Part shown: positions 1 to 64,000 of the stretch, piece after piece
Numbering within the stretch: position 1 is the first letter of the stretch
Layout: the number at the start of each line of letters is the position of its first letter
IMG/VR virus record: IMGVR_UViG_3300024229_000651
Origin: a virus
Lineage: Duplodnaviria; Caudoviricetes
Reading direction: 5' to 3' (one strand)
DNA: 64,000 nucleotides
Position numbers and translations under genes: made by a program
The notes under the pieces: model-generated
Databases searched by the model: none
The model's input: only the letters and a program-made list of their open reading frames with translations
What the model was told of the DNA's origin: nothing

Positions 1-2853
1 GCCACCTGCTGTATAATGCAATTTGAAATATTCAAAAGAGGTGCCGCCACCGCCACCACCGCCACCACCACCTGATATAGGTGCGTTAGCAATGCTTGTA
101 ATTCGACCTTGCTGGTCAACTGTAATTGAGGCTGCTTGTGTTGAGCTACCATATGATCCTGGTGTTACAGCAGTGTCTGCCAGTGCAATTTCGCCTGTGG
201 TATTGTCATAATCAATACCCGTTGTGCCGCTTATATCTGTAAGACTTATGCCTGAACCTAAGTCATTGTTGAAAGAACTTAATGGTATTTCTGAAAACTG
301 CTTACGCTTCTGTGATCCGTTGTCTAACAGTATTACTTCATCTGCAGTTCTGTCCACAGTTTCGGTCATGTCAGCAAGTTCAGATAGGTCAACATGTAAC
401 GAAACAGTTCCTGTAGTTCCACCGCCACTTAAACCTGTGCCAGCTAAAACACCTTCTATGTCGCCAGCACCACCGCCACCTGCGCCTGCAAGTAATGTAG
501 TTAAGTCAACGTTACCAGTTTGTCCTGTAAGGCTAATTACATTACCACTAAGTGTTAAGTCTTGGGAGTCAGTGTTACCACCACCTGCTATTGGAGTTAA
601 GTCAACACTGTTACCATTTGAAATAATAAGTGTATTACCTGATAAAGTTAGTGTTTGGCTGTCAGTTTCACTAGTTATATATCCGCTTAGGTCTGGTGGT
701 GTAAATGTAAATACGCCTGTTCCGCCTGCATATGTTAGTGAACCGCTTCCGTTTGCACTTGCTGTGCTAACACTAATACTTGTAAGATCAGCGTCAGCAC
801 CATCAGCACCTGCTGCTCCGTCTGCACCGTCTGCACCCGCCGGTCCTTGTGGACCCGTTGCGCCAGTATCACCAGTATCTCCTTTAGTACCCTGAAGTCC
901 TTGTGGACCCTGAGCACCGTCTGCACCTGCGTCACCATCATCGCCTTTGAGACCCTGTGGGCCTTGAGCGCCTGTTGCACCCTGAACACTACCAGTAACG
1001 TTTACAGTACTTGCATCGTTCATAGTTAGTGTTATAGCACCGTTTGATACCGCAGCACTTGTAATTGTTTGACCGTCAGCGCCGTCTGCGCCAGCTGGTC
1101 CAGTTAAGCCTATATCACCCTTAGGCCCTTGAATATTGCCTACGTCTGTTGTGGATGTATTAGAAAAATCTATTACTAAGTTACCAGCAACTAATGTCAC
1201 GTCTGTGATACTAATGCCGTCATCGCCATCTGCACCAGCCTGTCCTGTTAAGCCGACATTACCCTGTGGTCCTGTTGGTCCAGTAGGCCCTGGTACTGTG
1301 CTGTCTGCGCCATCAGCGCCATCTGCTCCAGCTTGGCCTTGCGGTCCTTGAGAACCAGTATCGCCTGTATCTCCTTTAAGACCTTGTGGTCCCTGGGCGC
1401 CAGCGGCTCCATCAGCTCCATCAGCTCCGGGTGCTCCATCTGCTCCATCTGCTCCTGCTGGCCCCGGTACTGTGCTGTCTGCGCCATCTGCTCCAGCTGG
1501 TCCTGTTGGCCCAGCTGGTCCTGTTGCTCCCAACCCGCTTAAATCTATTGTAGTACCATCATATGTAAAGTCACTGCCTGACACACTTATAGCTGGTCTA
1601 TTTTGTAAATCTGTATAGTTACCTGTGAAAGCAACTGTACTTAATTCTGTATTGCTGTTGTTTAGTGCATTAGCAACTTCTGCTAAACTGTCTAAGTTTA
1701 CATTAGCACCGCCTAAAATCTTTGTTTCTAAAGCATCGACATACGATAACATGTTTACGTTTGCAGTGTCAACATATGCTTTCATATCACTATTTGCTTG
1801 CGTAATCTCGCCACTCAATGTTGTAGCACTACTACCTATGGATGTTTGTAAATTGTTTAGGCCACCATCTACATATGATTTAAGATCAGTGTTTGCTTGA
1901 TCTACATACGCTTCTGTTGCATATCCTGTTAAGTCTACACTAACATTAGCTACTGCGTTATCAACGTAACTCTCTGTCGCATAGCCTGTTAAGTCCACTG
2001 CGCCGTTTGCTACAGCAGTGTTTACAAATGATTCTGTTGCATAGCCTGTTAAGTCTACTGCAAGAGTGCTTAAATCAACGCTGTTACCATTGCTAATACT
2101 CAGTGTATTATTTGCAAATGTCAATGTTTGTGTTACAGTTTGATCTGCTACCCAAGCATAGTCAGTGCCGTTCCAGCTTAATAGTTCTCCGGAGCTTGCA
2201 CTTGATATATTTAAATGATCATCGATGTTACCTTGTACTTGTTGCTCAAAGTTTACAAATTCAAACTGTGCATTGCCTGCAACATATTTTAGAATGTCTC
2301 CGTCGTTTAATGCATCAGCACTATCAACTTGCTGTATATGTTGTATGTCGATATAACCGTTGATCCATTCGCTACCGCTCCATCTAAGTGCTTGGTTAGC
2401 AACAGGGTTTGAAACGTTAGTATCTGTTAGTGCTTCGAATGTTGTTGATCCTGCACTGTCCAACGAGCTTAAATCAACACTGTTGCCATCGCTTATTGTT
2501 AATGTATTTGTTGCTGTATTCCAACTCAATGATTGTGTTACTGAGGAAATATCTGCAGGCTCAAAAGTTATTACGCCTGTAACGTTGTTATAAGTTAATG
2601 ACCCGTTACCATTCGCTGGATCAGTAGTAACACTAATGTCAGAAAGGGCAATCCCTGACGAAAATGCTAGCGGAGATCCGTTTGCGTAATAATAGTTGTC
2701 TGTGAAAATTGCATCTACTGTTGCGTTACCCGATGCAGCAACATCAATAACACCGACAATGTTATTGTTTGCTAGGTTAAGATTGTCTCCTGCGGGTAGT
2801 TCTTTTAGTAATCTACTCCCCGAGTCTACAATTAGTGGAATTCTATCTGTCAT
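1..2853 (-). CDS. Collagen-repeat tail fibre / virion fibre protein (partial, runs off the left edge)
   Basis: Absent from the ORF track because there is no stop in the window. ATG at 2853 (MTDRIPLIVDSGSRLL...) after AAGGG; I read the frame as open to position 1 (951 codons, ...SGGGGGGGGGTSFEYFKLHYTAGG). Many Gly-X-Y runs (GADGADG, GPQGLKGDTG) plus VDLTGYATE and SNGNSVDL repeats. Confidence 0.85.
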   Translation of the reverse strand, partial: MTDRIPLIVDSGSRLLKELPAGDNLNLANNNIVGVIDVAASGNATVDAIFTDNYYYANGSPLAFSSGIALSDISVTTDPANGNGSLTYNNVTGVITFEPADISSVTQSLSWNTATNTLTISDGNSVDLSSLDSAGSTTFEALTDTNVSNPVANQALRWSGSEWINGYIDIQHIQQVDSADALNDGDILKYVAGNAQFEFVNFEQQVQGNIDDHLNISSASSGELLSWNGTDYAWVADQTVTQTLTFANNTLSISNGNSVDLSTLAVDLTGYATESFVNTAVANGAVDLTGYATESYVDNAVANVSVDLTGYATEAYVDQANTDLKSYVDGGLNNLQTSIGSSATTLSGEITQANSDMKAYVDTANVNMLSYVDALETKILGGANVNLDSLAEVANALNNSNTELSTVAFTGNYTDLQNRPAISVSGSDFTYDGTTIDLSGLGATGPAGPTGPAGADGADSTVPGPAGADGADGAPGADGADGAAGAQGPQGLKGDTGDTGSQGPQGQAGADGADGADSTVPGPTGPTGPQGNVGLTGQAGADGDDGISITDVTLVAGNLVIDFSNTSTTDVGNIQGPKGDIGLTGPAGADGADGQTITSAAVSNGAITLTMNDASTVNVTGSVQGATGAQGPQGLKGDDGDAGADGAQGPQGLQGTKGDTGDTGATGPQGPAGADGADGAAGADGADADLTSISVSTASANGSGSLTYAGGTGVFTFTPPDLSGYITSETDSQTLTLSGNTLIISNGNSVDLTPIAGGGNTDSQDLTLSGNVISLTGQTGNVDLTTLLAGAGGGGAGDIEGVLAGTGLSGGGTTGTVSLHVDLSELADMTETVDRTADEVILLDNGSQKRKQFSEIPLSSFNNDLGSGISLTDISGTTGIDYDNTTGEIALADTAVTPGSYGSSTQAASITVDQQGRITSIANAPISGGGGGGGGGGTSFEYFKLHYTAGG
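793..1530 (-). repeat. Gly-X-Y collagen-like coding repeats in three blocks
   Basis: Blocks at about 793-985, 1075-1135 and 1215-1530. The unit GADGADSTVPGP is duplicated at about 1289 and 1464. Confidence 0.9.
1900..2065 (-). repeat. 3 x 60-bp coding repeat (VDLTGYATE[S/A][Y/F]V)
   Basis: gcata[t/g]cctgttaagtc[t/c]ac recurs at about 1919, 1979 and 2039. Confidence 0.85.
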
Positions 2854-2865
2854 GTCATTGCCCTT

Positions 2866-4737
2866 TTATGATAAACTTATCGCAACAGTTCCTGTGCGTG
2901 ATATTATATTTAACAGACCACCCGCTGTGAGTGGTATACTTTCGGTTCCAAGCCGTGTGCCTACAATCAATTCTGATACTTGTGGCCCAGCCGAACCCAA
3001 TATGTTCGTTGTGTCAGTTAACTGGCTTATATCTGATGGTATTACATTAGTTGTGTCAGTTAAGTTACTGATGTCGCTTGGCAGTAAATTAGTCGAGTCT
3101 GTTAAGTCGCTAAGGTCACTTGCCAATAAATTAGTCGTGTCAGTCAATTGACTGATATCATCTGGTACAACGTTTGTTGTGTCAGATAGATCACTGAGGT
3201 CTGCTGGTATTAGCCCACCAGTGTCTGTTAAGTTACTAAGGTCCGAAGGTATTAACCCAGTAGTATCTGTTAAGTTACTGAGGTCACTTGGTATTAAACT
3301 AGTTGTGTCAGATAAGTCTGTTAGATCAGCTGGTATTAACCCAGTAGTATCTGTTAAGTTACTGAGGTCACTTGGTATTAAACTAGTTGTGTCAGATAAG
3401 TCTGTTAGATCAGCTGGTATTAGTCCAGTAGTATCTGTTAACTCACTTAAATCTGACGGTACATAAATTGTTCCTGCTTCGAACTGTGAATTACTAGCGT
3501 TCCATATTAGCGTTTGACCGTCTTGTATCCCAATGGAATCGACATCTAGTAAATCTGAAATTACATTTATTTCTCTATATGTTGACGATATTAGTATTGA
3601 ATCTGCATTAGAATCAGCTACAACAGATATTCCAGGACCAGCAGCAAAATTCAATACATCATTTTGTCTGTCTGCAACTATGTAATTGTATACATTGCCT
3701 TCTGCAGATACTCGCCCAAAGCTGTGTACGTTGATATCTGTAGACAACGTTATTGTGTCAGTCATTGGATCAGCACTAACAACCAAGTTGTTATCTCCGG
3801 ACACAATAGTAAGGTTAGTAGAATCAAAATCTACACTACCGTCACTGAAGTTTACAGTCTTAATAAATCCGCCAGTCGACGGTATCACAATGTTTGCAAT
3901 CTCAGATCTGATCTGATCAGCATCCATAGAGTCAGCTCTCAGCATATAGTTCGATGCTGGCTGGCTACCCAGGTTTAATGTGTTGACTGATAGATCAGCA
4001 GTACCTCTAAAGTATGTTGAGAACACTTGATGGTATTGATGATTTGCATTACCTAAACTATAAAAATTATGTAGGGCAGGAGCATGGTTGGATGTTTCTG
4101 TTATAGACGTTACAACATGTGCATTAAACAGTAAGGAGTCTACTTTACCACTTATGTCTACGTTGTCTACCCAAGTTACAGAACCATTTCCATCTGTTTT
4201 TAAAATTTGTCCGTCAGTGCCATCTGTCTGCGGAAGGTTAAAGTTTCCGCCTATGCTTAAATTATGTAAATTTGCACTGAATGCTGTGATGGATCCATCT
4301 TCAATATTGACACTATTGCTTAGACCAGCAATTGTTAGTACACCTTCGTCCAATGTGATTCCAGCTGCATTTTTAATACCATTGCCGGTCTCGTCGTATA
4401 CTGCAACGGCATTTGCTGTAACTGATGGTTGTACACTTAATGCATTGCTACCAACTGTTGCGTCGATTGTGATGACATTGTTTGCTAGAGTTAATGTTGT
4501 GTTTGCGCCAGCACTTAGTTTGTAAAAATCTAAATATGCGCCATCGTTGGCTTTGTAAATACCAACACCAGTGTCGCCAATATTTCTACCCACACCATGA
4601 ACTGCGCCGCCTCCGTTAACTAGAGATGCTATTGTTTCATTAACAAACGCACCAACATTCGCATCGTAAACCAATATTTGGTTGTCTGCGATGGAATCAA
4701 TGTTGAATTGTACCGTTTGGTTAGTTGTAATCGCCAT
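2866..4737 (-). CDS. Repeat-containing virion structural/fibre-like protein, 623 aa
   Basis: Beta-rich N-terminal part, about 11 copies of a 14-aa SDLS(D/N)LTDTT(G/S/N)LIP repeat; GATAAATA motif upstream; adjacent to the fibre gene. Confidence 0.75.
   Translation of the reverse strand: MAITTNQTVQFNIDSIADNQILVYDANVGAFVNETIASLVNGGGAVHGVGRNIGDTGVGIYKANDGAYLDFYKLSAGANTTLTLANNVITIDATVGSNALSVQPSVTANAVAVYDETGNGIKNAAGITLDEGVLTIAGLSNSVNIEDGSITAFSANLHNLSIGGNFNLPQTDGTDGQILKTDGNGSVTWVDNVDISGKVDSLLFNAHVVTSITETSNHAPALHNFYSLGNANHQYHQVFSTYFRGTADLSVNTLNLGSQPASNYMLRADSMDADQIRSEIANIVIPSTGGFIKTVNFSDGSVDFDSTNLTIVSGDNNLVVSADPMTDTITLSTDINVHSFGRVSAEGNVYNYIVADRQNDVLNFAAGPGISVVADSNADSILISSTYREINVISDLLDVDSIGIQDGQTLIWNASNSQFEAGTIYVPSDLSELTDTTGLIPADLTDLSDTTSLIPSDLSNLTDTTGLIPADLTDLSDTTSLIPSDLSNLTDTTGLIPSDLSNLTDTGGLIPADLSDLSDTTNVVPDDISQLTDTTNLLASDLSDLTDSTNLLPSDISNLTDTTNVIPSDISQLTDTTNILGSAGPQVSELIVGTRLGTESIPLTAGGLLNIISRTGTVAISLS
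3008..3462 (-). repeat. 42-bp (14-aa) tandem coding repeat array with an exact 84-bp duplication
   Basis: 3248-3331 and 3332-3415 are identical; flanking units are degenerate. Confidence 0.9.
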
Positions 4738-4761
4738 ATTATATCCTGCTCAGTATAGCAG

Positions 4762-4768
4762 TATTTAT
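4762..4768 (-). promoter_or_regulatory. Late-promoter-like ATAAATA
   Basis: GATAAATAC in the gap upstream of the 623-aa gene; the same motif recurs before many genes; resembles the T4 late promoter TATAAATA. Confidence 0.6.
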
Positions 4769-4790
4769 CACTTTATGTGATTTTTAGACT

Positions 4791-5204
4791 CTATGCAGAG
4801 AGTCGGATATAATTAATTGCGCCGTATTCTGTGAGATAAGTAGATCCGTCACCTAATTGGCTACGATCAATAACTACTCTTAGATATGTGAAGTTGCCTT
4901 CAATAGTATATGCTTCGACTCCAGTAAAACCCTCTGTGCCGATTACAGGGAATTGCTTATAACCACCTTGATCAGGTGTTCGTCCGCCCGGGACTTGTAA
5001 GTTGAACCAGTCAGCTTCTGCAGGGTCTAAAGACAAACTACCTTGTACAAACACTCTGCCTTTAAATGCATTATACGAAACAGCAAAAGTGTGTATACCG
5101 TCGCTGTATCCGTAGTAACCGTCACCCTCAACTTTGTCAGTTGTGATGTTCATGTCAGAGCCAGTTGAACTCTGTACTAAAATACTCTTGCGTTCTATAG
5201 TCAT
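4791..5204 (-). CDS. Hypothetical protein (possibly virion-associated), 137 aa
   Basis: Clean ORF in the structural neighbourhood; ATAAATA 5 nt before the ATG. Confidence 0.7.
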   Translation of the reverse strand: MTIERKSILVQSSTGSDMNITTDKVEGDGYYGYSDGIHTFAVSYNAFKGRVFVQGSLSLDPAEADWFNLQVPGGRTPDQGGYKQFPVIGTEGFTGVEAYTIEGNFTYLRVVIDRSQLGDGSTYLTEYGAINYIRLSA

Positions 5205-5209
5205 ACAAG

Positions 5210-5216
5210 TATTTAT
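5210..5216 (-). promoter_or_regulatory. Late-promoter-like ATAAATA, leaderless spacing
   Basis: GATAAATA-cttgt-ATG. Confidence 0.6.
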
Positions 5217-5220
5217 CTAA

Positions 5221-5901
5221 TTACAGATTATCTATCACAATAATTTCTACCTTAGATGAAATAACATCGCCATATTTTAGTTTACAAAAAAACTCAATAT
5301 CCTCTAAGTCTTCCTTATTGAAATATACGTTGCAGTCATAGTATCTGCTGTCGCACACCCCCATAATAGATTTGCCTAACTTGTCATAGTATTCTGCATT
5401 GATTCTAGGATAGGTTTGTGCGTACCCATATGTACCAGTAGACAATCTACCACCAGTGCGATTTTCTTGTCTCTTTGGGTACTTCCATATTAACTTCATA
5501 TCATACTGATTAAAGTATTTATTGCCCTTTATAATGTGTACATAACCGCCGTACTTATTTTGTTTTTGAACTTTTTTCAGCATATCTACGTGGTAATCAC
5601 TGATAGGCCCTGATATATGATCTACGTTGTCATGGCCTATGTGATTTACAAAACTATCCAGTAATGCTTTACCGGTAAAGTAATAGTTTTTAGTCCAATT
5701 ATTAACACTTTTTGTACCAAACTTTCTATCCCACGCATCCCCAGAGCTTGTACCTTTCCAACTAAGAACATCAGCAGTTACTTTCCAATCAGCTGTGATC
5801 TCATTGTCCCTGAGCTTTACTCTATAAGGATATCCGCCGTAATATACTTTGTCACTGCCATGTACAGTATTTTTATAATCACTTCTGTTGAGAATTTCCA
5901 A
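5221..5901 (-). CDS. Hypothetical protein, 226 aa
   Basis: Long ORF overlapping the clpA end; no family recognised. Confidence 0.7.
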   Translation of the reverse strand: MEILNRSDYKNTVHGSDKVYYGGYPYRVKLRDNEITADWKVTADVLSWKGTSSGDAWDRKFGTKSVNNWTKNYYFTGKALLDSFVNHIGHDNVDHISGPISDYHVDMLKKVQKQNKYGGYVHIIKGNKYFNQYDMKLIWKYPKRQENRTGGRLSTGTYGYAQTYPRINAEYYDKLGKSIMGVCDSRYYDCNVYFNKEDLEDIEFFCKLKYGDVISSKVEIIVIDNL

Positions 5902-8071
5902 AACTGATCTCTCCTTCTTCGCTAGTTGATACAGTTATGCAAACATCTTTAAGGTCTTCGAAGAGTAGTTTCTTACTGAGAGGTATTTTAATTAGTCTCT
6001 CAAATAAACGCTTTAAAGGTCTCGCTCCCATTGTGGGTTCGTATCCGTTTTCAATAAAGTATTCCAATGTATTATCGTCAAATACAATCTCTATATTCTT
6101 ATCTGATAGTTGTTGATTTGTTTCCTCTATCACTCGCTTGACAATTTTACCGATCACATCCTTATCTAACTTGTTGAATCGTATCACAGTATCAAGCCTG
6201 TTTCTAAATTCTGGAGTAAAGAATGACGTAATAGCTGTGACGTCTGTGTCAACTTTAGTGTTCTTGCCAAAACCAATTTTAAGTTTCTCTGCATCAGCAG
6301 CACCTAAGTTAGATGTCATAAGCAAAACTACATTTGTAAAGTCTGTTGTTTTGCCTGTTGCACCAGTCAGTCTACCATCGTCCATAACTTGCAACAATAC
6401 CTGTAATACTTCAGGTGCGGCTTTCTCAACTTCGTCTAATAGTAACACACAGTTGGGATAATTCTCTACAGTAGTTAGTAGTTGACCTTGCCCCATCTTG
6501 CCTTCAGCATGTCCTACATATCCAGGAGGAGCACCAATCAGTTTGCTCACGCTGTGACGTTCCTGGTACTCACTCATATCAAATCTAACTAATTTGCAGT
6601 CTAGTTCTTCTGCAAGTTGCTTTGCAGTTTCTGTTTTACCTGTTCCAGTAGGCCCAACTAATAAGAAACTACCCACAGGCTTATTCTTTTCTCTCAAACC
6701 AGACTTACTAACTAGTACTGCTTCTACTATCTTGTCAATGGCTTCGTCTTGCCCGTATACTTTTGTCTTAATGCGTTTGTCTAGGCTTTTATACCCCACA
6801 GTGCTGTCCACATCAATGACATCCTTACCAATGTTGCTCATTTTGCTGACAACAGTTAGAACATCATCCATGTCTACTATAGTTACACCTTTTAGTTTTG
6901 CTCTAGCTGCAGCACTGTCCATCACATCAACTGCCTTATCTGGAAAATACTTGTTCTTGATATATCTGTCAGCTAAGTCCACACACCGCTCTGCTAAGTC
7001 ATCTGACATCTCGACCTTGTGAAAATCTTCAAAGTTGGGCTTGAGGCCTTTGAGAATTAATATAGTATCTTCTACGTTTGTAGGCTCAACATCAACTCGT
7101 TGGAATCGACGCATCAATGCTCTATCTTTTTCAAAGTGTGTGCTGTACTCGTCACTGGTCGTAGCACCCATAGTAAGCAATTTACCTCTGCCCAGTATAG
7201 GTTTCATAAGGTTAGCAATATCTACGCTACTACCTCCGGCTGCGCCTGCGCCCATAATCATATGTATTTCGTCGATGAACAGAATTACATCTTTGTTCTT
7301 TTCCAAGTTGTCTAATACAATTTTAATCCTTTCTTCAAAGTCTCCTCTGTATCTTGTACCTGCTAACAACGAACCTATGTCTAAACTGAATACTGTTTTG
7401 GATTTTAATGCAGCAGGCACTTGCCCTTCTACAATCTTTAATGCCAAGCCTTCTGCAATAGCTGTTTTACCTACGCCTGGCTCGCCAATCAAAATTGGAT
7501 TATTCTTTTTTCGTCTTGCAAGAATATGCACAACTTCATCAACTTCTTCTGAACGTCCTATAAGTGGATCTATTTCACTTTGTGCGGCTTTCTCATTTAA
7601 GTTAATAAGAAATTCTTCTGCTTCTTTGAGGCTGTCTTCAAGTATGTTAGACTTATTAACAACTTCTACAATTTTCTTTTTGTTAATACCGTTCAATTCA
7701 CATAGATAAGATGCGTGTGTATCGCTTTCGCTTAGTATACTAATAAACAAATCTACTGAAGATATTTGTTCCCTAGCATTAAATATTACTTGGGCAAAGG
7801 CTCGCTGTAGTGCACGTTCTATGGACACAGTTTTTTTAGGCCTACCTTCGTAAGGGATCTCACCTACAAGCCCATTAAAATTATTTGCCTCTAAATAAGT
7901 TTCTAGATCATCTTTAGCTGTGAGCCAATCGCACTCTATTTCTTCTAAAACAGCAACCACATTCTCATCATCAAACAGGCTCACCACAAGGTGCTCTAAT
8001 GTAACATACTCGTGTTGCTTTGCTTGTGCAGAGTCTACTGCGTTTGATATGATTAAGTCCACATTACTCAT
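5879..8071 (-). CDS. clpA: ATP-dependent Clp protease ATPase ClpA
   Basis: Clp N domain (HEYVTLEHL), NBD1 GEPGVGKT/FIDEIH, NBD2 GPTGTGKT/LLDEVEKA, GAPPGYVG pore loop, KIGF ClpP-docking loop, GARPL; no ClpB middle domain. Confidence 0.93.
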   Translation of the reverse strand: MSNVDLIISNAVDSAQAKQHEYVTLEHLVVSLFDDENVVAVLEEIECDWLTAKDDLETYLEANNFNGLVGEIPYEGRPKKTVSIERALQRAFAQVIFNAREQISSVDLFISILSESDTHASYLCELNGINKKKIVEVVNKSNILEDSLKEAEEFLINLNEKAAQSEIDPLIGRSEEVDEVVHILARRKKNNPILIGEPGVGKTAIAEGLALKIVEGQVPAALKSKTVFSLDIGSLLAGTRYRGDFEERIKIVLDNLEKNKDVILFIDEIHMIMGAGAAGGSSVDIANLMKPILGRGKLLTMGATTSDEYSTHFEKDRALMRRFQRVDVEPTNVEDTILILKGLKPNFEDFHKVEMSDDLAERCVDLADRYIKNKYFPDKAVDVMDSAAARAKLKGVTIVDMDDVLTVVSKMSNIGKDVIDVDSTVGYKSLDKRIKTKVYGQDEAIDKIVEAVLVSKSGLREKNKPVGSFLLVGPTGTGKTETAKQLAEELDCKLVRFDMSEYQERHSVSKLIGAPPGYVGHAEGKMGQGQLLTTVENYPNCVLLLDEVEKAAPEVLQVLLQVMDDGRLTGATGKTTDFTNVVLLMTSNLGAADAEKLKIGFGKNTKVDTDVTAITSFFTPEFRNRLDTVIRFNKLDKDVIGKIVKRVIEETNQQLSDKNIEIVFDDNTLEYFIENGYEPTMGARPLKRLFERLIKIPLSKKLLFEDLKDVCITVSTSEEGEISFGNSQQK

Positions 8072-8075
8072 ATTG

Positions 8076-8858
8076 CTAAATTTCCTTGTTTATAAATTGT
8101 TCTAATTTGTCTAATTGATCGTCCATCAAACTAGGCATAGATACGTCAAGAATAACATATAACGTGCCTTTTACTCCACTATTAGAGTTAGGCATTCCTA
8201 AGTTACTTAACCTTAACCTACCATCTTGCCCACTTCGTTTTGGCACTTTTACACGCACTGTTGTACCATTTATGTGTTCTATTTCAACAGTGCATCCTAG
8301 CAATGATTGAAAATAATCTATACCCACTTTGCAATATAGATCATCACCACGTCTATCCCACTCGGGTGGATTGATAACGTGTATCCTGACTACTAAATCC
8401 CCAGGAGGTAAGTTGCTGTGCTCCAACGGCCCTTTACCAGTTAAGTGGAATTGTGTGCCGTGTGAGGTACCAGCTGGTACACTAAATTTTATTTTACTGT
8501 ACCCTAAATCAATTATTTTATCTATGCCGGTGTATGCTTCTCTCAAGTTTACGGACAAGTCGCATACTGCGTCTCTGTTTGCTCTTGCTCTCGTTCTATG
8601 CTGTGCATGTGCTTGTCTAAACATGTCATGGAAAAAACTGTCGAACCCTCCCCCAAAACTAGATCCTTGCACTGGATTATCGTATTCTGCTTTTGCCTTT
8701 TCATTGCCTAATACATCGTATGCTTCTTGTACTTTTTTAAAGCTCGCTTCGTCGCCGCCTCTATCTGGATGATGTTTGCTGGCTAAACGCCTGTATGCTT
8801 TTTTGATATCTGCTTGTGACGCCTGTTTATCGACGCCTAACGTGTTATAATAATCCAT
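8076..8858 (-). CDS. dnaJ: DnaJ-class co-chaperone (CbpA-like, no Zn finger)
   Basis: J domain DYYNTLGV...KHHPDRGG, short G/F segment, C-terminal DnaJ domain (PPGDLVVRI). Confidence 0.9.
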   Translation of the reverse strand: MDYYNTLGVDKQASQADIKKAYRRLASKHHPDRGGDEASFKKVQEAYDVLGNEKAKAEYDNPVQGSSFGGGFDSFFHDMFRQAHAQHRTRARANRDAVCDLSVNLREAYTGIDKIIDLGYSKIKFSVPAGTSHGTQFHLTGKGPLEHSNLPPGDLVVRIHVINPPEWDRRGDDLYCKVGIDYFQSLLGCTVEIEHINGTTVRVKVPKRSGQDGRLRLSNLGMPNSNSGVKGTLYVILDVSMPSLMDDQLDKLEQFINKEI

Positions 8859-8863
8859 AGTTA

Positions 8864-8892
8864 ATTATAGCAAAGTTTTATAGTGTAGTCAA
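8864..8892 (-). promoter_or_regulatory. sigma70-like promoter, leaderless spacing
   Basis: TTGACT-17-TATAAT, then 5 nt to the dnaJ ATG. Confidence 0.75.
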
Positions 8893-8902
8893 TGAATATT
8901 TG

Positions 8903-9139
8903 TTAGAGACGACTTTTAACTAGTTGGACAACATCACGTACAATGTAAATATTATCCAAGTCATCGTCAAAAATTTCTATATCGAACTCATCTTCGCATA
9001 TCAGTGACATATCGACTACAGCTAAACTATCTAACTCTAGATCATTCACTAAATGGCTATTGAGGTTTATTTGTATTTTGGAGTTGGTTACTAATTCTTG
9101 TAGCAAGACAATTAGTTTTTCTTCAATGTGATCCTGCAT
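8903..9139 (-). CDS. acpP: Acyl carrier protein
   Basis: 78 aa, acidic, DLELDSLAVVD with the phosphopantetheine Ser, EDEFDIEI. Confidence 0.88.
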   Translation of the reverse strand: MQDHIEEKLIVLLQELVTNSKIQINLNSHLVNDLELDSLAVVDMSLICEDEFDIEIFDDDLDNIYIVRDVVQLVKSRL

Positions 9140-9868
9140 TTAATCGTTTCCGAAAGGTAGTAATTTCTTAATGCTGAAGCCTGTTTCTTCTTGCGGCTGT
9201 TCTGCAGGTGGAGGAGTATACTGTTCCTCGTTGTTTGCTTCCTCTGCCTCACGCTGGTTGTCTTGTCTTTCTTCGTTCTCGTCTAACCAGCCTTCCTTAC
9301 CTTTGGGCTTAGTTGCTTCTCTGTAGTAAAAAATAATTTCTTTTTGCTGGTTGATATAACGCTTAATATCTTGTAAGTTAGCAGCCATTCGCTCGTAGCC
9401 TACCGGAGTGATTGCTAGTACAACAAATCCTCCGTCTAGCATGTTCTCAACTTCAGCAATCTTTTGTTCTAAGTTACCGCATACTTCTATACCTTTGCCG
9501 GCATCGTCTAACAGTTGGGGCAACTCTATTCTGTTACCATCTGCATCACGTTGGACACGCCTTGCTGAAGTACCATCCTCTTTGGTATAGTCTTCGTATG
9601 CAAAGCGTTCCGTTGTTCGATAAGTTTTTGAACTGCCTACTACTTTTTTAATTCCTGTTGCTGGTTTGCAAGGAGTATTTGTGATCACTTTCCAATCTAT
9701 ATCATTTAACGAAATCTGTGGAGGTAATGGTGGCTGATATATTTCAACCTCAACAGTTTCTGTTATTACTTTAACTGGTGGTAGTGGTTGATATGGTTGC
9801 TGCATCGTGCTACATGCACCTAATGAAAATAATGATGCAATCAATAGTATATTTTTAATTTGTCTCAT
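9140..9868 (-). CDS. Outer-membrane lipoprotein, probable o-spanin
   Basis: Signal peptide with lipobox SLGAC, Pro-rich segment, directly downstream of and overlapping an i-spanin-like gene. Confidence 0.65.
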   Translation of the reverse strand: MRQIKNILLIASLFSLGACSTMQQPYQPLPPVKVITETVEVEIYQPPLPPQISLNDIDWKVITNTPCKPATGIKKVVGSSKTYRTTERFAYEDYTKEDGTSARRVQRDADGNRIELPQLLDDAGKGIEVCGNLEQKIAEVENMLDGGFVVLAITPVGYERMAANLQDIKRYINQQKEIIFYYREATKPKGKEGWLDENEERQDNQREAEEANNEEQYTPPPAEQPQEETGFSIKKLLPFGND

Positions 9869-10289
9869 CTTGTGTACCTAATGTCTCTGTCTCTATACTG
9901 TCTTGTTCCACGCTGTCAAAAACTTCTGCTGTTGCATTATTAGCACGATCCTCAATCATCTGTGGACGTAACCTAGCTAATTTTGTAAAATTGTGATTAG
10001 CAAAAATTTGCATGGCTTCTTTTGCTTGCGCTTCCCATTGTGAGGACTGTGTTGCAAGTGTACCTATTTGTGCAATTTGCTTTTTATTAGACTCTTCTAA
10101 GCCTCTGATAGTTTGCTCGTTCAATTGTGCGGCAGTCTGGAGTGCAACATTCTGTTGATTTAGTACATCTATCTGTTGTTGCTGATTTGATATTCTAGTT
10201 TCTAATTGACCAACAACAAATTTATGTGCACCGTATCCGACGCCTGCCAATAGTATAATTAGTGGTAATGCTTTTATAAATCCTAACAT
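9855..10289 (-). CDS. Probable i-spanin (Rz-like)
   Basis: Single N-terminal TM helix followed by a long Q-rich coiled coil; paired with the lipoprotein. Confidence 0.65.
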   Translation of the reverse strand: MLGFIKALPLIILLAGVGYGAHKFVVGQLETRISNQQQQIDVLNQQNVALQTAAQLNEQTIRGLEESNKKQIAQIGTLATQSSQWEAQAKEAMQIFANHNFTKLARLRPQMIEDRANNATAEVFDSVEQDSIETETLGTQDETN

Positions 10290-11044
10290 GGTTTCGCTAC
10301 TAACACTCTATCAGTTTCCGTATTATGGAAAACGATATGTTTGTTAATAGGCACAATACTTAAATTTCCTTTTATACTACTTAATTGACTTAGTAAGTGG
10401 GGGTCAAAATCTGTGTCTATTGCAAGATCGTTTAATCCGGATTCTTCGAGTGGAAGTTTCCCTTCTCCGATTGTTACAAATTCTAATGTTGTGTTATATC
10501 TGTAATCTTTTAAATTTAGTTTGTTTTCTTGGAAGGTAACTTCCAATGCGTTCGATCCTGTAAAAAATTCTAACACAGACTCTTCGAACTTGGATTGCTT
10601 GTCGTTATCAAAATCTTCTTTGGTCATGTACTCGTCAGGCGATTCTATAATATATGTGGATAGTAAATCTGATGATATGTCAATTTCTTCTTCTGACAAT
10701 AATGGTTTCACTGTCCAATCAGCTTCGCCAATTAAGTTATACATATCCGAGACCATTTCTTTTATAGTGCTGAGTACGCCTTCTTTCCTATCCATCTCAA
10801 CAAATACCATATAATAGTTTTCTTGATTTGGATTTGGAGTAACTTCCACATCCCTTATATCAAAATGACTCTTGCTTAAAAACTTTGCAAGGTCATCGCC
10901 TGCACTTTGTTCTGTTACATAAAATCCCACCACAGCAACATTTTCTTTTTCGCCTGTCTTAGGTTCAAACTCATCAAACGATATGTTTGGTACGAGTACA
11001 TCTTTTAAATCTTTGTGGTTTAGATTTTCGTTAACTATAGACAT
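10283..11044 (-). CDS. Hypothetical protein, 253 aa, acidic
   Basis: Clean ORF co-oriented in the operon; no family recognised. Confidence 0.7.
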   Translation of the reverse strand: MSIVNENLNHKDLKDVLVPNISFDEFEPKTGEKENVAVVGFYVTEQSAGDDLAKFLSKSHFDIRDVEVTPNPNQENYYMVFVEMDRKEGVLSTIKEMVSDMYNLIGEADWTVKPLLSEEEIDISSDLLSTYIIESPDEYMTKEDFDNDKQSKFEESVLEFFTGSNALEVTFQENKLNLKDYRYNTTLEFVTIGEGKLPLEESGLNDLAIDTDFDPHLLSQLSSIKGNLSIVPINKHIVFHNTETDRVLVAKPC

Positions 11045-11045
11045 A

Positions 11046-11603
11046 TTATACTACACCCGGGTCTGTTGCGGCATCTAATGTGTCACCAGCAATAGCAGGT
11101 TGTTCAGCAACACCCATGTCTTGGGCACCAGCGACATCCTCCATGTTTACATACGCATCTTCAGCAGCTTCTATTTGTTCGGTACTGAATTCATCTACGA
11201 ACCGTCTGGGCATTTTGATCTCAACTATCCAAACGTCATCTTTCGCAGGCTTCGCTACACGCCTAGCCTGATCCCCTCGCATTTTGATTTCTGTATCTTC
11301 TAAGCTATTAATTTTACTCGGTCTCAATAGCTGATCTTTGTACATCCTAACATCACATTGGTTGCTTTCCAAACGCTTAATAGCATCTGGATCTGGCATA
11401 TCCTTGTAAGGATACATAATCGACACTTCAACAAAGTATCTGCTTAACTTAGGCCCTTCAACAATTTCACCGGTGCGCCAGTTTCTGTAAGCATAAATGT
11501 CGAAACTGTCTAGTACACCTTCAAATTCTAAAAGCATGTCCAATAAAGTATTAGTATCAGACACTTTTCGAATGTTATCATTAATTATTTTCAATGTTCG
11601 CAT
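11046..11603 (-). CDS. Hypothetical protein
   Basis: ATG start (MRTLKI) at 11603 with AAGGA SD; ATAAATA at 11626-11632. Confidence 0.7.
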   Translation of the reverse strand: MRTLKIINDNIRKVSDTNTLLDMLLEFEGVLDSFDIYAYRNWRTGEIVEGPKLSRYFVEVSIMYPYKDMPDPDAIKRLESNQCDVRMYKDQLLRPSKINSLEDTEIKMRGDQARRVAKPAKDDVWIVEIKMPRRFVDEFSTEQIEAAEDAYVNMEDVAGAQDMGVAEQPAIAGDTLDAATDPGVV

Positions 11604-11821
11604 TGGATATTCCTTGTAATGCAAGTATTTATCAAAAGTAGAACAACAAATGACAGAATTTTAAACAACTGTGTTAATAGTACACACATACACACTAAAT
11701 ATTTTTTGAGTATGATAAGTCTACAAACATTACAGCGTCCTCAACTATACCCCAATATGTTATTCGGCTATAAATTTGTAGCCAGCCATACTCACGACAA
11801 GACAAAGACGGAGGTCGTATC

Positions 11822-12577
11822 ATGTCTAGAAAGAAACGCAAAGAGCGCCAATCAAAAACAAGATTTATGGAGAACTCACATTTGACAGTAATTACGGGTG
11901 GAAATCAAGCAGAACAATACATACAAACATATAGTAAGGAGGTGAGAATATTACCAAGAAACATTAAACAAGATACTCTGCTAGAAACACTTGAGGACTC
12001 AACTAAACCTATAGTTTTTGCTACAGGCCCAGCTGGTACCGGTAAAACAATGATTAGCACATTATACGCTATACGAGAATTTAAAAAGGGTAACATTGAT
12101 AAGATCATTATCACAAGACCCGCAGTTAGCGTAGATGAGCAACACGGTTTTTTACCTGGTACACTTCAAGAAAAAATGGCACCATGGACTAGGCCCATTT
12201 TTGATATTTTTGAGGAGTATTTCAACCCTAAAGAAATTGAAACATTGATCGAATATAATAAAATAGAGATAGCCCCTCTAGCATATATGCGAGGTCGAAC
12301 ATTTAAAAATGCTGTGATCTTAGCCGACGAGATGCAAAATGCAACTAAGGAACAAATGAAGATGTTGCTAACACGTATTGGTGATAATAGCCAGCTCGTT
12401 GTGAACGGAGATCTTAATCAGCATGATAGAGGCTACGAGACAAACGGTCTCAAAGATTTTTTACATCATTTAGAAAGCTGTAATAGCAAAATGATAGGAG
12501 CAGTCGAATTTACTACTAAGGAGGTAGAGAGACATCCGGCTGTATCAGAAGTTCTTAAGATTTATCAACAAGAGTAG
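11822..12577 (+). CDS. phoH: PhoH family ATPase
   Basis: GPAGTGKT, IITRPAV, GFLPG, LAYMRGRTF, DEMQN, GDLNQHD; GGAGG SD. Confidence 0.93.
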   Translation: MSRKKRKERQSKTRFMENSHLTVITGGNQAEQYIQTYSKEVRILPRNIKQDTLLETLEDSTKPIVFATGPAGTGKTMISTLYAIREFKKGNIDKIIITRPAVSVDEQHGFLPGTLQEKMAPWTRPIFDIFEEYFNPKEIETLIEYNKIEIAPLAYMRGRTFKNAVILADEMQNATKEQMKMLLTRIGDNSQLVVNGDLNQHDRGYETNGLKDFLHHLESCNSKMIGAVEFTTKEVERHPAVSEVLKIYQQE

Positions 12578-12794
12578 TTATAACTTTTAAGAGTTGTTCA
12601 CACAGTGGACCGAATTGATTATCTTCTATATCGTGGAGTTCTCTCATTCGGTCCACTGCACTCTGTACAGATCTCAGCGGATCTGCACTACCTTGCTCAA
12701 TGTGCTTCCACACAAATCCACTAGGCTTAAACTCCGGTTCCTTGAGAATCTCTGCTACAAGATCAATCATATTCGCTGTATCGAATAGCAGCAA
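12555..12794 (-). CDS. Hypothetical protein, 79 aa
   Basis: ORF filling the gap in the minus-strand operon. Confidence 0.55.
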   Translation of the reverse strand: MLLFDTANMIDLVAEILKEPEFKPSGFVWKHIEQGSADPLRSVQSAVDRMRELHDIEDNQFGPLCEQLLKVITTLVDKS

Positions 12795-13290
12795 AATACG
12801 AGTTGTGCTCGTCTACATCTATCATGCCCTTAACGCTATCAAACAGCTCGTCTACGCAACGTTTAATATTATATGAGTTGTAGTCGCAGGTAATAATATA
12901 TCCGCCTGGTTCTAGCATAGCATACATGCGCTCAAACGAAGCACGTATTTTAGGATAAAGGGCTTCGTCTGGCACTCCGGGAATCATGTTGGGTATGGAA
13001 CAAAAAATTATATCATGCAACACATCGGGGGGTTCTGCATTACCCATTATGTTATATTCTGTAAAATTTTCGTCCAAGCCTTTATAGCGACCGTTTGTTG
13101 GTCTAAAGATATTTTGTGTATAATCGTCGTAAATTTTTACATCAAGGTCATTGTCTATTAGGAACTGGGCTAGTTCTTTATCGCCTCTGCCATACTCAAA
13201 TAGCCCAACTGTTTTAACTGGCCATTTGTTAAAATATTCATTAAAGACAACGTTATGAGTAGAATCATAATTTTCGAGTTGGAAGTCCAT
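12763..13290 (-). CDS. Possible class I SAM-methyltransferase-fold protein
   Basis: EYGRGD, HDIIFC and MLEPGGYII resemble motif I, post-II and the LxPGG segment. Confidence 0.45.
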   Translation of the reverse strand: MDFQLENYDSTHNVVFNEYFNKWPVKTVGLFEYGRGDKELAQFLIDNDLDVKIYDDYTQNIFRPTNGRYKGLDENFTEYNIMGNAEPPDVLHDIIFCSIPNMIPGVPDEALYPKIRASFERMYAMLEPGGYIITCDYNSYNIKRCVDELFDSVKGMIDVDEHNSYFAAIRYSEYD

Positions 13291-13304
13291 GTGTGTCCTG
13301 TGTA

Positions 13305-13613
13305 TTAGTAAATTTTTCTTACATCGTAGCCCACGGGATTGACAACTTTTATTTCGTGTGTGACCCCGAGCAAATCTACAAATATAATGTGTGTTGTACT
13401 TAGTTTTTTAAGTGCTTTAGCTCTATATGTTTTGGGGGACGTTGACTCTATACGTGAACCATCGTCCATGAACTTAACTGCGCTTGGGAAAAATATTGTT
13501 AGTTCCCACTCTTCTCTCCAAAGTGTTCGCCACCAATGTCTAATTCTAGCCCAGGCACTCAGCTTGACAACTTTAATGTCTTCTTCTTGTGTGATCTTTT
13601 CTAATTCAGCCAT
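13305..13613 (-). CDS. Hypothetical protein, 102 aa
   Basis: ATAAATA (13619-13625) 5 nt before the ATG. Confidence 0.65.
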   Translation of the reverse strand: MAELEKITQEEDIKVVKLSAWARIRHWWRTLWREEWELTIFFPSAVKFMDDGSRIESTSPKTYRAKALKKLSTTHIIFVDLLGVTHEIKVVNPVGYDVRKIY

Positions 13614-13625
13614 AGCAGTATTTAT

Positions 13626-14549
13626 CTACATACTGTTCATTTGTAGTTCCACAAGAGTTGCACTAAGATTGATTTCAGGGTCAGCTACAGCAATACTTTT
13701 TGCTATGCCGTTTCTGATAATCACAATAGCTTGATCCTGCTGTTGCTCTGTGTTACCCCATAGTTGTAAGTTCCTGTACATAAACCTATACACGTCATCA
13801 TATTCTTCCGGACGAGCTTGGCTTACAATCATTGTTCTTGCATCTTTATACTTGCCTGCTTTAAACAATTCTACAGCACTTAACATCCAATCACTCTGGC
13901 TTTTGTCACCGGCTTGTGGTTTTTGTAGTGCGTTATCAACAACATTCTGTTGTAACAAATTGATACTTTTACGCAAGTCTGGATAACTTGCTTGTACATA
14001 GGTGTCCAATGTTTCTAAATCTACTGCTACATTTTCCGCAATACAAATAGTTGCTAACCTAGCAGTAAATTCTTTAATGTCTAACTTCTCAATATGAAAG
14101 CCCTGGCATCTGCTGTGCAATGCAGGAATAATTCTGTTTGGATAGTTACAAGTGAGTATAAACCTACAACTAGTATGGTACATCTCCATTACACCGCGGA
14201 GTGCTGCCTGACCATTAGGCGTGATGTAATCAGCCTCATCTAGCAACACATACTTCATGTCTCCAAACGGCATTGTGCCACTAAAGTTTGTGATTTTATT
14301 TCTTATTGTGTCTACGTTATTTTCGTTACTAGCATTAATTTCCAGTATGTCCATACTGTCAACATCTAGCTCTTTCAGTAAAACTTTTGCAAGTGTTGTC
14401 TTGCCAGTTCCAGGCGCACCACTGAACAGTAAGTGCGGAAGTGCTCCTTCGTTAACCCAGCTACTGACTTGGGTTCGCTGACTGTCATCTCTAAACACAT
14501 AGTCTGTGATATTATTAGGACGGTATTTCTCTACCCAAAGTTCTTTCAT
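13626..14549 (-). CDS. Sliding-clamp loader small subunit (RFC/T4 gp44-like AAA+)
   Basis: LWVEKYRP, HLLFSGAPGTGKTT, LEINAS, LLDEAD, Q.ALR, SRC motif. Confidence 0.92.
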   Translation of the reverse strand: MKELWVEKYRPNNITDYVFRDDSQRTQVSSWVNEGALPHLLFSGAPGTGKTTLAKVLLKELDVDSMDILEINASNENNVDTIRNKITNFSGTMPFGDMKYVLLDEADYITPNGQAALRGVMEMYHTSCRFILTCNYPNRIIPALHSRCQGFHIEKLDIKEFTARLATICIAENVAVDLETLDTYVQASYPDLRKSINLLQQNVVDNALQKPQAGDKSQSDWMLSAVELFKAGKYKDARTMIVSQARPEEYDDVYRFMYRNLQLWGNTEQQQDQAIVIIRNGIAKSIAVADPEINLSATLVELQMNSM

Positions 14550-14584
14550 TACGGTGTCTCAAAGGTTAGTTGTATTTGTGTATT

Positions 14585-14613
14585 ATTATAGCGTAAAAGA
14601 CGCTGAGTGTCAA
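14585..14613 (-). promoter_or_regulatory. Perfect sigma70 consensus promoter
   Basis: TTGACA-17-TATAAT upstream of the clamp loader gene. Confidence 0.8.
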
Positions 14614-14786
14614 GACTTATTTGGTGCTCTTCCGCTTTCAACACCTACACCCATTAGTATAAGTGTCACAGCGGCTGTGAGCCAAGCAGAGTGTAAGTCT
14701 CCAAAGATAACTCCAGCGAGCACAACACATCCCGCTAAACCCAAAGTGGAAACTCCTACTCTATTATTTTGTTCTGGTAGTTTCAT
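14610..14786 (-). CDS. Small two-TM membrane protein, 58 aa (not in ORF track)
   Basis: MKLPEQNNRVGVSTLGLAGCVVLAGVIFGDLHSAWLTAAVTLILMGVGVESGRAPNKS; ATG 2 nt after the groES stop. Confidence 0.65.
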   Translation of the reverse strand: MKLPEQNNRVGVSTLGLAGCVVLAGVIFGDLHSAWLTAAVTLILMGVGVESGRAPNKS

Positions 14787-14788
14787 TC

Positions 14789-15154
14789 TTAGTCCAAGCC
14801 GCCTCTAAAGGACTCGAACTGACCTAGCACTGCACCTTCGGGAGGTTCATCTGCAATTAACATGCATGCAACTGGATCTACCTTCCACACTTTCTTAATA
14901 TTGCCTTCAGTGTCAAAAGCATCATCTTGCATGTCCATGGCTTCAGTCCATCTTCCGTATTCTACATACACCCAATCATCCTGTTTACACCAGTCAATCT
15001 CAGGACCAACTGCATGTACCTTAAACCATCTTGGGTGAATGCCTTCGTCTTTGCCAATAGTCTTTTGTATAATGATACCGGACTGCGTTTGTTGCTCGCC
15101 GAAGTTTGCATCAACACAAAGTATGTTGTCACCTATTGCTCTTAACTTAGGCAT
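14789..15154 (-). CDS. groES: GroES-like co-chaperonin
   Basis: KLRAIGDNILC...QSGIII...VHAVGP...DWVYVEYGRWTE pattern of phage cpn10. Confidence 0.75.
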   Translation of the reverse strand: MPKLRAIGDNILCVDANFGEQQTQSGIIIQKTIGKDEGIHPRWFKVHAVGPEIDWCKQDDWVYVEYGRWTEAMDMQDDAFDTEGNIKKVWKVDPVACMLIADEPPEGAVLGQFESFRGGLD

Positions 15155-15597
15155 TACTCGTCCTCGTTTGTGTAGAATGGAACCATTTGAATATCACCGT
15201 TAGGTAATTCCACTTCCTTATATCCAAGAGGTTCCATATCATCAGGAGCACCAAACTCGTCAGGCTCTACTGCTGGTGTGGGAGGAACTGCTTTTGCTTC
15301 CTCAGTTGCTCGAGCTTTTCCAGTTTTAACAACTGGCGCCATATCAGACTCAGTAGTTTGTTGCTCGTCTGGCATAGGTCCTTTTAGTGAACTTTTCTGT
15401 GCCGTGTCAGTTTTAGGATTAGCTTTATGATGCTCCCTAGCACGATCCTCGGCTTTTTGTATTACCTTACCACCTTTGCCGATAACATCGCCTCTCGCAT
15501 TCACTTTCATATTGCCTACGGCCGGTTCGTCGCCCTGCTGTGCAATAAGTGTCTGGAAGTCAATAATCTTGCCTCTGTTTGATCTATGTTGTACCAT
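15154..15597 (-). CDS. Hypothetical protein, 147 aa
   Basis: Clean ORF coupled to its neighbours by overlapping stop/start codons. Confidence 0.7.
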   Translation of the reverse strand: MVQHRSNRGKIIDFQTLIAQQGDEPAVGNMKVNARGDVIGKGGKVIQKAEDRAREHHKANPKTDTAQKSSLKGPMPDEQQTTESDMAPVVKTGKARATEEAKAVPPTPAVEPDEFGAPDDMEPLGYKEVELPNGDIQMVPFYTNEDE

Positions 15598-16110
15598 TTA
15601 ACCCTCTTTTAAAAATTCTGTTATGTCCAAGTTATATTTAATGCTGTTTATCTTATGCACACCAATTAAAAATAGAACATAACTGGCTACACTACTGCCT
15701 CTACCTACTCCCCAAACACAATTGTTAGATCTCATAGTGTCTATAATATATATCAACAACTGTAACATGGGATATAAGTTTCTGGCTTTGTATAGTGCTA
15801 ATTCCTCGTCTACTCTGTTAAGGGCCTCCAGGTTATCAGACTGGTCCTCTGCTTGGGGAATTAGCTTTCTAATATAATCCTCAACATCTATATCTCTATA
15901 ATGCTGTGGTATATTAAAAACTGCCGTTCTATCGTAATCTTCGTCTGCCAGCAAGGACATACAATTCATGTCAAGTTCTTCACAAAACTTGTTGTACTGT
16001 TGTAAGTCGCTAGATTCCACAAATTCTGTTTGTGCAATATCGGCATCTCTGTATAACAGTTCAATACCGTCAAATTCTGATGTCTGGTGTCTATTAAATT
16101 TATCTAACAT
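15598..16110 (-). CDS. dnaE: DNA polymerase III alpha (DnaE)-like fragment, 170 aa
   Basis: RVDEELALY...LQLLIYIIDTMRSNNCVWGVGRGSSVASYVLFLIGVHKI matches the DnaE GRGS palm segment; ends before the PDxDxD motif. Confidence 0.75.
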   Translation of the reverse strand: MLDKFNRHQTSEFDGIELLYRDADIAQTEFVESSDLQQYNKFCEELDMNCMSLLADEDYDRTAVFNIPQHYRDIDVEDYIRKLIPQAEDQSDNLEALNRVDEELALYKARNLYPMLQLLIYIIDTMRSNNCVWGVGRGSSVASYVLFLIGVHKINSIKYNLDITEFLKEG

Positions 16111-16116
16111 GTGCTA

Positions 16117-16145
16117 ATAATACATGATATTGCATTCATTGTCAA
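16117..16145 (-). promoter_or_regulatory. sigma70-like promoter, leaderless spacing
   Basis: TTGACA-17-TATTAT, 6 nt to the ATG. Confidence 0.7.
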
Positions 16146-16150
16146 GAAGT

Positions 16151-16936
16151 TTATACTAAAGTAGGTTTCCACTTTTGTTTATCCCTGGCGATCTTTTCAA
16201 AGTCGATTTCTATGACCTCAGCTGGAGAGTTTGTACCAAGTATATCTCTTACTTGATCTTCAATTTGCTCAAAGTCACTAGTAATATTATCTTCTGCATC
16301 ACAAATGTTTAAGCGAATTTTATCCACGTCTTCTTGTGAAAGTGCAAAATTGTCATATGTTGTAACATCATCTCGCATCCACCATGGGTTTTTCCATATA
16401 CTAAGTTCGCCCATAAATTCTTCCTGACTTGGCAAGGATTCAGGATATTCGCCGTCTAAATCAGAATATTCAAACACAGTGTTTGTGTCGTTTTCTTTTA
16501 GTACTATGTCGGTTACTATGATGCCTTCTTTGCATAGGGTGTTAAGTTTTGCATACAAGCAGAGTCCCAGTATTGTAAAATTCAATGAGGGTGTAACAAT
16601 TAACATATTTTCAGAAGCACTAAAATGCCTATTAATCATATCGGTACCATCTTTTTCATACCATATACTGTTGTCAATATAATTCTGTAAAAAATGCTCT
16701 ATCTTATGTACTGTGACATTTTGATTAAACGTGAGTTCGTCTAACTCCATTTCCGAATCAATAGCACTTGACTTCCAACAAATGTTATAAGATGCTGATT
16801 GGATAAATTCTAGTTCATCCCCTTGTTCGTTTTGTGTTGCACAAGATACACAAAAGTCTGTGCTCTTTGCTAATTTAATCGTTTTTATCATCATTGCTAT
16901 CCTTTTTGGCATAAAATGCTGCGAGGTCTTGCACAA
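16151..16936 (-). CDS. Hypothetical protein, possible degenerate QueD/T-fold
   Basis: Middle region can be aligned by eye with the QueD at 61460 but lacks the His/Cys catalytic motif. Confidence 0.4.
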   Translation of the reverse strand: MCKTSQHFMPKRIAMMIKTIKLAKSTDFCVSCATQNEQGDELEFIQSASYNICWKSSAIDSEMELDELTFNQNVTVHKIEHFLQNYIDNSIWYEKDGTDMINRHFSASENMLIVTPSLNFTILGLCLYAKLNTLCKEGIIVTDIVLKENDTNTVFEYSDLDGEYPESLPSQEEFMGELSIWKNPWWMRDDVTTYDNFALSQEDVDKIRLNICDAEDNITSDFEQIEDQVRDILGTNSPAEVIEIDFEKIARDKQKWKPTLV

Positions 16937-17213
16937 TTTTTTGACTTTCGTCTTGATAGTCTGGGTGCACTAGATCCGATGATATTGTGCCTATCTCTGT
17001 GACTGTTTCTAATTGTACTTTGTTGTCTTTGTATGTATCCATGTACATCCTTTCTTGATATTCCATGTCAACTGCTTGTTTCATAGAATATACTACATCG
17101 TATAAAGGACTGCTACCTGGTATAACAAATAGTTTTTTATCGTACTCTCTTTGCTTTTCCTGTAGTTCTTGTAATGTCATACTGGAAAAATCTAATAAAG
17201 GATGTAGACTCAT
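16875..17213 (-). CDS. Hypothetical protein, 112 aa
   Basis: Co-oriented ORF with overlapping junctions. Confidence 0.6.
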   Translation of the reverse strand: MSLHPLLDFSSMTLQELQEKQREYDKKLFVIPGSSPLYDVVYSMKQAVDMEYQERMYMDTYKDNKVQLETVTEIGTISSDLVHPDYQDESQKIVQDLAAFYAKKDSNDDKND

Positions 17214-17563
17214 AACGACAACCTGTAGTATATTGCATCGTCCGATTGTCTAAATCTAACTATGTTACCTTTGATTATAAAATCCCAAAACTCTTTCAAC
17301 CCGTGGTCTTCTGCGGCATCTCTTAATTTTTGTTGGCCGTCATTAGAACGAGTATTAAATCTACCTTGGGGTATTTGATACATGCTTCCTGAAAGATAAT
17401 GACTGTTTCCTGGTAACTGTATTTCGTTATCTTTCCAGTTTTCCCAGCACATTGTAAAATATTCTGACCGTCCAGCTACACTTTTCAAATCAATGTTGTG
17501 TTTGTGTGATATCATATCAATTAGATGATTAGGATATATGCTGTTCAGTGTTTTTAATTTCAT
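17210..17563 (-). CDS. Hypothetical protein, 117 aa
   Basis: Co-oriented ORF. Confidence 0.6.
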   Translation of the reverse strand: MKLKTLNSIYPNHLIDMISHKHNIDLKSVAGRSEYFTMCWENWKDNEIQLPGNSHYLSGSMYQIPQGRFNTRSNDGQQKLRDAAEDHGLKEFWDFIIKGNIVRFRQSDDAIYYRLSL

Positions 17564-18422
17564 ATGATACTATCGATTCTTCGTTGACACCGTTATGATT
17601 AAATCTTTGACTAATGATTATGTCTAGATTCGGCAACGGATGTTTAATTTGTTTTTCAATAACATAACTTTTGGGTTTACCGTGTATGTTAAGTCCGTAG
17701 GCTTTTAATTTTTGCTTGCTAGGTAGTGGTACATCACTATTAACAGCATTGCTGTAAAACTGGTCTATATTCGATGAATGAGATGTTTCTGATAAATTAA
17801 ATCCCATAGTCGCATAGTCTGCTAGTACAGCAAATATGTCGCTGGTTGTTATAATTAATTTCTTAAATCTAGTTTCAGAAGTATTGTTATTCCATAAAAG
17901 ATTTAATCTGTTATTAACACAGGATATAGTAACAAAGCTCTCACTTTTCTTTATTACTTTAAAGTTCAGTTTATCTGCAAATTCATTCATAACATTTACA
18001 CTGCTATTATTTACAGTAAGTCCTACAACATAGTCTAACGGTAATGTGCCTGGTACCTCTGACATACTACTATCAAAATACTCATCGTAATTTTTCCTAA
18101 ACATATCTATAGGATAGGAATACACGTTGATTCCGTAGAACTTGCAAAAGTTTAGCCCTGTTGTAGTACACTTAACACTGCCGTCTAGGCAGTTATCACT
18201 GTTGAATCCTACACCGGATAAGCCAGTATCAGTGTCTGTCCTAGTATTCACTAGCATGATACACTTTCCCGCAACCCACATTGATGCAGTTTTAGATTTT
18301 GTTATTGACAACTTCTTAAACCCAAGCTGTCGAATAACAGTGTCGCACTCTTGGTAAGAGTGCGTATCAGGGTTCACGTTATATTCTATAAAGTTTAATT
18401 CAGCCATTACTTGCTGTATCAC
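17529..18422 (-). CDS. 4-hydroxyphenylpyruvate dioxygenase (HppD)-like VOC-fold protein, metal ligands apparently lost
   Basis: Colinear resemblance to HppD: LNFIEY, LGFKKLSITKSK, LDYVVG, KLIITTSDI, DIIISQRFNHNG. Confidence 0.6.
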   Translation of the reverse strand: MIQQVMAELNFIEYNVNPDTHSYQECDTVIRQLGFKKLSITKSKTASMWVAGKCIMLVNTRTDTDTGLSGVGFNSDNCLDGSVKCTTTGLNFCKFYGINVYSYPIDMFRKNYDEYFDSSMSEVPGTLPLDYVVGLTVNNSSVNVMNEFADKLNFKVIKKSESFVTISCVNNRLNLLWNNNTSETRFKKLIITTSDIFAVLADYATMGFNLSETSHSSNIDQFYSNAVNSDVPLPSKQKLKAYGLNIHGKPKSYVIEKQIKHPLPNLDIIISQRFNHNGVNEESIVSYEIKNTEQHIS

Positions 18423-18729
18423 ACTCTCCGCAGCATTCCGGTGTGCCGCAATTTGGATGTTCTTTTATCTCAGGAAGTAAATCCTCACCATAACGGCCAC
18501 GAGTTCTGTTGCCATCGCCGTTAAGTTCGGTTAAATCCTGCTGTACATAAGTATAGTCTCTATGGCTCGCATCAACTAATTCTCTGTACTTTGTTTTGTA
18601 CTCATTATTATCAACGGCGTCTCTGTACTTGGATTTGTACAGTGATAATTCCTTTTCCAAGAACTCTACTTTTTGTTGTAGTTCTTGTACAGTCGGCTTA
18701 TCGTTAGGGTCAAATATTGCTGGTTCCAT
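18400..18729 (-). CDS. Hypothetical protein with coiled coil and Cys-rich tail
   Basis: C-terminal HPNCGTPECCGECD. Confidence 0.6.
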   Translation of the reverse strand: MEPAIFDPNDKPTVQELQQKVEFLEKELSLYKSKYRDAVDNNEYKTKYRELVDASHRDYTYVQQDLTELNGDGNRTRGRYGEDLLPEIKEHPNCGTPECCGECDTASNG

Positions 18730-19322
18730 TACATCTCTCTTTTGTTTACCACAGTGTCAACTAGACCCATTGCCAATGCTTCTTGCGAAGTCAGGAAGTT
18801 GTCCCTGTCCATTGCAGATTCAAAGTCATTGTAGGACTTTCCAGCAGTGTTATGCTTGACATAAATTTCTGTAAGCTCACGCTTGATTCTAATAATCTCT
18901 TTAGCACGAATTTCAATGTCGCTTGCTTGCCCTTGGGCGCCGCCTAATGGTTGATGGATCATGTGCCTAGCGCCTGGTAACATGTAACGTTTACCTGTTG
19001 CGCCTGACTGAGCTAATAAACTCCCCATGCTTGCTGCCTGTCCCATTACGATAGTGCTTACTTCTGGATTAATGTATTGCATAGTATCATAGATTGCCAT
19101 ACCGGCAGTTACTACTCCGCCTGGACTATTAATATAAAAGCTAATATCCGCATTGGGGTCTTCTGCTTCTAAGAATAATAGCTGTGCACAAATGCTGTTT
19201 GACACCATGTCATTTACTTCTCCATTCAAAAATATAATTCTATCTTTGAGTAGTCTGCTGTAGATGTCATAACTACGCTCACCTGCGCTAGTCTTTTCTA
19301 TTACATACGGTACGAAATTCAT
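18729..19322 (-). CDS. clpP: ATP-dependent Clp protease proteolytic subunit
   Basis: [31 protein letters not shown] (Ser), MIHQP (His), DRD (Asp); GAGG SD; ATAAATA at 19343-19349. Confidence 0.96.
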
Positions 19323-19349
19323 ATTAACCTCTTGTGGTATTGTATTTAT

Positions 19350-19706
19350 TTAAACTGCAAGCAGTTCTTTAATTTTCTTCAGTGCCATATCAAATCCTCT
19401 CATACGTCTCATTGAGATTCTTGCAGGCGTTACATACTGGAAGTCAGAAAGTTCCATGTCCTTAATACCAGCGTAGTTTGTCGATTTTAAATCGTCAATC
19501 ATTGCTGTTAATATACCCTTAACAAACATACCCGAACTGTCATGATATATCTCTCCGTCAATGAGAGCTATCCAAACATCGGTGGCACATCCGACTACTT
19601 TATTTTCGTGTAGTCTAAGGTCTGCAGGAGGATCTTCATAATCGTAATCCATCATTACTTCATAAAAATCTTCGTGAGATAATTCTATTAAAAATTCTTT
19701 GTCCAT
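19350..19706 (-). CDS. Hypothetical protein, 118 aa
   Basis: Own sigma70 promoter upstream. Confidence 0.65.
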   Translation of the reverse strand: MDKEFLIELSHEDFYEVMMDYDYEDPPADLRLHENKVVGCATDVWIALIDGEIYHDSSGMFVKGILTAMIDDLKSTNYAGIKDMELSDFQYVTPARISMRRMRGFDMALKKIKELLAV

Positions 19707-19711
19707 AGTGT

Positions 19712-19740
19712 ATTATACTTTAAAACTGTTTGATAGTCAA
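19712..19740 (-). promoter_or_regulatory. sigma70-like promoter, leaderless spacing
   Basis: TTGACT-17-TATAAT, 5 nt to the ATG. Confidence 0.72.
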
Positions 19741-19774
19741 TAGTATTTAATGACTTTTGAGGGGTAGCACAAAC

Positions 19775-19802
19775 AAAAATGGTGCGCATTTAGCGCACCA
19801 TT
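19775..19802 (-). terminator. Rho-independent terminator
   Basis: AATGGTGCGC-TAAAT-GCGCACCATT followed by a T run on the minus strand. Confidence 0.8.
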
Positions 19803-19823
19803 AGTGTAAAGCATTAAGATAAA

Positions 19824-20237
19824 TTAATTGACTTCGACGCTGTAACCAGACGCTAAGATTAAGGATTCGATCTCTGCATCGTCTGATATTTCAGAAATGC
19901 TAGTACTGTCTCCGTTGTCTGCTTTATAAAATACGCCTTCTTTGACAAACCATGCTCTGTACTTAACGCCTTCATCTGCAATTTCGTCATCGAAATGTAT
20001 AGCTTTGTAGCCATCAAAGTCTGATGGACCTGAACCATTTGGTTCTTCTGCACCAATACTATAGTCACTTGCAGTAACTTTTGCATTTAGCAGTGCGTCT
20101 ACAGCAGCCTTGTCGCTTGCGTCATTTAGTACCCAGGCACCGCTGTCACCTTGAACAAAATACGCTTTGTACTCTGCGCTATCTTCTATTAAATCTATGT
20201 GTGCTCTAAGTGCTTTTTCGTCTGAATAAGATGCCAT
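19824..20237 (-). CDS. Acidic hypothetical protein with an internal duplication
   Basis: Two halves: AHIDLIEDSAEYKAYFV and AIHFDDEIADEGVKYRAWFV. Confidence 0.7.
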   Translation of the reverse strand: MASYSDEKALRAHIDLIEDSAEYKAYFVQGDSGAWVLNDASDKAAVDALLNAKVTASDYSIGAEEPNGSGPSDFDGYKAIHFDDEIADEGVKYRAWFVKEGVFYKADNGDSTSISEISDDAEIESLILASGYSVEVN

Positions 20238-20243
20238 TTTCTA

Positions 20244-20411
20244 TTAGTCCTCTTCTTTTTGTAAAAATGTCCAGATACCATATGCTAAACCTGCCCAAGC
20301 GGCCATTTTAACAATGCCTCCAAACAAAATAATTGCTAAAGATCCAGCAACAATAATGCCGCCGTCCCAACTAGTTCTTTCCTTTAGTCTGTCTTTAACC
20401 CATGTAATCAT
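20244..20411 (-). CDS. Small membrane protein (holin-like?), 55 aa
   Basis: Start refined to MITWVKDRLKERTSWDG by an AAGGAG SD; hydrophobic segments; ATAAATA at 20429-20435. Confidence 0.65.
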   Translation of the reverse strand: MITWVKDRLKERTSWDGGIIVAGSLAIILFGGIVKMAAWAGLAYGIWTFLQKEED

Positions 20412-20427
20412 GATGGTCTCCTTAAAC

Positions 20428-21225
20428 TTATTTATCATTTTTTTCAATTTTGGATGTGTACCTAATGTAATAAGGCATGCCGTGATCCATAACAAAGTCG
20501 AAGAATTGAAACTTTGATAATGCTTTTCCTAATCCTCTGAATTGATCTTTAACTCTCTGCCATGAGGTACATGGACGTATTTGTCCGTAATAATTAATAT
20601 AGTTTAGTTCGCCAGTATGTCTAAACAACATAAATGTAGGTGGTACTTTTGGTACTATGTCGTTATTATTCACGTAACGCTTGTACGCACCAATACCACA
20701 TACATCTAGATGTTTACAGTAACCTTTCGTACCTACTCTAGGTTGTCCGAAAGTTCTCAATTCTTTAATTGGTATGCCGTCTGCTACCAATTGTTCTGCA
20801 ATAATAACTGCCATAGCACCGCCTAAACTGTGACCACAGACATAAACGTCTTGATCTTTTTTACGGCCTTGCCTAATTTCTTCGAGAATCTCAGAGTATA
20901 TTTTGTTTGCATACGTATGAAATCCTCTGTGTACTCTACCGGACACAGGGTGCTTTATTGGATATAAATCTAAGTCTGCTAGGACATCTTTTGCTTCTGT
21001 AGGTTCAGTGCCTCGACATGCTACTACTATACTGTTATCTTTTGTATAGAATATCCACGCTTCTGAACTATCATCGTCGCCACTAATATACTTTGACTTT
21101 GTACGTTGTAGTCCTATCTGCTTTTCTACATTTTTTTGATCTGCTTCGTCTAGATATGCTCTTCCTGCGAGCATTGCAAGTAAAGCAGCTTTTTGGTGTT
21201 CTGTTGCTGTTTTTAATTGCGGCAT
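20428..21225 (-). CDS. Class 3 lipase (alpha/beta hydrolase)
   Basis: VVACRGTE, VHRGF, GHSLGGA nucleophile elbow, TFGQPRVG, DIVPKVPP, terminal DH; start MPQLK with GGAG SD; ATAAATA at 21249-21255. Confidence 0.88.
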   Translation of the reverse strand: MPQLKTATEHQKAALLAMLAGRAYLDEADQKNVEKQIGLQRTKSKYISGDDDSSEAWIFYTKDNSIVVACRGTEPTEAKDVLADLDLYPIKHPVSGRVHRGFHTYANKIYSEILEEIRQGRKKDQDVYVCGHSLGGAMAVIIAEQLVADGIPIKELRTFGQPRVGTKGYCKHLDVCGIGAYKRYVNNNDIVPKVPPTFMLFRHTGELNYINYYGQIRPCTSWQRVKDQFRGLGKALSKFQFFDFVMDHGMPYYIRYTSKIEKNDK

Positions 21226-21264
21226 GTGTAATCTCCGTTTATAAGTGTTATTTATTTTAATCAT

Positions 21265-21290
21265 AAAAAAAGGCAGTTTACACTGCCTTT
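21265..21290 (-). terminator. Rho-independent terminator
   Basis: AAAGGCAGT/ACTGCCTTT stem plus a T tract after the 52-aa ORF. Confidence 0.8.
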
Positions 21291-21305
21291 AGTAATCTCA
21301 CAGAT

Positions 21306-21464
21306 CTATATTTGGGATAAGCATAGGTACATAGTAGCAATAGTCCACATAGATAGAAATGCCCAACCAACAGATTCACAAAATGAACCATCAGCACAGA
21401 CGTTGTCCGCTATATTTTTGATTACCGCCGAGATGTTACTACCCGCTTTTTTCAAGCTAGTCAT
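21306..21464 (-). CDS. Small 52-aa protein with C-terminal hydrophobic helix (not in ORF track)
   Basis: MTSLKKAGSNISAVIKNIADNVCADGSFCESVGWAFLSMWTIATMYLCLSQI; AGGAGA SD, own promoter motif and terminator. Confidence 0.72.
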   Translation of the reverse strand: MTSLKKAGSNISAVIKNIADNVCADGSFCESVGWAFLSMWTIATMYLCLSQI

Positions 21465-21605
21465 GTTTTTCTCCTGAGTCTAATATAATATTAGCACCCG
21501 CTTTCACTACCCCTCTCGGGCATAGCTCAGTGTGTTAAGACCCTCTTACGAGGCATCAGTAAACACATTGTTGTGGAAGTGCGTTGTGCGAATTACTTCC
21601 AATTG
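21465..21605 (-). ncRNA. Candidate structured 5' leader RNA (unassigned family)
   Basis: GGAAGT/ACTTCC stem; GTGTT/AACAC stem enclosing CCTC-GTAA-GAGG; GCTATGCCC-GAGA-GGGGTAGT; CTAAT/ATTAG; CTGAG/CTCAG stem overlapping the SD; two GNRA tetraloops. Confidence 0.55.
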
Positions 21606-21612
21606 TATTTAT
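21606..21612 (-). promoter_or_regulatory. Late-promoter-like ATAAATA
   Basis: GATAAATAC at the 5' end of the structured leader; TGTGTA-N7-TACACA inverted repeat just upstream (21616-21634). Confidence 0.6.
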
Positions 21613-21658
21613 CAATGTGTAACTATACTACACAGTTTATTGGTTTTTTGTTACCTTA

Positions 21659-23509
21659 TTAAACGGAAATGACGCTTTTGCCAAAGCCTTGGCGGCGCCT
21701 AAAGTAAAGACGGTTTAGGTATTCCTCACCTTTCACATTTTCACTAATGTCAAACGTGTAATTGTAAGTACCATCTTTAAAACTGTCTATGTGATTTATG
21801 AATTGAAAGAAGTTATGATTGTACTGCCTCTCATATGGATACGATGTGTCCATGCTTGTTACAAAATTATGCTGATAATCCATTAATTCTTCAAATAGGT
21901 CGCTGTCTAATTCGCACCATTCTGAACTGAATACTTTGTGCACAAAATCGAACACTATATCGCTGTTAGCGTGGAATTCTTTTTGTGCATCCCACATAAG
22001 TGTGTGCCCGCTAAAGCCATCGCTCTTGCCTGTTTCTAGGTAGTATGCTAATTTTTCTACTGTTGCTCTATTAACGTCACCAATGAATCCTTTATCATTA
22101 ATCACAGCATCGTATACTCTGTCATATGTTTCTAAGTAGGTAACGTTCTTGTATGATCTTAGAAACCTTGCAAGTGCCTGGCTCCATCCAAAGTTGTGGA
22201 AGTTATTGATCACCCAGGCATAGTTCCAACTATCGATAAATTTTTGTCTAGGCATGTACTTTGTGCCAGTAACAAGTTCTACCTTCTCTGGTATATTATC
22301 CTCTTCCTCAAAGCCACTGATATAGTTTTCCACAACAACTGTTGTTATGCCATGAGTTTCTCGTTGGGTAGGAGTATTCATTTCTGCATTCTCTAGCAAC
22401 TGTGCAAGCCAGCTTTCGATAGCATTGTGTTGTCCCGCTTCTATGACTTCGCATATACCTCTGCGCCAACTGTTAAACGTTTCCTTGGGTAATCCTAATA
22501 TTAACTCTGTGTAACTAGGGATGTTTTCCTTGTTGCACTTGTCGAAGATCATTTTTAGATCACTAATTTCCATGTTACGTCTACGGATCTCAGTGAGTAC
22601 GTCCATGTCCATGCTTTGTACACTTAATGTAAGTCCTCTATTGAACCCGCTACTAATAAACTTTTTAACAATTTCTAGGATTTCGTCACTACTGTTCTTA
22701 TACCATGTTGCATCAACAACTTTTGGGAATCCGTATTTGTCTTGCAGTTTCACAAGCTCTTCGGTGACTTCTAAATCTCTGTCAGTGAATACACCAAAGT
22801 TAGCATCTGCTATTGTAACGTAATCAACTTTATGTTCTGCCATCCATACAAGCTCTTGCAGAACCTTTGGCATAGGAAATTTTCGTATCTTTGCATACGT
22901 TAAACTGCCCCAGTCGCAGAATGTGCATGCAAACGGGCATCCTCTGTTTGTTTCTAATGTGCCATTCCAAACAACATCTGGATTATCTTTGTAAATTTTA
23001 TCAAATACACCCGTAGTGTAAGGACTAGGTATTTCTAAGTCGTCTAGTCTGCCTCCGAGATATATTTGTTTGAGTGGTTCTTTGTTATGGAAAGTTTCTA
23101 ATATTTCAACAAATGTCTCTTCGCCTTCATTAAGGGAAATAACATCCACAAAAGGATTATTATCAAAAAACTTTTCTTCTTCTGGTCGGTTGGTAACTTG
23201 TGGACCTCCGAATACAATCGTTATACTAGGATTATATTCTTTTAGCCTACGAGCTATTTCTTTGTTGTATTCCCAGTTCCACATATAGCAACTGAAGAAT
23301 GCTATATCAGAATCCTTAACTCGGCTAACTAACGTGTCTGGGTCTTCTCGCCTAAATATTAAATCGTGTAATTCAAAATTCTGATTTACTACATCAAACT
23401 GATTACCATAACTCCATAGGCATCCTACAGAATACGGTAACCAGTAGCCTGCTAACGATCCCAGGCCGATTTTAAAGTTAGGTTGTACTAACAATACTTT
23501 ATGTTTCAC
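21659..23509 (-). CDS. B12-binding radical SAM protein
   Basis: N-terminal cobalamin-binding-like domain (FSCYMWN, VFGGPQV), RGCPFACTFCDWG CxxxCxxC motif, ELILGLP. Confidence 0.88.
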   Translation of the reverse strand: MKHKVLLVQPNFKIGLGSLAGYWLPYSVGCLWSYGNQFDVVNQNFELHDLIFRREDPDTLVSRVKDSDIAFFSCYMWNWEYNKEIARRLKEYNPSITIVFGGPQVTNRPEEEKFFDNNPFVDVISLNEGEETFVEILETFHNKEPLKQIYLGGRLDDLEIPSPYTTGVFDKIYKDNPDVVWNGTLETNRGCPFACTFCDWGSLTYAKIRKFPMPKVLQELVWMAEHKVDYVTIADANFGVFTDRDLEVTEELVKLQDKYGFPKVVDATWYKNSSDEILEIVKKFISSGFNRGLTLSVQSMDMDVLTEIRRRNMEISDLKMIFDKCNKENIPSYTELILGLPKETFNSWRRGICEVIEAGQHNAIESWLAQLLENAEMNTPTQRETHGITTVVVENYISGFEEEDNIPEKVELVTGTKYMPRQKFIDSWNYAWVINNFHNFGWSQALARFLRSYKNVTYLETYDRVYDAVINDKGFIGDVNRATVEKLAYYLETGKSDGFSGHTLMWDAQKEFHANSDIVFDFVHKVFSSEWCELDSDLFEELMDYQHNFVTSMDTSYPYERQYNHNFFQFINHIDSFKDGTYNYTFDISENVKGEEYLNRLYFRRRQGFGKSVISV

Positions 23510-23530
23510 AGTACTACCTTGTTGTCAGAC

Positions 23531-23860
23531 TTACTTAGATGATGCGTCGAATACTTGTTGTACTAGAGCTTCTTTCTTTTTACGTCTGTCGATTTCAATA
23601 CCAAAAGTTCTACCTAATTCTTCCAGCTGCGATTTGGTCATTCTACCTAGTGATGCTAGGGTAACGCCCTTTTCAACTGTAACTGCAGGCTCTGCTTTTT
23701 TTGTTACTTTAGCCTTTTTCACAGCAGGCTTCTTGGGTGCTGCTTTCTTCTTGGGTGCTGCTTTCTTCTTAGGTGTTGCTTTCTCATCAGCCTTTGTTTC
23801 AGCTTTTTTTGGCTCTGCTACAGGAACACCTACGAACACACTTTGTAACCATTTAAACAT
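23531..23860 (-). CDS. Lys/Ala-rich (KKAAPK) protein with C-terminal Rho_N/HeH-like motif
   Basis: KKAAPK repeats; MTKSQLEELGRTFGIEIDRRKKKEALV. Confidence 0.7.
   Translation of the reverse strand: MFKWLQSVFVGVPVAEPKKAETKADEKATPKKKAAPKKKAAPKKPAVKKAKVTKKAEPAVTVEKGVTLASLGRMTKSQLEELGRTFGIEIDRRKKKEALVQQVFDASSK
23729..23782 (-). repeat. 3 x 18-bp coding repeat
   Basis: cttcttgggtgctgcttt twice plus one variant copy. Confidence 0.85.
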
Positions 23861-23862
23861 TA

Positions 23863-24807
23863 TTAGCTCCTATCTAGTTTGTCTAGTTGTTCAAATCTAT
23901 CTTTAAATACAGGGTGGGTTAAGTTCAACGGATTGTTTCTCTTATACGCTGTGTTGCGTATTCGATTATAAGCCAGCTGCGCTTTATTTTTAACGTCCAC
24001 ATCTTTAATCTTATTTATATATGTTCCTACTGCCTTTGGTGTTAATCTAGGCAGAGACATAAATTCAAATAGGAAAATATCAAATTCTATATATTGCATT
24101 CCTAGCTGATCAGCATCACTATTACTTATACCTAAGCCGTCTGTAGGTAGTGCACTAATTGTTGGTTCTGGAACACCCATTATACGTGCAGTCATCGGTA
24201 CTTCCCAACTCTTACTTAAACTTTGGATTGGTGCAACATCACCAACGTCACCGTGTAGTGTCCAAAAGCCTGCGGCTAGTTCACTAAAGTTGTCTGTACT
24301 ACCAACACAGCCACCTAGTTTGTGTGCTAAGTTATACAGAGTCATCATTCTTAATCTTGCCCTAATATTACCTTGACGTTGCAGTCCTCGATATGTAGTC
24401 TCTGTCTCTGCAAGGTAGTCTTTCAAAAAATCATACGGCTCGGAAAGGTCAAATTCGTATCTTTCTAACCGTAGCATATCAATTGCTTCGATACCGCGAA
24501 CTGTCTCTTCCATTTTTTGATGTATAGGTAATGTAACTCCGTGTACATGCCAGCCTGCTTCTTTGAACAGCGCAGCAGTTGTTGCGCTATCCACGCCGCC
24601 ACTCATACCAATAACTACATCGTCGAGCTTGTGATCTTTTCGATAATCACCTAGCTGTTTTACTAGCTTGAACGCTGTAGATTCTAACTTCTTTTTTGTT
24701 GGGTACACTCCTAATTTTATATGCCATTTTAATTTGTCAATAAACCAGTCGTTGATCGGACTACCGTCACCTGGAGTTATTTCCAGTATCTCATCCATTA
24801 ATGTCAT
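23863..24807 (-). CDS. nadE: NH3-dependent NAD+ synthetase
   Basis: GMSGGVDSA, GNIRARLRMMTLY, STDNFSE, GDVAPI, PTDGL. Confidence 0.9.
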   Translation of the reverse strand: MTLMDEILEITPGDGSPINDWFIDKLKWHIKLGVYPTKKKLESTAFKLVKQLGDYRKDHKLDDVVIGMSGGVDSATTAALFKEAGWHVHGVTLPIHQKMEETVRGIEAIDMLRLERYEFDLSEPYDFLKDYLAETETTYRGLQRQGNIRARLRMMTLYNLAHKLGGCVGSTDNFSELAAGFWTLHGDVGDVAPIQSLSKSWEVPMTARIMGVPEPTISALPTDGLGISNSDADQLGMQYIEFDIFLFEFMSLPRLTPKAVGTYINKIKDVDVKNKAQLAYNRIRNTAYKRNNPLNLTHPVFKDRFEQLDKLDRS

Positions 24808-25306
24808 TCTTTACCTCCTCAGGCGTTCTCCAAATAATCATTTTACCTATTTGGTCTCTCTTTATGTTTTGTGTTTTCCAGTATTTCAAATCTTTCATTA
24901 TCCCATCGGGACTCTTAAAAAATGTGCTATTCTTTTTGCGTCTACCCTTTATAAAAAATGTCATAGCATGTCCGCCTTCTGGTATCTGAACACGGTGAAA
25001 TTCATCGTGTCTTCTAAAGGCACACCAACCAGGTCCTCGCCATTCCTTTTTATCGCCAGTGATCTCGTAATATCCACCAGACAATACTAATGTAAAATAT
25101 CCCCATGGGTGGTTATGTTCGACGTCTAAGTCGCTAGATGTGAATAAGTTAAAACAAACACGGCTTTCGCTGTACAGTCCGGCTACACCCTTAACTAGTT
25201 TATTACCGAATGGATATACTCTGTGCAAGTAGTACGTGCTTGTGTAGATGTTCTGTAATGACTCAGCGCCTTTAATTTTGGCGAGCCACCAAAAAAACCT
25301 TTTCAT
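24791..25306 (-). CDS. Cupin-fold protein
   Basis: EHNHPWGYFTLVLSGGYYE...HRV; paralog of 53342-53767. Confidence 0.65.
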   Translation of the reverse strand: MKRFFWWLAKIKGAESLQNIYTSTYYLHRVYPFGNKLVKGVAGLYSESRVCFNLFTSSDLDVEHNHPWGYFTLVLSGGYYEITGDKKEWRGPGWCAFRRHDEFHRVQIPEGGHAMTFFIKGRRKKNSTFFKSPDGIMKDLKYWKTQNIKRDQIGKMIIWRTPEEVKNDING

Positions 25307-25334
25307 ATAGGATGCTCAATAATTTACGTTTTAT

Positions 25335-26651
25335 TTACTTAAAGTTTAATTGTTCCGCAACTTTTCCCGGGTCAAAGCCGCCTTTGATAAACTCAGCGAT
25401 ATTGTTATAATTGTGTGCTGAAATACGTTTAATTAAATCAACATCATATTGTTTGCCATTCTTCATATCATTAATTATTTCGCAGATATTGTTGTTTGTT
25501 TCCTCAAAGTCTTTGCCTATGTAGTTACCAAATACATCCATGTACAAATCGAAACCCCATTCTTCTAACTGTTGATATAAGATATTTGTAGTAACTAATA
25601 AAAAGGGTTTGCCTAACAGTAGCATCCTGCTTGTCTTCTCTGTTAATTGAGATATTGGAAATGGTTTGCTGTTATTATGTGAAATTCCGAATTCGATAAT
25701 TTTACTACTAGGCTCTGCAACACTTTCAACTATTACTTCCAACTTAGAATTAAAAAAGCAATGCTGATTATATGTATAGGCACCGGCGCCGCCACAATCG
25801 AAGCCTGGTGCAAGATCTCCCGGCAAATTTGGAATTGTATCTGGGAAGTTTGTGTAGTCAACTGGCTCAGTTAATATATTCTCTAAATGGTTTCGATGTT
25901 CTTCTAGCCTGTCCGAGTTCCAAGATTCGCAATAGGTTCCTATATATCCTTTATCTGCAAGGCCTTTAATTTTTAATTTATTATATAAATCAAGCCTAAA
26001 CGTTTTAAAAGTTCCTAGTGAAAGAGTATAGTCGTGGCTGAGTGTGTTCCAGTTCTCATAATAATTTAGTAATGCTGCGTTGTGTTGATCCCAGTCATGC
26101 CTTTCCCTTACATCGGATTTTTTTAATAATCTCCTTTTAAATGTTGGTACCTCTGGGTGACATTGCTGAAGCCATTGTTTACTCCAAGAATGTGATGATA
26201 AGAATTTTACATCACTGTTTACAACATTCATATCCGGTGCTGAATTATCTATTATAAACGAAACGTTATTAAAGTTGGACAAGTACTCTTTATCTAACGT
26301 GTATCGCTGCTTATGTCCCCAATACTGATCCATATACTGATAACCGGTAGGCTTGGTTTCTAAGGATACAATAATGATATCTCTGCCGCCCATAATCTCT
26401 ATGGCTTTTTCCTGATTAAGTGCATACCAAAAGAAGTCAGAGATAACAATTTTCTCATTATCCGACATTGTTAAATTTGGAAGTTGCTCAGGTGTTGCTG
26501 TTCTAACTCGAAGGTCCAGTAAGTCAGACCATGTTAAAAATATGTCCTTAGAGAGTGTTGCTTCAAAATCCCATTCTAGTTCTATTGTCCACGAAAGATC
26601 AAAAATATTTTTATCTCTTCGCCTGGGTGTTATTATTGTAGCATCAAACAT
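25335..26651 (-). CDS. Putative glycosyltransferase (GT10-like E...TEK motif)
   Basis: VIVES...QLTEKTSRMLLLGKPF...GFDLY. Confidence 0.5.
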   Translation of the reverse strand: MFDATIITPRRRDKNIFDLSWTIELEWDFEATLSKDIFLTWSDLLDLRVRTATPEQLPNLTMSDNEKIVISDFFWYALNQEKAIEIMGGRDIIIVSLETKPTGYQYMDQYWGHKQRYTLDKEYLSNFNNVSFIIDNSAPDMNVVNSDVKFLSSHSWSKQWLQQCHPEVPTFKRRLLKKSDVRERHDWDQHNAALLNYYENWNTLSHDYTLSLGTFKTFRLDLYNKLKIKGLADKGYIGTYCESWNSDRLEEHRNHLENILTEPVDYTNFPDTIPNLPGDLAPGFDCGGAGAYTYNQHCFFNSKLEVIVESVAEPSSKIIEFGISHNNSKPFPISQLTEKTSRMLLLGKPFLLVTTNILYQQLEEWGFDLYMDVFGNYIGKDFEETNNNICEIINDMKNGKQYDVDLIKRISAHNYNNIAEFIKGGFDPGKVAEQLNFK

Positions 26652-28023
26652 TTAACGACTCCGAATAATCTATTAATCCCATTTCATCCAAATGTTTGTA
26701 ATTATGTTCTAATACTTCTTGCATATCTTTATACATTTCTAGCCACTCAGCGTTTGATTTATTTTTAAGTTCTTGTGTTAATTTACAAATAGCGTCCATC
26801 CTAGCTGTAGGAGTAACTATAGTATCATAACTTTCGTCCCACCATGTATCAAAAGTTTTAAACCCTAGTTGTTTGAGCTGTGCAAGCGAGTTTGGGTGCC
26901 CGGCAAGTACAAACGGTTGGTGACATAGCATTGGTTTAAATATTTTTTCTGACAAGAAGCATGCTGTTTCACGTTCTTCGTTGAACGCTGTTTCAGGGAT
27001 AAGACTGAACCATGTTCTCAGATATGTCTCTTTAAACATCGTCCAAACATGATTCTGATTAAAATCCGATTGATCTAACACACACGGTAATTTTTTAATA
27101 AAGCTATCGATATTATCACTAGTAAAAGCTGGGTGTGAGTCCCAATCGTATGGTATTGCATGTTCAGGTTTTATAGGCTCCTTGGATAGGCCTGGGTGGC
27201 CTCCTAGGTGTGCAGAGTGGCTGATATCACTTATTTTAGGATCCAATAAGTTGTAATAATTAAGCATAACACATAGTGCTATTCTATGTTGGCGTGTTAC
27301 TCTGTTTAGACAACTAAAACTTTTCATTTCAGTTGTGTCTGATTTGTATTTTATTTGCTCTTCAAAAGAAATTGAATCTTCTTGATTGTGAAACTTTAGC
27401 AAACCGCAAAACGGTATAGATGACACAATGTTAAGTTTATGTTGCTTATCACTGTAATACTTGTCGTGTATTTGTTTTTCTAATAAGTTTGACGTTGTAA
27501 TAATAATCTGGGAAGGTAGAATATTATAAGCCTCGCAATTATGATAAAACACATCATAAAAATTTTTAGGTTCATTGACGTATCTTGTATAAAGCAATGA
27601 GTCGTAGTCTGAAGGAATAACATCTACATCTAAAATTGTTTTATTTTGCATGAGGGGGAAACCTTCCCAACCTTGATCGATGTGTAAAATAGCTCTACGC
27701 TCTTGCAAGGCCTTCATTACTATTGGTCTACTCAGTTGTATTACATCAAATAAATTAACTCGTTGCCCGGTTCTGTAACCGCCAAACCAATTTGCTGGTG
27801 ACCCGAGTGTGCCAATTTGGTATATAAATTTCTTTAATTTTTTGGCTTCGGTTAACGATGCATCTTTGCAGTCGCCTGTTTGTTTACAAAATGGTATAAG
27901 AGAGTTGCTACCAGGAGCAAAACGTCCTGCGAATCTAGAGTCCATTAAGTTGTAATTATTTTCAGCTAAGGGTCTGTCCCATACAAAATAATACTCATTA
28001 GTGTCTGCTGTCAATGTATACAA
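26644..28023 (-). CDS. Putative glycosyltransferase (GT10-like E...SEK motif)
   Basis: FSCLNR, SLIPET...FLSEKIFKPMLCHQPF...GFKTF..WDESYD. Confidence 0.5.
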   Translation of the reverse strand: MYTLTADTNEYYFVWDRPLAENNYNLMDSRFAGRFAPGSNSLIPFCKQTGDCKDASLTEAKKLKKFIYQIGTLGSPANWFGGYRTGQRVNLFDVIQLSRPIVMKALQERRAILHIDQGWEGFPLMQNKTILDVDVIPSDYDSLLYTRYVNEPKNFYDVFYHNCEAYNILPSQIIITTSNLLEKQIHDKYYSDKQHKLNIVSSIPFCGLLKFHNQEDSISFEEQIKYKSDTTEMKSFSCLNRVTRQHRIALCVMLNYYNLLDPKISDISHSAHLGGHPGLSKEPIKPEHAIPYDWDSHPAFTSDNIDSFIKKLPCVLDQSDFNQNHVWTMFKETYLRTWFSLIPETAFNEERETACFLSEKIFKPMLCHQPFVLAGHPNSLAQLKQLGFKTFDTWWDESYDTIVTPTARMDAICKLTQELKNKSNAEWLEMYKDMQEVLEHNYKHLDEMGLIDYSESLNV

Positions 28024-28042
28024 TCTCTCTAATTTAAAAGAT

Positions 28043-28067
28043 AAAAAAAGCGGGTTTCCCCGCTTTT
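28043..28067 (-). terminator. Rho-independent terminator
   Basis: AAAAGCGGG/CCCGCTTTT stem with a T tract after the nitroreductase gene. Confidence 0.8.
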
Positions 28068-28083
28068 ATTTATTAGACTAAAA

Positions 28084-28716
28084 TTAGTCTAAGTAAGTAA
28101 CTTGGATGTCTTTTCTATGCGTAGGGAAAGTTAATTCCGACTGCAAGTGGTGCTCTCGTCTAGCTTTTGATGCATCAGGTATACCAACACCCATCAATAG
28201 CATAGGCTTTTCATCAATACCGAGTATTTTCTGAATAGTATTTTTGTCGCAACAAGAACAGCATCCAGTGCTGTATCCTAATAACGAAGAAACTACATTC
28301 ACGTAACCTGCAGCAATTCCTAATGCTTGATGCTTATCTTTTTCCATAAGCTCTGCATTAAGAGACTGATCGGTGTGAGCTTTTGCTTCTTCTGGCTTAA
28401 ATGCGTCTGCAAACACAATTAGCAAATTTGCTAATGTCTGTGGATTAGTTGTTAGCCTGCCCTTTCCAGGTGCTTGGCCACCGCTTTTGCCGTCTGCAAT
28501 ATAAAAACCAGTCGTTGCTCTGTGAATCTTTTCAATCGTGTGTCTGTCAGTTATAAAGTAAGGCTTAAAGAATGTGACGTTCTGCTTGCTTGGTGCGCCT
28601 GTCACTGCATTTTCAATTACAGTTAAGTCTTCTTCCGGAATGGACTTGGACAGGTCCCAGTTACGCTGAACGTGCTGGCTCTTGTGTATCGCCTTGATTA
28701 GTAAATTATTAAACAT
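28084..28716 (-). CDS. Nitroreductase-family protein
   Basis: QRNWD..K.IPEED...A...APSKQN, LLGYSTGCC, LLMGVG. Confidence 0.75.
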   Translation of the reverse strand: MFNNLLIKAIHKSQHVQRNWDLSKSIPEEDLTVIENAVTGAPSKQNVTFFKPYFITDRHTIEKIHRATTGFYIADGKSGGQAPGKGRLTTNPQTLANLLIVFADAFKPEEAKAHTDQSLNAELMEKDKHQALGIAAGYVNVVSSLLGYSTGCCSCCDKNTIQKILGIDEKPMLLMGVGIPDASKARREHHLQSELTFPTHRKDIQVTYLD

Positions 28717-28811
28717 GTTTAACTCCTATATACTGTATAGTATGTATTATTTATGCAAATCAACGAAATTTTAACATTATCCTAATTTTTGAGGCTAAAT
28801 ATAAATGGAGT

Positions 28812-29423
28812 GTGTATATGAATTACGATTTTGTAGAGATTGGAACATCAGATTTCCATACGTGCATACAGTCTAGCAAGGGTAACGAAGTTGGGTTATC
28901 AATTGAACCCGTAAAACTTTATCTCGATAGGTTACCAGATCTGCCAAATGTCACAAAAATAAATTGTGCAATCTCACTCGATGGTACAGAATATATAGAT
29001 AGCATATATTGGATACATCCAGATGATATTGAAAAGAATGGTTTACCTGAATGGCTAAGGGGCTGTAACAGAGTCGGTAAGCCTCACATTGAGCATTTGA
29101 CTGAACTGGTAAAGAAAACAAACGTAAAGTTGATTGCAACAGAAATTGATATGATCCCACTGTCAAAGATCTTTAATGACTATAACGTAGAAGGACTTAA
29201 ATTACTAAAGCTAGACACAGAAGGTGCTGATGTCTACATACTGAAATCATTTTTACCTTATTTGTCAGATCGCCCCAGGGAACACAGACCGGACGAAATA
29301 TTTTTTGAGGCAAATCAGCTCACTGCTAACAATTTAGTGTTAGAAACAATCGACCTATACAAAGATATAGGATATAAAATGGTGCAACGGACTCAACGAG
29401 ATGTCCGACTATTAAAGGTTTAA
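28812..29423 (+). CDS. FkbM-family methyltransferase
   Basis: FVEIGT, LSIEP, INCAIS, LLKLDTEGADVYIL. Confidence 0.78.
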   Translation: MYMNYDFVEIGTSDFHTCIQSSKGNEVGLSIEPVKLYLDRLPDLPNVTKINCAISLDGTEYIDSIYWIHPDDIEKNGLPEWLRGCNRVGKPHIEHLTELVKKTNVKLIATEIDMIPLSKIFNDYNVEGLKLLKLDTEGADVYILKSFLPYLSDRPREHRPDEIFFEANQLTANNLVLETIDLYKDIGYKMVQRTQRDVRLLKV

Positions 29424-29455
29424 CGAAATTTTTACTTCTGTATTATTAACTGTTG

Positions 29456-29462
29456 ATAAATA
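29456..29462 (+). promoter_or_regulatory. Late-promoter-like ATAAATA
   Basis: GATAAATAG upstream of the 40-aa ORF. Confidence 0.55.
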
Positions 29463-29465
29463 GAG

Positions 29466-29494
29466 ATGTAATGAAACTGTAATATTTCACACAT
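29466..29494 (+). promoter_or_regulatory. Pho-box-like direct repeats (11-bp period)
   Basis: ATGTAAT-GAAA-CTGTAAT-ATTT-CACACAT, compared with the E. coli pstS pattern CTGTCAT-AAAA-CTGTCAT-ATTC-CTTACAT. Confidence 0.5.
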
Positions 29495-29563
29495 TGTTGT
29501 TCACACTTGTGATAAAGCAATAGAAGTATATACAGTTTACTTACTAATCATTAGGAGAATGAC

Positions 29564-29686
29564 ATGGCGAAGTCCTTAGGAACAGTAGCCGTTGCAACTC
29601 GCAGAATTGCAGTGAACTACTATAAAAAATTCGATGGCATAATGAAGAGTGGCTCTTTAGACAGAGTTATTTCTAGAACTATGTAG
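29564..29686 (+). CDS. Small basic 40-aa protein (not in ORF track)
   Basis: MAKSLGTVAVATRRIAVNYYKKFDGIMKSGSLDRVISRTM; AGGAGA SD; sits alone in an otherwise empty 280-bp gap. Confidence 0.7.
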   Translation: MAKSLGTVAVATRRIAVNYYKKFDGIMKSGSLDRVISRTM

Positions 29687-29702
29687 GATATATAGGGTTG
29701 GT

Positions 29703-30515
29703 TTACTGACCCTTTATCTTATTATTTTTTGATACTGCTTTTTTCAACACACTCAGATCAACATCTTTCTTTCCCGCATAGTGTAAAAATGCGTCAGTGT
29801 CTTTAGGAAAGCAATGTCCGCCAAATCCTTTTTCACCGTCTGGTCCAGGAACTCTCATATGTGTATTGCCCATTCTGGGATCGTTAGTTAGCATCTCTGT
29901 AAATGTTTCCCAGTCGGTTATTGCCCCACTAGCATCGTGTAATTCACGAAGTTCATTAAAGAAAATAACTTTAGTTGCAAGCCAACTGTTGATAGTATAC
30001 TTAATTAAACTTGCTGTAACTAGATCCACCTTGAATGTTGGTACTACCTTGACACTGCTGTGTCGATTATATGCCTTTTCGATAGTGTCGCAATCTTTCC
30101 ATTTGCCGCCAAGCACTTGCATATTTGGATTAATAAAATCTGCATGTGCGTTTGCTTCTGTTAAAAACTCTGGATTGTAAACAATTCTTATGCCAAAGTC
30201 TTTTTTCATTGTTGTTAAATGTTTAGGAGTGATAGTACTTTTTATAGCCGCAATACCCTTGTAATTCCTGTCATATAAATCACTAAGTACCTGTCTCACC
30301 GCACTAACGTCTACATCAGCATGTTCGATACTTTTGGGTGTCGGCACACAAATAAACGTTATGCTCGGGTTGAACTCTATTAACATATCAATAGTGTTAT
30401 CGTTGTGAGCAGGATCAACAACGAACTGATCTACATTCTTATTAAAGCCATTAATAACACTACCACCAACAAAGCCAGCTCCGACAATACCTAATCTAAG
30501 TTTTTCTGTCTTCAT
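29703..30515 (-). CDS. ugd: UDP-glucose/GDP-mannose dehydrogenase (short form)
   Basis: GIVGAGFVG, FICVPTP, KST, YNPEFL, GFGGHCFPKD; no C-terminal domain. Confidence 0.85.
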   Translation of the reverse strand: MKTEKLRLGIVGAGFVGGSVINGFNKNVDQFVVDPAHNDNTIDMLIEFNPSITFICVPTPKSIEHADVDVSAVRQVLSDLYDRNYKGIAAIKSTITPKHLTTMKKDFGIRIVYNPEFLTEANAHADFINPNMQVLGGKWKDCDTIEKAYNRHSSVKVVPTFKVDLVTASLIKYTINSWLATKVIFFNELRELHDASGAITDWETFTEMLTNDPRMGNTHMRVPGPDGEKGFGGHCFPKDTDAFLHYAGKKDVDLSVLKKAVSKNNKIKGQ

Positions 30516-30748
30516 ACTTTCCCTTTAATACGGTTCATTAGGTATATATCTTCGTAAGGCTTCTCATCTACATATGTAGGTGCATTAACCAGTGCTTCAT
30601 CTACACAGTTTTTGATTTCCCATAATTTTTCCTTCATACCGGAACTTGTCCATCCGTCATTACGTGGACTGTTCATTTCATGTTTCAATTCCCATATAGT
30701 ATGTAATACTGTGTTTACATCAGGAAGAATCATTTTACCAAGCCTCAA
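30512..30748 (-). CDS. Hypothetical protein, 78 aa
   Basis: Co-oriented, overlapping junctions. Confidence 0.6.
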   Translation of the reverse strand: MRLGKMILPDVNTVLHTIWELKHEMNSPRNDGWTSSGMKEKLWEIKNCVDEALVNAPTYVDEKPYEDIYLMNRIKGKV

Positions 30749-30932
30749 CTGCTTTTACATTAGAAGGCATTCCTTCTACGCTATCCATTAGGATAAATTC
30801 AAATTCAAAAGAAGATTCAGCTCTGCCACTAAAGGTTGCCCAACCCTCGTTCACAACAAGAGAAATATTGTCTAAACTCTTGGTGGCTTTTAGCGGCTCA
30901 TCCATCTTTACTGTAGCACTAAAGTATTTCAT
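30735..30932 (-). CDS. Hypothetical protein, 65 aa
   Basis: Co-oriented ORF. Confidence 0.55.
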   Translation of the reverse strand: MKYFSATVKMDEPLKATKSLDNISLVVNEGWATFSGRAESSFEFEFILMDSVEGMPSNVKAVEAW

Positions 30933-30934
30933 TG

Positions 30935-32056
30935 TTATTCGCCTACTGTGTAGTTTTCCATAATAGTATTATGTGTTTTACCGTTTTTTAATTGAACAAA
31001 TGTTGCACATTTGCTTAATTGTTTTAGAGATTTAGCACCCACATAAGTGCAAGCAGAGCGCACACCTCCCAATATATCTGTGATTGGAACATCGACTGAG
31101 CCTTTGTAAGGAATCCGTACAACTCTGCCTTCGCTTGTTCTGTGATTTTTAACACCGCCCGTCTCCTTTTGTGCTTCAGTTGTGCTACTTCCGTAGAACT
31201 GTACATATGCTTTTTCTTTTCCTCTGTGTGATTCATTTGTTACTTCGCCAAACATATCCTTTAGAGGTTTGCCATCACGATTAACTAACTCGCCGCCTCC
31301 TTCTTCGCATCCAGCTAACATACCGCCCAGCATCACAAAGTCTGCTCCTGCTCCGAATGCTTTTGCTACATCTCCAGGACTACTACAACCGCCATCAGCA
31401 ATGATGTGTCCGCCAAGACCGTGAGCGGCATCGGCACACTCAATGACTGCTGAGAGTTGCGGATATCCAACACCAGTCTTAACCCTAGTAGTACAAACAC
31501 TACCAGGCCCAATACCCACTTTAACAATGTCTGCTCCTCGAAGAATAAGTTCTTCTGTTATGTCTGCTGTTACTACGTTACCAGCAATAATAGTAACATC
31601 GGGATATTTTTCTCTGAATCGAGAAACGTATTTCAAGAATCTTTCACTATACCCGTTTGCTACATCAATGCATACATACTGAATACTCCTGGATAACTTC
31701 ATAGTAGCATCTATGCGTTCAATATCAACGTCTGTAATGCCGGTGCTCACCGCAAAACTTTCCATTATTTTAGACTTGTTAGGATGAGCTCCAGACCATT
31801 CCCATATATCCACCGGTTGCTTATTTTTATCTAAGCAGGTAAACATACTGTTACCACATAATGCTTCAACCATTTGAGGAGTACCAACACCTTGCATGTT
31901 AGCAGCCATAATGGGAATGCCGTTATATTCCTTTCCGCTGTTTACAAATTTAAACGATCTGGTTAGATCAACTTCTTTTCTACTGCCTATGACACTGCGT
32001 TTCGGCCTAAGTAACACATCACAGTAATCCAATTTTACATCAGTTTCGATACGCAT
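30935..32056 (-). CDS. guaC: GMP reductase
   Basis: LDYCDVLLRPKRS, IMAANM, CIDVANGYSE, KVGIGPGSVCTTR, FYGSS, SEGR. Confidence 0.92.
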   Translation of the reverse strand: MRIETDVKLDYCDVLLRPKRSVIGSRKEVDLTRSFKFVNSGKEYNGIPIMAANMQGVGTPQMVEALCGNSMFTCLDKNKQPVDIWEWSGAHPNKSKIMESFAVSTGITDVDIERIDATMKLSRSIQYVCIDVANGYSERFLKYVSRFREKYPDVTIIAGNVVTADITEELILRGADIVKVGIGPGSVCTTRVKTGVGYPQLSAVIECADAAHGLGGHIIADGGCSSPGDVAKAFGAGADFVMLGGMLAGCEEGGGELVNRDGKPLKDMFGEVTNESHRGKEKAYVQFYGSSTTEAQKETGGVKNHRTSEGRVVRIPYKGSVDVPITDILGGVRSACTYVGAKSLKQLSKCATFVQLKNGKTHNTIMENYTVGE

Positions 32057-32403
32057 ATATAAATTATCCCTATGTATGTTAATAAATGTAGTAGTTGATC
32101 AACACCATGTGCTATCCAGTATTGCTGATCCATAGCAGTTAAATGCTTGTTCTTCCAAAAATTACTTTTAACGTAATCCACGTGATAATGTACAACACTG
32201 TCCAAAGCGGCTAATGCAAGTGCTGCATACGGACTTATAAAAAATGCAAGGACTACAAATGTTAGTACTCCGTGCAACTTAGCATGTGCAAATCCTCCAA
32301 AGGCTCCATAAGTACCTTTGTCTTTGATCATCCAGCTATATTGTAAAAAATAATCTGCACATGTGTGTTTAATGACAAACAGTGTTATTAGTAAAAGTTC
32401 CAC
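32035..32403 (-). CDS. DUF3307-like membrane protein
   Basis: KHTCADYFLQ...H...HYHVD...DQLLH. Confidence 0.75.
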   Translation of the reverse strand: MELLLITLFVIKHTCADYFLQYSWMIKDKGTYGAFGGFAHAKLHGVLTFVVLAFFISPYAALALAALDSVVHYHVDYVKSNFWKNKHLTAMDQQYWIAHGVDQLLHLLTYIGIIYICVSKLM

Positions 32404-32404
32404 A

Positions 32405-32542
32405 TTACCACCACTGCCAGTTCCACGGAACTTTTTTCTTAATAGGACCTAGCCATCTTTCTTCTAGCGTACCTATAAAATATGGCCTAGGTATCAACCA
32501 CCCTAAAATAATTCCTAAAATAATTAAAAATAATGTACTCAT
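32405..32542 (-). CDS. Small membrane protein, 45 aa, Trp-rich tail (not in ORF track)
   Basis: MSTLFLIILGIILGWLIPRPYFIGTLEERWLGPIKKKVPWNWQWW; AAGGGAG SD. Confidence 0.68.
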   Translation of the reverse strand: MSTLFLIILGIILGWLIPRPYFIGTLEERWLGPIKKKVPWNWQWW

Positions 32543-32565
32543 GTTTTGCTCCCTTTATTTCTGTA

Positions 32566-32901
32566 CTACAGGTCATCTGCTTCTTTTACGAAAACTCCGT
32601 CGACCATTCTTCCCTTCCTAAACCGAATGTCTTCATACGCTACGTGTAAACATTCAGTTAATGTTATGTTGTTTCTTTCAGCTATGTTGATTAATACTAC
32701 TAGCATATCACCAATGTCGTCCTTGATGTCTTTTCCCTTACAAATGTTATCGCTTAATTCGCCAGCTTCTTGAATTAGCTTTGCAAATTGCGTTTTATCA
32801 TCCGAACCAGTAATAAGATTTCTATCATAATGCCACTGCTTAACAAGTTCGGATAAAGTAATAAGATCAGAACTTTCTCTTTTGTACTCTGCTACATTCA
32901 T
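32566..32901 (-). CDS. MazG-like nucleotide pyrophosphohydrolase
   Basis: QFAKLIQEAGEL...KDDIGDMLVVL...AYEDIRFRKG. Confidence 0.8.
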   Translation of the reverse strand: MNVAEYKRESSDLITLSELVKQWHYDRNLITGSDDKTQFAKLIQEAGELSDNICKGKDIKDDIGDMLVVLINIAERNNITLTECLHVAYEDIRFRKGRMVDGVFVKEADDL

Positions 32902-33305
32902 TACATATTACTCCAAATAAGTGTTTCGTTTTGATCGTTAATCCTTTCAGATAGACTGCTATCCTTTGCGTTTGTTTTAAACGTATCAGTCAAGTAATAC
33001 ATCCACGCTTTGCCTTCAGTTGTATGCACAACTTTTCTATCGTAGAAGTTAGGGAATCCTTCAATCTGATCAAGCATGTGAAATGTTTCTTCATCAACCT
33101 CCCACACTTCCCCTTGAATAAATTTTGTGCCTGATACTACTCCTGGAAAAGACCCTAGGTCTATCATATCGTAGTCAGGGTATTCTGTATTTGCTTTACC
33201 TAATAGCACTGACTGATCAGACATTTTGTCCAACCCTCTAAGTGGGCCGCCAGTCTTCAGTGTGCCGTATACAAAAACTTTATTCAGTTGTGCGAAGTCG
33301 TTCAT
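32901..33305 (-). CDS. Gamma-glutamylcyclotransferase (AIG2-like)
   Basis: VFVYGTLK, GEVWEV...LDQIEGFP.FYDR. Confidence 0.85.
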   Translation of the reverse strand: MNDFAQLNKVFVYGTLKTGGPLRGLDKMSDQSVLLGKANTEYPDYDMIDLGSFPGVVSGTKFIQGEVWEVDEETFHMLDQIEGFPNFYDRKVVHTTEGKAWMYYLTDTFKTNAKDSSLSERINDQNETLIWSNM

Positions 33306-33532
33306 TGTTTACCCTGCTTTAGAACCTGCTCTTCAAGTTCTTTTATTCGTGTGTTAAGGCTAGTTATCAAGTAACTTGTTTCTTGATTAGTGACTATAGT
33401 GTCTAATGCAATTCTGTCTTTTTGCATAGTTTCCACTTCAATCTCCAAGTCCTTGATATTAGATTCTGCCCGCTTTAGCTCATCAATAAGCTCTGCTTTT
33501 GTCATTTGCGTTTTAGATTTTCTCTTAATCAT
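33302..33532 (-). CDS. Small coiled-coil hypothetical protein
   Basis: Heptad pattern; sigma70 promoter directly upstream. Confidence 0.6.
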   Translation of the reverse strand: MIKRKSKTQMTKAELIDELKRAESNIKDLEIEVETMQKDRIALDTIVTNQETSYLITSLNTRIKELEEQVLKQGKQ

Positions 33533-33538
33533 GCTTGT

Positions 33539-33567
33539 ATTATACAGTAATTGAACATATAGGTCAA
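33539..33567 (-). promoter_or_regulatory. sigma70-like promoter, leaderless spacing
   Basis: AAAAAAGG-TTGACC-17-TATAAT, 6 nt to the ATG. Confidence 0.72.
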
Positions 33568-33573
33568 CCTTTT

Positions 33574-34509
33574 TTAGTACTCTAAGGTGTCAGTTTCTTT
33601 TATTTTGGTGTACTCATCAAAGTAGTTATCCACCATGTTATCGTAGTGGAAAGTGATTCGATGGAGTACTCGTTTGGCTATGATTTCAGGATTCCATTCA
33701 ACTCGTTTATGCAAAGTTAAAACTTGGTCGCTGATCACTATATCGCCTGGATGCCACTTGTGACTGTAGCAATATTTTTCTTGGAAACAATGATCCATTA
33801 GTATCTGCTTTAAGTCAGGATCTGTTGGGAACACACAGTTATTATGGTAATGGAAGTACAGTCCTTTCTTACCATTAAACCCTGTGTGTACCAAAGGCAT
33901 TGTGTATGTATGATCTACCAAACCCATACCTTTCATCATATTAAGTTGCGGTGTAGGTACACCCTTTGCCCAATTTTCTGGTGCGTACTCATAATGACCT
34001 ATCACATTCTCACAACGTTGCTTAATATCATCAGGTAAGTCTGCATAAGCTCGGACAGTGTCCATAAATGCTGTATGGGTGTTATCACTATGCCACGCAC
34101 CTTGTAGGGCAACACCTCTTGCACGGTCCATATCACCGTTCATATTGCTGTGCCAATCCAGTTCTCCGTTACCAAAGATACCTGTTGCTAGACCTTTCTT
34201 ACTCTTCTCACCCGTGACACGTTGAATTAAATAATCGTCATCGTCACCTGTAAAGTCAAACGGCTCTGTAAATGTTCGACGACCTTTATTATCGCCGTTC
34301 TTGATCCAAAGCATTTGTTTGTGATTAGCAAAGCTCCCCATCTTTCTAACCAACTTAGCAAATGGCACTGAACGAAATTCTTGATTAGTAAATGTGATCA
34401 GCAGATTATCTAAATATATCTCATTTATATCCTGATAGTCCTGTTCGGATAATTGTGTGATGTCACAATCAATATTAACACCGACATTACTTAATTTAGT
34501 CACTAGCAT
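33574..34509 (-). CDS. TauD/TfdA-family 2-oxoglutarate/Fe(II) dioxygenase
   Basis: LDWHSN, TAFMD...AYADLP, SHKWHPGDIVISDQVLTLHKR, LHRITF. Confidence 0.8.
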   Translation of the reverse strand: MLVTKLSNVGVNIDCDITQLSEQDYQDINEIYLDNLLITFTNQEFRSVPFAKLVRKMGSFANHKQMLWIKNGDNKGRRTFTEPFDFTGDDDDYLIQRVTGEKSKKGLATGIFGNGELDWHSNMNGDMDRARGVALQGAWHSDNTHTAFMDTVRAYADLPDDIKQRCENVIGHYEYAPENWAKGVPTPQLNMMKGMGLVDHTYTMPLVHTGFNGKKGLYFHYHNNCVFPTDPDLKQILMDHCFQEKYCYSHKWHPGDIVISDQVLTLHKRVEWNPEIIAKRVLHRITFHYDNMVDNYFDEYTKIKETDTLEY

Positions 34510-34943
34510 TGCTCTACTATAACTCCACTTTTATTTAAAAATTCAATACCCAGTGTACAACGATATAGATTTTTGTAATATACCGTTGTAATACCACTTT
34601 GATATATTAGTTTTGCACAATCTATACACGGTGAGTGTGTAATAAAGATAGTCGCTCCTTCTCCACTTTCAGAAGAGCGAGCTAGTTTAGCAATTGCATT
34701 AGTTTCTGCGTGGAGGACTTCAGGCCTTGATTTCATTTCGTAGCCGCCATCCTCATACTGGTATTCATCTTCGCATCTATTATCCCATCCACTGGGCATA
34801 CCATTATATCCAATGCTTATAATACGATTATCCTTTACAATGATTGCACCTACTTGGGCACGTTTGGCACTGCTGAGTTGTGCAAATCTTTCTGCACAAT
34901 CCATGAATGCATGTTTAAATTTATCTTTCATATTTGCACACAC
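34503..34943 (-). CDS. dCMP deaminase
   Basis: VGAIIV, SIGYNG, VLHAETNAI, THSPCIDC. Confidence 0.9.
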   Translation of the reverse strand: MCANMKDKFKHAFMDCAERFAQLSSAKRAQVGAIIVKDNRIISIGYNGMPSGWDNRCEDEYQYEDGGYEMKSRPEVLHAETNAIAKLARSSESGEGATIFITHSPCIDCAKLIYQSGITTVYYKNLYRCTLGIEFLNKSGVIVEQC

Positions 34944-36138
34944 TCACTGCAGCACTGCGGCCGCCGAATCCAAAACTTGTTTTCATAAAGCGATTGTATG
35001 TTTTACTCACTACGTCTTTATTTAAATTAAAATATTCATCGTCGGTGAACGGCACTTCTAATCCAGCATTTGCAGGCACAAAGTTATCGCACATTGCCTC
35101 AGCACCCAACACTATTTCCGCAATACCAGATGCTCCCATTAAGTGTCCTATTTGACCCTTGTTGCTGTATAGATAGCTGCCTTTAGGGAAATAGTCTCTA
35201 AGTACATTGTACTCAACTGGATCACCGAACGGTGTGCTAGTTGCATGTGCGTTTAAAACGTCATATGCAGACGTTTCAACTTCTGCCTGGGACAATGCCC
35301 TATCAATTGCAATTCTAGCGCCTGTCCCCTCTAAATCTGGCTGTGTAGGGTGTGCACCATCGTTAGCAATACCTAAACCATCAACAACCCAGCGAATACT
35401 AGCACCCCGAGCTTCTGCTTTTTCTAAGGGTTCTACGACAAGATAAACTGTGCCTTCTCCCATAACAAATCCGTCTCTAGATTTATCCCACGGCACACTT
35501 CTTCCAGTAGGAGATATTGCACCTAACTGTTGAAAATAGAGTGTGCTCATGCTACTTGTCATGAAGTCAGTTCCACCAACTATTGCACAATCATATCCTT
35601 CTGTTTGCATGTACTTCTTTGCTAGATCTAGTGCCTGTACAGCACTGATACATGTTCCACTTGTTGCCATACTCGGGCCATGCCACTTATAATGACTGCT
35701 TATATGGTTACTCACATATTCATGGCTGCTAGATAACAGTATTTGTGGGTGTATTTTTGATTTGCCTTGTACAAGTAAGTTGCTAAACTTAGCTAGGTTA
35801 GGTGCGCCGCCGCGAATGGTTCCTATGAACACAGGAGTATTGTCAGGGAAGTCAAGTCCGCTCATCTTAACTGCTTGGTCAACTGCAATCATACTTGTGA
35901 TCACAGTAGGGTCTGTCCAGCGGATATCTTTTTTGCGCATTAAGCCTAGTGCTTCAGTGTCTACATCGTCGTAGTTACAGTGAAATGCTCTTTCTACTGT
36001 TAATGTCGCATCAGAAAAATGTCCTGAACGTCTATATTCTGTATTGGGTACACACAAATCTTTTAAATTTGTGATGTTTTCTTGAATATTGTTTCCTAAG
36101 GGAGAGACAATGCCTATGCCAGTAATTGCTAGTTTCAT
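34921..36138 (-). CDS. fabF: Beta-ketoacyl-ACP synthase II-like (FabF)
   Basis: GIGIVSPLG, GPSMATSGTCIS (Cys), DGFVMGEG, NAHATST (His), SNKGQIGHLMGA (His), SFGFGG. Confidence 0.88.
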   Translation of the reverse strand: MKLAITGIGIVSPLGNNIQENITNLKDLCVPNTEYRRSGHFSDATLTVERAFHCNYDDVDTEALGLMRKKDIRWTDPTVITSMIAVDQAVKMSGLDFPDNTPVFIGTIRGGAPNLAKFSNLLVQGKSKIHPQILLSSSHEYVSNHISSHYKWHGPSMATSGTCISAVQALDLAKKYMQTEGYDCAIVGGTDFMTSSMSTLYFQQLGAISPTGRSVPWDKSRDGFVMGEGTVYLVVEPLEKAEARGASIRWVVDGLGIANDGAHPTQPDLEGTGARIAIDRALSQAEVETSAYDVLNAHATSTPFGDPVEYNVLRDYFPKGSYLYSNKGQIGHLMGASGIAEIVLGAEAMCDNFVPANAGLEVPFTDDEYFNLNKDVVSKTYNRFMKTSFGFGGRSAAVSVCKYER

Positions 36139-36211
36139 TAAGGATCGTGCCTATGTGTAAGTTGTGTAATTACTTAGTTTTTAAATTTTGGAATCGAGGT
36201 TTTTTTGATAT

Positions 36212-36243
36212 AAAAAAAGTAGCGACATATGTCGCTACTTTTT
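36212..36243. terminator. Bidirectional-type intrinsic terminator
   Basis: A7-GTAGCGAC-ATAT-GTCGCTAC-T5. Confidence 0.82.
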
Positions 36244-36270
36244 AAATAGGATTATCTACAAAGTGTTTGT

Positions 36271-37104
36271 TTAAAGTTTCTTAAGAACACATAATTGCCA
36301 ATAGCCTGAGCCGTCAGCTTCTGTGTTACAAAGATAGTCTACTTCGAAATTAGAGCCTGTAAGTTGTAATGCTTGTGCAACATCCCAATATGCTTCGTTA
36401 ACAACAGGTATGCCAAAGAATGGTACAATTAACAACCCATTTGTTGGTAATCGCTTAAATGCTCTAACAAGTGCAAGTCTAACACCATTTGCTTCTGCAA
36501 CTGGAAAGCCGTTGGACACTAGCCATGTACATACGATTTCTACCTCGGGAGAATAGCTTCCATCAGCTTCAATTGCTTCGCCTGAGGCGTTTACAATATG
36601 CGAGTTTGGAACAACTAGTGCATCTTCTGCTATCAAGTCATTTACACCAATTGGCTGTGGGGCTACTGTTAAATCAATTTCCCTAACAACTGAATTACCA
36701 TTGTGGATATCTAGTTGTCTAAATAGCGAAGCATTTCCTGCTTCATCAAACTCAACTTCGGTTGAACCGGAAGTATCGTTTTTGTAAACATTTGCTGCAC
36801 TGCCTACATTATCAAAAAAGTCACTAGTTGTTAAAAATGTATCTGTAAATTGGTCTGTGGTCGCAATTTTCCAATTGGCTGCGTTGGCACAGTTATCGTT
36901 AATGAACTTAGCAGTTTTTCCTGTAGCTGCGTTCTGCTCACTGATGTTAATAGTGATGGCAGTCTCAGTTACTTGATCAAGTATAGCTTTGATAGCTGCC
37001 CCTGTCGGCTCGTTTAATGTGCCGTCCATTAGATCATCCCAGACTAGAGAATCTGTATCGATGGCATTTATGTCTGCCTCTGACGGAATTGTAATACTTT
37101 GCAT
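36271..37104 (-). CDS. Acidic hypothetical protein, 277 aa, monocistronic
   Basis: ATAAATA (37132-37138), AGGAG SD and own terminator. Confidence 0.75.
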   Translation of the reverse strand: MQSITIPSEADINAIDTDSLVWDDLMDGTLNEPTGAAIKAILDQVTETAITINISEQNAATGKTAKFINDNCANAANWKIATTDQFTDTFLTTSDFFDNVGSAANVYKNDTSGSTEVEFDEAGNASLFRQLDIHNGNSVVREIDLTVAPQPIGVNDLIAEDALVVPNSHIVNASGEAIEADGSYSPEVEIVCTWLVSNGFPVAEANGVRLALVRAFKRLPTNGLLIVPFFGIPVVNEAYWDVAQALQLTGSNFEVDYLCNTEADGSGYWQLCVLKKL

Positions 37105-37152
37105 TGATAATCTCCTAAAAATTACTACTGTTATTTATCAGAAAACGCTATT

Positions 37153-38061
37153 CTACTGCGTAACTTCGATTTCTTTTACTGTCGGATATAACGTGGTCAA
37201 TTCCAGTACATCATCCATTGTGTATGCTTTATTTATGTGTCCTAGACGCAAACGTCCTAATCTATATTCAGGTGCTTTGTAGTCTATATAATCGCCTAAA
37301 CCTTGCGACTCGCACCACGTATGGTACTCTTCGATTTTTTCTTTGTCGCTTTTTTCTGTGGGAAAATTTGCAGGATCGTGCTGAAAGTTCGTTGCAACAC
37401 CTGCTGTCATAACCAGTTGTTGCCTGTGTTCCCCACGCTTTATTAGGTCAGCATCGTCTGTCCAAAAACATGCACCGACATCTTTACCAATAGTATCGTA
37501 ATCCATTTCTAAACATCCCCACTGAGAATGGGGCATCCTCAGCATATGGTCGTCATCAGTTAAGTTTAGGTCTGGCAACATCCATTCTGCATAACCGTAT
37601 TGTTTTGCTACAGCAAAGACTTGATTAATTTCTACTGGTGCTGCTTCCATAAAGTGTACAAGTATATTAACACGCTCTAACAAATCTTGTGTTTCATTAA
37701 TACCCGTACCCCATTTTTCAGAATACAACTGAAAAATTTCATGTAGCCTGTTCAATTTATTAACTTGTAAATGAGGTGCAACTGTTAAATCTAACAATAA
37801 ATTATCAGGTATTTGGCAGTACTCATCAAGCTCGTTTATCTGAGATATAACATTATTCATTTCCGTAGCGTAACCCAGCGTTGTGTCTGCGCCTTGACTT
37901 CGTCTAATGTCTATCCGACTAGCTATATCTGATGTAGGCTTAGTTTGAGTTAAAAGTATACAAAGTTTTTCTATTACATCAGCTTGGTATAGCTCGTATG
38001 AGATATGCTCTGTTTTAGTTTTTAAATCGTTTTCAAATACCAAATTAATCGTTGACATCAA
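37153..38061 (-). CDS. Hypothetical protein, 302 aa
   Basis: Long clean ORF downstream of the peroxiredoxin. Confidence 0.7.
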   Translation of the reverse strand: MMSTINLVFENDLKTKTEHISYELYQADVIEKLCILLTQTKPTSDIASRIDIRRSQGADTTLGYATEMNNVISQINELDEYCQIPDNLLLDLTVAPHLQVNKLNRLHEIFQLYSEKWGTGINETQDLLERVNILVHFMEAAPVEINQVFAVAKQYGYAEWMLPDLNLTDDDHMLRMPHSQWGCLEMDYDTIGKDVGACFWTDDADLIKRGEHRQQLVMTAGVATNFQHDPANFPTEKSDKEKIEEYHTWCESQGLGDYIDYKAPEYRLGRLRLGHINKAYTMDDVLELTTLYPTVKEIEVTQ

Positions 38062-38686
38062 TATCCTCTTTGGTGTCCTCTACAGCAACATCGTCTTGTT
38101 CCATTTCCATCTCTGCCGCTTTTGCTTCATCTTCGATACGCTGTAATGCTTCTCTACGAGGTTCGCGGATATCTTCTAAATAATTCATCACTGTTTTAGC
38201 ATCACTAATAGTAAAAGGGTCTTCTGCAAGATTATCCATTTTGTTGGGCTCTGACCAAATGGCCTCTACACGACCTCTATCAACAACCATAGCATATCGA
38301 TGGCTCCTGATGCCAAACCCAAGGTTATCTTTTTTAACAGACATTCCCATAGCTCTTGTAAAGTCTCCCGATCCGTCTGGCAATGCCTTAACGTTAGTTA
38401 TTTCTTGTGCACTAAACCATGCGTTCATTACAAAACTATCATTAACACTTAAACAAAAAACCTCATCGATATCCTGCTCCATAATTCTACTGTAATTAAT
38501 TTCAAAGCCAGGCAAGTGTGTACTTGAGCACGTTGGCGTAAAAGCGCCTGGTAGTGCAAACACCACTACTCTTTTATCATGAAAAATTTCAAATGATGTT
38601 CTGTTTATCCATTCGAAGTCAGCAGTTTTATCACTGCGTTCTCTCATAACAAATGTCATGTCTGGTACATATAATTCTACTGCCAT
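38045..38686 (-). CDS. Peroxiredoxin (Prx5/AhpE-type) with acidic tail
   Basis: FALPGAFTPTCSSTHLPG, SVNDSFVMNAW, DGSGDFT, RSHRYAM; AGGAG SD. Confidence 0.9.
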   Translation of the reverse strand: MAVELYVPDMTFVMRERSDKTADFEWINRTSFEIFHDKRVVVFALPGAFTPTCSSTHLPGFEINYSRIMEQDIDEVFCLSVNDSFVMNAWFSAQEITNVKALPDGSGDFTRAMGMSVKKDNLGFGIRSHRYAMVVDRGRVEAIWSEPNKMDNLAEDPFTISDAKTVMNYLEDIREPRREALQRIEDEAKAAEMEMEQDDVAVEDTKEDIDVND

Positions 38687-38700
38687 AATTTTATCTCCTG

Positions 38701-40281
38701 TTACTGTGTGTTATAATTATCGTCGATTCTAGAAAAGCTCTTAAAAATCTCGTAGATATCACCTTTTATTGTTGCGTTAGGATCGTCTATCAAATCATCT
38801 ATTGTGTGTACTAACCAAGCATTAAGATTTATATAATAGTTATTACCCCAGTTAGTTAGCATTGATGCCATTCGTTCTTGATTTTCAAGAATTTTTGGTT
38901 TTGCGGCGAGTCTACACTGATGTAATTGCTCGGGTGTCTTTTGCTGAAGTTTGTGTACTTCTCTAGCAATTGCTTCTGCACGGTGTTGGCTGCTAACAAT
39001 ATCATCGTAGGACTCGTCGATGCCGAACTCCTCAGCTAGAGTATGGAACCCCAAACGTTTAAACCGTTGCACAAATCCTTGCCAAGAGAAAATAATAGTT
39101 GCTAAACCTAAGTAAAGAGGTTTTAAACTTTTTTCTGTAATGAATAAGTTAGCTTTTTCTGCAGGCTCAGAGTATAGCGCATTAGATTCGCATGTTAACC
39201 AAACATAAGTAGTGTCTTGGAACGGTATGTACTGCGACTCTACACCACCAATGAAATCATGATCGTCTTCTAGAGATTTGCCTGCTCTCATTTTTTCTCT
39301 AAAATCTGCAGCTAGTTCGTCGGAAATTTTGCCGCCCTCTCTGTCAACCCAAGCCTGACAGCCTTCACGAATCATCTCGTTTTCTAAATATTGCCCAGTC
39401 ATCCAAAAATTAGGATTGTGGTTGCTTGGCGCTGTCCCTACATTAAAGTATTGTAATGGTGGATAAAGACTAGTAACGGTTTGATATTGCCAGTAGTCGT
39501 TTTTATAAAGTTCCCAAGCAAGTAATGTTCTAGCTACATCTGGTCTTCTATTCAAAAAGGTTATTGTGCCTGGACGAATTGTATCCCAATCGTTAGTATC
39601 TATAAATTTAAGATATCCGGAACTGCCGGGATCACCCTCATGGAAGTTCATAAACGAATCTGTAGCCATATGGCCAATCATATCCCATGCTGGTATATAA
39701 TGTATAGGCTCTTCACCTAACTCTTCTGTAATACTATTACAGTAATTTTGACCATTTAAATTATGTCCTGTGATGAAGAACTTATTCCTAGGCACTTCGT
39801 ATATCTGTAATATATGACAAATTTGTATTATAATATCTCTAAGTTCTGGGGACTCGTCAAAAAAGTCGAGGACTAGAGCCGGCTGGCCCATTTCGTCCCA
39901 ATGGTCATAAAATTCCAGAAGAAAATCGACTTGTACTTCTCGGAGTTTCCAATTTGTTGTGTATGCCCCTCTGTCGTCAAAATCACCGAATCCACTTGTT
40001 GGTAGAAAAAATCCCACTTTAGCTACATGATTTCTGAAGCCAGTCTGTCCAATTCTTTTACTGAAAGGCATGTTAGCAAAAAACCCGATTAGCGGATGTC
40101 CTTCAATATCCCCCATGTGTGGACCTTTAGTGTCTAAATGGTATGTGTCATAGCCACCGTATATATTACGATGAGACATTACTTGGATAAAATCCAATAG
40201 GGTAGTTTGAACACTGTCATCGTTAATTGTAAAAGAATTTATAACTGGTAGTGCCTTAATGGATATAAGTCGTTTTGCCAT
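38701..40281 (-). CDS. Putative glycosyltransferase (GT10-like E...TEK motif)
   Basis: TFLNRRP, LTCES...FITEKSLKP...LGFHT...DESYD. Confidence 0.5.
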   Translation of the reverse strand: MAKRLISIKALPVINSFTINDDSVQTTLLDFIQVMSHRNIYGGYDTYHLDTKGPHMGDIEGHPLIGFFANMPFSKRIGQTGFRNHVAKVGFFLPTSGFGDFDDRGAYTTNWKLREVQVDFLLEFYDHWDEMGQPALVLDFFDESPELRDIIIQICHILQIYEVPRNKFFITGHNLNGQNYCNSITEELGEEPIHYIPAWDMIGHMATDSFMNFHEGDPGSSGYLKFIDTNDWDTIRPGTITFLNRRPDVARTLLAWELYKNDYWQYQTVTSLYPPLQYFNVGTAPSNHNPNFWMTGQYLENEMIREGCQAWVDREGGKISDELAADFREKMRAGKSLEDDHDFIGGVESQYIPFQDTTYVWLTCESNALYSEPAEKANLFITEKSLKPLYLGLATIIFSWQGFVQRFKRLGFHTLAEEFGIDESYDDIVSSQHRAEAIAREVHKLQQKTPEQLHQCRLAAKPKILENQERMASMLTNWGNNYYINLNAWLVHTIDDLIDDPNATIKGDIYEIFKSFSRIDDNYNTQ

Positions 40282-40283
40282 TG

Positions 40284-40616
40284 TTATAATATTCCCAATT
40301 GATATTTTGCTTCGTCTGTTATTTTATCTGGGTTCCAAGGAGGATCAAATGTTAAAATAACCTTGACGGTATTTATGTTTGACACAGCTCGTGTTGCAAA
40401 CTCTACTTCCATAGGAAGTATCTCAGCAGCCGGACAATTAGGCGATGTTAATGTCATCGTTACACGGGCGTTTGTATCAGCATCTACAGTTACATCATAG
40501 ATTAATCCTAGGTCATAAACATTTAAATTAATTTCAGGATCAAATACTTTTTTTAAATTTGCTACAATTAAATCTTCTAATTGACTTAAGAGTTGAGTTT
40601 CTTGAATATCTTCCAT
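40284..40616 (-). CDS. sufT: Fe-S assembly protein SufT (DUF59/MIP18)
   Basis: VFDPEINLNVYDLGLIY, MTLTSPNCP, FDPPW; start refined to MEDIQ. Confidence 0.88.
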   Translation of the reverse strand: MEDIQETQLLSQLEDLIVANLKKVFDPEINLNVYDLGLIYDVTVDADTNARVTMTLTSPNCPAAEILPMEVEFATRAVSNINTVKVILTFDPPWNPDKITDEAKYQLGIL

Positions 40617-41806
40617 AGACCTTCTACTAGTTGTACGCAATCATTCTCATCATTATAAGGTGCTAGGCTTACTCTGAGCACACCTGATTCCGTTGGGTTA
40701 TATCTGCAACTTGCAGGGTATGCACACAAGTGTCCGGATCGAACACACACATCTTCCATACCAAGTAATGTTGCCACATCACCTGCATCATGATCCTTCA
40801 AAACAAAACTATACACACTTCTGAACGTCTTAGGTCCTATCAGTTTCATATCATCGATAGCAAACAGTCCCTTTTCTTTCAGCATGTTGTAGAATTCTTT
40901 TTCACACTCTGCTATAGTTTTGTAAGTAGTGTCTTGTATCCATTGAGCAGCAGCACCTATACTGTGTACTCCTGCAATATTTGGTGTTCCAGCTTCAATA
41001 CGGCTAGGGTCACTGTTCAAGTCGTATTTGTCGAAATTTAGCCACTGTACTGTGCCGCCGCCAACACTCAATTCGACATCGTGGAATCCTCCACGTTTAA
41101 AAATTACACCTATTCCAGTACTAGCAAACATCTTGTGTCCGCTGAATACTAACCAATCCATATTTGACGACTGCACATCAATAGGCTTGTGGCCGATTGT
41201 TTGACATGCATCTAGCATTACTTCACAGCCTTGCTCTTTTGCAATTTGTACCATGTCTCGCCATTTTAACTCAAGGCCCGTTAGGTTACTTTGTGTTGTT
41301 ATTGATACAAACGTTCCTGGCTTAGCATATTCCAATGCTGTGTAAAAGTCTTCCAAACTGACGTCACCGTGATCGCTTGCTTGAACAACGATTAGATCTC
41401 CTTGATCTTGTCCTCTGCCGGCTTTAATCCATGGCATAATATTACTATGGTGTTCAAGCTCAGTAATTATTACTTTCCTGTCCCTATCGATACTTTCTGC
41501 TATTCGATTAAGACCATCTGTAGTACCAGATGTAAATGCAATCTCATAAGGTTTTGCATTAATTAGTTTTGCAACTTGTTCTCTAGCTTGCTCATATAAA
41601 TTGGATGCTGTCATCGCTGAAGCATATTCGCCTCTGTGAATATTGCTTCTATAATTATAATGATAATCACTGACTGCTTTGATCGCAGTGTCCACAGTTT
41701 GTGATGTGGCTGCATTATCCAAGTAATGGATTTTTGCATAATTCAAACTGGGAAACTGGGATCTAATATTGGCAATTTGTTTTGCCTTTTCGTAAACTCT
41801 TAACAT
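40586..41806 (-). CDS. sufS: Cysteine desulfurase, SufS (group II)
   Basis: YLDNAATSQ, EHHSN, DACQ, FSGHK (PLP Lys), EAGTP, VRSGHLCA (Cys). Confidence 0.92.
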   Translation of the reverse strand: MLRVYEKAKQIANIRSQFPSLNYAKIHYLDNAATSQTVDTAIKAVSDYHYNYRSNIHRGEYASAMTASNLYEQAREQVAKLINAKPYEIAFTSGTTDGLNRIAESIDRDRKVIITELEHHSNIMPWIKAGRGQDQGDLIVVQASDHGDVSLEDFYTALEYAKPGTFVSITTQSNLTGLELKWRDMVQIAKEQGCEVMLDACQTIGHKPIDVQSSNMDWLVFSGHKMFASTGIGVIFKRGGFHDVELSVGGGTVQWLNFDKYDLNSDPSRIEAGTPNIAGVHSIGAAAQWIQDTTYKTIAECEKEFYNMLKEKGLFAIDDMKLIGPKTFRSVYSFVLKDHDAGDVATLLGMEDVCVRSGHLCAYPASCRYNPTESGVLRVSLAPYNDENDCVQLVEGLWKIFKKLNS

Positions 41807-43056
41807 AAAAAACTTTCCACTAAAATTGTTTTGGCTTGATCAGGTGAAACTCCCTTTGTCTGCAAATAATATAAAGCAGAATCATCAACATTACTTATGG
41901 TACAACCATGTGCACATTCTATTTCTTTGGTCTTAATATCAAGCTGAGGCCGTGAACGCATTATGCTGCTACTATCTAACATAATATTTTTGTTAAACAT
42001 GTTGCCGCTAAAACCCGTGCCATGTTGATCAACTAGGAATGTCCCTACAAAACTTGTTGTGCTGTGTTCATGTCCTACTGTTCTGATATCAACATCACAC
42101 GAATTATTTGTAGACTTAGTTTCAAAAAATACTTCCGAATGATACTCGTTCCCTTTCCCAATATTATTTCTACCATTTATGTTAACTGTGACATCTTTTG
42201 TGGCATCCACATAAAAATTTTCCACACTGTAATGACTACCTGTATTTTTAACATCAATGTTTAATGTACTACCAGGGTAGCAAATGAACACACTGTCAAA
42301 TATACCCCAAGTGCCGCCTTTTGATAGTGTTTCTCTTTGTAGATTAAGAGTAGCATTTTCTCGTAAAATATAGACCACATAGTTAAGTTGGCCGGCTTGC
42401 AAATCTACTAACTCATTTAAGTTGACTGCGCTGTTTGCCTTGATGTCAATAACATTTGTATTGCTTTCCAATATAGGATCGTCAACAGAATTACAGTACT
42501 CTATTACTACAGGCGAATCGTTTGATTTATTAATTGTAATAACATTAGGAAATACCGTTGATGCTATAGTTAGATCACCAAAACCTTTTGTATTTTCTAG
42601 ATACGTTGTGTATTTGTCGTACTTGTAGTTTCTATTGATGTCGTCGAATAATCTGACTTTGGAAGTTTTCTCATGTAGGTCGTTAGTAGTGAAGGCATTA
42701 CTGTCACAAAAAATAATTGTTTCTTTAGGGCCTGTAGCCAAACGATCAAATCTATTTAACTGCATATTATAATAATCAACAGTATTACCTACGTCTGATG
42801 TATCGAGTATGTCAGTCTTATATATTTTGTTGAGATTAAAATCGCCGAACACTTTGTGCTTTTTGTTGGGGAGACCAGCTCCGGCAAGTCCAGTCAACGC
42901 TGTTGTATAATAATCTGCTTTGGAGTCCCCATAGGAATTAAAATAAAGTTCCGCCCACTTATCATCCGTTAAGTAATTGTATAAGTCCTCAAGCTGATAA
43001 AACTTTTTTGTTGGGGCTTCTTGAAATGTTGTGTGGGCGCATAATCTCTTAAACAC
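41800..43056 (-). CDS. sufD: Fe-S assembly protein SufD
   Basis: C-terminal RPQLDIKTKEIECAHGCTIS...LYYLQTKG; position between sufC and sufS. Confidence 0.82.
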   Translation of the reverse strand: MFKRLCAHTTFQEAPTKKFYQLEDLYNYLTDDKWAELYFNSYGDSKADYYTTALTGLAGAGLPNKKHKVFGDFNLNKIYKTDILDTSDVGNTVDYYNMQLNRFDRLATGPKETIIFCDSNAFTTNDLHEKTSKVRLFDDINRNYKYDKYTTYLENTKGFGDLTIASTVFPNVITINKSNDSPVVIEYCNSVDDPILESNTNVIDIKANSAVNLNELVDLQAGQLNYVVYILRENATLNLQRETLSKGGTWGIFDSVFICYPGSTLNIDVKNTGSHYSVENFYVDATKDVTVNINGRNNIGKGNEYHSEVFFETKSTNNSCDVDIRTVGHEHSTTSFVGTFLVDQHGTGFSGNMFNKNIMLDSSSIMRSRPQLDIKTKEIECAHGCTISNVDDSALYYLQTKGVSPDQAKTILVESFLC

Positions 43057-43744
43057 TTTTAAATCCTGATTGGAAAATTTTATCTGCTATTTCAATTCCG
43101 CCCGTTATCGTACCAGTGGGTTGTAGGACAACAACTGTGTCTGGGTTTATACCAGCAATTAGTTTTTCATAGTGTGTTACAACTATGAGAGTTCTATCAG
43201 ATGATTTCCATTTATTCAGCGATTCAATCAAACTGTCGATGCCGTCTACGTCAAGTCCACTATCCGGTTCGTCAAGCATTGCAACACTAACATCAAGCAT
43301 GTTCATTTGAATAAGTTCGTTCTTCTTTTTCTCACCGCCGCTTGCATCTGTGTTAATGCTCTTTCGGTCCCACAAATCTGGTAGTGCGAGTTCTGCGCTC
43401 AACTCTTTAAATTCTTTCAGCTTTGTAACAATATCAGCGCCGCTTAAATCAAGTGCTTGTTTTAGCATCTGGAAGTTACTCAAGCCAGGTATAGGAGTAG
43501 GCGTTTGAAATCCTAAAAATAATCCAGCCTGTGCACGTTCATGGACTTCTTTATCGGATATAATTTCGTTATTGAGTATAACTTCACCTGATACTTCTAT
43601 ATCAGGTCGGCCCATAATTGCGTGGAGTAGTGTGCTCTTTCCAACACCATTACTTCCCATAATTACATAAGTTTTGCCCACTTCAAAGGAAAGCGATATA
43701 TCCTTTAAAACATTGTTAACATTTAACTTTTTAATTTCTAACAT
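43049..43744 (-). CDS. sufC: Fe-S assembly ATPase SufC
   Basis: GSNGVGKSTL, FLGFQTP, SGGEKKKNE, LDEPDSGLD, VTHY. Confidence 0.93.
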   Translation of the reverse strand: MLEIKKLNVNNVLKDISLSFEVGKTYVIMGSNGVGKSTLLHAIMGRPDIEVSGEVILNNEIISDKEVHERAQAGLFLGFQTPTPIPGLSNFQMLKQALDLSGADIVTKLKEFKELSAELALPDLWDRKSINTDASGGEKKKNELIQMNMLDVSVAMLDEPDSGLDVDGIDSLIESLNKWKSSDRTLIVVTHYEKLIAGINPDTVVVLQPTGTITGGIEIADKIFQSGFKSV

Positions 43745-43750
43745 GTGTGT

Positions 43751-43779
43751 ATTATACCTGATGTGTTGTGTTTTGTCAA
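43751..43779 (-). promoter_or_regulatory. Perfect sigma70 promoter, leaderless spacing to sufC
   Basis: TTGACA-17-TATAAT-acacac-ATG. Confidence 0.8.
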
Positions 43780-43786
43780 TAATTAT

Positions 43787-44044
43787 TTAGACTTCTTTGC
43801 GTACAGATTTGCTATACTTGTACATACTTGTGCCGTGTTCTAGTTTAAATATATAACTTTTTTGCCAGCAGTCTAATTGTATAGGTGTCATTCGACCTTT
43901 ACATTCTTTAATGTTTTCCTGCTTCCATTCGGCTGTTGTATCAGGATCCTTCCACTTTAGTTTTTCTAATACTGTTCTTCCACAACCCTGACATTGATTG
44001 GTATATTTGTCGTGCATGCACAAACTAATACAAGGACTGATCAC
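43787..44044 (-). CDS. DUF1289-like predicted Fe-S protein
   Basis: SPCISLC...CQGCGRT...W. Confidence 0.8.
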
Positions 44045-45492
44045 CCCACAGCACCTTCCATTGTAACGCTCAATAATTGGTTTGCTTCAGCAGCAAACTC
44101 TAGTGGCAAGTGTTGGAATACATCCTTACAAAATCCGCTGACAACAAGGTTAAGTGCATCGTCTTCAGCAAACCCTCTACTCTGTAAGTAATACATTTGT
44201 TCTTCGCTGATCTTGCCGGCGCTTGCTTCATGCTCGACTTTTGCAGTACTGTTTGTAGAGCTGACATATGGTATTGTGAGTGCTCTACTGTTCTGCATCA
44301 TCAAGCTGTCACATTTAGTGAAGTTACTAGCATTGTCAGCCTTACCGTTAATTTTTACCATGCCTCTGTAAGTACTAGTACTATCACCAAAACTTATACC
44401 TTTAGCGATAATTGTGCTTTTAGTATCTTTACCAACATGAATCATTTTACTGCCAGTGTCTGCTTGTTGTTTGCCTTTAGTAACAGCAACACTAAAAAAC
44501 TCGCCCACACTGTTATCGCCTTTAAGAATACAACTTGGATACTTCCATGTTACTGCTGAGCCAGTCTCAACTTGAGTCCATGATACTTTACTGCTCTCAC
44601 CTTCGCATAAGGCTCGTTTGGTAACAAAGTTATATACACCACCTACACCGTTCTCATCGCCTGGATACCAATTTTGTACTGTACTGTATTTGATCTCTGC
44701 TCTGTCTAGTGTTACAAGCTCCACAACTGCCGCATGCAGGGTGTTCTCATCGTATGCAGGCGCTGTACAACCTTCTAAGTAACTTACATAACTATCATCG
44801 TCTGCGATAATAAGTGTGCGTTCAAACTGCCCTGTATTACGAGCATTTATTCTAAAGTATGTGTTAAGTTCCATTGGGCATCTAACACCCTTTGGGATAT
44901 AGCAAAATGTGCCGTCGGAAAACACTGCACTATTCAAGCATGAAAAATAGTTATCGCTGTATGAGACAACACTGCCTAAATATTTTTGTACAAGTTCGGG
45001 ATGTTCCTTTACTGCTTCACTAATACTACAAAAAATAATTCCGTCTTTTTCTAGCTCTGCTTTAAAAGTAGTGGCAACACTGACAGAATCAAAAACAGCA
45101 TCAATTGCCACAGTTGGGATAATCCTATCGTCATTCTCACTCTCAATTCCAAGCAGTGCATCACGTTCATGCAGTGGGACACCCAACTTGTCGAATGTGT
45201 CCAATATTTCCTGAGGTATTTCATCTTTGTTTCTTATTTTAGGCGCCGAATAGAAACTCATTGCCTGATAGTCTGGTCTGTCATAATTTAACTCTGACCA
45301 GTCCGGTTCTGATAACTGTTGCCATCTCTTGAAGGCTTTGAGTCTAAAGTTTAAGAGCCATTCTGGTTCATCCTTCATTTGGCTCAGTCTACGAACGATG
45401 TTTTCATCTAAACCCGGTTCAAAGTCTTCGCTTTCAATTTCAGTACGAAAGCCTTCCTTGTATTGTGTAGTTTCTATTGTGTCAGCTTTCAT
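44041..45492 (-). CDS. sufB: Fe-S assembly scaffold SufB
   Basis: [41 protein letters not shown]. Confidence 0.96.
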
Positions 45493-45788
45493 TCGATTCG
45501 TTCAAAGTTAACTTTAAGTGGGTGTCCGGCCATTCTGGCAAGTGTAGTGGCTTCGGTCGTTTTCTGTTCAGCTATCTCATGATTGTAGGTTCCAGCGACA
45601 GCCGAGTCCTCACTATGTATCCGCATAGTTACATCTTGTGCCGTTTCCAATGAGGTGTTGAACACATCGATAAGCATCTGTATTACAAACGCCATTGGTG
45701 TAAAATCATCATTGTACACAATCACATTGAACCTGGGCGGGTAAGATAACCTTGTTTCTGTGTGTGTTTTTACTTGTGCGTTAGCCAT
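45489..45788 (-). CDS. clpS: Clp protease adaptor ClpS
   Basis: [19 protein letters not shown]...IH; N-degron-binding NDD/M/H residues present. Confidence 0.92.
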
Positions 45789-45807
45789 TTAATACTGTCC
45801 AGTTAGT

Positions 45808-45827
45808 AGGGGAGGTATTCCTCCCCT
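45808..45827. other. GC-rich hairpin between hsp20 and clpS
   Basis: AGGGGAGG-N4-CCTCCCCT; no T tract on the coding (minus) strand. Confidence 0.6.
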
Positions 45828-45836
45828 GGGTTTTAT

Positions 45837-46274
45837 TTAAGATATTTTAATTTTTTGGGGTTTCATTGCATCAGGAATGTGCCTGACTAATGTTACTCTC
45901 AAAATGCCATCTTCTAATTTAGCACTATCAACTTCAACATACTCTGCAAGTTTGAATGTTCTCACAAAGTTGCGTTCTGCAATACCTTTGTGTAGGAACT
46001 CTCTGCCGTCTTGGTCTAACACCTGTGAGTTACCTGTTATTTTTAATGTACCATCTTCCAACTCGATGTCGATATCACTACGCTTAAATCCTGCTAGGGC
46101 AAGAGTAATCTCATAAACATCGTTATCGTCTTTGGAAATGTTGTACGGAGGGTATCCAGTCACATTTGCGAATGCAGGTTCGTTGAAGAATTCATTCATA
46201 ACTCTATCGAAGCCAACGCTGGCTCTGAATAGAGGGTTTAGGGTTTCGGTTGTCAATCTGAATTGCTTTGTCAT
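45837..46274 (-). CDS. Small heat shock protein Hsp20 (IbpA-like)
   Basis: GYPPYNI, LALAGF, LHKGIAERNF, LEDGIL, KPQKIKI. Confidence 0.93.
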   Translation of the reverse strand: MTKQFRLTTETLNPLFRASVGFDRVMNEFFNEPAFANVTGYPPYNISKDDNDVYEITLALAGFKRSDIDIELEDGTLKITGNSQVLDQDGREFLHKGIAERNFVRTFKLAEYVEVDSAKLEDGILRVTLVRHIPDAMKPQKIKIS

Positions 46275-46352
46275 AATAATCTCCTTTATAAAGCAAGTTA
46301 TTTTTGTAACAGTATCAAATACCCATATCTGGCGTATTGTTTGTTACACATC
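46275..46352 (-). promoter_or_regulatory. ROSE-like RNA thermometer in the hsp20 5' UTR
   Basis: CTTGCTTTATAAAGGAG hairpin pairs UUGCU with the SD; a long upstream hairpin (TGTAACA...TGTTACA); ATAAATA at 46353-46359. Confidence 0.7.
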
Positions 46353-46368
46353 TATTTATCCATTATAA

Positions 46369-46785
46369 TTAACTAGAAAATAAATTGTTGAAACTTTCTT
46401 CTAATGATCTAACCGGGAGCCTATCATAAAACTTTAATTTAAACAACATAACATCTTCCTCAGTCCAAGCTCGCCCATCAGGCTTTGCTACAACATTAAG
46501 GTACATAGTTGAATAGTCTGGTGAGTTCGAATCGTCCTCCCAACTGTTCCCCCACGACATCATAATTTTGTAATCCATCTTTGCGTCATTGAAGAATTTG
46601 ACAAAAGGCTGTATCACATTGTGTACAGCCATTTCATTTATCCATTCGTAATCAGCATCATCAGAAACAGGTGCACTAACAAGCAGTATAGAATCTACTG
46701 TTTCATTGTGCACATTTTTCTGTAAGAAGTTATCAATTTCCTTTGGCACCGAGATAATCCTTTTCTTTACTAGTCTTGATTGCAT
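46369..46785 (-). CDS. Hypothetical protein (start uncertain)
   Basis: ORF fills the gap; the listed start overlaps the HNH gene. Confidence 0.55.
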   Translation of the reverse strand: MQSRLVKKRIISVPKEIDNFLQKNVHNETVDSILLVSAPVSDDADYEWINEMAVHNVIQPFVKFFNDAKMDYKIMMSWGNSWEDDSNSPDYSTMYLNVVAKPDGRAWTEEDVMLFKLKFYDRLPVRSLEESFNNLFSS

Positions 46786-47185
46786 GACATCTACAGCACA
46801 AAGTTTGAATGTTATCCTTGGTGTTTGATCCGCCTCGGCTTTTCAATTCAATATGATCTCCGTGCATCACACTACGCATACATCGAAGTTTGTGAAATTC
46901 ATCTTCAATATCGTCAAACTGAGGATCTTTGCGTGGATCGTAGCCGCATGCCTCGCATACCCACCCTCGATAGAATGTATGAGGGCGTTCAGGTTTACCC
47001 ATCCCGCCGTATTCAGTGCACTCAAGTTGATGATGTCTGCAAAGTATTTTGCTACCCGGTCCTTCGTAGTTGCTGAGAGGACTATCGCAGTCCTCTAGCA
47101 TACAGGTTGAATTAACACGAGTTTCTTTGAGATACTGGGTCGTGCTTTTAACTTTATCGTTATCGGGATCTCTAAGCATTTCCAA
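46733..47185 (-). CDS. HNH endonuclease
   Basis: DHIELKSRGGSNTKDNIQTLCCRCH, with extra CxxC motifs. Confidence 0.85.
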   Translation of the reverse strand: MEMLRDPDNDKVKSTTQYLKETRVNSTCMLEDCDSPLSNYEGPGSKILCRHHQLECTEYGGMGKPERPHTFYRGWVCEACGYDPRKDPQFDDIEDEFHKLRCMRSVMHGDHIELKSRGGSNTKDNIQTLCCRCHAIKTSKEKDYLGAKGN

Positions 47186-47194
47186 CTCCTATCC

Positions 47195-48340
47195 TTACCA
47201 AAGATCTGCTGAGTTAACAGCAAAGCCATTATTAGGTATATAAGAAGGAGTTTTAAGTTTAGTACTCTTCTTAAGTTGTGCAATAAGGAACGGAATGCCT
47301 GTGCGCATCTCTGTACTAAATCCTTTCAAACCAAATTCTTCATAGCTTTCAGGGTTAGCTTTAGCATACCAATTTGTGTAGGCCATTTTTACTTTGTTCC
47401 AGAACATGCCGCTTTCACCGAAGTTGGCTTCGAAATATTCTTTAGTAAATTCAGCAAACTCTCGAAGATACTTGCTATCAACATTAATACCCTGTTCATA
47501 GCACAAGTTAAAGTACTCGTATAATTGTCTAGCTTCCTTAGCTTGCACCGGGCGGCTTGTATTCAAGTAACTCCAGTATTCTGCAAACATTCTAGTAACT
47601 TCTGGACGTTTTGCTTTACTTAGATTTTTACTCATAATTGTATCAGCAAGCAATGTAAATGCACCAGGTTTATCGTCATCGCCGAATTTGTTGCCGGTAG
47701 CAAATAACTTTACTTTTGCAAAATGCTGTTGTTTAAGATCTGCATCAAGCCAATCTTGGTCAGTAGCACCGTCTGTGCGTACACCGTGTACCATTTGCTT
47801 GAAGATGTCAATAAAATCTAGCGGCGCTTTGGCCTCACCATTAAGTTTAATAAAGTTTCGTCTAATTTCTAATTTATGTTTAGTGGGGTAAACATTTACT
47901 GGAATAGTAAAGTTTTTAGGCAGAACACCAAAAACCATTGTGCACAAAATATATAGAACGATTGCAGTATGTTGGCCATCCCATGCAATATATTTTCCAG
48001 GCTGTTCTGGGTCCTCATATACCTGAATAGGCATTACCATGGTGTTTTTAAAACCAGATATGATTTCAGTTATATGCTTAAAGTTTACTTGTCGCTGCAT
48101 TGTTGTGTCGATCAATATTTGATCTAGGGTTGCATTAACTCCTTTACACAATTCTATGTCAGTGATGGTTTTGAATTGAGGCTGGCGCCGTTTGAATTCA
48201 TCTACAGTGCCGGTGAGCATATTTCTGAAAGCAGAATGCAACGACAGTGATTGTTCTAAACGGTCTTGTAGGGAAACAAAATTACTTTCAGTATTACTAA
48301 ACTGTTCATTAATTTTGTCAGCATGGTCTAAAGTAGTCAT
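47195..48340 (-). CDS. ParB/Srx- or DGQHR-like domain protein, 381 aa
   Basis: MQRQVN...PIQVYED...YIAWDGQHT; AGGAG SD. Confidence 0.55.
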   Translation of the reverse strand: MTTLDHADKINEQFSNTESNFVSLQDRLEQSLSLHSAFRNMLTGTVDEFKRRQPQFKTITDIELCKGVNATLDQILIDTTMQRQVNFKHITEIISGFKNTMVMPIQVYEDPEQPGKYIAWDGQHTAIVLYILCTMVFGVLPKNFTIPVNVYPTKHKLEIRRNFIKLNGEAKAPLDFIDIFKQMVHGVRTDGATDQDWLDADLKQQHFAKVKLFATGNKFGDDDKPGAFTLLADTIMSKNLSKAKRPEVTRMFAEYWSYLNTSRPVQAKEARQLYEYFNLCYEQGINVDSKYLREFAEFTKEYFEANFGESGMFWNKVKMAYTNWYAKANPESYEEFGLKGFSTEMRTGIPFLIAQLKKSTKLKTPSYIPNNGFAVNSADLW

Positions 48341-48423
48341 ATTATATCTCCTAGCCTATTTCTGAGGCGGATTGTTAAAGTTAAGTATTGTGAAAGTGAC
48401 TAAACTTTGCACAACACGAGCAT

Positions 48424-48452
48424 ATAGTACTATCACTATATTCTGTTGTCAA
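48424..48452 (-). promoter_or_regulatory. sigma70-like promoter
   Basis: GG-TTGACA-17-TACTAT upstream of the 381-aa gene. Confidence 0.7.
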
Positions 48453-48631
48453 CCGTTTTTGGGATCTTGTGCTTGCTCCTTTCTCAGTTGCTCTTCTTCT
48501 TTGCTAGGAAGAGTCTGTTGCTGTTGGGGTTGACGCTTTCCAAAGATGCGGTCGTAATTATCCGAATACGCTTTTTGGTTAGAACCTTTTCTGAGGCGAT
48601 CTCCCTTGCCGCCGTGCCACTTGTCTGTCAT
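48449..48631 (-). CDS. Small hypothetical protein, 60 aa
   Basis: MTDKWHGGKGDRLRK...YDRIFGK; coupled to the upstream gene. Confidence 0.65.
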   Translation of the reverse strand: MTDKWHGGKGDRLRKGSNQKAYSDNYDRIFGKRQPQQQQTLPSKEEEQLRKEQAQDPKNG

Positions 48632-48900
48632 TGTGAATACCTCGCAACACGAACAAGCAATGCATCCATTGACGGGTCGTTGAAGTAAGCAGTCGGGCCA
48701 GGAAAGTCTCTAGTCAACAGCATGTCGCCTTTGTGATACAGAGCCATTGTCCATAGCCCTGAATAAGATTTTTCAGGCTTCTTACGCTTGTCCCGTTCAG
48801 CAACAACAGTGTAGCCGTTACTAAAATCGTATTGATGCCGGATAAGGTTTCCAACATCCTCAACAATCTTTTTGTCCAGCAGAGGATAATCTTCCGTCAT
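48628..48900 (-). CDS. Hypothetical protein, 90 aa
   Basis: Overlapping ATGA junctions. Confidence 0.6.
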   Translation of the reverse strand: MTEDYPLLDKKIVEDVGNLIRHQYDFSNGYTVVAERDKRKKPEKSYSGLWTMALYHKGDMLLTRDFPGPTAYFNDPSMDALLVRVARYSQ

Positions 48901-49334
48901 CGTGCCATCCTAGAAATTTCTTCAGCATGCTTCTGATCAATAACTGGCACAGCATTACTCTTGTGCATGGTAGCAATACCTTTGACCAGTGTACCAGTAT
49001 ACTTCTGCGGCTCTACTTTACGACAACTTCCCGTGTCAATAGAACCCATTGGTACACTAGGATACTTTTCTCTGTGGTCGTCTCTGCGCCAAGCTGGTGG
49101 AGTAGAAGGTGCAGCCGTCACAAACTTCTTCTTGTCAATTTTGTTACGACCGAAGCAGTAATCAAGATAGTCGTCGAACGACTCGTAACGCATGTCATGC
49201 ATACCATTGCGCTTCATTTCTTTGTTGTGCTTGTGCCAACTTTCACGAAGCTCTGCGGTACGTGCTTTGGTTAACTTGACCTCACGCTTTTTTGTACTGA
49301 TGGTGCTGAGGCCTTGTGCAAGATGCATTGTCAT
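48897..49334 (-). CDS. Hypothetical protein, 145 aa
   Basis: C-terminal YTGTLVKGIATMHKSNAVPV. Confidence 0.7.
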   Translation of the reverse strand: MTMHLAQGLSTISTKKREVKLTKARTAELRESWHKHNKEMKRNGMHDMRYESFDDYLDYCFGRNKIDKKKFVTAAPSTPPAWRRDDHREKYPSVPMGSIDTGSCRKVEPQKYTGTLVKGIATMHKSNAVPVIDQKHAEEISRMAR

Positions 49335-49336
49335 AA

Positions 49337-49582
49337 CTATGATCCTGTTGAGATTTCAACGTCGAGATCAGGGTTAGCAGAAATAAACTGATCTGCAAGA
49401 AAATGGAACTCATCGTAATGTGCCTTTGTGCTTTCATTAGACATGACACCGCGTGAACCAGCCATATCACTGTACACGTCAGCATCAACAAAATTCCAGT
49501 TGATTGTACCATCAACATTGATGTTCTCGCTGAGTGTTACAGCCTTGTTAAATGCACGGGCCATCTTGTTTGATACGTTCAT
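49337..49582 (-). CDS. Hypothetical protein (start refined)
   Basis: ATG at 49582 with GAGAG 8 nt upstream; INWNFVDAD motif. Confidence 0.6.
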   Translation of the reverse strand: MNVSNKMARAFNKAVTLSENINVDGTINWNFVDADVYSDMAGSRGVMSNESTKAHYDEFHFLADQFISANPDLDVEISTGS

Positions 49583-49614
49583 AAGCATTACTCTCTTTGT
49601 TAACAATATATACT

Positions 49615-49650
49615 ATTATACGGATTCTAGAGCCAAAGTCAACCTTTTTC
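49615..49650 (-). promoter_or_regulatory. sigma70-like promoter with A-tract
   Basis: AAAAAGG-TTGACT-16-TATAATAGTA. Confidence 0.68.
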
Positions 49651-49749
49651 TGCCAGAAATATTGGTATATAAGTGCTTGATTTATAGCATGTTTTAAGTA
49701 CATATACCAGCTGAAATAAGTAATTATTAACAGACAAGAGGTATTTTTC

Positions 49750-49998
49750 ATGGATTTAGCTGGTAATAACGATGGGAAAATAATCACCATCACTGATTTG
49801 CTACAAGACAAGGAAACTAAACAGAAAGAACTGGACTATTACGAAATGTGTTTAAAGGATTTGGTAATGAAGATGCAGTTGGTAAGGAATCAAATAGGCG
49901 TCACCGAAACTATCATTAATATGATAAAAACAGAAAACGATAAGTTATTTGAGGACTTCATAGCTGCTAAGGATAAAGCAAGAATTTTAGACCTATAA
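49750..49998 (+). CDS. Small coiled-coil hypothetical protein
   Basis: GAGG SD; terminator follows. Confidence 0.65.
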   Translation: MDLAGNNDGKIITITDLLQDKETKQKELDYYEMCLKDLVMKMQLVRNQIGVTETIINMIKTENDKLFEDFIAAKDKARILDL

Positions 49999-50002
49999 AA
50001 AG

Positions 50003-50024
50003 AAAGGGGACCGGAGTCCCCTTT
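50003..50024. terminator. Hairpin terminator between convergent genes
   Basis: AAAGGGGAC-CGGA-GTCCCCTTT. Confidence 0.75.
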
Positions 50025-50054
50025 CCATATCTTAGAAATGTCAATATCTAAAGA

Positions 50055-50336
50055 TTATACCGCGGTGTTAGCAGCAGCCAATGCACGGTAGCCAGCAGCC
50101 ACAATCTCGCGGCTAGGAGTACCTAGTCGATAGAAAGTCTTGGTGCGACCTTTAGTGTCAGTGTTCTGATTTGCATAGATTGCAAAACCCTTCATGCGAA
50201 GTGCTGACACAGTCGAACGTGCATTACCCACGCCAAAACGTGCTTCGATTTGCGCAGCAGTCAAGCCGCGGTTAGTGCTCTGCAGTGCTTCAAGAACTCG
50301 GTCTTGCTTAGATACAGTGTTGTTTACAATAGACAT
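50055..50336 (-). CDS. Winged-HTH-like DNA-binding protein
   Basis: RVLEAL...GLTAAQIEARFGVGNARSTVSALRMKG...YRLG; AAGGAG SD. Confidence 0.65.
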   Translation of the reverse strand: MSIVNNTVSKQDRVLEALQSTNRGLTAAQIEARFGVGNARSTVSALRMKGFAIYANQNTDTKGRTKTFYRLGTPSREIVAAGYRALAAANTAV

Positions 50337-50395
50337 AATGTCTCCTTTTTACCTTAGGTTCTCATGTACCGCCCATCGGCACACAAGTTTGTACT

Positions 50396-50431
50396 ATTAT
50401 ACTGATTTTAAAACTGAAGTCAACCTTTTTT
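50396..50431 (-). promoter_or_regulatory. sigma70-like promoter with A-tract
   Basis: AAAAAAAGG-TTGACT-16-TATAATAGTA; near-identical flanks to the 49615 promoter. Confidence 0.68.
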
Positions 50432-50445
50432 TAATAAATATTTGC

Positions 50446-51330
50446 ATGACAACAAATACTCTCGTAATTGGGGGCTCTGGCTATATAGGTAGCGCACTTT
50501 GCCCTCAATTGAACACTTACTACACAAACATGGATTTACACTGGTTCGGTGGACCTAGCCCCAACCTAAAAATGGACTTCGGGGATATAACTCAGGGATT
50601 TTTAAAAAACTATGACACCATTGTTCTACTTGCAGGACATAGCAGTGTTGCAATGTGCGATCACAGTTTGCTCGGGTCTTGGAAGAATAATGTTACTAAT
50701 TTTATAAATTTGCTTGAATGCATGGGGGATGATCAAGTTCTCATATATGCAAGTAGCGGCAGTGTGTATGGCAGTAATAATGATACACTATGTTACGAGT
50801 CTATGGATTTACCGTTAGAAAGTAAAAATTATGATTTTACAAAAAAAGCGATTGAGAAGATCGCAATGAAATCTGATAGGAACACAGTAGGACTTAGATT
50901 CGGCACTCTAAATGGATGGTCACCTAATACTAGAACGGACTTAATGATTAACCAAATGGTCCTAACAGCTAAAACATCTAACGGTATAGCACTGACTTCT
51001 GTGGAAAACTATAGAAGCATTTTGGGTATTAACGATTGTGTTAATGCGATCAATGCTATTATAGAGAATCCGAAACAAGGCAATTACATATACAACCTTT
51101 CAAGTCTTAGCGGCAATGTTAGATCATTTGGCACTGCTGTAAAGAATTCATTAAACTGTAATCTGACCATTCACGATGAAGAAACAAGTAGATTCAGTTT
51201 TCAACTGGATAACTCCAGGTTTATAGAAGACTACAATTTTGTATACCTCGATACGTTACAATCGCTGATTGAAGATCTTGCATTAAACAGCTACAGTCAT
51301 AATCATAGGAGAGATGCAATTGACTACTAA
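50446..51330 (+). CDS. NAD-dependent sugar epimerase/dehydratase (extended SDR)
   Basis: True start MTTNTLVIGGSGYIG at 50446 (5 nt after ATAAATA 50434-50440); YASSGSVYG, YDFTK, LRFGT. Confidence 0.87.
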   Translation: MTTNTLVIGGSGYIGSALCPQLNTYYTNMDLHWFGGPSPNLKMDFGDITQGFLKNYDTIVLLAGHSSVAMCDHSLLGSWKNNVTNFINLLECMGDDQVLIYASSGSVYGSNNDTLCYESMDLPLESKNYDFTKKAIEKIAMKSDRNTVGLRFGTLNGWSPNTRTDLMINQMVLTAKTSNGIALTSVENYRSILGINDCVNAINAIIENPKQGNYIYNLSSLSGNVRSFGTAVKNSLNCNLTIHDEETSRFSFQLDNSRFIEDYNFVYLDTLQSLIEDLALNSYSHNHRRDAIDY

Positions 51331-52201
51331 GAACACAATTTTTATATTAACATACTGTGAGGGTGACTTTTTTACAACGCAAGCATGGGCCAACGTAGAT
51401 CACTCTGACTATAATTTTGTTGTGCTTGACAACGGTAATCAGCAAAACGTTAAAGATTTTTGTGAGCAGAACAACTGGGAATACTATGCCTCGGAATACA
51501 ACATCGGTAGCAGTGGAGGATATAATTGGATAATCAGAGCAGCATCAATGTTAAAATTGAAACGTGCTGCACTTGTGCAAGCGGACGTAGAAATACAAGA
51601 TATTGCAACAATCAACATGCTGTTTAATCCTCACATAGAAAGGTGCGATGATACTTCAGTTTTAATGTGGCCTCAAACAGATCCTACGGGTTGGCTAACT
51701 GAACTAATGGCAGAAACAGAACGAGACTTCACATACGGTGAAGGGACACCTGTAAACTTAGGGCAAATATTTTCCTTCAATCCGGATCACATGATATATA
51801 ACCATTTGCTAAATGATGAAAATTTTGTAGTCACTCACTTTGACGATGTTGATCTTAAATATCGAATAATAAATTCAGATACAAGATTACTAAATATGGC
51901 TTGGTATCATAAAATGGAAGACAGGTGGATTGCCGATGAAGTTGGTCCTAATATAACAAACGGCTCTGTAGATGGTATGTACAAAATACATCACATTAGT
52001 GTTGAAACAAATGGCAACCACCAAGATTGGTACGAGTATAATATTGCATACTACGAGGGTAAACTTCTTAACACTCCAGAAGGTTACAAAAGACTCAATA
52101 AGTGGTCGCAAGCATCGTTACGATGGACTGAAATAGGATACCCACCGTTTCCAGTGGAATACGAACTTAATCGATGGTGGTCACAGAGGGAAAGTAAGTA
52201 A
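51314..52201 (+). CDS. Putative GT-A (family 2-like) glycosyltransferase
   Basis: VVLDNG, NIGSSGGYN, QAD, DENF...FDDVDL. Confidence 0.65.
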   Translation: MQLTTKNTIFILTYCEGDFFTTQAWANVDHSDYNFVVLDNGNQQNVKDFCEQNNWEYYASEYNIGSSGGYNWIIRAASMLKLKRAALVQADVEIQDIATINMLFNPHIERCDDTSVLMWPQTDPTGWLTELMAETERDFTYGEGTPVNLGQIFSFNPDHMIYNHLLNDENFVVTHFDDVDLKYRIINSDTRLLNMAWYHKMEDRWIADEVGPNITNGSVDGMYKIHHISVETNGNHQDWYEYNIAYYEGKLLNTPEGYKRLNKWSQASLRWTEIGYPPFPVEYELNRWWSQRESK

Positions 52202-53345
52202 TATATTTCACATCACTTTTGACAGCATCAACCCGCTGTCTAATCTCATTTAAAAAATTCCAAGCCAATGGCACAATTATAACTTTATCGTGCTTCGATA
52301 ATTCGTCAATACTAACAACAGGTATTTGCATAGCTGGACTAAACAAACCTTGTTTTGCTGGACTGTCGTCTATGATAAAATCTAATTCTGTCTGTGCTGC
52401 ATTTAAAAATGTCATACCTTTTGCAGCGGCGCCGTAACCAATAACTGTGTAACCATCCTGCTTGTATTTTTCAACAGTATGCTTAAACTCGTCACATAAC
52501 GTTTTAACATTGTCAGCAAATTTTTCATAGAAAGAAAATGTGGTTCTGCCGTCAGCGTCTTCTTTTTCTTTCATTGCTATACTGTTCTGTACGTTGTACT
52601 CTTTAGATAATGTAAACAAATAACTATCCCCATGTATATCCATTATCTCAACTTTGTTCAGATACAATCCGCAACGCCCTGCTAGCCGTAACATACTACT
52701 AACACTAAAGAAGCTAATATGTTCGTGATAAACAGTATCAAATTCACCTCTTTGATACATTTGACTTTGACTGGTTTGTATATATATTTTACCAGTGTTC
52801 GTTATATTATCACTACAAGCTAATAAAAATTCATACGGGTTTGGAGTGTGGGCTAGAACGTTTTGTGCTACAATTACGTCATATTTCTTTAGATGTGTAT
52901 CGCAGGGCCAAAACCCGTGCGTTATATTGTGTACTTTGCTCGACTCTTCTAATAAATTTTCTGCAGGATCAACACCGTATGTTTTCCAACCATAGTTGCT
53001 AAATGCATTAAGCTGGGAACCATCATTGCATGCTATATCCAAAACTGTTTTAGAACTAGTATTTTCGTTTGATACTTTTTTTGCAAAATCTAAAAAATAG
53101 TCTTTTAGAGTATTGCTTGTACCGGACTTATAAATGTAATTTGCAAACAGCACAGACGGATCTACACTGTGGGACAATTGCGTATGTCCGCAAATATCAC
53201 AGTAGTTTACTGCTAACGGGTATTCATCTGTTTTAATTGGGGTGTCTGTAAAATTATTTGCTAAAGGCTGATCATGTAGATCTAAGAACTTTTCAATTTT
53301 ATCATTACTGCATGCAACACATGCTAAAAGCTCAGTACAACTCAT
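52167..53345 (-). CDS. NDP-sugar C-methyltransferase-like
   Basis: N-terminal CxxC...CxxC Zn site, LDIACNDG, NVLAH, YHEHISFF, GYGAAAKG, LAWNF. Confidence 0.88.
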   Translation of the reverse strand: MSCTELLACVACSNDKIEKFLDLHDQPLANNFTDTPIKTDEYPLAVNYCDICGHTQLSHSVDPSVLFANYIYKSGTSNTLKDYFLDFAKKVSNENTSSKTVLDIACNDGSQLNAFSNYGWKTYGVDPAENLLEESSKVHNITHGFWPCDTHLKKYDVIVAQNVLAHTPNPYEFLLACSDNITNTGKIYIQTSQSQMYQRGEFDTVYHEHISFFSVSSMLRLAGRCGLYLNKVEIMDIHGDSYLFTLSKEYNVQNSIAMKEKEDADGRTTFSFYEKFADNVKTLCDEFKHTVEKYKQDGYTVIGYGAAAKGMTFLNAAQTELDFIIDDSPAKQGLFSPAMQIPVVSIDELSKHDKVIIVPLAWNFLNEIRQRVDAVKSDVKYITYFPSVTTID

Positions 53346-53767
53346 CCCTTGTACCGTTCAGCCAAGTACTGTTCGTGTTGCTTCCACTTGCCTTTGTCTA
53401 TAAAACCCCATTCCCTTACTGAAGGACCTGGGATGAATAAAGTCCATACATCACTACCAGGCTCCAACTCAATCCGGTGAAGGCCGCGACTGCTCGAAAA
53501 GCGACAAGTAAAGGGTCTCCTCCACTTTCGCTCGCCAGTTTGTAAATGCTCCCAATACCCACCTTTAAGGATAATAGTGCAATAAGGCCAAGGGTGATCA
53601 TGTAAATCATCTGGGTCTCCTTTATGAAAGTTATGTAAGAAAATGTTAAATGGGAACCATTTTCTATCTTTTAAAAATAAATAATATCGTGTTAAGTAAG
53701 GCTCGTTATTTATACGATCCATTACAATGCGTTTTCTTCCTAATTTTTCTAGCCATTTTAAAAACAT
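53342..53767 (-). CDS. Cupin-fold protein
   Basis: FLHNFH...LHDHPWPY...GGYWEH...HRI. Confidence 0.68.
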   Translation of the reverse strand: MFLKWLEKLGRKRIVMDRINNEPYLTRYYLFLKDRKWFPFNIFLHNFHKGDPDDLHDHPWPYCTIILKGGYWEHLQTGERKWRRPFTCRFSSSRGLHRIELEPGSDVWTLFIPGPSVREWGFIDKGKWKQHEQYLAERYKG

Positions 53768-53768
53768 G

Positions 53769-54464
53769 TTATTGACCTTTTAGTACTTCCCATGTGTGCT
53801 TCCAATCTCGGACATGGTATACTTGTTTACTATCTAGCAGAACTGCTAAGGGATAATCATTTCCGCCTTCGTCACATTTATCTCCATAAAAATTAATGTA
53901 ACTTATTTCGTCTATATCGAAGTCATCTAGTACTTGACTTTTATCACATCCTATAGGGAATATATCTATGCCTGTATCCCCGCCGACTTTTGCTGATAAG
54001 TCTGGAAATGTAGCTTCAAATCGTTGTGCAATATTAGCTCTCTCGTTTTGAAATGTATCATATGCTACATACATTGCTCGTTGTTCAGTGTCAGCGTTAC
54101 GTCCTACTACACTAAAGTTAACCATTCCTGTTCTAGCTTCTATATGATTGCCTGTCCTGTATTTGTAGTCCGAGGACGTTACTTCACGGGAGAGCCACGA
54201 TGCTGCATTCTTCGGTAGTACCCAATCAGTTGAATATATACGTTTGTCGCCGGTCCATACTTCATTGCCGCTACAATTATATACTCTTGCACAAGCGTTA
54301 TAAATTTCTTCGCCGACTTGCTCAACTGTCTTGGGTTTGTCAGAACCTGTTACAAGAAACACAGGATTATTTTGACAAAAATCTAAAAACCAATATCCAA
54401 ACTCTTCGTCCATTGCACATCGCGATGGGGTCAAAGTGCCGTCAACATCAAACATGTGAATCAT
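53769..54464 (-). CDS. Phosphomannomutase (HAD IIB, eukaryote-like PMM)
   Basis: FDVDGTLT, VTGSD, RTGMVNFS, GIDIFPIGCDK, FYGDK...GGND. Confidence 0.88.
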   Translation of the reverse strand: MIHMFDVDGTLTPSRCAMDEEFGYWFLDFCQNNPVFLVTGSDKPKTVEQVGEEIYNACARVYNCSGNEVWTGDKRIYSTDWVLPKNAASWLSREVTSSDYKYRTGNHIEARTGMVNFSVVGRNADTEQRAMYVAYDTFQNERANIAQRFEATFPDLSAKVGGDTGIDIFPIGCDKSQVLDDFDIDEISYINFYGDKCDEGGNDYPLAVLLDSKQVYHVRDWKHTWEVLKGQ

Positions 54465-54904
54465 TATTGCTGTCCTTTAGAAACCCTATTACGTAAACTT
54501 GTACTACTAAAACTGTGATCTCTTTTATTAAAATATAAATCAATGTTTCTCATAGTACAAATATCTCTTCCAGTAAAGTCACTATCCTTATACTCTATAC
54601 CTAGTATACGCACATTTATAGGTAAAGTCAATAGCATATCTTCTAAATCCTGTTCAGTGTTATATACAATGATCTCGTCTACAAATTTAACAGCACTCAA
54701 TTGTATTTGTCTTTCTATAATACTTTGTATAGGCGGATTCTTACTGTCAGGTCGATCAATAGTGGGATCATTTTGTAAGCCTACAATAAGAAAATCACAG
54801 TGACGTTTTGCTTCTTCTAACATAGTGATATGCCCAGCATGCAGGAGATCAAACGTACTACAAGTAAAACCTATTGTGCCACAATCCTTGTAGTCTAGTT
54901 TCAT
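54464..54904 (-). CDS. Glycerol-3-phosphate-type cytidylyltransferase
   Basis: TFDLLHAGH, ER, FSSTSLR. Confidence 0.85.
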   Translation of the reverse strand: MKLDYKDCGTIGFTCSTFDLLHAGHITMLEEAKRHCDFLIVGLQNDPTIDRPDSKNPPIQSIIERQIQLSAVKFVDEIIVYNTEQDLEDMLLTLPINVRILGIEYKDSDFTGRDICTMRNIDLYFNKRDHSFSSTSLRNRVSKGQQ

Positions 54905-55338
54905 TACTGAAAATCTCTTAGCATTTTTTCAATTTCCAATGCATGTTGTTCTTCTGTGCCGATTTGGCCTCTCGCATATTCTTCCAACATTATACTAGAG
55001 TCTGCTACTTCTGTCAACAACTTTTTGTACAATCCTACCGCATGCTCTTCATGTGCAAGGCTTTCCCGTAGAATAGCTTGGACACTATGGTCATGGCTTT
55101 CTTCTATTTGCGCAATACGCTGACTAGGATGTCCGTTAAATCCACTAATAAACTCTCCTGCTTGTAAAGCATGAGCCAAACTTTCATTTGCTTGCTCCTG
55201 CAAAAAGGTTACAATTGGCTGTCTATACGGGCCTGTGATCATTAGCGAGCTGTGTGCATATCGTACGACACCTGCCATTTCATATTCCACAATCTCATTG
55301 AGGATCTCGTTAACTGCCAGTCTGTTAAGTGTTTTCAT
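54904..55338 (-). CDS. Ferritin-like (bacterioferritin-type) protein
   Basis: EYE...ESLAH...EEH...EEQH ferroxidase pattern in a four-helix bundle. Confidence 0.8.
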   Translation of the reverse strand: MKTLNRLAVNEILNEIVEYEMAGVVRYAHSSLMITGPYRQPIVTFLQEQANESLAHALQAGEFISGFNGHPSQRIAQIEESHDHSVQAILRESLAHEEHAVGLYKKLLTEVADSSIMLEEYARGQIGTEEQHALEIEKMLRDFQ

Positions 55339-55340
55339 TT

Positions 55341-56120
55341 CTAGTTACTCTCTCCGTTGTAATATTCGAGACGTTCAATGTCATCTTCGTTTGTTTCTTG
55401 GCCATATTGTATTTCTATAATATGGCAAGGTTGTTCATAGGGATTGTATGCTTGATGCCAGTCACCTTGTCTGACATGAAACAATTCATCTTTTTTAAGT
55501 GTATGTATGGAAAACTGGGTATGGTGACGGAATGCATGTTTGACATTGATCATGCCCTTACTCACAAACCACATTTCGGAACGTTTGAAATGGCGCTGGT
55601 AACTGATACCCTTGCCCGGCTCAATTATTAGTTCTTTTACACGCACAACATCATCATGGAATATGTCACTAAACTCGCCCCATACTCTGCGTACAGTTGG
55701 ATATTGCCATTCCTTTAGTATCCAACTACTGCTATTGGCTTTGTTATCGCCACCGACAGCAAATTCAAACTCGTAACCGTCGACATCCATTTCTGGTATG
55801 TTGTCTTTGCCTCTGTCACCACCATTACAAAATACATATTCATGGTCGTGTCCATACTCGTCTCTAATCTGCACTAGACCCGCAGTGACGCTGTCGTCGC
55901 TGTCATTTACTGCAAATACTTTATCTACCATATCCATTCTTTCGATGATAGTAGAACGCTCAGTAAAGGGCATGAATGGTCTACCCTTCTTCCGGGTTAA
56001 CCATTCGTCACTGTTGACTAGTACGACTAGTACATCGCCGTGCTCGGCTGCTGATTGTAAGTAATGGATATGCCCTGAATGTAAAGGATCGAATCCTCCA
56101 CTAACGACAGATATTTTCAC
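55341..56120 (-). CDS. Cytidylyltransferase fused to a cupin (mannose-6-P isomerase type II-like)
   Basis: SGGFDPLHSGH, NGGDR, KANSSSW; then RVWG, SYQRH..RSEMW, IEIQYG...EDDIER. Confidence 0.85.
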   Translation of the reverse strand: MKISVVSGGFDPLHSGHIHYLQSAAEHGDVLVVLVNSDEWLTRKKGRPFMPFTERSTIIERMDMVDKVFAVNDSDDSVTAGLVQIRDEYGHDHEYVFCNGGDRGKDNIPEMDVDGYEFEFAVGGDNKANSSSWILKEWQYPTVRRVWGEFSDIFHDDVVRVKELIIEPGKGISYQRHFKRSEMWFVSKGMINVKHAFRHHTQFSIHTLKKDELFHVRQGDWHQAYNPYEQPCHIIEIQYGQETNEDDIERLEYYNGESN

Positions 56121-56131
56121 AGTTACCTCTG

Positions 56132-56530
56132 TTATTTTTTCTTTATGCGTTGACGAAGACGATCCTGTTGTTCTCTAACCGGCTTCATTTTCTTTTTGGT
56201 TTTAAGATGTTTTAATCCACTAGTAGCATACTGCACATGTTCACCAGATATTTCCTTCTCTGTGACTGATCTCTGCCACCGCTTTGCAGCTTGTGCCTTT
56301 GATCTGCGCTTAGTTTCGCTTGGCTTTTCGTAATACATATTTTTTGATATAGTCTTCTGAAAGTCATCACGCTCTAATCTCTTTTTTAGAATTCGTAGTG
56401 CTTTACCTACATCGCCGCCTCGGACTTCGACCCCAGGTTTAAAATAATCAAAAAAGTTTTCTTTTGGTCTTGTGTCGTTACCCTTATTATTCCAAGACTT
56501 GGAATAATTGTTATTCTTATGTTTGTTCAA
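56132..56530 (-). CDS. rpsU: Ribosomal protein bS21 with N- and C-terminal extensions
   Basis: VEVRGGDVGKALRILKK...YYEKPSETKRR...AAKR core; TTG start with GAGGA SD. Confidence 0.82.
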   Translation of the reverse strand: MNKHKNNNYSKSWNNKGNDTRPKENFFDYFKPGVEVRGGDVGKALRILKKRLERDDFQKTISKNMYYEKPSETKRRSKAQAAKRWQRSVTEKEISGEHVQYATSGLKHLKTKKKMKPVREQQDRLRQRIKKK

Positions 56531-57791
56531 TTTGTCCTCTCAATAAAACAGTGTAATGTTTGTCTATTTCTTCTACTCCGTTACTATAAACGAGAGTAGG
56601 CGCCGGCATATCACTTATCTTTGGGTATTGATTAAAAATTACTTTTGTGACACCAGCGTCTTGTAATTCGGGTGCTCTATACATGATACTGTGTAAACTT
56701 GCTTCCACAATGCTGCGTATACCTCGAGCGCCTATACCCTTTGAATGAGCAATTTCTGATACTGTTTTATAATAGCTATCAGAAAACTCTAATTCTATAT
56801 TATCCATTAAAAGCAAGTTCTTGGATTCTTTTATAACACTAACATCCGACGATGTCATTATTTCAATCATGTCATCCTCTGCTAATTCACTTAGAGAAAC
56901 AATAGTAGACAACCTTCCAACAAATTCAGGTATCAACCCATATGTTATCAAGTCTTTATGTGAAATAGACTGCCTCCAACTAGCTTTGTCTGTATTACTT
57001 ATATCTGCGCCGAAACCAATACTACGTTTATTGAACCTAGCATTAACTGTTTTTTCCAAACCAACAAAAGCGCCACTGCAGATAAAAAGTACATTGCTAG
57101 TATCGAATTCGACAAAGCCATCAGATTTTTTACTGCTAGGCATAGGCACTTTGATGACAGTGCCTTCTATAAGTCTCAACAACGCCTGTTGTACGCCCTC
57201 ACCACTGATATCTTTTGTAGACGAGTTTGATTCGCTACTTCTAGATTTTTTATCTATCTCGTCTATAAATATTATACCTTGTTGTGCACGTTTTACATCC
57301 CAGTCGCAAATGTTAAGTAATCTCTCTACAACACTTTCAACATCCTCTCCAACATAACCCGCTTCTGTAAGAGTAGTTGCATCAGCAATTGCAAACGGCA
57401 CAGACAGTACTGTTGCCAGTGTTTGCGCTAATAGTGTTTTGCCGCTACCTGTGGGGCCGATCATTAACACATTGCTCTTGCCTATTTTGGCATCACCAGC
57501 TTCCAAACTAGATATACGCTTGTAATGATTATACGAAGCTATACTTAGAATTTTCTTTGCTGTTGTTTGGCTAATTATTGTTCGGTCTAATCTATCACAT
57601 ATTTCAGTAGGCGATAACAGTGAACTTACTTCTTCGAGCAAATCTTCGTTGGTTGCATCGCTTAAGATGTTTGCACTGACACTTATACATTCATCGCAGA
57701 TAAATGCTACAGGACCTGCTATTAATTTGTTAACTTGGTCTCGTCTTTTGCCGCAAAAACTACACGAATAGTTCTGTTCTTGTGTACTCAT
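56517..57791 (-). CDS. clpX: ATP-dependent Clp protease ATPase ClpX
   Basis: CSFCGK...CDEC Zn domain, GPTGSGKT, AGYVGED, IDEIDK, GEGVQQALL, SIGF loop, GARG. Confidence 0.93.
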   Translation of the reverse strand: MSTQEQNYSCSFCGKRRDQVNKLIAGPVAFICDECISVSANILSDATNEDLLEEVSSLLSPTEICDRLDRTIISQTTAKKILSIASYNHYKRISSLEAGDAKIGKSNVLMIGPTGSGKTLLAQTLATVLSVPFAIADATTLTEAGYVGEDVESVVERLLNICDWDVKRAQQGIIFIDEIDKKSRSSESNSSTKDISGEGVQQALLRLIEGTVIKVPMPSSKKSDGFVEFDTSNVLFICSGAFVGLEKTVNARFNKRSIGFGADISNTDKASWRQSISHKDLITYGLIPEFVGRLSTIVSLSELAEDDMIEIMTSSDVSVIKESKNLLLMDNIELEFSDSYYKTVSEIAHSKGIGARGIRSIVEASLHSIMYRAPELQDAGVTKVIFNQYPKISDMPAPTLVYSNGVEEIDKHYTVLLRGQIEQT

Positions 57792-58201
57792 TTTTTGCTT
57801 GTATACCTCGGCTTTGTTGGCTTATCGTTATCTTCAGAAGGTAAAGGAACTGCCCAAAACCCTAACGCTCTATTTACTTCTTCTTCGCTAAGTTTTTGTA
57901 ATTTGTCGAATATATCTTTTTCGCTGAAATCTTCTTTATTAAAATCGGAATTAACAAGAAGTCTTGCAGCTTCATGCAAATAAGCATCGGGTTCAACACC
58001 GTCTTTGAGTTGCGTTAATTCTTTTTCTAACATTCGTATGCGGTCAACATACATACGTTCAGTTCTAGAAGACATGGGGACAACTACAGTCCTTTTCTCT
58101 TCTTGGCTTTCTTGCGAGTGTTTTAGCTTTATCAACGCTGTTTCATACTTTTTAAGCAAACTTTCAAAAGCAAGTTGCACTTGATTATTGTTCATTGCCA
58201 A
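57788..58201 (-). CDS. Hypothetical coiled-coil protein
   Basis: Co-oriented ORF. Confidence 0.65.
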   Translation of the reverse strand: MAMNNNQVQLAFESLLKKYETALIKLKHSQESQEEKRTVVVPMSSRTERMYVDRIRMLEKELTQLKDGVEPDAYLHEAARLLVNSDFNKEDFSEKDIFDKLQKLSEEEVNRALGFWAVPLPSEDNDKPTKPRYTSKK

Positions 58202-58430
58202 GGACGGTATGCTCTAGTTCCACAATGGACTGGGGAATTGTTAGGTCAACATCTATAGTCGGCTCTGTATTGTTTTCTTCTTCTAGCTCTGTAATTCTCT
58301 TTGCTTGAGCAGCCATGGAACTCTCAAGACTTTCTGATTTATCGATAGAGTCAGCTAAAAGTTTTAATGTATTTCCGTATTTTTCGTATAATACGTCTAA
58401 CGCTGTTTGTATTTCTTCTTTACTCGCCAT
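58185..58430 (-). CDS. Hypothetical protein, 81 aa
   Basis: Co-oriented ORF. Confidence 0.6.
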   Translation of the reverse strand: MASKEEIQTALDVLYEKYGNTLKLLADSIDKSESLESSMAAQAKRITELEEENNTEPTIDVDLTIPQSIVELEHTVLGNEQ

Positions 58431-60060
58431 CTTGTGTTCCTTTTAATTTTTTAGATAATTCATTTTCCAAATCAATTATTGTTTGAGGTGTACCTATTTC
58501 TACATTTGTATCAGTTTCTATTATAACTTCTTTTGGTCTGTCAATCAATAATTTTTTAATTTTATCTAGTTCATTTCTCAATGCTGCACTTTCTGCTGCA
58601 GAACTTGCAGCCATAGTTATTGCTATGCTGTCTGATTCACTGTTGTCATGCGCACTGCTGTGTTCACCAGTTCCCCCCACTTGTTGTAAATGTATACTGT
58701 TGTCTGTTGTACTCCCTCCTTGGGAAGAATCTTGTAGGTTGTCTTTGTTGTCTGCCTGTCTATCAACGGCTCCCCCATTATCGGGCGAGCTGGTAATGCT
58801 GGCATCGCTATTATCGGCTGGATCTCTGTCATTGTCTGGTGCCTCACTTTCTAAATTAATTCCATATCTTATCAATGTCTGGTTCGCAGCTATTAATAGT
58901 ATCACAGCTAACGGGTCAAAAACAAACACCAACATCAGTATGAATAGTCTGACTGACTGATCTAAATAGTCAGCTGAATCATTTCCGTACAGTAGTTGTG
59001 CAACGTACTTTATAGGTCCGACTTCCTTTTCTAAAACACGTACAACGCTTTCTGCTTCAAACTTCTCATCTTTAAGTATAGCTATACCGTCATACAATGT
59101 ATCTATCTGATTGTTGTAGTCGTCGACCTGTTCTAATGTATCGTCTTGATCTTGAGCGTTTGATCCCCGCAAATTATTAATTTCAGCGTTTGCATTATCT
59201 ATAGTAGTCTGTGCTTGTTGTCTATAACGATCAATGGCGCTTTGAAAAGTTTTAATATCAGTATTAGATTGAGATCGTAATAATTGACGTTGGTCGTTAA
59301 GACTACTTTTTTGATCTATAATTTCGAGTCTTTCTGCTTGTTGGGAATCTCGTAAATCATTTGCCTGTTGTACATAATCGATAGTTTCTGTTTCGGCACG
59401 TCTGAATGCGCCGCCTGCGTCTGTTTCGATAACCTCTACACCTTTGCTTCGTAAAGTATTTACTGCAGAATCCAATGTACTCAGTCTAGTATCAATTTTT
59501 TCTTCTCTAGCATCCACACCCTGCAAATCTAAAGTTAACTGGTCTCTTACGCTTGAAATCTGTTGCTGATTATAATCTATGTCACCTTGGACTTGTTGCC
59601 AAGCGCCATCACGAATACTTTCTTGCTGTGTAATACTGCTACTTATATCAAGACCGGTATTGCCTGATAGTCCGTTTATTCTATCAGTTAATATAGATAT
59701 TTTATTTTCTTCTCTACTTATTTGACCATCTAGTCTCTCTACAGCAGCAATGGCATCACTACTAACTCCTGCTTGGTCTAAATGAGCCTTACTTAAATAT
59801 CCAAAAATGCCCATGCTTGTTATCAGCATCAACACCAAAACTGCAACTGTGAGATAAGATTTAATAAACAGTCCCGCAGTATTCCAATATCGATACAGCC
59901 AACTTGCTGTGAGCAACTTGCCTACTTCTAATGTGCCCGCCATTATAGCAATCTCTAATGCACTTGCACTAAATATTGCCATTAGTCCTTCTATACTAAA
60001 CCAGGCTGCAACGCCTGCAATAGCTAAGGATATAAATAATGTTAAGAATCCAAAAATCAT
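58420..60060 (-). CDS. Membrane protein with long coiled coil
   Basis: Start refined to MIFGFLTL (5 nt after ATAAATA 60066-60072); three N-terminal TMs, long coiled coil, one TM (VFDPLAV). Confidence 0.8.
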   Translation of the reverse strand: MIFGFLTLFISLAIAGVAAWFSIEGLMAIFSASALEIAIMAGTLEVGKLLTASWLYRYWNTAGLFIKSYLTVAVLVLMLITSMGIFGYLSKAHLDQAGVSSDAIAAVERLDGQISREENKISILTDRINGLSGNTGLDISSSITQQESIRDGAWQQVQGDIDYNQQQISSVRDQLTLDLQGVDAREEKIDTRLSTLDSAVNTLRSKGVEVIETDAGGAFRRAETETIDYVQQANDLRDSQQAERLEIIDQKSSLNDQRQLLRSQSNTDIKTFQSAIDRYRQQAQTTIDNANAEINNLRGSNAQDQDDTLEQVDDYNNQIDTLYDGIAILKDEKFEAESVVRVLEKEVGPIKYVAQLLYGNDSADYLDQSVRLFILMLVFVFDPLAVILLIAANQTLIRYGINLESEAPDNDRDPADNSDASITSSPDNGGAVDRQADNKDNLQDSSQGGSTTDNSIHLQQVGGTGEHSSAHDNSESDSIAITMAASSAAESAALRNELDKIKKLLIDRPKEVIIETDTNVEIGTPQTIIDLENELSKKLKGTQDGE

Positions 60061-60133
60061 AACTGTATTTATCTGATAAAATGCTGTTATATTATATTCT
60101 TGAAGTTTAAAACGGAGTAATAAACACACTTAC

Positions 60134-61366
60134 ATGCAATTTTATCACTATAAAGGAATGAAACTTTCAACAATAGTTATTGATCCCAGCTCTAACGAGG
60201 CACTAAATTTAATAGATGAGCAGAAAGCAGATGACAAGTATTGGTGCCGATGGCGCTTTCATAGTTTTTTCGAATCGCCGAATGATTGGCGAATTACTCA
60301 GTTACTATCAGAAAGTGCACTTAATCACATCATAAATTGCAGTCAGGATCTAGATGACCGAACAGGACATTTTATATATTTAGACGATTTTTTATCAAAT
60401 GATTTTGACGACACATATTACTTCGAAATACCCATGAGTCTTTGGTATATATTGAAGGATCGCAAAAGGGTGTTTGCTAATAAAAATATAGTTCTATCAC
60501 AACCTGCTGAATGTTTCTTTGTAGGGCTAAAATGTGACCAACTGTATTACCCTTCGTTGATAGAGCAAGACCCCACCGTTCTCACAGATCTTTCTGCATG
60601 CAAATCTGCATCAGTTGTGTGGGATAACATAGATCCTCGAAACAGCGAAAGATTCCCTGATATCAATTGGATACCTGGCAACATCTGGCTTGCTGAATAT
60701 GCTCATAGACAGCACACCTTCACAGATAACATAATTACACATAGAAAACAACTCAGGGAAAATGTGTTAAAAGATAAAAAACATAACTTTGTTGCATTAC
60801 TAGGTAAGACTAAAAAGCATCGTGTCGATTTTGCACAGAAGGTACTAGAACAGAATTTACATCTGGATAATGAAGTAGGAACAAACTTCAGAGAAGAGCA
60901 TGACGACTATGCATCTTTTTGTCTAAAGTACGAGAAAGATAATAATTTCCAATATTGCAACGACCGAGACATGGCGCCAGAATGGTATCAAGATTGTAAG
61001 GTTTGGATATCACTTGAAACAGCATATAATGACTTAGAAATACCATCTGATGGATTGCAATTTTCTCAACTAACAGAAAAAACGTTTAAACCCATGGCAT
61101 ACGGTATGCCTTTCTTAGTCAATGGTGGATATGGTATTTTTGATTACATAGAGGAATTAGGTTTTAAAACCTTTAAAGATGTTTTTGGTGACTATACTGG
61201 GTCGACATACGAAGAAACAAATAACAACATAATAGAGATATTAAAAAATCTAGATTCGTATAATTGGGATTTGGTCGCTGATCATTGTGAACACAATTAT
61301 GATGTGTTGATGCATTGGACAAAGATTAAAGTATTGGATTTATATCTAGATAAACTTATGAGGTAG
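60134..61366 (+). CDS. Putative glycosyltransferase (GT10-like E...TEK motif)
   Basis: ISLET...QLTEKTFKPMAYGMPF...LGFKTF. Confidence 0.5.
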   Translation: MQFYHYKGMKLSTIVIDPSSNEALNLIDEQKADDKYWCRWRFHSFFESPNDWRITQLLSESALNHIINCSQDLDDRTGHFIYLDDFLSNDFDDTYYFEIPMSLWYILKDRKRVFANKNIVLSQPAECFFVGLKCDQLYYPSLIEQDPTVLTDLSACKSASVVWDNIDPRNSERFPDINWIPGNIWLAEYAHRQHTFTDNIITHRKQLRENVLKDKKHNFVALLGKTKKHRVDFAQKVLEQNLHLDNEVGTNFREEHDDYASFCLKYEKDNNFQYCNDRDMAPEWYQDCKVWISLETAYNDLEIPSDGLQFSQLTEKTFKPMAYGMPFLVNGGYGIFDYIEELGFKTFKDVFGDYTGSTYEETNNNIIEILKNLDSYNWDLVADHCEHNYDVLMHWTKIKVLDLYLDKLMR

Positions 61367-61459
61367 CGGCCCATTCGTCAATGGGCATACCACTTTCTAA
61401 TCTATAGTATTATATCATATACACTGCTATTGCTCGTCAGCGGGCAAACAGTTACGCCG

Positions 61460-61909
61460 TTACTTTTCGTAAATTGCTGAATTCGCTCCGTGCTCTGCAC
61501 ACTCTGCTCGTACACAGTAGCAACGGTTGTCACTCATTTCACGTACTAGTTTGTCTGCAAAGTTAAATGCGTGTTGCGCAAACTTCTCTGCACCTACTCC
61601 ATCCATTACTACAATTTCTGCTAGATCAAGTTCTTGTAATTCCATAAACTTGTCTAAGAATGGATCGTCTTTGTCAATTGCTGTCTTGTGATCAAAGTGA
61701 TCTTCTAACCACTTCTTCAAAGGCTTTAATCCGCCAAAGTCAACTGCCCAGTTTTTATTGTCTAATTCATCACATCCAAATGTAAATGTAAACGCTAAAC
61801 TGTAGCCATGTAACAAATGACAATGTGAATGATCTGCATTAGGTTGCCTAAATACTGCTGACAGTCCAATGTTGTGTCCGTAATGTTTTGTACTTAAAAA
61901 TCTTGCCAT
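61460..61909 (-). CDS. queD: 6-carboxytetrahydropterin synthase QueD-like
   Basis: HSHCHLLHGY, VDFGGLK, FDH, GAE; AGGAG SD. Confidence 0.85.
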   Translation of the reverse strand: MARFLSTKHYGHNIGLSAVFRQPNADHSHCHLLHGYSLAFTFTFGCDELDNKNWAVDFGGLKPLKKWLEDHFDHKTAIDKDDPFLDKFMELQELDLAEIVVMDGVGAEKFAQHAFNFADKLVREMSDNRCYCVRAECAEHGANSAIYEK

Positions 61910-61928
61910 ATTAGTCTCCTATTCCAGG

Positions 61929-62213
61929 TTATGTTAAAATACTACTAGTTTGTTCACTATACAATTTAGCAATTTCATCTTGTGTTTTTGCATAAGCTAG
62001 AATGTGAGACAAACTAATTGTAAACTTAGCCGAATTAGTTGTTACCATAAACGGTATTAAGCCCATATTTCCATCAGGACTTCTAGCAACAATCATAGGT
62101 TTACTGAGTTCAAGTGAAGTACCGGTGTCCTTAACAAGGGTGCCCAGCATTTCCTCTCCAGTCGAAAGGCGAACACTAACAACATCACCTTGCTTTGTAA
62201 TATCTAATAACAT
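61929..62213 (-). CDS. Hypothetical protein (Sm-like beta pattern)
   Basis: GDVVSVRLSTGEEMLG...LSKP; AGGA SD. Confidence 0.65.
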   Translation of the reverse strand: MLLDITKQGDVVSVRLSTGEEMLGTLVKDTGTSLELSKPMIVARSPDGNMGLIPFMVTTNSAKFTISLSHILAYAKTQDEIAKLYSEQTSSILT

Positions 62214-62247
62214 TTTTATTCCTATAAGATTAAGTTATACAATAAGT

Positions 62248-62276
62248 ATTGTACAACCTTACTTAGGCAATGTCAA
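62248..62276 (-). promoter_or_regulatory. sigma70-like promoter
   Basis: TTGACA-17-TACAAT. Confidence 0.7.
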
Positions 62277-62298
62277 GCATTAATAAAGATTTTTTGGA

Positions 62299-62766
62299 TT
62301 ATTTTAAGCCAGCTTGTTCAAGGGTAATTTTTACAACGCCTGCTTCAATTAATTTCTTTCGGTTTTTAAGATGCAGTTTTGCCGAGTCTTCTTTGTTACC
62401 ACCCGTATATTTTACTGCATGACCTTCTTCTAGCAAAATTTTTGTAACAGGTCTCCATGCATCCTTTGCATGATCATACACCGTGAAGTCTCCGAGGATA
62501 CGTCCAAACTTACCTTTCATATCTTCGCCGTCTTTGTTGACTTGCGTTTGCAATACAGCTGATTTGCTAAGGAGCTCTTTTAATCTGTTTTTAGCAGCCA
62601 GTCCAAATTTCTTCTCAACTTTATCTCTAGTTCTACTTTCGGGTGTGTCTATTCCCATTATCCGAACACGCTCATCTGTCAGCCATACACCGAATCCTAA
62701 GTCTATGTCTACATCTACTGTGTCGCCGTCTACTATCTTGACGACCTTACATTTATACTCGTACAT
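62299..62766 (-). CDS. Thermonuclease (SNase)-family nuclease
   Basis: VVKIVDGDTVD, RVRIMGIDTPE, KFGRILG; GGAG SD; ATAAATA at 62795-62801. Confidence 0.87.
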   Translation of the reverse strand: MYEYKCKVVKIVDGDTVDVDIDLGFGVWLTDERVRIMGIDTPESRTRDKVEKKFGLAAKNRLKELLSKSAVLQTQVNKDGEDMKGKFGRILGDFTVYDHAKDAWRPVTKILLEEGHAVKYTGGNKEDSAKLHLKNRKKLIEAGVVKITLEQAGLK

Positions 62767-62802
62767 CGAAAAATACTCCTTATCATTAAAGTAGTATTTA
62801 TT

Positions 62803-63438
62803 TTAATGTATGTAAAAGGAGTGGTTTTGAATTGTTGCAACATATGTAAGTTCAGCGGCCCAGTACGGATTTACAAGATGGTGGTTAAAATAATGGGTGC
62901 TTCCGTTTGTGGGATCTGGCATTTCATTATATAGTACTTCCCAAGCAATTCCTTTAGCATTCTTCCAACTCCTAGACTCTGTGTCAATCAGATCGCTCTT
63001 ACCATCACAGAACCAAGAGAACTGACACCTAAATCTAACCGGAACGAGTCTGCCATGGTGTTCGTACCACCATGTAGAATAAACTGCTTGGTATACAACA
63101 TCACAAATCTTATCAGGAAATCGCCTACTCTTCATTCTGTTGTAAGTAACATGCGCAACTGCAATCTGCCCTGTCAATGATTCGCCCCGAGCTTCATGAT
63201 AGATATTTGTTGCCAAACAAATAATTGCTTCTTGGTCTACAACTGGCTGTTGTGGTTGGGGCTCCGTAATTGCTGTCTCTTCTTGTGGCTTTGGTACAGC
63301 AACAACAACAATATCTTCTAACGTCTCGGGTTGTGTGAATATATCGTAAAAAATATTGTTCAAATCCACAGCAACAATTGTTAAAAATATTGATATAGAA
63401 AATATTATATTTCTAAATACACGATAGTTATCAGTCAA
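62803..63438 (-). CDS. Cell wall hydrolase (SleB/Hydrolase_2) with N-terminal TM
   Basis: CLATNIYHEARGE, CQFSW, DPTNGSTHY, IQNHSFY. Confidence 0.88.
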   Translation of the reverse strand: MTDNYRVFRNIIFSISIFLTIVAVDLNNIFYDIFTQPETLEDIVVVAVPKPQEETAITEPQPQQPVVDQEAIICLATNIYHEARGESLTGQIAVAHVTYNRMKSRRFPDKICDVVYQAVYSTWWYEHHGRLVPVRFRCQFSWFCDGKSDLIDTESRSWKNAKGIAWEVLYNEMPDPTNGSTHYFNHHLVNPYWAAELTYVATIQNHSFYIH

Positions 63439-63467
63439 AGCAAATCCTCACATACTGTAATAACATA

Positions 63468-63496
63468 ATTATAGCATCAACTGTGTGATGTGTCAA
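63468..63496 (-). promoter_or_regulatory. Perfect sigma70 consensus promoter
   Basis: TTGACA-17-TATAAT upstream of the hydrolase gene. Confidence 0.78.
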
Positions 63497-63499
63497 GTA

Positions 63500-63847
63500 T
63501 TATTCTTTGAAGGGCGCCTTACTCACTTTATCCCATGCTTCTTGATTGGTGTATTTGATGTCTTCATACCCTGGCAAAGGTTCTTTGACCTTTCGAATAA
63601 CTGGCCAATTTTCTTCTTGGCTCATTTTTTTATTGAAATCTAGCCAATGGTGATCTTCTGGGGCAAGTTTTCTATCACTAACAATTGCATTTACTGGGCA
63701 TTCGGGTTCACAGATTGCACAATCGATGCAAATATCGGGATCAATAACAAGTGTATTCTCACCTTCAAAAAAGCAATCCACAGGGCAAACTTTAACGCAG
63801 GTGGTATGTTTACAGTCTACGCATTCACCCTTAACAACATATGTCAT
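63500..63847 (-). CDS. fdxA: 7Fe ferredoxin (FdxA type)
   Basis: MTYVV...CVDCKHTTCVKVCPVDCF...IDPDICIDCAICEPECPVNAI. Confidence 0.93.
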   Translation of the reverse strand: MTYVVKGECVDCKHTTCVKVCPVDCFFEGENTLVIDPDICIDCAICEPECPVNAIVSDRKLAPEDHHWLDFNKKMSQEENWPVIRKVKEPLPGYEDIKYTNQEAWDKVSKAPFKE

Positions 63848-64000
63848 ATTTTATTTTCCGATATTAATTTACATGTATTTACTATTTTTAGCTTATTTGT
63901 TACATTTTTCTAGGTTTATACTAAATAAAATTAAGCTGATTGGCAACACCGAGTTGACAATTTAAATTAGTTCGCACCACTCATTGAGATGTGCTATATA

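Follow-up and report, generated by a model that had tools for sequence, protein, structure and literature searches.

We have identified a full set of Clp protease genes, along with several chaperone genes, in the genome of an uncultured marine phage. The clpA, clpP, clpS and clpX genes are intact, conserved, syntenic with those of cultured jumbo phages and phylogenetically phage-specific. The explanation that we favour, and which the sequences make moderately probable, is that they belong to a vertically inherited proteostasis module, which would give the phage its own quality control and protein turnover in a long jumbo-phage infection.

Our analyses cover a window of 64,000 nucleotides (the whole stretch of DNA studied) from IMG/VR record IMGVR_UViG_3300024229_000651, a single 340-kb contig of a T4-like phage that is 91% complete. 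The genome hosts the T4 gp23 capsid protein, an adjoining gp21-type prohead protease and a clamp loader; the contig also carries 10 tRNAs, and rRNA-type content is absent. A virus record with gp23 and gp21 supports the proposal of the first-pass annotation that the genes are phage-encoded rather than a piece of bacterial chromosome.

All of the clp and chaperone ORFs lie on the minus strand (Table 1). The four clp genes had been described as intact, with docking loops, the ClpP triad and the ClpS N-degron pocket in place. Our alignments agree, the positions included, and show that the catalytic and pore-loop residues are kept too. The motifs for ATP hydrolysis, translocation, ClpP docking, cleavage and N-degron binding are all present and are invariant across the phage homologues.

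Table 1. Genes and promoter-like sites of the clp region, in window positions.
Feature	Position	Strand	Description
conserved virion-protein-like gene	4791..5204	-	downstream of clpA, synteny marker
clpA	5879..8071	-	two-ring Hsp100 unfoldase, 730 aa, N-domain and IGF ClpP-docking loop
dnaJ-like	8076..8858	-	class-B J-protein; HPD, G/F region, C-terminal domains
TTGACT-17-TATAAT promoter-like site	8856..8892	-	ends 5 nt before dnaJ ATG; predicted leaderless mRNA
gp31/GroES-like co-chaperonin (divergent)	14789..15154	-	phrog_931 2e-11
clpP	18729..19322	-	serine peptidase subunit, 197 aa, no propeptide
sufE-like	19350..19706	-	PF02657 34.6 bits; directly upstream of clpP, opens that unit
TTGACT-17-TATAAT promoter-like site	19704..19740	-	ends 5 nt before sufE ATG
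clpS	45489..45788	-	N-degron adaptor, 99 aa; stop overlaps sufB start (ATGA)
hsp20	45837..46274	-	small heat-shock protein of IbpA/B type; ends 49 nt before clpS
GATAAATA motif, late-promoter-like	46353..46360	-	~78 nt upstream of hsp20, abuts TATAAT box
bS21 (rpsU-like, extended)	56132..56530	-	PF01165; overlaps clpX 3' end
clpX	56517..57791	-	one-ring Zn-finger unfoldase, 424 aa; start overlaps upstream ORF stop (ATGA)

In profile searches the best family for ClpA is TIGR02639 (819 bits), with the ClpB family lower at 648 bits. The protein lacks an M-domain and aligns with E. coli ClpA at full length, in one stretch without insertion (E 5e-183). Its scores are under the equivalog cut-offs (818.7 versus 993 bits for TIGR02639, 691 versus 1350 for NF008263), so by score this is a divergent ClpA-type protein and not a bacterial equivalog. 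Both rings carry Walker A and B motifs (GEPGVGKT and ILFIDEIH; GPTGTGKT and VLLLDEVEKA), the pore loops read RYRGDFE and GAPPGYVG, and the IGF docking loop at 599-601 (KIGFG, 598-602) is aligned to SIGLI (IGL) of E. coli. The N-domain matches Clp_N at 21.5 bits and has a conserved HE...EH segment; hexamer formation, ClpP activation and ClpS binding are predicted.

ClpP is the one ClpP-family gene of the whole genome, and its assignment is strong (Pfam E 3e-78; NF001368 306 bits, cut-off 249). The triad Ser98-His123-Asp174, in GxxxSMG, HQP and RD contexts, is invariant among 12 phage homologues. The protein is 49-65% identical to bacterial ClpP and matches the best chain among solved ClpPs at 254 bits (E 4e-75); from these similarities we infer a tetradecameric chamber with hydrophobic docking pockets. 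ClpX also passes its family cut-offs (NF003745, 494 bits versus 359; TIGR00382, 461 versus 371), and has an N-terminal C4 zinc finger (zf-C4_ClpX, 59 bits), a GYVG pore loop and an IGF loop at 258-260 that is invariant among 7 phage sequences. ClpS is well above the PF02617 cut-off (88 bits versus 23) and misses every NCBIfam equivalog cut-off (84 versus 112 bits), as is usual for a divergent protein of 99 residues. Its pocket residues N26-D27-D28, T30, M32 and H58 correspond to N34, D35, D36, T38, M40 and H66 of E. coli, with YNDDFTPM and IH aligned to VNDDYTPM and VH. The equivalents of E79 and K84, which contact the ClpA N-domain, are also kept (HEIAEQK versus AEVAETK).

Of the chaperone helpers named in the first-pass annotation, DnaJ and Hsp20 hold up and GroES needs qualification. 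The dnaJ gene is, as described, directly upstream of clpA, with a gap of 4 nt. Its product has HPD at residues 30-32 and a DnaJ_C domain (108 bits), and scores below the DnaJ equivalog (184 versus 377 bits). In the zinc-finger region the alignment skips profile positions ~140-213 and the protein contains no CxxCxGxG motif, which places it in class B (CbpA-like) rather than with the DnaJ equivalog. Hsp20 has an alpha-crystallin domain (PF00011, 66 bits versus a cut-off of 20.8); IbpB and IbpA are its top-scoring families (124 bits), short of the equivalog cut-offs (207-212). The putative GroES is a divergent gp31/GroES-like protein, which matches Pfam Cpn10 in its N-terminal half only and under the gathering score (17.7 versus 21.1 bits). 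It matches phrog_931 (gp31-type 'head morphogenesis') and phrog_3188 (7e-4), viral GroES clusters come out nearest in the Atlas (0.96), and the PA5oct 'chaperonin' in the syntenic position is a homologue. In sequence it resembles T4 gp31 and phage GroES-like proteins: it is small, matches phrog_931, has an N-terminal strand and a mobile-loop region of GroES-like type, and comes from a T4-like genome.

The closest cultured comparison is Pseudomonas phage PA5oct (GenBank MK797984, gp255-gp298), whose group (Wroclawvirus, Arenbergviridae) includes MIJ3, PAC2, Paride and Callisto. Our uncultured phage is collinear with it across the whole clpX-to-clpA stretch, in the common order clpX-S21-...-hsp20-clpS-...-clpP-...-chaperonin-clamp loader-...-phoH (opposite strand)-...-dnaJ-clpA-structural genes. 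BLASTP identities to the PA5oct ORFs are 47% for ClpA, 40% for ClpX, 50% for ClpP and 33% for ClpS. The block spans 52 kb here and 26 kb in PA5oct. In PA5oct, FtsH and a ligase lie in the interval from clpS to clpP. FtsH was not found in the genome of our phage, where a SUF operon follows clpS, fused to it, and a sufE gene precedes clpP. Two further cultured phages, Atu_ph07 (Agrobacterium) and Phosso (Sinorhizobium), have all four Clp proteins (33-63% identity to this phage), scattered differently, with DnaJ directly upstream of ClpA. Atu_ph07 additionally carries ClpB and further Clp-like genes, and in Phosso dnaJ is separated from clpA by a peptide deformylase gene. That cultured jumbo phages such as PA5oct have these genes in an identical order argues for an old, inherited phage module.

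The subunit phylogeny proposed in the first-pass annotation points the same way, suggesting that the genes have long been inherited within phages and were not captured separately in recent times. Phage ClpA is separated from 77 bacterial ClpA sequences by one split (support 99 with FastTree, and 100 in a quick IQ-TREE run on a subsample), jumbo-phage ClpX by one split on a curated set (support 97), and ClpP falls inside an 85-tip phage-only clade (support 99); these are quick or FastTree trees, unrooted, with the bacterial sample picked among the best ClpA matches. Identity is 39-44% for the best bacterial ClpA and 45-75% for phage ClpA, and named bacterial ClpX sequences plateau at 48-51% identity, with none above about 51%. 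The splits, the ClpP clade and the ClpX ceiling together suggest the old inheritance. On the other side, the pairwise identities of the four proteins are only partly congruent at depth; ClpP groups with Atu_ph07 and Phosso, while ClpA does not. Relatives are numerous in IMG/VR (at least 416 for ClpX, and at least 582-594 for each of ClpA, ClpP and ClpS), and the genomes G012, G015, G010 and G011 share the order clpX, clpS, clpP, clpA.

Bacterial ClpAP-ClpS and ClpXP (E. coli; PDB 6W1Z, 8E91, 1TYF, 3O2B) have the same domain architecture and the same catalytic, pore, docking and pocket residues. In contrast with bacteria, the operon structure is broken in the phage, with clpS apart from clpA and clpP apart from clpX, ClpP has no propeptide, the RKH loop of ClpX is altered and the proteins fall in phage-only clades. 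We counted gene neighbours in 80 related viral loci per comparison, and clpS adjoins clpA in none of them. A DnaJ homologue is upstream of clpA in 73 of the 80, in the arrangement dnaJ-(def)-clpA; an Hsp20 gene is immediately upstream of clpS in 74; and an S21 gene is directly downstream of clpX in 39, and in PA5oct. The sufE-clpP pairing is lineage-specific (3/80 ClpP loci). The gene downstream of clpA, homologous to a PA5oct structural protein, occupies that place in most related loci.

The first-pass annotation implied that the set is novel. This is not so, as annotations in the PA5oct group already show the set in this order and such genes are discussed in the literature: roles in aggregate removal and replication control were proposed for Atu_ph07 (Attai et al. 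2018, PMC6102473), and the Clp genes of jumbo phages in general were treated by Iyer 2021 (PMC7824862). The clp genes go undiscussed in the PA5oct, MIJ3 and 2026 jumbo-phage review papers. The window adds no new kind of system. What is new is the phage-specific gene pairs dnaJ-(def)-clpA, hsp20-clpS and clpX-rpsU, for which there is no earlier description in the literature searched.

To our knowledge, jumbo phages are the only viruses with complete AAA+ protease systems, and we know of no reported reconstitution or knock-out of a phage ClpXP or ClpAPS. The window and its relatives suggest that the Clp set is ancient in phages and widespread (roughly at least 400-600 IMG/VR contigs per gene), that its genes have been rewired away from bacterial operons and that three phage-specific pairs are stably retained. 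The existence of cultured members (PA5oct, Atu_ph07, Phosso) makes the role of a viral protease machine directly testable.

Under the favoured reading, in which subunit assembly, substrates and expression time are inferred, self-sufficient ClpXP and ClpAP-ClpS proteases would share a single phage ClpP core, served by two unfoldases and an N-degron adaptor that the phage also encodes. Host DnaK is presumably recruited by the class-B J-protein; the IbpA-like small heat-shock protein would hold unfolded or aggregating proteins, and host GroEL would be the partner of the gp31/GroES-like cap. Most likely, such a module would act in quality control and protein turnover while host gene expression is shut down in a high-output infection, clearing misfolded, aggregated and truncated proteins and helping many virion proteins to fold and assemble. 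The steady chaperone partners of clpA and clpS and the separate prohead protease favour this quality-control role. Weighing against it, the Clp set is dispensable in related complete genomes: ClpX is missing in G002, ClpX and ClpP are missing in G003, and GAP32 and Vibrio phage 2.275.O lack ClpX.

A less likely, though serious, alternative, and the one put forward in the first-pass annotation, is host takeover or counter-defence. Phage unfoldases and ClpS with retuned degron recognition would then, at set times, selectively destroy certain host regulators, certain defence proteins or certain early proteins of the phage. The RKH loop of proteobacterial ClpX, including that of E. coli, recognises ssrA-type tags. 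In our phage the loop reads SKK, two residues being deleted (SSKK--SDGF versus GGRKHPQQEF), and it varies among relatives, with G001 retaining GGRKHPGQ. The ClpS gatekeeper Met is likewise replaced by V, F, S or T in relatives. Both changes fit a retuned specificity rather than generic quality control, and Iyer 2021 takes the patchy phage distribution of ClpP and ClpS as host-directed. Set against this, the genes that constantly accompany the set encode general chaperones (sHsp, J-protein, GroES-like) rather than specificity factors, and family searches of the genome found no SspB-like, L/F-transferase or deformylase gene.

Takeover at set times would also be in keeping with units that have different promoter-type motifs. 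Plus-strand genes (phoH at 11822-12577, and 50194-52201) separate the four clp genes, which places these in different transcription units, as the first-pass annotation had it. Its further claims of different promoter types and temporal staging are borne out in part, as differences between sequence motifs only. The dnaJ-clpA and sufE-clpP units begin at consensus sigma-70-type promoters; the full TTGACT-17-TATAAT pattern has 3 matches in the window versus 0.01 expected, and a terminator hairpin (19778-19802) precedes the site at sufE. The hsp20-clpS unit has GATAAATA instead, a motif that is enriched upstream of genes in this phage and resembles the T4 late promoter: 35 of its 61 copies genome-wide lie in sense orientation no more than 60 nt upstream of a gene. 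The clpX gene lacks its own promoter, and its translation is coupled to that of the upstream ORF.

More speculative, and in our view doubtful, is the idea of an orthogonal, co-evolved pathway with its own wiring and retuned ClpX and ClpS, which would selectively dismantle the host proteome. Here the gene pairs would couple the sHsp to the N-degron adaptor (hsp20-clpS), ClpA to the J-protein and, for the majority of relatives, also to a peptide deformylase (dnaJ-def-clpA), and ClpX to a ribosomal protein (clpX-rpsU). If true, N-terminal processing, ribosome output and aggregate handling would all be linked to proteolysis. We found no description of such wiring in the literature searched.

It is improbable that phage ClpS, ClpA and ClpX act mainly on host ClpP while phage ClpP co-assembles with host subunits, redirecting the host protease instead of forming an orthogonal machine. 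The canonical docking loops and ClpP N-terminal loop, and the level of identity to bacterial ClpP, would allow such mixing; some related phages, such as G003, have ClpS and ClpA without ClpP, and feeding of host ClpAP by phage ClpS was proposed by Iyer 2021. However, this phage encodes every needed subunit, and the ClpA-contacting residues of its ClpS have their counterpart in a phage ClpA whose N-domain is conserved.

Slightly less probable still is a role in virion morphogenesis, with ClpP processing virion proteins and ClpA and ClpX serving as assembly chaperones or translocases for head and tail proteins. Virion structural genes flank clpA both here and in PA5oct, the PA5oct record has an ESI-MS/MS note for ClpP, and assembly roles are mentioned by Attai 2018 and Iyer 2021. 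However, the same note stands on the PA5oct RNR, thymidylate synthase and FtsH entries, and the PA5oct paper lists 'virion-unrelated enzymes' among virion-linked proteins. ClpP itself is of the canonical chambered kind rather than the head-maturation subtype (NF045542, 102 versus a cut-off of 120; NF001368, 306 bits). The earlier suggestion that the proteases mature virion proteins is further weakened by the dedicated gp21-type protease next to gp23.

Finally, although all of the genes in question are of typical bacterial housekeeping kinds, an origin from host chromosome mis-assembled or mis-binned into the viral record is ruled out by the single contig with its tRNAs and phage marker genes, the collinearity with PA5oct, the broken bacterial operons (clpS-clpA, clpP-clpX) and nearest homologues that are viral contigs throughout.

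The first-pass annotation read the clp and chaperone genes of this phage as a temporally staged proteostasis system, and its interpretation is partly supported, with the underlying observation confirmed. The genes are best explained as a proteostasis module inherited among phages, in which self-contained ClpXP and ClpAP-ClpS would be accompanied by three helpers, a holdase, a J-protein and a co-chaperonin. That the set is phage-encoded, and not a piece of bacterial chromosome, follows from its surroundings. The window is part of a single IMG/VR virus record of 339,794 bp, which CheckV rates as 91% complete. In its genome the major capsid protein is T4 gp23 (E 2e-81), and a gp21-type prohead protease gene adjoins it; a T4-type clamp loader is encoded within the window, and 43 public contigs, the longest of them 346 kb, encode the identical ClpX protein. 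The genome has 10 tRNA genes. No tmRNA was found in it with aragorn, and neither FtsH nor L/F-transferase nor peptide deformylase turned up in family searches.

The window is transcribed almost entirely from the minus strand. Every gene that had been named in it is borne out by comparison with Pfam, NCBIfam and PDB, and ClpA, ClpX, ClpP and ClpS are intact (see the table). Over its full length ClpA can be aligned to the E. coli protein (E 5e-183); its N-domain is there, and each ring keeps its Walker A and B motifs and its pore-loop tyrosine. The IGF docking loops are seen in the alignments of both unfoldases, in D2 of ClpA and in ClpX, which also has its C4 zinc finger and GYVG. The Ser-His-Asp triad of ClpP is present, and its first residue aligns with that of mature E. 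coli ClpP, therefore there is no propeptide. In ClpS both the N-degron pocket and the Glu and Lys of the ClpA contact are conserved. As for the helpers, dnaJ does lie directly upstream of clpA, and with an HPD motif and G/F region and no zinc finger its product is a class-B J-protein. Hsp20 is also sound. GroES stands as a divergent phage gp31-type protein with matches to viral GroES. It falls below the Pfam Cpn10 cut-off (17.7 vs 21.1 bits), a Pfam Cpn10 search of the whole genome at E <= 1e-3 returned no GroES, and the gene was located using PA5oct synteny and PHROGs.

Coordinates of the proteostasis genes, the adjoining ribosomal protein gene and the promoter-like sites in the window
Feature	Position	Strand	Remarks
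clpA	5879-8071	minus	730 aa; best family TIGR02639 (ClpA), 819 bits
clpX	56517-57791	minus	424 aa; above both ClpX equivalog cut-offs
clpP	18729-19322	minus	197 aa; Ser98, His123, Asp174
clpS	45489-45788	minus	99 aa; NDD-T-M-H pocket kept
dnaJ	8076-8858	minus	4 nt gap before clpA; HPD and G/F region
hsp20	45837-46274	minus	IbpA/B-like; 49 nt upstream of clpS
'GroES'	14789-15154	minus	phrog_931 (phage gp31-type family), 2e-11; viral GroES clusters
bS21, extended	56132-56530	minus	132 aa, TTG start; overlaps clpX 3' end
promoter-like site (dnaJ)	8856-8892	minus	TTGACT-17-TATAAT; 5 nt before ATG
promoter-like site (sufE-like)	19704-19740	minus	TTGACT-17-TATAAT; 5 nt before ATG
promoter-like site	43742-43779	minus	TTGACW type; 5-6 nt before ATG

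The set is not new. Nothing among the GenBank phages matched a 25-kb part of the window in megablast, and relatives are detectable at the protein level only. Protein searches of GenBank phages found relatives of ClpA and ClpX in the group of PA5oct, a cultured Pseudomonas jumbo phage, in Atu_ph07 (Agrobacterium), in Phosso (Sinorhizobium) and in others; ClpS is found in just 22 GenBank phage records, mainly of phages that also have ClpA/ClpX relatives. The Clp/chaperone set is already annotated in the PA5oct group, Atu_ph07 and Phosso. The annotated order in PA5oct is clpX, S21, two ORFs, a heat-shock protein and clpS, followed at intervals by FtsH, clpP, a chaperonin, phoH (on the opposite strand) and lastly dnaJ, clpA and structural proteins. 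BLASTP of all window ORFs shows collinearity with PA5oct from clpX through the structural gene after clpA, although PA5oct has FtsH between clpS and clpP whereas this phage has no FtsH-type peptidase. ClpX, ClpA, ClpB, ClpP, ClpS and DnaJ have been described in Atu_ph07, with proposed roles in aggregate removal and replication (Attai et al. 2018, PMC6102473), and ClpP, ClpS, ClpA, ClpX, DnaJ, Hsp10 and Hsp20 have been tabulated across jumbo phages (Iyer et al. 2021, PMC7824862). Clp goes unmentioned in the PA5oct paper, the MIJ3 paper and a 2026 review, and the literature that we found reports no experiment on a phage Clp set. Only the phage-specific gene pairs and an altered ClpX loop go beyond the published annotations.

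In this loop, RKH is replaced by SKK together with a two-residue deletion (residues about 219-228; window about 57110-57140). Relatives have SRK, SKR or nothing at the same position, while G001, a related phage genome, retains GGRKHPGQ. This variation suggests that degron specificity may be shifting among phage ClpX proteins. The main rival to an inherited proteostasis module is that the phage Clp set serves a selective takeover of the host. The maturation of virion proteins by ClpP, which had also been proposed, is disfavoured since the phage has its own gp21-type head protease.

The inherited module can be examined further through the trees, which are quick and unrooted, with a bacterial sample derived from the best ClpA hits. 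The best bacterial ClpA proteins among GTDB species representatives are 39-44% identical to that of the window and come from many phyla; phage ClpA proteins are 45-75% identical. A single split separates 85 phage from 77 bacterial ClpA sequences, with a support of 99 in FastTree and 100 in a quick IQ-TREE run on a subsample. The window ClpP groups with those of PA5oct, Atu_ph07 and Phosso in a clade of 85 tips, all from phages (support 99); ClpS falls in a weakly supported group of 96 tips, likewise all from phages. In the full ClpX tree the window protein belongs to a 21-tip phage-only clade, and 14 'viral' contigs, several with an adjacent bacterial-type clpP, nest among bacteria. A curated tree omitting these 14 and five long or duplicate bacterial rows splits 36 jumbo-phage from 25 bacterial ClpX proteins at 97. 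Against 5.8 billion proteins, the first 48 ClpX matches (100% to 51% identity) are unnamed metagenome proteins, and named bacterial ClpX proteins from unrelated phyla are all at 48-51%. The four proteins give identity matrices for nine genomes that match only in part: the ranks are consistent within the near clade and for Atu_ph07/Phosso but differ at depth, where we therefore make no claim of strict co-inheritance. We read the four clp genes as probably long-standing phage genes that this lineage inherited together, rather than as recent separate captures from hosts; they may go back to a single ancestral capture.

Gene neighbourhoods are also unlike those of bacteria. In most of 80 fetched bacterial loci clpS is directly upstream of clpA, and in those fetched for clpP this gene is directly upstream of clpX; in the phage loci clpS is not adjacent to clpA in any of 80, nor clpP to clpX in any of the 80 fetched for ClpP. 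Instead, clpS is directly preceded by hsp20 in 74 of 80 viral loci (L446-L525; window 45489-46274), a near-universal phage pair, and dnaJ is upstream of clpA in 73/80. A peptide deformylase gene lies between dnaJ and clpA in 48/80 loci (L034, L069, L071, L081 and 44 more), as well as in Phosso (L211:1939-2457), and is absent from this position in our phage and its nearest relatives. The bS21 gene and the end of clpX overlap in 39/80 related loci; PA5oct also has the clpX-rpsU pair. Other additions are lineage-specific. The SUF Fe-S assembly operon (40284-45492) is translationally coupled to clpS, whose stop overlaps the sufB start in ATGA (45489-45492), hence hsp20-clpS heads this operon (6/80 loci). 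Similarly, a sufE-like gene (19350-19706) heads the clpP unit (3/80 loci). Fe-S biogenesis genes are thus in both Clp units, in this lineage only.

Among viral genomes the set is old but dispensable. Each of the four genes has relatives on at least about 400-600 IMG/VR contigs; for ClpX this comes from an alignment-based search, as a single-protein pattern scan gave just one locus. When twenty of the larger ClpA-bearing records were searched for the other three genes, the order clpX, clpS, clpP, clpA was kept in G012, G015, G010 and G011, and G001 had all four with clpP relocated. G002 (complete, 364 kb) is without ClpX, and G003 without ClpX and ClpP. Atu_ph07 and Phosso have all four genes; in GAP32 and Vibrio phage 2.275.O, ClpA and ClpS are joined by a divergent ClpP-like gene, and ClpX is absent. 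In G010 (C1:74989-75228) and G011 (C1:66042-66332; loci L103 and L104), the place of FtsH in PA5oct, between clpS and clpP, is taken by AAA+ ORFs of about 600 aa.

The first-pass annotation assigned different promoter types to the clp units, and this is plausible in the sequence. The full TTGACW-N16-18-TATAAT pattern occurs three times in the window against 0.01 expected, always abutting an ORF start, and these sites predict early leaderless mRNAs. Sigma-70-like sites overall are as numerous as expected by chance, and only 11-12/12 matches abutting start codons were taken as meaningful. The T4 late consensus TATAAATA is not enriched (4 observed vs 7.3 expected). The enriched form is GATAAATA, a late-promoter-like motif with 35 of 61 genomic copies <=60 nt upstream of a gene, hsp20 having one copy upstream; its ATAAATA core peaks 5-6 nt ahead of start codons. 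Given how close these signals are to the starts, many mRNAs of this phage are probably leaderless. Between sufE and clpP there are AATAAATA and a Shine–Dalgarno site, and clpX, which lacks its own promoter, is translationally coupled to the upstream ORF. From these differences we infer that the Clp genes may be expressed in temporal stages.

The window hosts further cargo genes. These encode a collagen-repeat protein of >950 aa (1-2853), a class-3 lipase (20428-21264), a B12-binding radical SAM enzyme (21659-23509), a ferritin/Dps-like protein (54904-55338) and an HNH endonuclease (46733-47185), the last upstream of hsp20 with a 138-aa ORF in between.

Follow-up and report, generated by a model that had tools for sequence, protein, structure and literature searches.

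A covarying RNA leader precedes a small membrane peptide gene in a clade of marine jumbo phages

The locus analyzed here raises the question of whether a run of small hairpins in a phage genome is a regulatory RNA, and if so what structure it adopts and how it might govern the 52-aa peptide encoded directly behind it. The window (the whole stretch of DNA that was analyzed, 64,000 nt) comes from one virus record of 339,794 bp that is approximately 91% complete. The size of this record, its T4-type Gp23 capsid gene, ten tRNAs, and an Hsp20 gene identify the source, by gene content, as a T4-like marine jumbo phage. Flanked by genes for a B12-binding radical-SAM protein and a class-3 lipase, the minus-strand unit of interest consists of a promoter motif (GATAAATA), a leader of approximately 140 nt, the peptide gene, and a terminator. 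Because the presence of the radical-SAM and lipase genes varies among homologous loci, the unit belongs to neither; clade-wide, it has NAD synthase and a 109-aa gene on one side and SufE/ClpP on the other. A search of the whole genome found no paralogue of the leader RNA or the peptide. An initial annotation had described five helices at this site, one of them a CUGAG/CUCAG stem closing a multi-way junction, and all of the letters that it named are found in place on the minus strand.

Host-like genes occur on the minus strand at 14789-26651 of the window (GroES-like, ClpP, SufE, lipase, B12 radical SAM, and NAD synthase), and homologous loci add a nitroreductase to this cluster. The Lys/Ala-rich 109-aa protein (23531-23860, minus strand) is kept upstream of the leader throughout the clade, and its gene adjoins the leader wherever the radical-SAM gene is missing. 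Its C-terminal part resembles Rho_N/HeH-type folds (an Atlas lead, <0.9 for named families), and on this structural comparison it is a candidate nucleic-acid binder. The lipase probably starts at an ATG at 21225 (MPQLK) rather than at 21264 on the minus strand, and a second ATAAATA occurs at 21249-21255 (minus strand), directly past the terminator. For the 83-aa ORF at 20244-20495 (minus strand), homologues call a 53-54-aa protein, with a later ATG as the likely true start; its product is a second conserved small hydrophobic protein besides the 52-aa peptide.

The motif GATAAATA (21606-21613, minus strand) resembles the T4 late TATAAATA. Its distribution agrees with the promoter function that was originally assigned to it, because 42 of its 61 copies lie outside ORFs, though non-ORF DNA makes up only 6.4% of the genome. 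TAAATA is also found upstream of all 31 distinct homologous leaders, in a collection for which TAAATA was itself a filter. The inverted repeat TGTGTA-N7-TACACA (21616-21634, minus strand), which had been listed with the leader, is present, but its center is approximately 13 bp upstream of the promoter core, so it falls outside the inferred transcript. Homologues have a dyad at about the same place with other letters, mostly TTAAC-N6-8-(G/T)TTAA. Given its position and this change of letters, the dyad is probably a DNA site for a regulator. Other GATAAATA promoters with an upstream TAAAAC...GTTTT dyad occur in G000 C1 near 281140, 281212, 297434, 321854, and 328536; these dyads resemble the dyad that homologous phages have upstream of their leaders, and promoters built in this way are possibly a regulated class. 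At the other end of the unit, a terminator scan places an intrinsic terminator at 21269-21290 (21262-21290 with its U run, minus strand) where one had been noted behind the ORF, and homologues have similar terminator-like hairpins 3' of the ORF.

The stretch is represented in seawater RNA. It is contained in 24 metatranscriptomes, many of which have only approximately one quarter of it. In three runs from three studies, RNA contigs cover 21299-21573, 21326-21590, and 21299-21556, which correspond to the leader and ORF, and omit the 300-nt flanks of both neighbors that were also in the query; a fourth run covers the whole region and may come from close to where this DNA originated. Because such contigs give no strand, ends, level, or gene ranking, and their uncovered parts are not evidence, this pattern is a weak hint of a discrete leader-peptide transcript.

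The 52-aa ORF with a hydrophobic C-terminus (21306-21464, minus strand) is a real gene, as had been supposed. Its family comprises 146 clusters at 90% identity, and dN/dS is 0.08-0.28 in five measurable pairs. The peptide has an N-terminal helix, a CxxGxxC hinge, and a hydrophobic C-terminal helix, and a structure model of moderate confidence (pLDDT 69) has helices at 3-22 and 26-51 that are hinged at the Cys pair. Three cysteines are present (23, 29, and 48), as first observed, but only two are conserved in the family. These are both Cys residues of CxxGxxC, which are highly conserved, as is the hydrophobic helix with M-Y-x-A-M-x-P at its end. Searches of Pfam, PHROG, NCBIfam, and PDB gave no family or solved relative, and the ESM Atlas gave sub-0.9 leads only. 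One locus (L182:331-468) encodes a peptide without CxxGxxC and keeps the full leader, and another (L040:4587-4760) has a three-residue deletion right behind the second Cys.

The peptide family also occurs in other marine phages without the leader. A leaderless gene lies directly after Hsp20 in L289 (1014-1934), as also in L290, L296, and L298-L300, and in L289 the genes behind it encode an IscA/HesB-like and a lysozyme-like protein. A leaderless homologue is also found directly behind family-A DNA polymerase in a different group of marine phages (L286:1501-1674, also L295 and L297). Since Fe-S assembly genes and ClpP are known in marine phages (PMC5332604), a fair guess by analogy is that the peptide has a membrane role in Fe-S/redox handling or stress.

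The first syntenic contigs were reached via close relatives of the peptide, and further loci via the radical-SAM neighbor, DNA patterns, and a peptide profile. This collection yielded 31 distinct leaders from 90 loci in related phages, and 27 leaders that remained after removal of near-duplicates are the base for the counts out of 27 given here. All 31 precede the same peptide, whose presence was a filter in the final collection, as was a GNRA loop; when the RNA model or the DNA patterns were used alone, the peptide also followed every strong match. Six records that were searched whole each have one copy of the leader. Matches of the P4 pattern (see below) in L129, L131, L149, L161, L171, L174, and L177 (1.3-2.8 kb) arise by chance near a shared AT-rich start, and these contigs look like small viral genomes unrelated to the leader.

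Comparison with Rfam 15 gave no match in the window, and homologues plus window gave only chance-level matches far below the gathering threshold, which agrees with the early remark that the leader fits no known riboswitch class. GTDB scans with the peptide or RNA pattern returned chance matches in coding DNA only, the best of them at 25.8 bits versus 43-80 for true members. The peptide profile was not found in 802 sampled genomes, a result that had no positive control and thus is not proof of absence. An exact 16-mer search produced three chance matches only, as did a strict gapped pattern, whose matches were in coding DNA. The window's peptide and lipase as queries found nothing in viral contigs, tblastn did not find the peptide in cultured phages, and leader sequence strings were not found in published papers.

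The conserved fold has four consecutive helices without a closing stem: H1, the P2/P3 arm, H5, and H6, all on the minus strand. The 5'-terminal hairpin H1 (GGAAG/CUUCC, 21574-21601) forms five core pairs in 27 of 27 leaders, and in three lineages its stem is GCAAG/CUUGC, with GG/CC to GC/GC swaps. A linker with an invariant C (21571-21574) reads ACAA in 24 leaders, TCAA in two, and ACCA in one. The outer two pairs of the P2 arm (CA-A-UGUGUU/AACACA-C-UG, 21528-21570) also form in all 27 leaders, where they occur as C-G, G-C, A-U, and G-U. This arm is 43 nt long in the window, its smallest form, versus 62-117 nt in homologues. Most homologues have an extra hairpin in the arm, P4 (AAAGUU-NAGG-AACUUU), which is missing or degenerate in the window phage and three more leaders. 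According to fold computation and pair counts with a best-helix script, which puts the P3 bulge in the wrong place in some of the long variants, the P3 helix (GAU-G-CCUC/GAGG-GUC, 21539-21557) has a bulged G in most leaders and a GUAA cap in the window's minimal variant, and 13 of the 27 leaders have a T-loop-like hairpin (URNGUAY loop) in which 4/4 stem pairs form despite differing letters. A kissing pair of 3 bp between the H1 loop (UCC) and the P4 loop (GGA) fits approximately half of the leaders and is absent in the window, and it was not taken as part of the fold.

In the alignment, a single invariant A (21527) separates P2 from H5 (21506-21526), which consists of 5 bp, a bulged G, 3 bp, and a GNRA loop. 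H5 has 99.4% of its cells paired and a two-sided change in seven of eight pairs, and its closing G-U is invariant. The GNRA loop is found in 27/27 leaders of the filtered set, and its G and A are also invariant in an alignment that was collected without the GNRA filter. A GAA-NNN linker (21500-21505 in the alignment) leads to H6 (GGGU-G-CUAAU/AUUAG-ACUC with a bulged G, 21476-21499). H6 has 90.9% of cells paired and two-sided change in five of nine pairs, and its family form is 4-6 bp, a bulged G, and CUAA/UUAG. Its 3' end is 9-14 nt upstream of the AUG and, in 24 of 27 leaders, lies at -1 to +2 nt relative to GGAG; folding energies for H6 at 37 C range from -4 to -9 kcal/mol.

It is the homologues that establish this structure. 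The window alone would not prove it, because its leader folds only modestly better than shuffles (z -1.64) and the GC richness that was first remarked upon is modest (44% in the leader versus 35.6% in non-ORF DNA and 39.3% in the genome). Family leaders are also not unusually stable (median z -1.0). Over 22 sequences (mean identity 61%), 94.9% of the H5 and H6 cells together are paired versus 74% in shuffles and <=44% for slid partners, and no shuffle equals this value. Twelve of the 17 pairs show two-sided compensatory change, and on a peptide-gene tree there are 50 same-branch changes over these 17 pairs. The mean coincidence is 0.87 for variable structure pairs versus 0.33 among the remaining column pairs.

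Four of the five helices originally described are therefore supported by conservation or covariation, but CUGAG/CUCAG is not. Its cells are paired in 78% of cases versus 79.5% in shuffles, with 477 of 500 shuffles scoring as high, and it has no same-branch changes, though its strands are complementary in the window phage. In this phage the family fold is more stable, by 2.4-3.5 kcal/mol, than the fold that contains it. CUG of the 5' half pairs with the upstream CAA in P2 and CUC of the 3' half is part of H6, so no closed multi-way junction sits over the Shine-Dalgarno (SD) sequence. The idea that this junction buries the start of the SD (AGGAG, 21471-21475, minus strand) is likewise not supported, and the site is computed to be mostly unpaired in the window phage, with an unpaired probability of 0.77-0.87 for GGAG at 10-37 C; across homologues the range is 0.25-0.99. 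One locus with a degenerate H6 (L152:12521-12583) is the only leader with its SD fully paired. A conserved anti-SD was not found among the leaders, where the best helix has 6.4 bp versus 5.9 in shuffles and its partner site is not conserved. Without a supported junction or a conserved anti-SD helix, it is unlikely that the leader works as a simple switch that base-pairs with the SD. What survives of the novel cis-regulatory RNA proposed in the initial annotation is a real structured leader with no Rfam family and its own transcription unit. As in a conserved cis-acting leader, a covarying structure lies directly upstream of one gene and behind a promoter.

The reading that we tentatively prefer, at somewhat less than an even chance, is a clade-specific leader for cis-acting translational control, with the RNA as an operator read by a protein. 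The phage promoter would produce a short monocistronic RNA of approximately 330 nt, from H1 to the terminator, whose 5' end would be shielded by H1. P2, H5, and H6 could stack end to end via A-rich linkers of 1-6 nt into a fixed shape that displays three bulged-G helices and a GNRA loop. H6 ends inside the space needed by the 30S subunit. A phage- or host-encoded protein that recognizes this shape would keep H6 folded and lower initiation; when the protein is absent, the SD would be open and the peptide made. We infer the tertiary packing, the binding protein, and the regulation itself. The conserved unpaired bases, modest stability, and fixed SD spacing argue that shape and position are selected. 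More specifically, the invariant unpaired A, bulged Gs, GAA, GNRA, and C of ACAA exceed what stability needs, and the H5/H6 covariation, the held distance from H6 to the SD, and the single copy per record before the same peptide also favor an operator. The lack of a closing stem, of an anti-SD, and of any bacterial copy in our searches makes a protein-read operator the best fit, and the first two also suit it better than a two-state riboswitch, judging by known operators of phages and ribosomal proteins. Simple self-repression is impossible because the downstream gene encodes a membrane peptide and not an RNA-binding protein. No CsrA gene was found in the genome, which counts against an operator, as do three further points: the mostly open GGAG means that repression may be weak, other phages have the peptide without any leader and so the peptide does not need it, and a fixed protein contact must tolerate the loss of P4 and the T-loop in some lineages, including that of the window.

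The mostly open SD and the lack of an anti-SD would also be expected if the fold were a constitutive scaffold that has no switch and guards an abundant late mRNA, aids ribosome loading as a standby site or enhancer, or both. H1 at the inferred 5' end fits this idea, as, weakly, does the assembly of the unit alone from three metatranscriptomes, one of them tiny. We nevertheless regard such a scaffold as unlikely, because the invariant elements distant from the 5' end (bulges, GNRA loop, and linkers) exceed what a stabilizer needs, and a T-loop domain, present in 13 of the 27 leaders, suggests a tertiary function. A ROSE-like thermometer, in which warming would loosen H6 with its U-G(bulge)-C-U motif and so expose the ribosome site, draws on the bulged G followed by CU in most H6 helices, on the full UUGCU in 4 of 27 leaders, on the H6 folding energies given above, and on the peptide gene directly after Hsp20 in other phages. 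It is decidedly unlikely, given that the H6 motif pairs with bases upstream of the SD while GGAG stays out, that the computed opening of the SD is nearly constant over 10-37 C in most leaders, and that H5 is left unexplained.

Invariant junction bases, a GNRA loop, and a T-loop-like hairpin are typical aptamer parts, and the leader could be a new metabolite or ion riboswitch class whose ligand docks H5 onto H6 and fixes H6 beside the SD. Candidate ligands from the neighborhood are iron/Fe-S, NAD, SAM, and cobalamin; the unit stays between NAD synthase and SufE/ClpP clade-wide, and CxxGxxC could bind metal. However, the neighbors are separate transcription units and thus say little about the ligand, a closing P1 and alternative pairing are lacking, large parts of the RNA are optional, and none was found in the bacterial genomes searched, so we consider this class quite unlikely. 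The same low expectation applies to its more specific form, a phage-only class with an open, P1-less architecture that would respond to a metal or a metabolite of the host, such as iron/Fe-S or NAD status, and gate a Cys-bearing membrane peptide. Least probable, and very doubtful in our judgment, is a dual-function RNA that codes for the peptide while its leader captures a host RNA-binding protein in trans, as a decoy. The P4 loop has NAGG/AGG followed by A in 22 of 27 leaders, and an AGGA loop is similar to Csr/Rsm sites; three similar bulged-G helices and a transcript that seems plentiful, the latter weakly, point the same way. Yet P4 is missing or degenerate in the window and three more leaders, the leader is never seen without the ORF, and the GGA falls outside the canonical ANGGAN register.

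Whether or not the protein-read operator proves correct, the leader is a well-supported RNA motif of the structured phage leader type that is not in Rfam or the literature searched. Strongly covarying new RNA motifs are the usual starting point for discovery of riboswitches and RNA-binding regulators, and to our knowledge very few that seem confined to phages have been described. The present motif persists throughout a widespread clade of uncultured marine jumbo phages, and seawater RNA libraries contain it. Its natural long, middle, and minimal forms, of which the window's is the smallest, allow easy structure-function tests. The leader also marks a peptide family without a name, which is retained in several unrelated groups of marine phages with its gene next to Hsp20, Fe-S assembly, or replication genes.

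Several known systems share individual features with this leader. ROSE elements require a U(U/C)GCU motif paired with the SD (PMC11342760). Like the ROSE-like elements of the ibpA type, the leader is a multi-hairpin 5' UTR whose last hairpin has a bulged G and CU paired to AG, and in other phages Hsp20 is a neighbor of the peptide gene. Unlike them, it has upstream hairpins with invariant bases and no Rfam ROSE match, and UUGCU or UCGCU occurs in only 4 of 27 leaders, the window phage not among them. Membership was rejected because H6 stands next to GGAG in 24 of 27 leaders, at the -1 to +2 nt given above, and its motif does not pair with the SD. The c-di-GMP-I riboswitch has a P1 stem, a tetraloop receptor, and a C44-G83 pair of bulged bases (PMC11705072). 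The leader resembles this RNA (GEMM-I) in its GNRA hairpin, A-rich linker, and second hairpin, with bulges in both helices, but it lacks the closing P1 and the 11-nt receptor, has no Rfam match at E 5-10, and has bulged bases G and G rather than C44-G83 (PMC11705072). This assignment was rejected as well, since the sole candidate closing stem does not covary and the distal stem of H6 is fully paired CUAA/UUAG. Fremin 2023 mined 8,495 candidate RNAs of DNA viruses from IMG/VR (PMC10690425), and the leader could be an unnamed candidate within that set.

The operators of T4 genes 32 and 43 and those of rpsO and thrS are also structures directly 5' of an open SD that are conserved with one gene, but their fold differs and the gene downstream of the present leader encodes a membrane peptide. 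Type I toxin mRNAs such as tisB and hok likewise combine a long structured 5' UTR with a small hydrophobic peptide on its own transcript; they differ in that the leader's SD is not sequestered, and in that its peptide bears a conserved CxxGxxC and is encoded within operons in other phages. No opposing ATAAATA promoter was found outside ORFs near the unit. Resemblances to hammerhead, TPP, glycine, cobalamin, NiCo, and Downstream-peptide RNAs were dropped because none had an Rfam match. Weinberg 2010 reportedly described manA, wcaG, PhotoRC, and Downstream-peptide as orphan motifs of marine phages. The leader has no Rfam match to these motifs, but like them it is a covarying RNA that precedes a gene in the intergenic DNA of marine phages, and the Downstream-peptide motif, like the leader, precedes short ORFs.

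Follow-up and report, generated by a model that had tools for sequence, protein, structure and literature searches.

SUF iron-sulfur cluster assembly genes in the genome of an uncultured marine T4-type phage

The window analysed here is a stretch of 64,000 nucleotides from an IMG/VR record of 339,794 bp, which belongs to an uncultured marine T4-type phage and has a CheckV completeness of 91%. Between positions 40284 and 45492 six closely packed ORFs, all on the minus strand, encode SufB, DUF1289, SufC, SufD, SufS and SufT. Their contiguity had been proposed in an original prediction made from the sequence, and profile matches at the coordinates given there bear it out; alignments to E. coli structures, the references for the SufB, SufC, SufD and SufS motifs, recovered every key motif that it had named as intact. 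From high to low coordinates, the genes and their surroundings are as follows.

45837..46274, minus strand: hsp20, IbpA/B-like small heat-shock protein (PF00011 65.6 bits, phrog_432 131 bits)
45489..45788, minus strand: clpS, ClpAP adaptor (PF02617 88.4 bits)
44041-45492, minus strand: sufB, Fe-S scaffold subunit (NF008773 803.6 bits, cut-off 717)
43787-44044, minus strand: DUF1289, four-cysteine protein, CX3C...CX2C (PF06945 41.2 bits, cut-off 27)
43751..43779, minus strand: sigma-70-type promoter, TTGACA-N17-TATAAT, a 12/12 consensus match
43049-43744, minus strand: sufC, scaffold ABC-type ATPase (TIGR01978 206.3 bits, slightly below the cut-off of 212.8)
41800-43056, minus strand: sufD, SufB's scaffold partner (PF01458 105.7 bits)
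40586-41806, minus strand: sufS, type II (SufS/CsdA-class) cysteine desulfurase (PF00266 304 bits; TIGR01979 317.6 bits, cut-off 475)
40284-40616, minus strand: sufT, DUF59/PaaD-like Fe-S maturation factor (PF01883 56.1 bits; TIGR02945 117.7 bits, cut-off 143.4)
38701..40281, minus strand: p526, 526-aa protein of a virus-only family, between sufT and prx
38045..38686, minus strand: prx, peroxiredoxin of the Redoxin/AhpC-TSA family (PF08534 86.2 bits, phrog_2281 213.6 bits)

The hsp20 gene opens a conserved block and, in about 20 viral loci, precedes clpS-sufB; a late-type motif, GATAAATA, stands by it at 46360. The clpS stop and the sufB start overlap by 4 nt, and the adjacency of these two genes is kept in viral loci. 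At the other end of the operon, the listed sufT ORF begins at a TTG (40640) within sufS, while translation probably starts at the ATG at 40616, which follows AGAAGG and overlaps the end of sufS. The 526-aa protein follows sufT in the closest relatives only, with 33-39% identity; it has zero matches in Pfam, NCBIfam and PHROG, and the ESM Atlas clusters closest to it are 98-100% viral and lack a shared family. Most related loci keep peroxiredoxin downstream of sufT.

When the scaffold proteins are aligned to their E. coli counterparts, SufB scores 626 bits against 5awf_A and keeps the EGC (Cys254), TKCDS (Cys405) and EHE (Glu432-His433-Glu434) motifs together with Arg226, Asn228, Gln285, Trp287 and Lys303; the N-terminal CxxCxxxC motif is absent from the same alignment. 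SufC has E. coli SufC as its top PDB match, with Walker A, Q-loop, signature, Walker B and H-loop all kept. SufD is divergent, with about 15% identity to E. coli SufD, but its ECAHG motif aligns onto E. coli Cys358/His360, and the viral SufD profile gives 112 bits against SufD and 40 bits against SufB. An AlphaFold model (pLDDT 82, pTM 0.86) matches E. coli SufD (2zu0/5awf_B) over its full length with a TM score of 0.69-0.74, and the divergent protein is thus predicted to have the complete SufD fold.

The desulfurase SufS scores about 200 bits against SufS structures and retains HHSN, GHK with the PLP lysine, and RSGHLCA with the active-site Cys; 15 viral homologues all share Lys225 and Cys361. 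Its sulfur acceptor had been thought to lie outside the window. This was wrong, for sufE is present elsewhere in the window on the same strand, directly upstream of a protease gene.

19350..19706, minus strand: sufE, SufS sulfur acceptor (PF02657 34.6 bits, cut-off 27)
18729..19322, minus strand: clpP, protease subunit (ClpP-fold phrog_94 171.9 bits)

The sufE gene, 21 kb from the operon, is very divergent in sequence, but its motif VVGCATDVW fits the invariant V-x-G-C-x-S/T-x-V-W, with a Cys that is invariant in eight viral homologues. SufE was found in four of five related viral records, and in related loci a ClpP-sized ORF likewise adjoins the gene; phrog_94 is labelled 'head maturation protease' in PHROGs, and the clpP sequence here reads as a standalone ClpP. 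A predicted SufS-SufE complex scored 0.33 against 0.00 for the best control, which supports the pairing weakly. With sufE found, a SufS-SufE sulfur relay and the SufBC2D scaffold are both encoded, so that the SUF set is more complete than had been supposed: all six components (SufB, C, D, S, E and T) are present with intact catalytic residues. The absence of SufA and SufU, noted earlier for the window, holds also on a wider scale, since searches across all 340 kb of the record turned up neither a SufA-type carrier nor IscU/SufU or Nfu, and the pathway is therefore not self-sufficient. SufC, SufD, SufS and SufT all score below their NCBIfam equivalog cut-offs, and a shift of function could have taken place in these fast-evolving phage proteins.

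Between sufB and sufC lies a slot of variable content. The GTG start of DUF1289 overlaps the sufB stop, and the corresponding junction in related loci is empty or holds unrelated small genes, in no case DUF1289, which was found neither in five related viral records nor in GenBank phages. DUF1289 is an accessory insert confined to one genome. The promoter in the same slot ends 6 nt from the sufC ATG, and no Shine-Dalgarno sequence is present; in about 15 related loci the two hexamers are kept, as is the 6-nt gap that separates the promoter from the ATG, with a spacer that varies. The genome has 15 such promoter sites, every one on the coding strand, whereas 1.9 would be expected from shuffled sequence. 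The short distance to the start codon suggests that sufC may be read from a leaderless early transcript.

Potential recipients of Fe-S clusters are plentiful. The genome has 12 radical-SAM ORFs with intact CX3CX2C, with 11 PF04055 matches, and codes for two glutaredoxins and a ferredoxin of the 7Fe type; 22 radical-SAM matches occur in another SUF-bearing record, complete at 328 kb. Three context genes fall within the window.

21659..23509, minus strand: B12-binding radical SAM enzyme, a likely Fe-S client (PF04055 47.8 bits, PF02310 44.5 bits; CX3CX2C at residue 190)
54904..55338, minus strand: ferritin-like protein of the Dps/ferritin family, a possible iron buffer tied to SUF solely by sharing its genome (PF00210 55.1 bits)
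63500..63847, minus strand: 7Fe-type (FdxA-like) ferredoxin, an Fe-S client and perhaps an electron donor (Fer4 domains and DUF3470; CX2CX2CX3C; phrog_8732 113.5 bits)

These genes and the peroxiredoxin had all been named in the original prediction, and profile matches confirm them. Its wider proposal of a largely autonomous Fe-S, iron and redox programme stands in so far as the SUF genes of the phage form a whole set and are not isolated Fe-S genes, with many clients. The programme itself is inferred: Fe-S carriers (SufA, Nfu) are absent, the operon is 10-18 kb away from the ferritin-like and ferredoxin genes, and the DUF1289 insert is confined to this genome.

The reading that we prefer, with a probability of roughly 70%, is that the phage has a functional SUF pathway of the E. 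coli type, which chiefly supplies its own Fe-S enzymes. SufS would draw sulfur from cysteine as a persulfide and pass it to SufE, which would deliver it to SufB Cys254. The cluster would then be built by the SufB-SufC2-SufD complex with the SufC ATPase as its motor, and SufT would aid cluster transfer to target proteins. The SUF proteins would be made during infection, partly from the host-sigma-70-type, presumably early, promoter before sufC, and their main task would be to provide clusters for the phage's Fe-S enzymes, i.e., at least 12 radical-SAM enzymes and the ferredoxin. Carriers, iron and reductant may come from the host, or from the phage glutaredoxins and ferredoxin. The stress module alongside (Hsp20, ClpS and peroxiredoxin) would fit oxidising, iron-poor surface seawater.

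The same machine could instead mainly sustain the Fe-S proteome of the host (respiration, central metabolism and nucleotide synthesis) when infection brings oxidative stress, a lack of iron or a halt to host gene expression, a classic host-sustaining auxiliary metabolic gene role. In E. coli, SUF is the Fe-S system for oxidative stress and iron limitation, and the only conserved neighbours of the phage suf genes are the stress genes hsp20, clpS and peroxiredoxin, not radical-SAM genes; the radical-SAM island and the operon are some 80 kb or more apart. Radical-SAM-rich phages without reported SUF exist, for a T4-like marine viral genome with 12 radical-SAM genes has a carrier and PaaD as its only reported Fe-S biogenesis genes (PMC5332604), and many clients alone therefore do not require a phage SUF. 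Yet the two SUF-bearing genomes examined, complete or nearly so, have 12 and 22 radical-SAM genes, and sufE has a B12-radical-SAM gene 2 kb away here and a similar gene 3-4 kb away in relatives. We regard a mainly host-directed role as unlikely, although it is compatible with service to the phage.

Much less probable is a repurposing of the proteins, in which SufS-SufE would deliver sulfur for a use other than clusters, e.g., thiolation of nucleic acids or cofactors, and SufC/SufD would form an ATP-driven module with another task. Identity to cellular proteins is 35-43% for SufC, 22-43% for SufD and 24-40% for SufS, against 60-64% for SufB, and viral clades farther away have a shorter SufD of about 190-290 aa. 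Here, however, SufD is full length with a predicted SufD fold, and the cluster-assembly residues are all kept (SufB Cys254, Cys405 and Glu434, SufD His360 and the SufC ATPase motifs). Furthermore, SufB and SufT, for which we know of no role beyond Fe-S assembly, are the most strongly constrained, with dN/dS values of 0.04-0.11 and 0.02-0.13, respectively; across all suf genes the value is 0.02-0.19 for unsaturated pairs.

Low dN/dS is accompanied by wide conservation among viruses. Some 20 viral contigs from various metagenomes share the block hsp20-clpS-sufBCDST-(p526)-prx in synteny. In the SufB tree, 21 viral sequences, the phage protein among them, form a clade (100% support) with a long stem and zero cellular members, the best cellular SufB having 60-64% identity to the phage protein, and in the SufC tree a single branch with 98% support parts all viral from all cellular sequences. 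The complete 328-kb record encodes SufB, SufC, a short SufD and SufE, and its SufB falls outside the 21-member clade. Judged by these sequence comparisons, the suf set is old, virus-specific and under purifying selection. At least 12 seawater metatranscriptome runs contain at least half of the suf region, and in four samples contigs of 13-21 kb span both flanks with no differences, these being RNA-library contigs that may reflect DNA carry-over and that carry neither strand nor transcript ends.

Synteny, the virus-only clade and purifying selection together rule out a chimeric host insert, and the broader notion that the segment is host-derived, an assembly chimera or part of a mis-classified cellular contig is scarcely credible: a few IMG/VR SufB contigs (L047, L054 and L055) do nest within cellular sequences, and the GenBank record of phage MaAM05 has sufBCDS-iscU amid bacterial housekeeping genes at 54.6% GC, so that such artefacts or recent captures exist, but here the GC content is steady at 37-41% over the suf region, translational coupling ties the genes to neighbours specific to phages, the spanning contigs cross both flanks, and a T4 gp23-type capsid gene, portal, large terminase (TerL), tail sheath, tube, UvsX and a gp32-like SSB, among them the terminase and capsid genes that were to be sought elsewhere in the genome, share the single contig.

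Compared with the E. coli-type system (sufABCDSE; SufBC2D, PDB 5AWF/2ZU0; SufS-SufE relay), the phage set shares the components, the order sufB-C-D-S and the sulfur-acceptor, cluster-ligand, ATPase, PLP-lysine, active-site and SufE cysteine residues, as well as Cys358/His360 and the fold of SufD, and in cellular relatives of the operon sufT is likewise last. It differs in being virus-encoded and in a virus-only clade, in lacking sufA, in having sufE moved 21 kb away next to clpP, in a SufB without the N-terminal CxxCxxxC and strongly diverged SufC, SufD and SufS, in its position between hsp20-clpS and peroxiredoxin, and in an extra DUF1289 gene and an internal promoter that abuts the sufC start codon.

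Single viral Fe-S genes have been published, and we found no paper that describes a complete SUF system in a phage. In Nishimura et al. 2017 (PMC5332604), with the virome studies cited there, marine phages carry single auxiliary genes for an A-type carrier/SufA, IscU, PaaD/DUF59 or Grx. Those phages resemble the present one in being marine and partly T4-like and in pairing Fe-S biogenesis genes with many radical-SAM genes, and their Fe-S genes were read, as here, as serving viral as well as host proteins. They have one or two carrier or scaffold genes, whereas here a whole multi-subunit scaffold and sulfur relay are encoded and the A-type carrier and IscU are the missing parts.

The sole annotated full suf cluster in the GenBank phage collection is that of Microcystis phage MaAM05 (MW495066.1), which is outside the present clade, its SufB being 58% identical to the phage SufB and 70-73% to cellular SufB, and which uses IscU/SufU where the present phage has SufE. 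It lies at the record end, by panB, panC and pxpA, and receives no mention in the PhiMa05 paper (PMC8093824); it may be a recent capture or a contamination.

The sufB-sufC slot, finally, resembles the PeSL cassettes (promoter-early stem-loops) of T4-type phages (Arbiol et al. 2010, PMC2839356), in that a strong sigma-70-like promoter stands at a junction where unrelated small genes vary among close relatives. The sufC promoter differs in having no stem-loop terminator, in lying within a metabolic operon rather than in a hyperplastic region, and in being positioned for transcription to start at the sufC start codon. The DUF1289 insert and the promoter abutting sufC are two new details of this locus.

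The window is a piece of a single IMG/VR record of 339,794 bp (CheckV completeness 91%), which is 95% coding and has 39% GC. The same record encodes a large terminase (phrog_36964, 435 bits), a portal (phrog_213, 387 bits), a tail sheath (phrog_10581, 781 bits) together with a tail tube, and a major capsid protein of the T4 gp23 type (PF07068, 271 bits), as well as UvsX, a gp32-like SSB, a DnaB-like helicase and a ribonucleotide reductase. With these structural and replication genes on the same contig, its viral nature, on which the original prediction depended, is confirmed. The GC level is flat across the suf region, and the suf genes abut or overlap their neighbours. No tRNA genes were found in the window.

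ORF calling combined with Pfam and NCBIfam searches gives six close-packed ORFs on the minus strand of the suf region (40284-45492):

44041-45492 (-): sufB (NF008773, 803.6 bits, above the curated cut-off of 717)
43787-44044 (-): gene for a DUF1289 protein (PF06945, 41.2 bits)
43049-43744 (-): sufC (TIGR01978, 206.3 bits, slightly below the cut-off of 212.8)
41800-43056 (-): sufD (PF01458, 105.7 bits)
40586-41806 (-): sufS (PF00266, 304 bits)
40284-40616 (-): sufT, encoding a DUF59 protein (PF01883, 56.1 bits; cut-off 23.5)

That the suf genes are contiguous here and retain their key residues had been predicted from the sequence, and all of the named residues were recovered in alignments to solved E. 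coli proteins. In SufB, aligned to chain A of the E. coli SufBC2D structure 5awf, the sulfur acceptor Cys254, the cluster ligand Cys405 and Glu432-His433-Glu434 are kept; alignment to the E. coli structure also shows the tunnel residues Arg226, Asn228, Gln285, Trp287 and Lys303 to be kept, and alignment to E. coli SufB shows an N-terminal CxxCxxxC motif to be absent. SufC has kept the motifs of a soluble ABC ATPase (Walker A, Q-loop, signature, Walker B and H-loop), and its top PDB matches are SufC proteins. In SufS, the GHK with the PLP lysine and the RSGHLCA loop with the active-site cysteine align to SufS structures and are invariant in 15 viral homologues; since it scores 317.6 bits with TIGR01979, short of the cut-off of 475.1, SufS is to be regarded as a diverged member of the type II PLP cysteine desulfurases. 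SufT scores 117.7 bits with TIGR02945, under the cut-off of 143.4, and its gene comes after sufS both in the viral loci and in the cellular ones.

SufD shares only about 15% identity with its E. coli counterpart, and its NCBIfam equivalog score of 109.8 bits is under the cut-off of 222. A profile of the viral SufD sequences nevertheless scores 112 bits to SufD versus 40 bits to SufB, and the motif ECAHG aligns with the E. coli structures 2zu0 and 5awf in such a way that Cys358 and His360 are kept. In the AlphaFold model (pLDDT 82, pTM 0.86) the predicted fold has the SufBD core beta-helix and the C-terminal helices, and it fits E. coli SufD over the full length, with TM 0.69-0.74 over about 410-420 columns. 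SufB, SufC, SufD and SufS each have the features of an E. coli-type SUF system, and a SufT/DUF59 protein is encoded with the suf genes.

The sulfur relay is also encoded, by one gene that lies apart from the operon:

19350-19706 (-): sufE (PF02657, 34.6 bits; cut-off 27)

It is the one gene found by the Pfam SufE search across the whole genome, and clpP lies immediately downstream. The original prediction had SufE missing from the window, and this must be corrected: besides scoring above the cut-off, the protein contains the motif V-x-G-C-x-S/T-x-V-W, the cysteine of which (Cys40) is invariant in eight viral homologues. SufE occurs in four of the five related viral records searched, the fifth being a fragment rated 25% complete; a single-sequence scan of the viral contigs for SufE gave no match, and an alignment-based scan gave seven loci. 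When the complex of SufS and SufE is predicted, ipSAE is 0.33, compared with 0.00 for the best control, where scores up to 0.60 count as weak; agreement between runs is 90% of contacts or better, and partner pLDDT is at least 82. Of 80 solved complexes 58 attain this mark, as do 2 of 110 mismatched pairs. Because complexes like CsdA-CsdE and SufS-SufE have already been solved, the score for SufS-SufE may reflect structures that the predictor was trained on.

Of the other helpers looked for in the rest of the genome, none was recovered: neither IscU/SufU (IscU/NifU_N, PF01592) nor Nfu (PF01106) was found in the 340-kb record, which is 91% complete, and the same holds for an A-type carrier (PF01521), so that the missing part may hold one. 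SufA belongs to the SUF system of E. coli, but not to every SUF system, and it is not present within the operon here. With the SufS-SufE relay, the SufBC2D scaffold and SufT encoded and the carrier not found, relay and scaffold are complete and the record encodes no carrier.

When IMG/VR was scanned with SufB, 40 contigs from 39 metagenomes were recovered. The gene block hsp20-clpS-sufB-sufC-sufD-sufS-sufT-(526-aa protein)-peroxiredoxin is retained in about 20 of these contigs. The 526-aa protein (38701-40281, minus strand) matched nothing in Pfam, NCBIfam or PHROG searches, and its Atlas neighbours are viral hypotheticals; a hint at a glycosyltransferase-like protein (0.77-0.79) was too weak to use. 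Two genes upstream of hsp20 there is an HNH endonuclease gene (46733-47185), with 64-70% identity in the closest relatives.

In a maximum-likelihood tree that took in the 80 best cellular matches beside the viral sequences, the SufB of the window falls within a clade of 21 viral sequences with 100% support, a long stem and no cellular member, and the nearest cellular SufB has an identity of 60-64%. In the SufC tree the 33 viral sequences all lie on one side of a single branch with 98% support and the 78 cellular ones all on the other, a split subject to a long-branch caveat. The comparison with cellular lineages proposed in the original prediction sets the genes of the window apart from these lineages in both trees. 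A few of the other viral SufB contigs nest among cellular sequences, perhaps through separate captures or because the contigs are mis-classified. For each suf gene dN/dS is 0.02-0.19 in pairs with unsaturated synonymous divergence; such closer pairs were used because the comparison of the window with one relative, L022, is saturated for several genes. Contig genes, synteny, the virus-only clade and purifying selection together identify the suf genes as auxiliary metabolic genes, carried by a real phage genome and inherited in a viral lineage. To judge from sequence, the SUF pathway is genuine, intact and virus-inherited. In five loci from more distant viral SUF clades (L050, L051, L053, L057 and L058), the gene in the sufD position has only about 190-290 aa, compared with a cellular median of about 435 aa, and SufD seems to have shrunk in some phage lineages.

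The DUF1289 gene stands differently from its neighbours. The distance between sufB and sufC is 42 nt in most relatives, and in others the junction holds a 110-aa cupin-like gene or a gene of 52, 88 or 375 aa; no relative of DUF1289 was found in the viral contigs, in GenBank phages or in five related viral records. From this follows that the sufB|sufC junction is a variable slot, and DUF1289 is, as far as these comparisons reach, a one-off insert outside the conserved operon. The 42-nt spacer before sufC contains a perfect TTGACA-N17-TATAAT, in which the end of the -10 box is 6 nt from the ATG of sufC, and no Shine-Dalgarno sequence. Both hexamers and the 6-nt spacing are retained in about 15 relatives, while the sequence of the spacer differs. 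With the -10 box so near the ATG, transcription would start at about the AUG of sufC, and sufC-D-S-T may be expressed early from a transcript without a leader.

A pattern search of the genome gives fifteen TTGACA-N16-18-TAnAAT sites, all of them on the main coding strand, compared with 1.9 expected from shuffles; those in the window are at 14613, 43779, 55017, 62276 and 63496 on the minus strand. At the remaining promoter-like sites, the distance to the ORF start downstream is 30 nt or more, in most cases 30-125 nt. As a group, the fifteen resemble early promoters of the host-sigma-70 type. In T4-type phages, strong sigma-70-like promoters are known from the gene-shuffling junctions called PeSL cassettes (PMC2839356). 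The sufB|sufC junction shares with these the promoter and the shuffled small genes but not the stem-loop terminator, no stem-loop having been found in the 42-nt spacer, so that it resembles a PeSL cassette without being one. A 9-bp GC-rich hairpin is present at 45807-45828, within the 48 nt that separate hsp20 from clpS; since only the plus strand has the T-run, the hairpin has on the coding strand the look of an element for processing or stability rather than of a terminator.

At least 12 seawater metatranscriptome runs contain at least half of the words sampled from the region, and in four runs contigs of 13-21 kb match it without differences, although contigs from RNA libraries may include DNA and show neither strand, transcript ends nor expression level. 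These matches are compatible with active infection. In two samples contigs end at 36147-36307, in the intergenic gap between the beta-ketoacyl synthase gene and p277, with a two-fold step in depth, which hints weakly at the boundary of a transcript. In one sample contigs break inside sufB, at 44762-44791, with a depth of 200 versus 77, and this may reflect strain variation.

The window also encodes a broad protein-quality-control set, all on the minus strand, and a number of metabolic genes:

5879-8071 (-): ClpA-like double-AAA unfoldase of 730 aa (Clp_N, AAA, AAA_2, ClpB_D2-small), without the middle domain
8076-8858 (-): J-domain protein (HPD motif, by eye)
18729-19322 (-): ClpP, adjoining sufE
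45489-45788 (-): ClpS, adjoining sufB
45837-46274 (-): Hsp20
56517-57791 (-): ClpX-like protein (CxxC N-terminus, by eye)
8903-9139: small acyl carrier protein-like ORF (DSL motif, by eye)
30935-32056: gene of the IMPDH/GMP-reductase family
33574-34509: TauD-family dioxygenase
34921-36138: beta-ketoacyl synthase (FabF/FabB-like)

Clients for the clusters are plentiful. The genome gives 11 Radical_SAM Pfam hits, the CX3CX2C motif is intact in 12 of its ORFs, and it encodes a 7Fe-type ferredoxin and two glutaredoxins; both here and in relatives, sufE has a gene for a B12-binding radical-SAM protein at a distance of 2 kb. A complete 328-kb record with SufB, SufC, a short SufD and SufE, the SufB of which is outside the 21-member viral clade, has 22 radical-SAM hits. 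Most likely, the phage SUF system would build Fe-S clusters during infection for the many Fe-S enzymes of the phage itself. The main alternative is that it keeps host Fe-S proteins going under stress, and this is compatible with a role in serving phage clients.

Provision for the phage's own enzymes can be placed in a wider account, to which we assign a probability of roughly 0.35: a marine lineage of T4-type jumbo phages has kept its own SUF branch, probably for a very long time; the system works without an A-type carrier and is needed for supplying clusters to the large radical-SAM repertoires of these phages; sufC-D-S-T is expressed early via a leaderless transcript made by the host RNA polymerase; and the sufB|sufC junction is a docking slot for swapped metal- or cysteine-rich accessory proteins (DUF1289, cupin). 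Specific to the present case are the sufE gene inside the window, DUF1289 as a one-off in a variable slot and the conserved promoter abutting the start of sufC.

Fe-S cluster assembly is regarded as core cellular housekeeping, and to our knowledge viruses have so far been known to carry only single Fe-S helper genes. A virus-specific SufBC2D-SufSE-SufT set, held by selection, suggests that some phages bring a whole cofactor factory, the likely reason being that the radical-SAM reactions of the phage, in the tailoring of glycans or peptides and in 7-deazaguanine DNA, exceed the supply of an iron-limited marine host. The phage SUF is a naturally minimised and highly diverged system, in which SufB is conserved, SufC, SufD and SufS have drifted far and SufA is lacking, and its comparison with cellular SUF could reveal the truly essential contacts and residues. 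With its long stem, the viral clade makes one ask about the age of cofactor biogenesis encoded by viruses.

Among GenBank phages, megablast of the region gave no match, and tblastn of SufB gave Microcystis phage MaAM05, one unannotated faecal contig and Staphylococcus, Listeria and Enterococcus records (about 41% identity), none of which belongs to the viral clade of the window; those from the three bacterial genera resemble host SufB at record ends. In MaAM05 (MW495066.1, 258798-273876) the annotated sufBCDS-iscU genes lie at the end of the record, preceded by pxpA, panB, panC and a 'gluconeogenesis factor', with a GC of 54.6%, and they go unmentioned in the genome paper. Its SufB has 70-73% identity to cellular SufB versus 58% to that of the window, and this end of the record seems to be either bacterial DNA or a capture of very recent date. 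No paper on a complete phage SUF system was found in the literature searched, an absence that is not proof. Published work describes marine viral genomes with single Fe-S genes, encoding an A-type carrier, IscU or PaaD, among which one T4-like genome has 12 radical-SAM genes (Nishimura et al., PMC5332604). With the phage SUF system set beside these, the known viral Fe-S auxiliary genes, until now single helpers, come to include an entire machine of several subunits.
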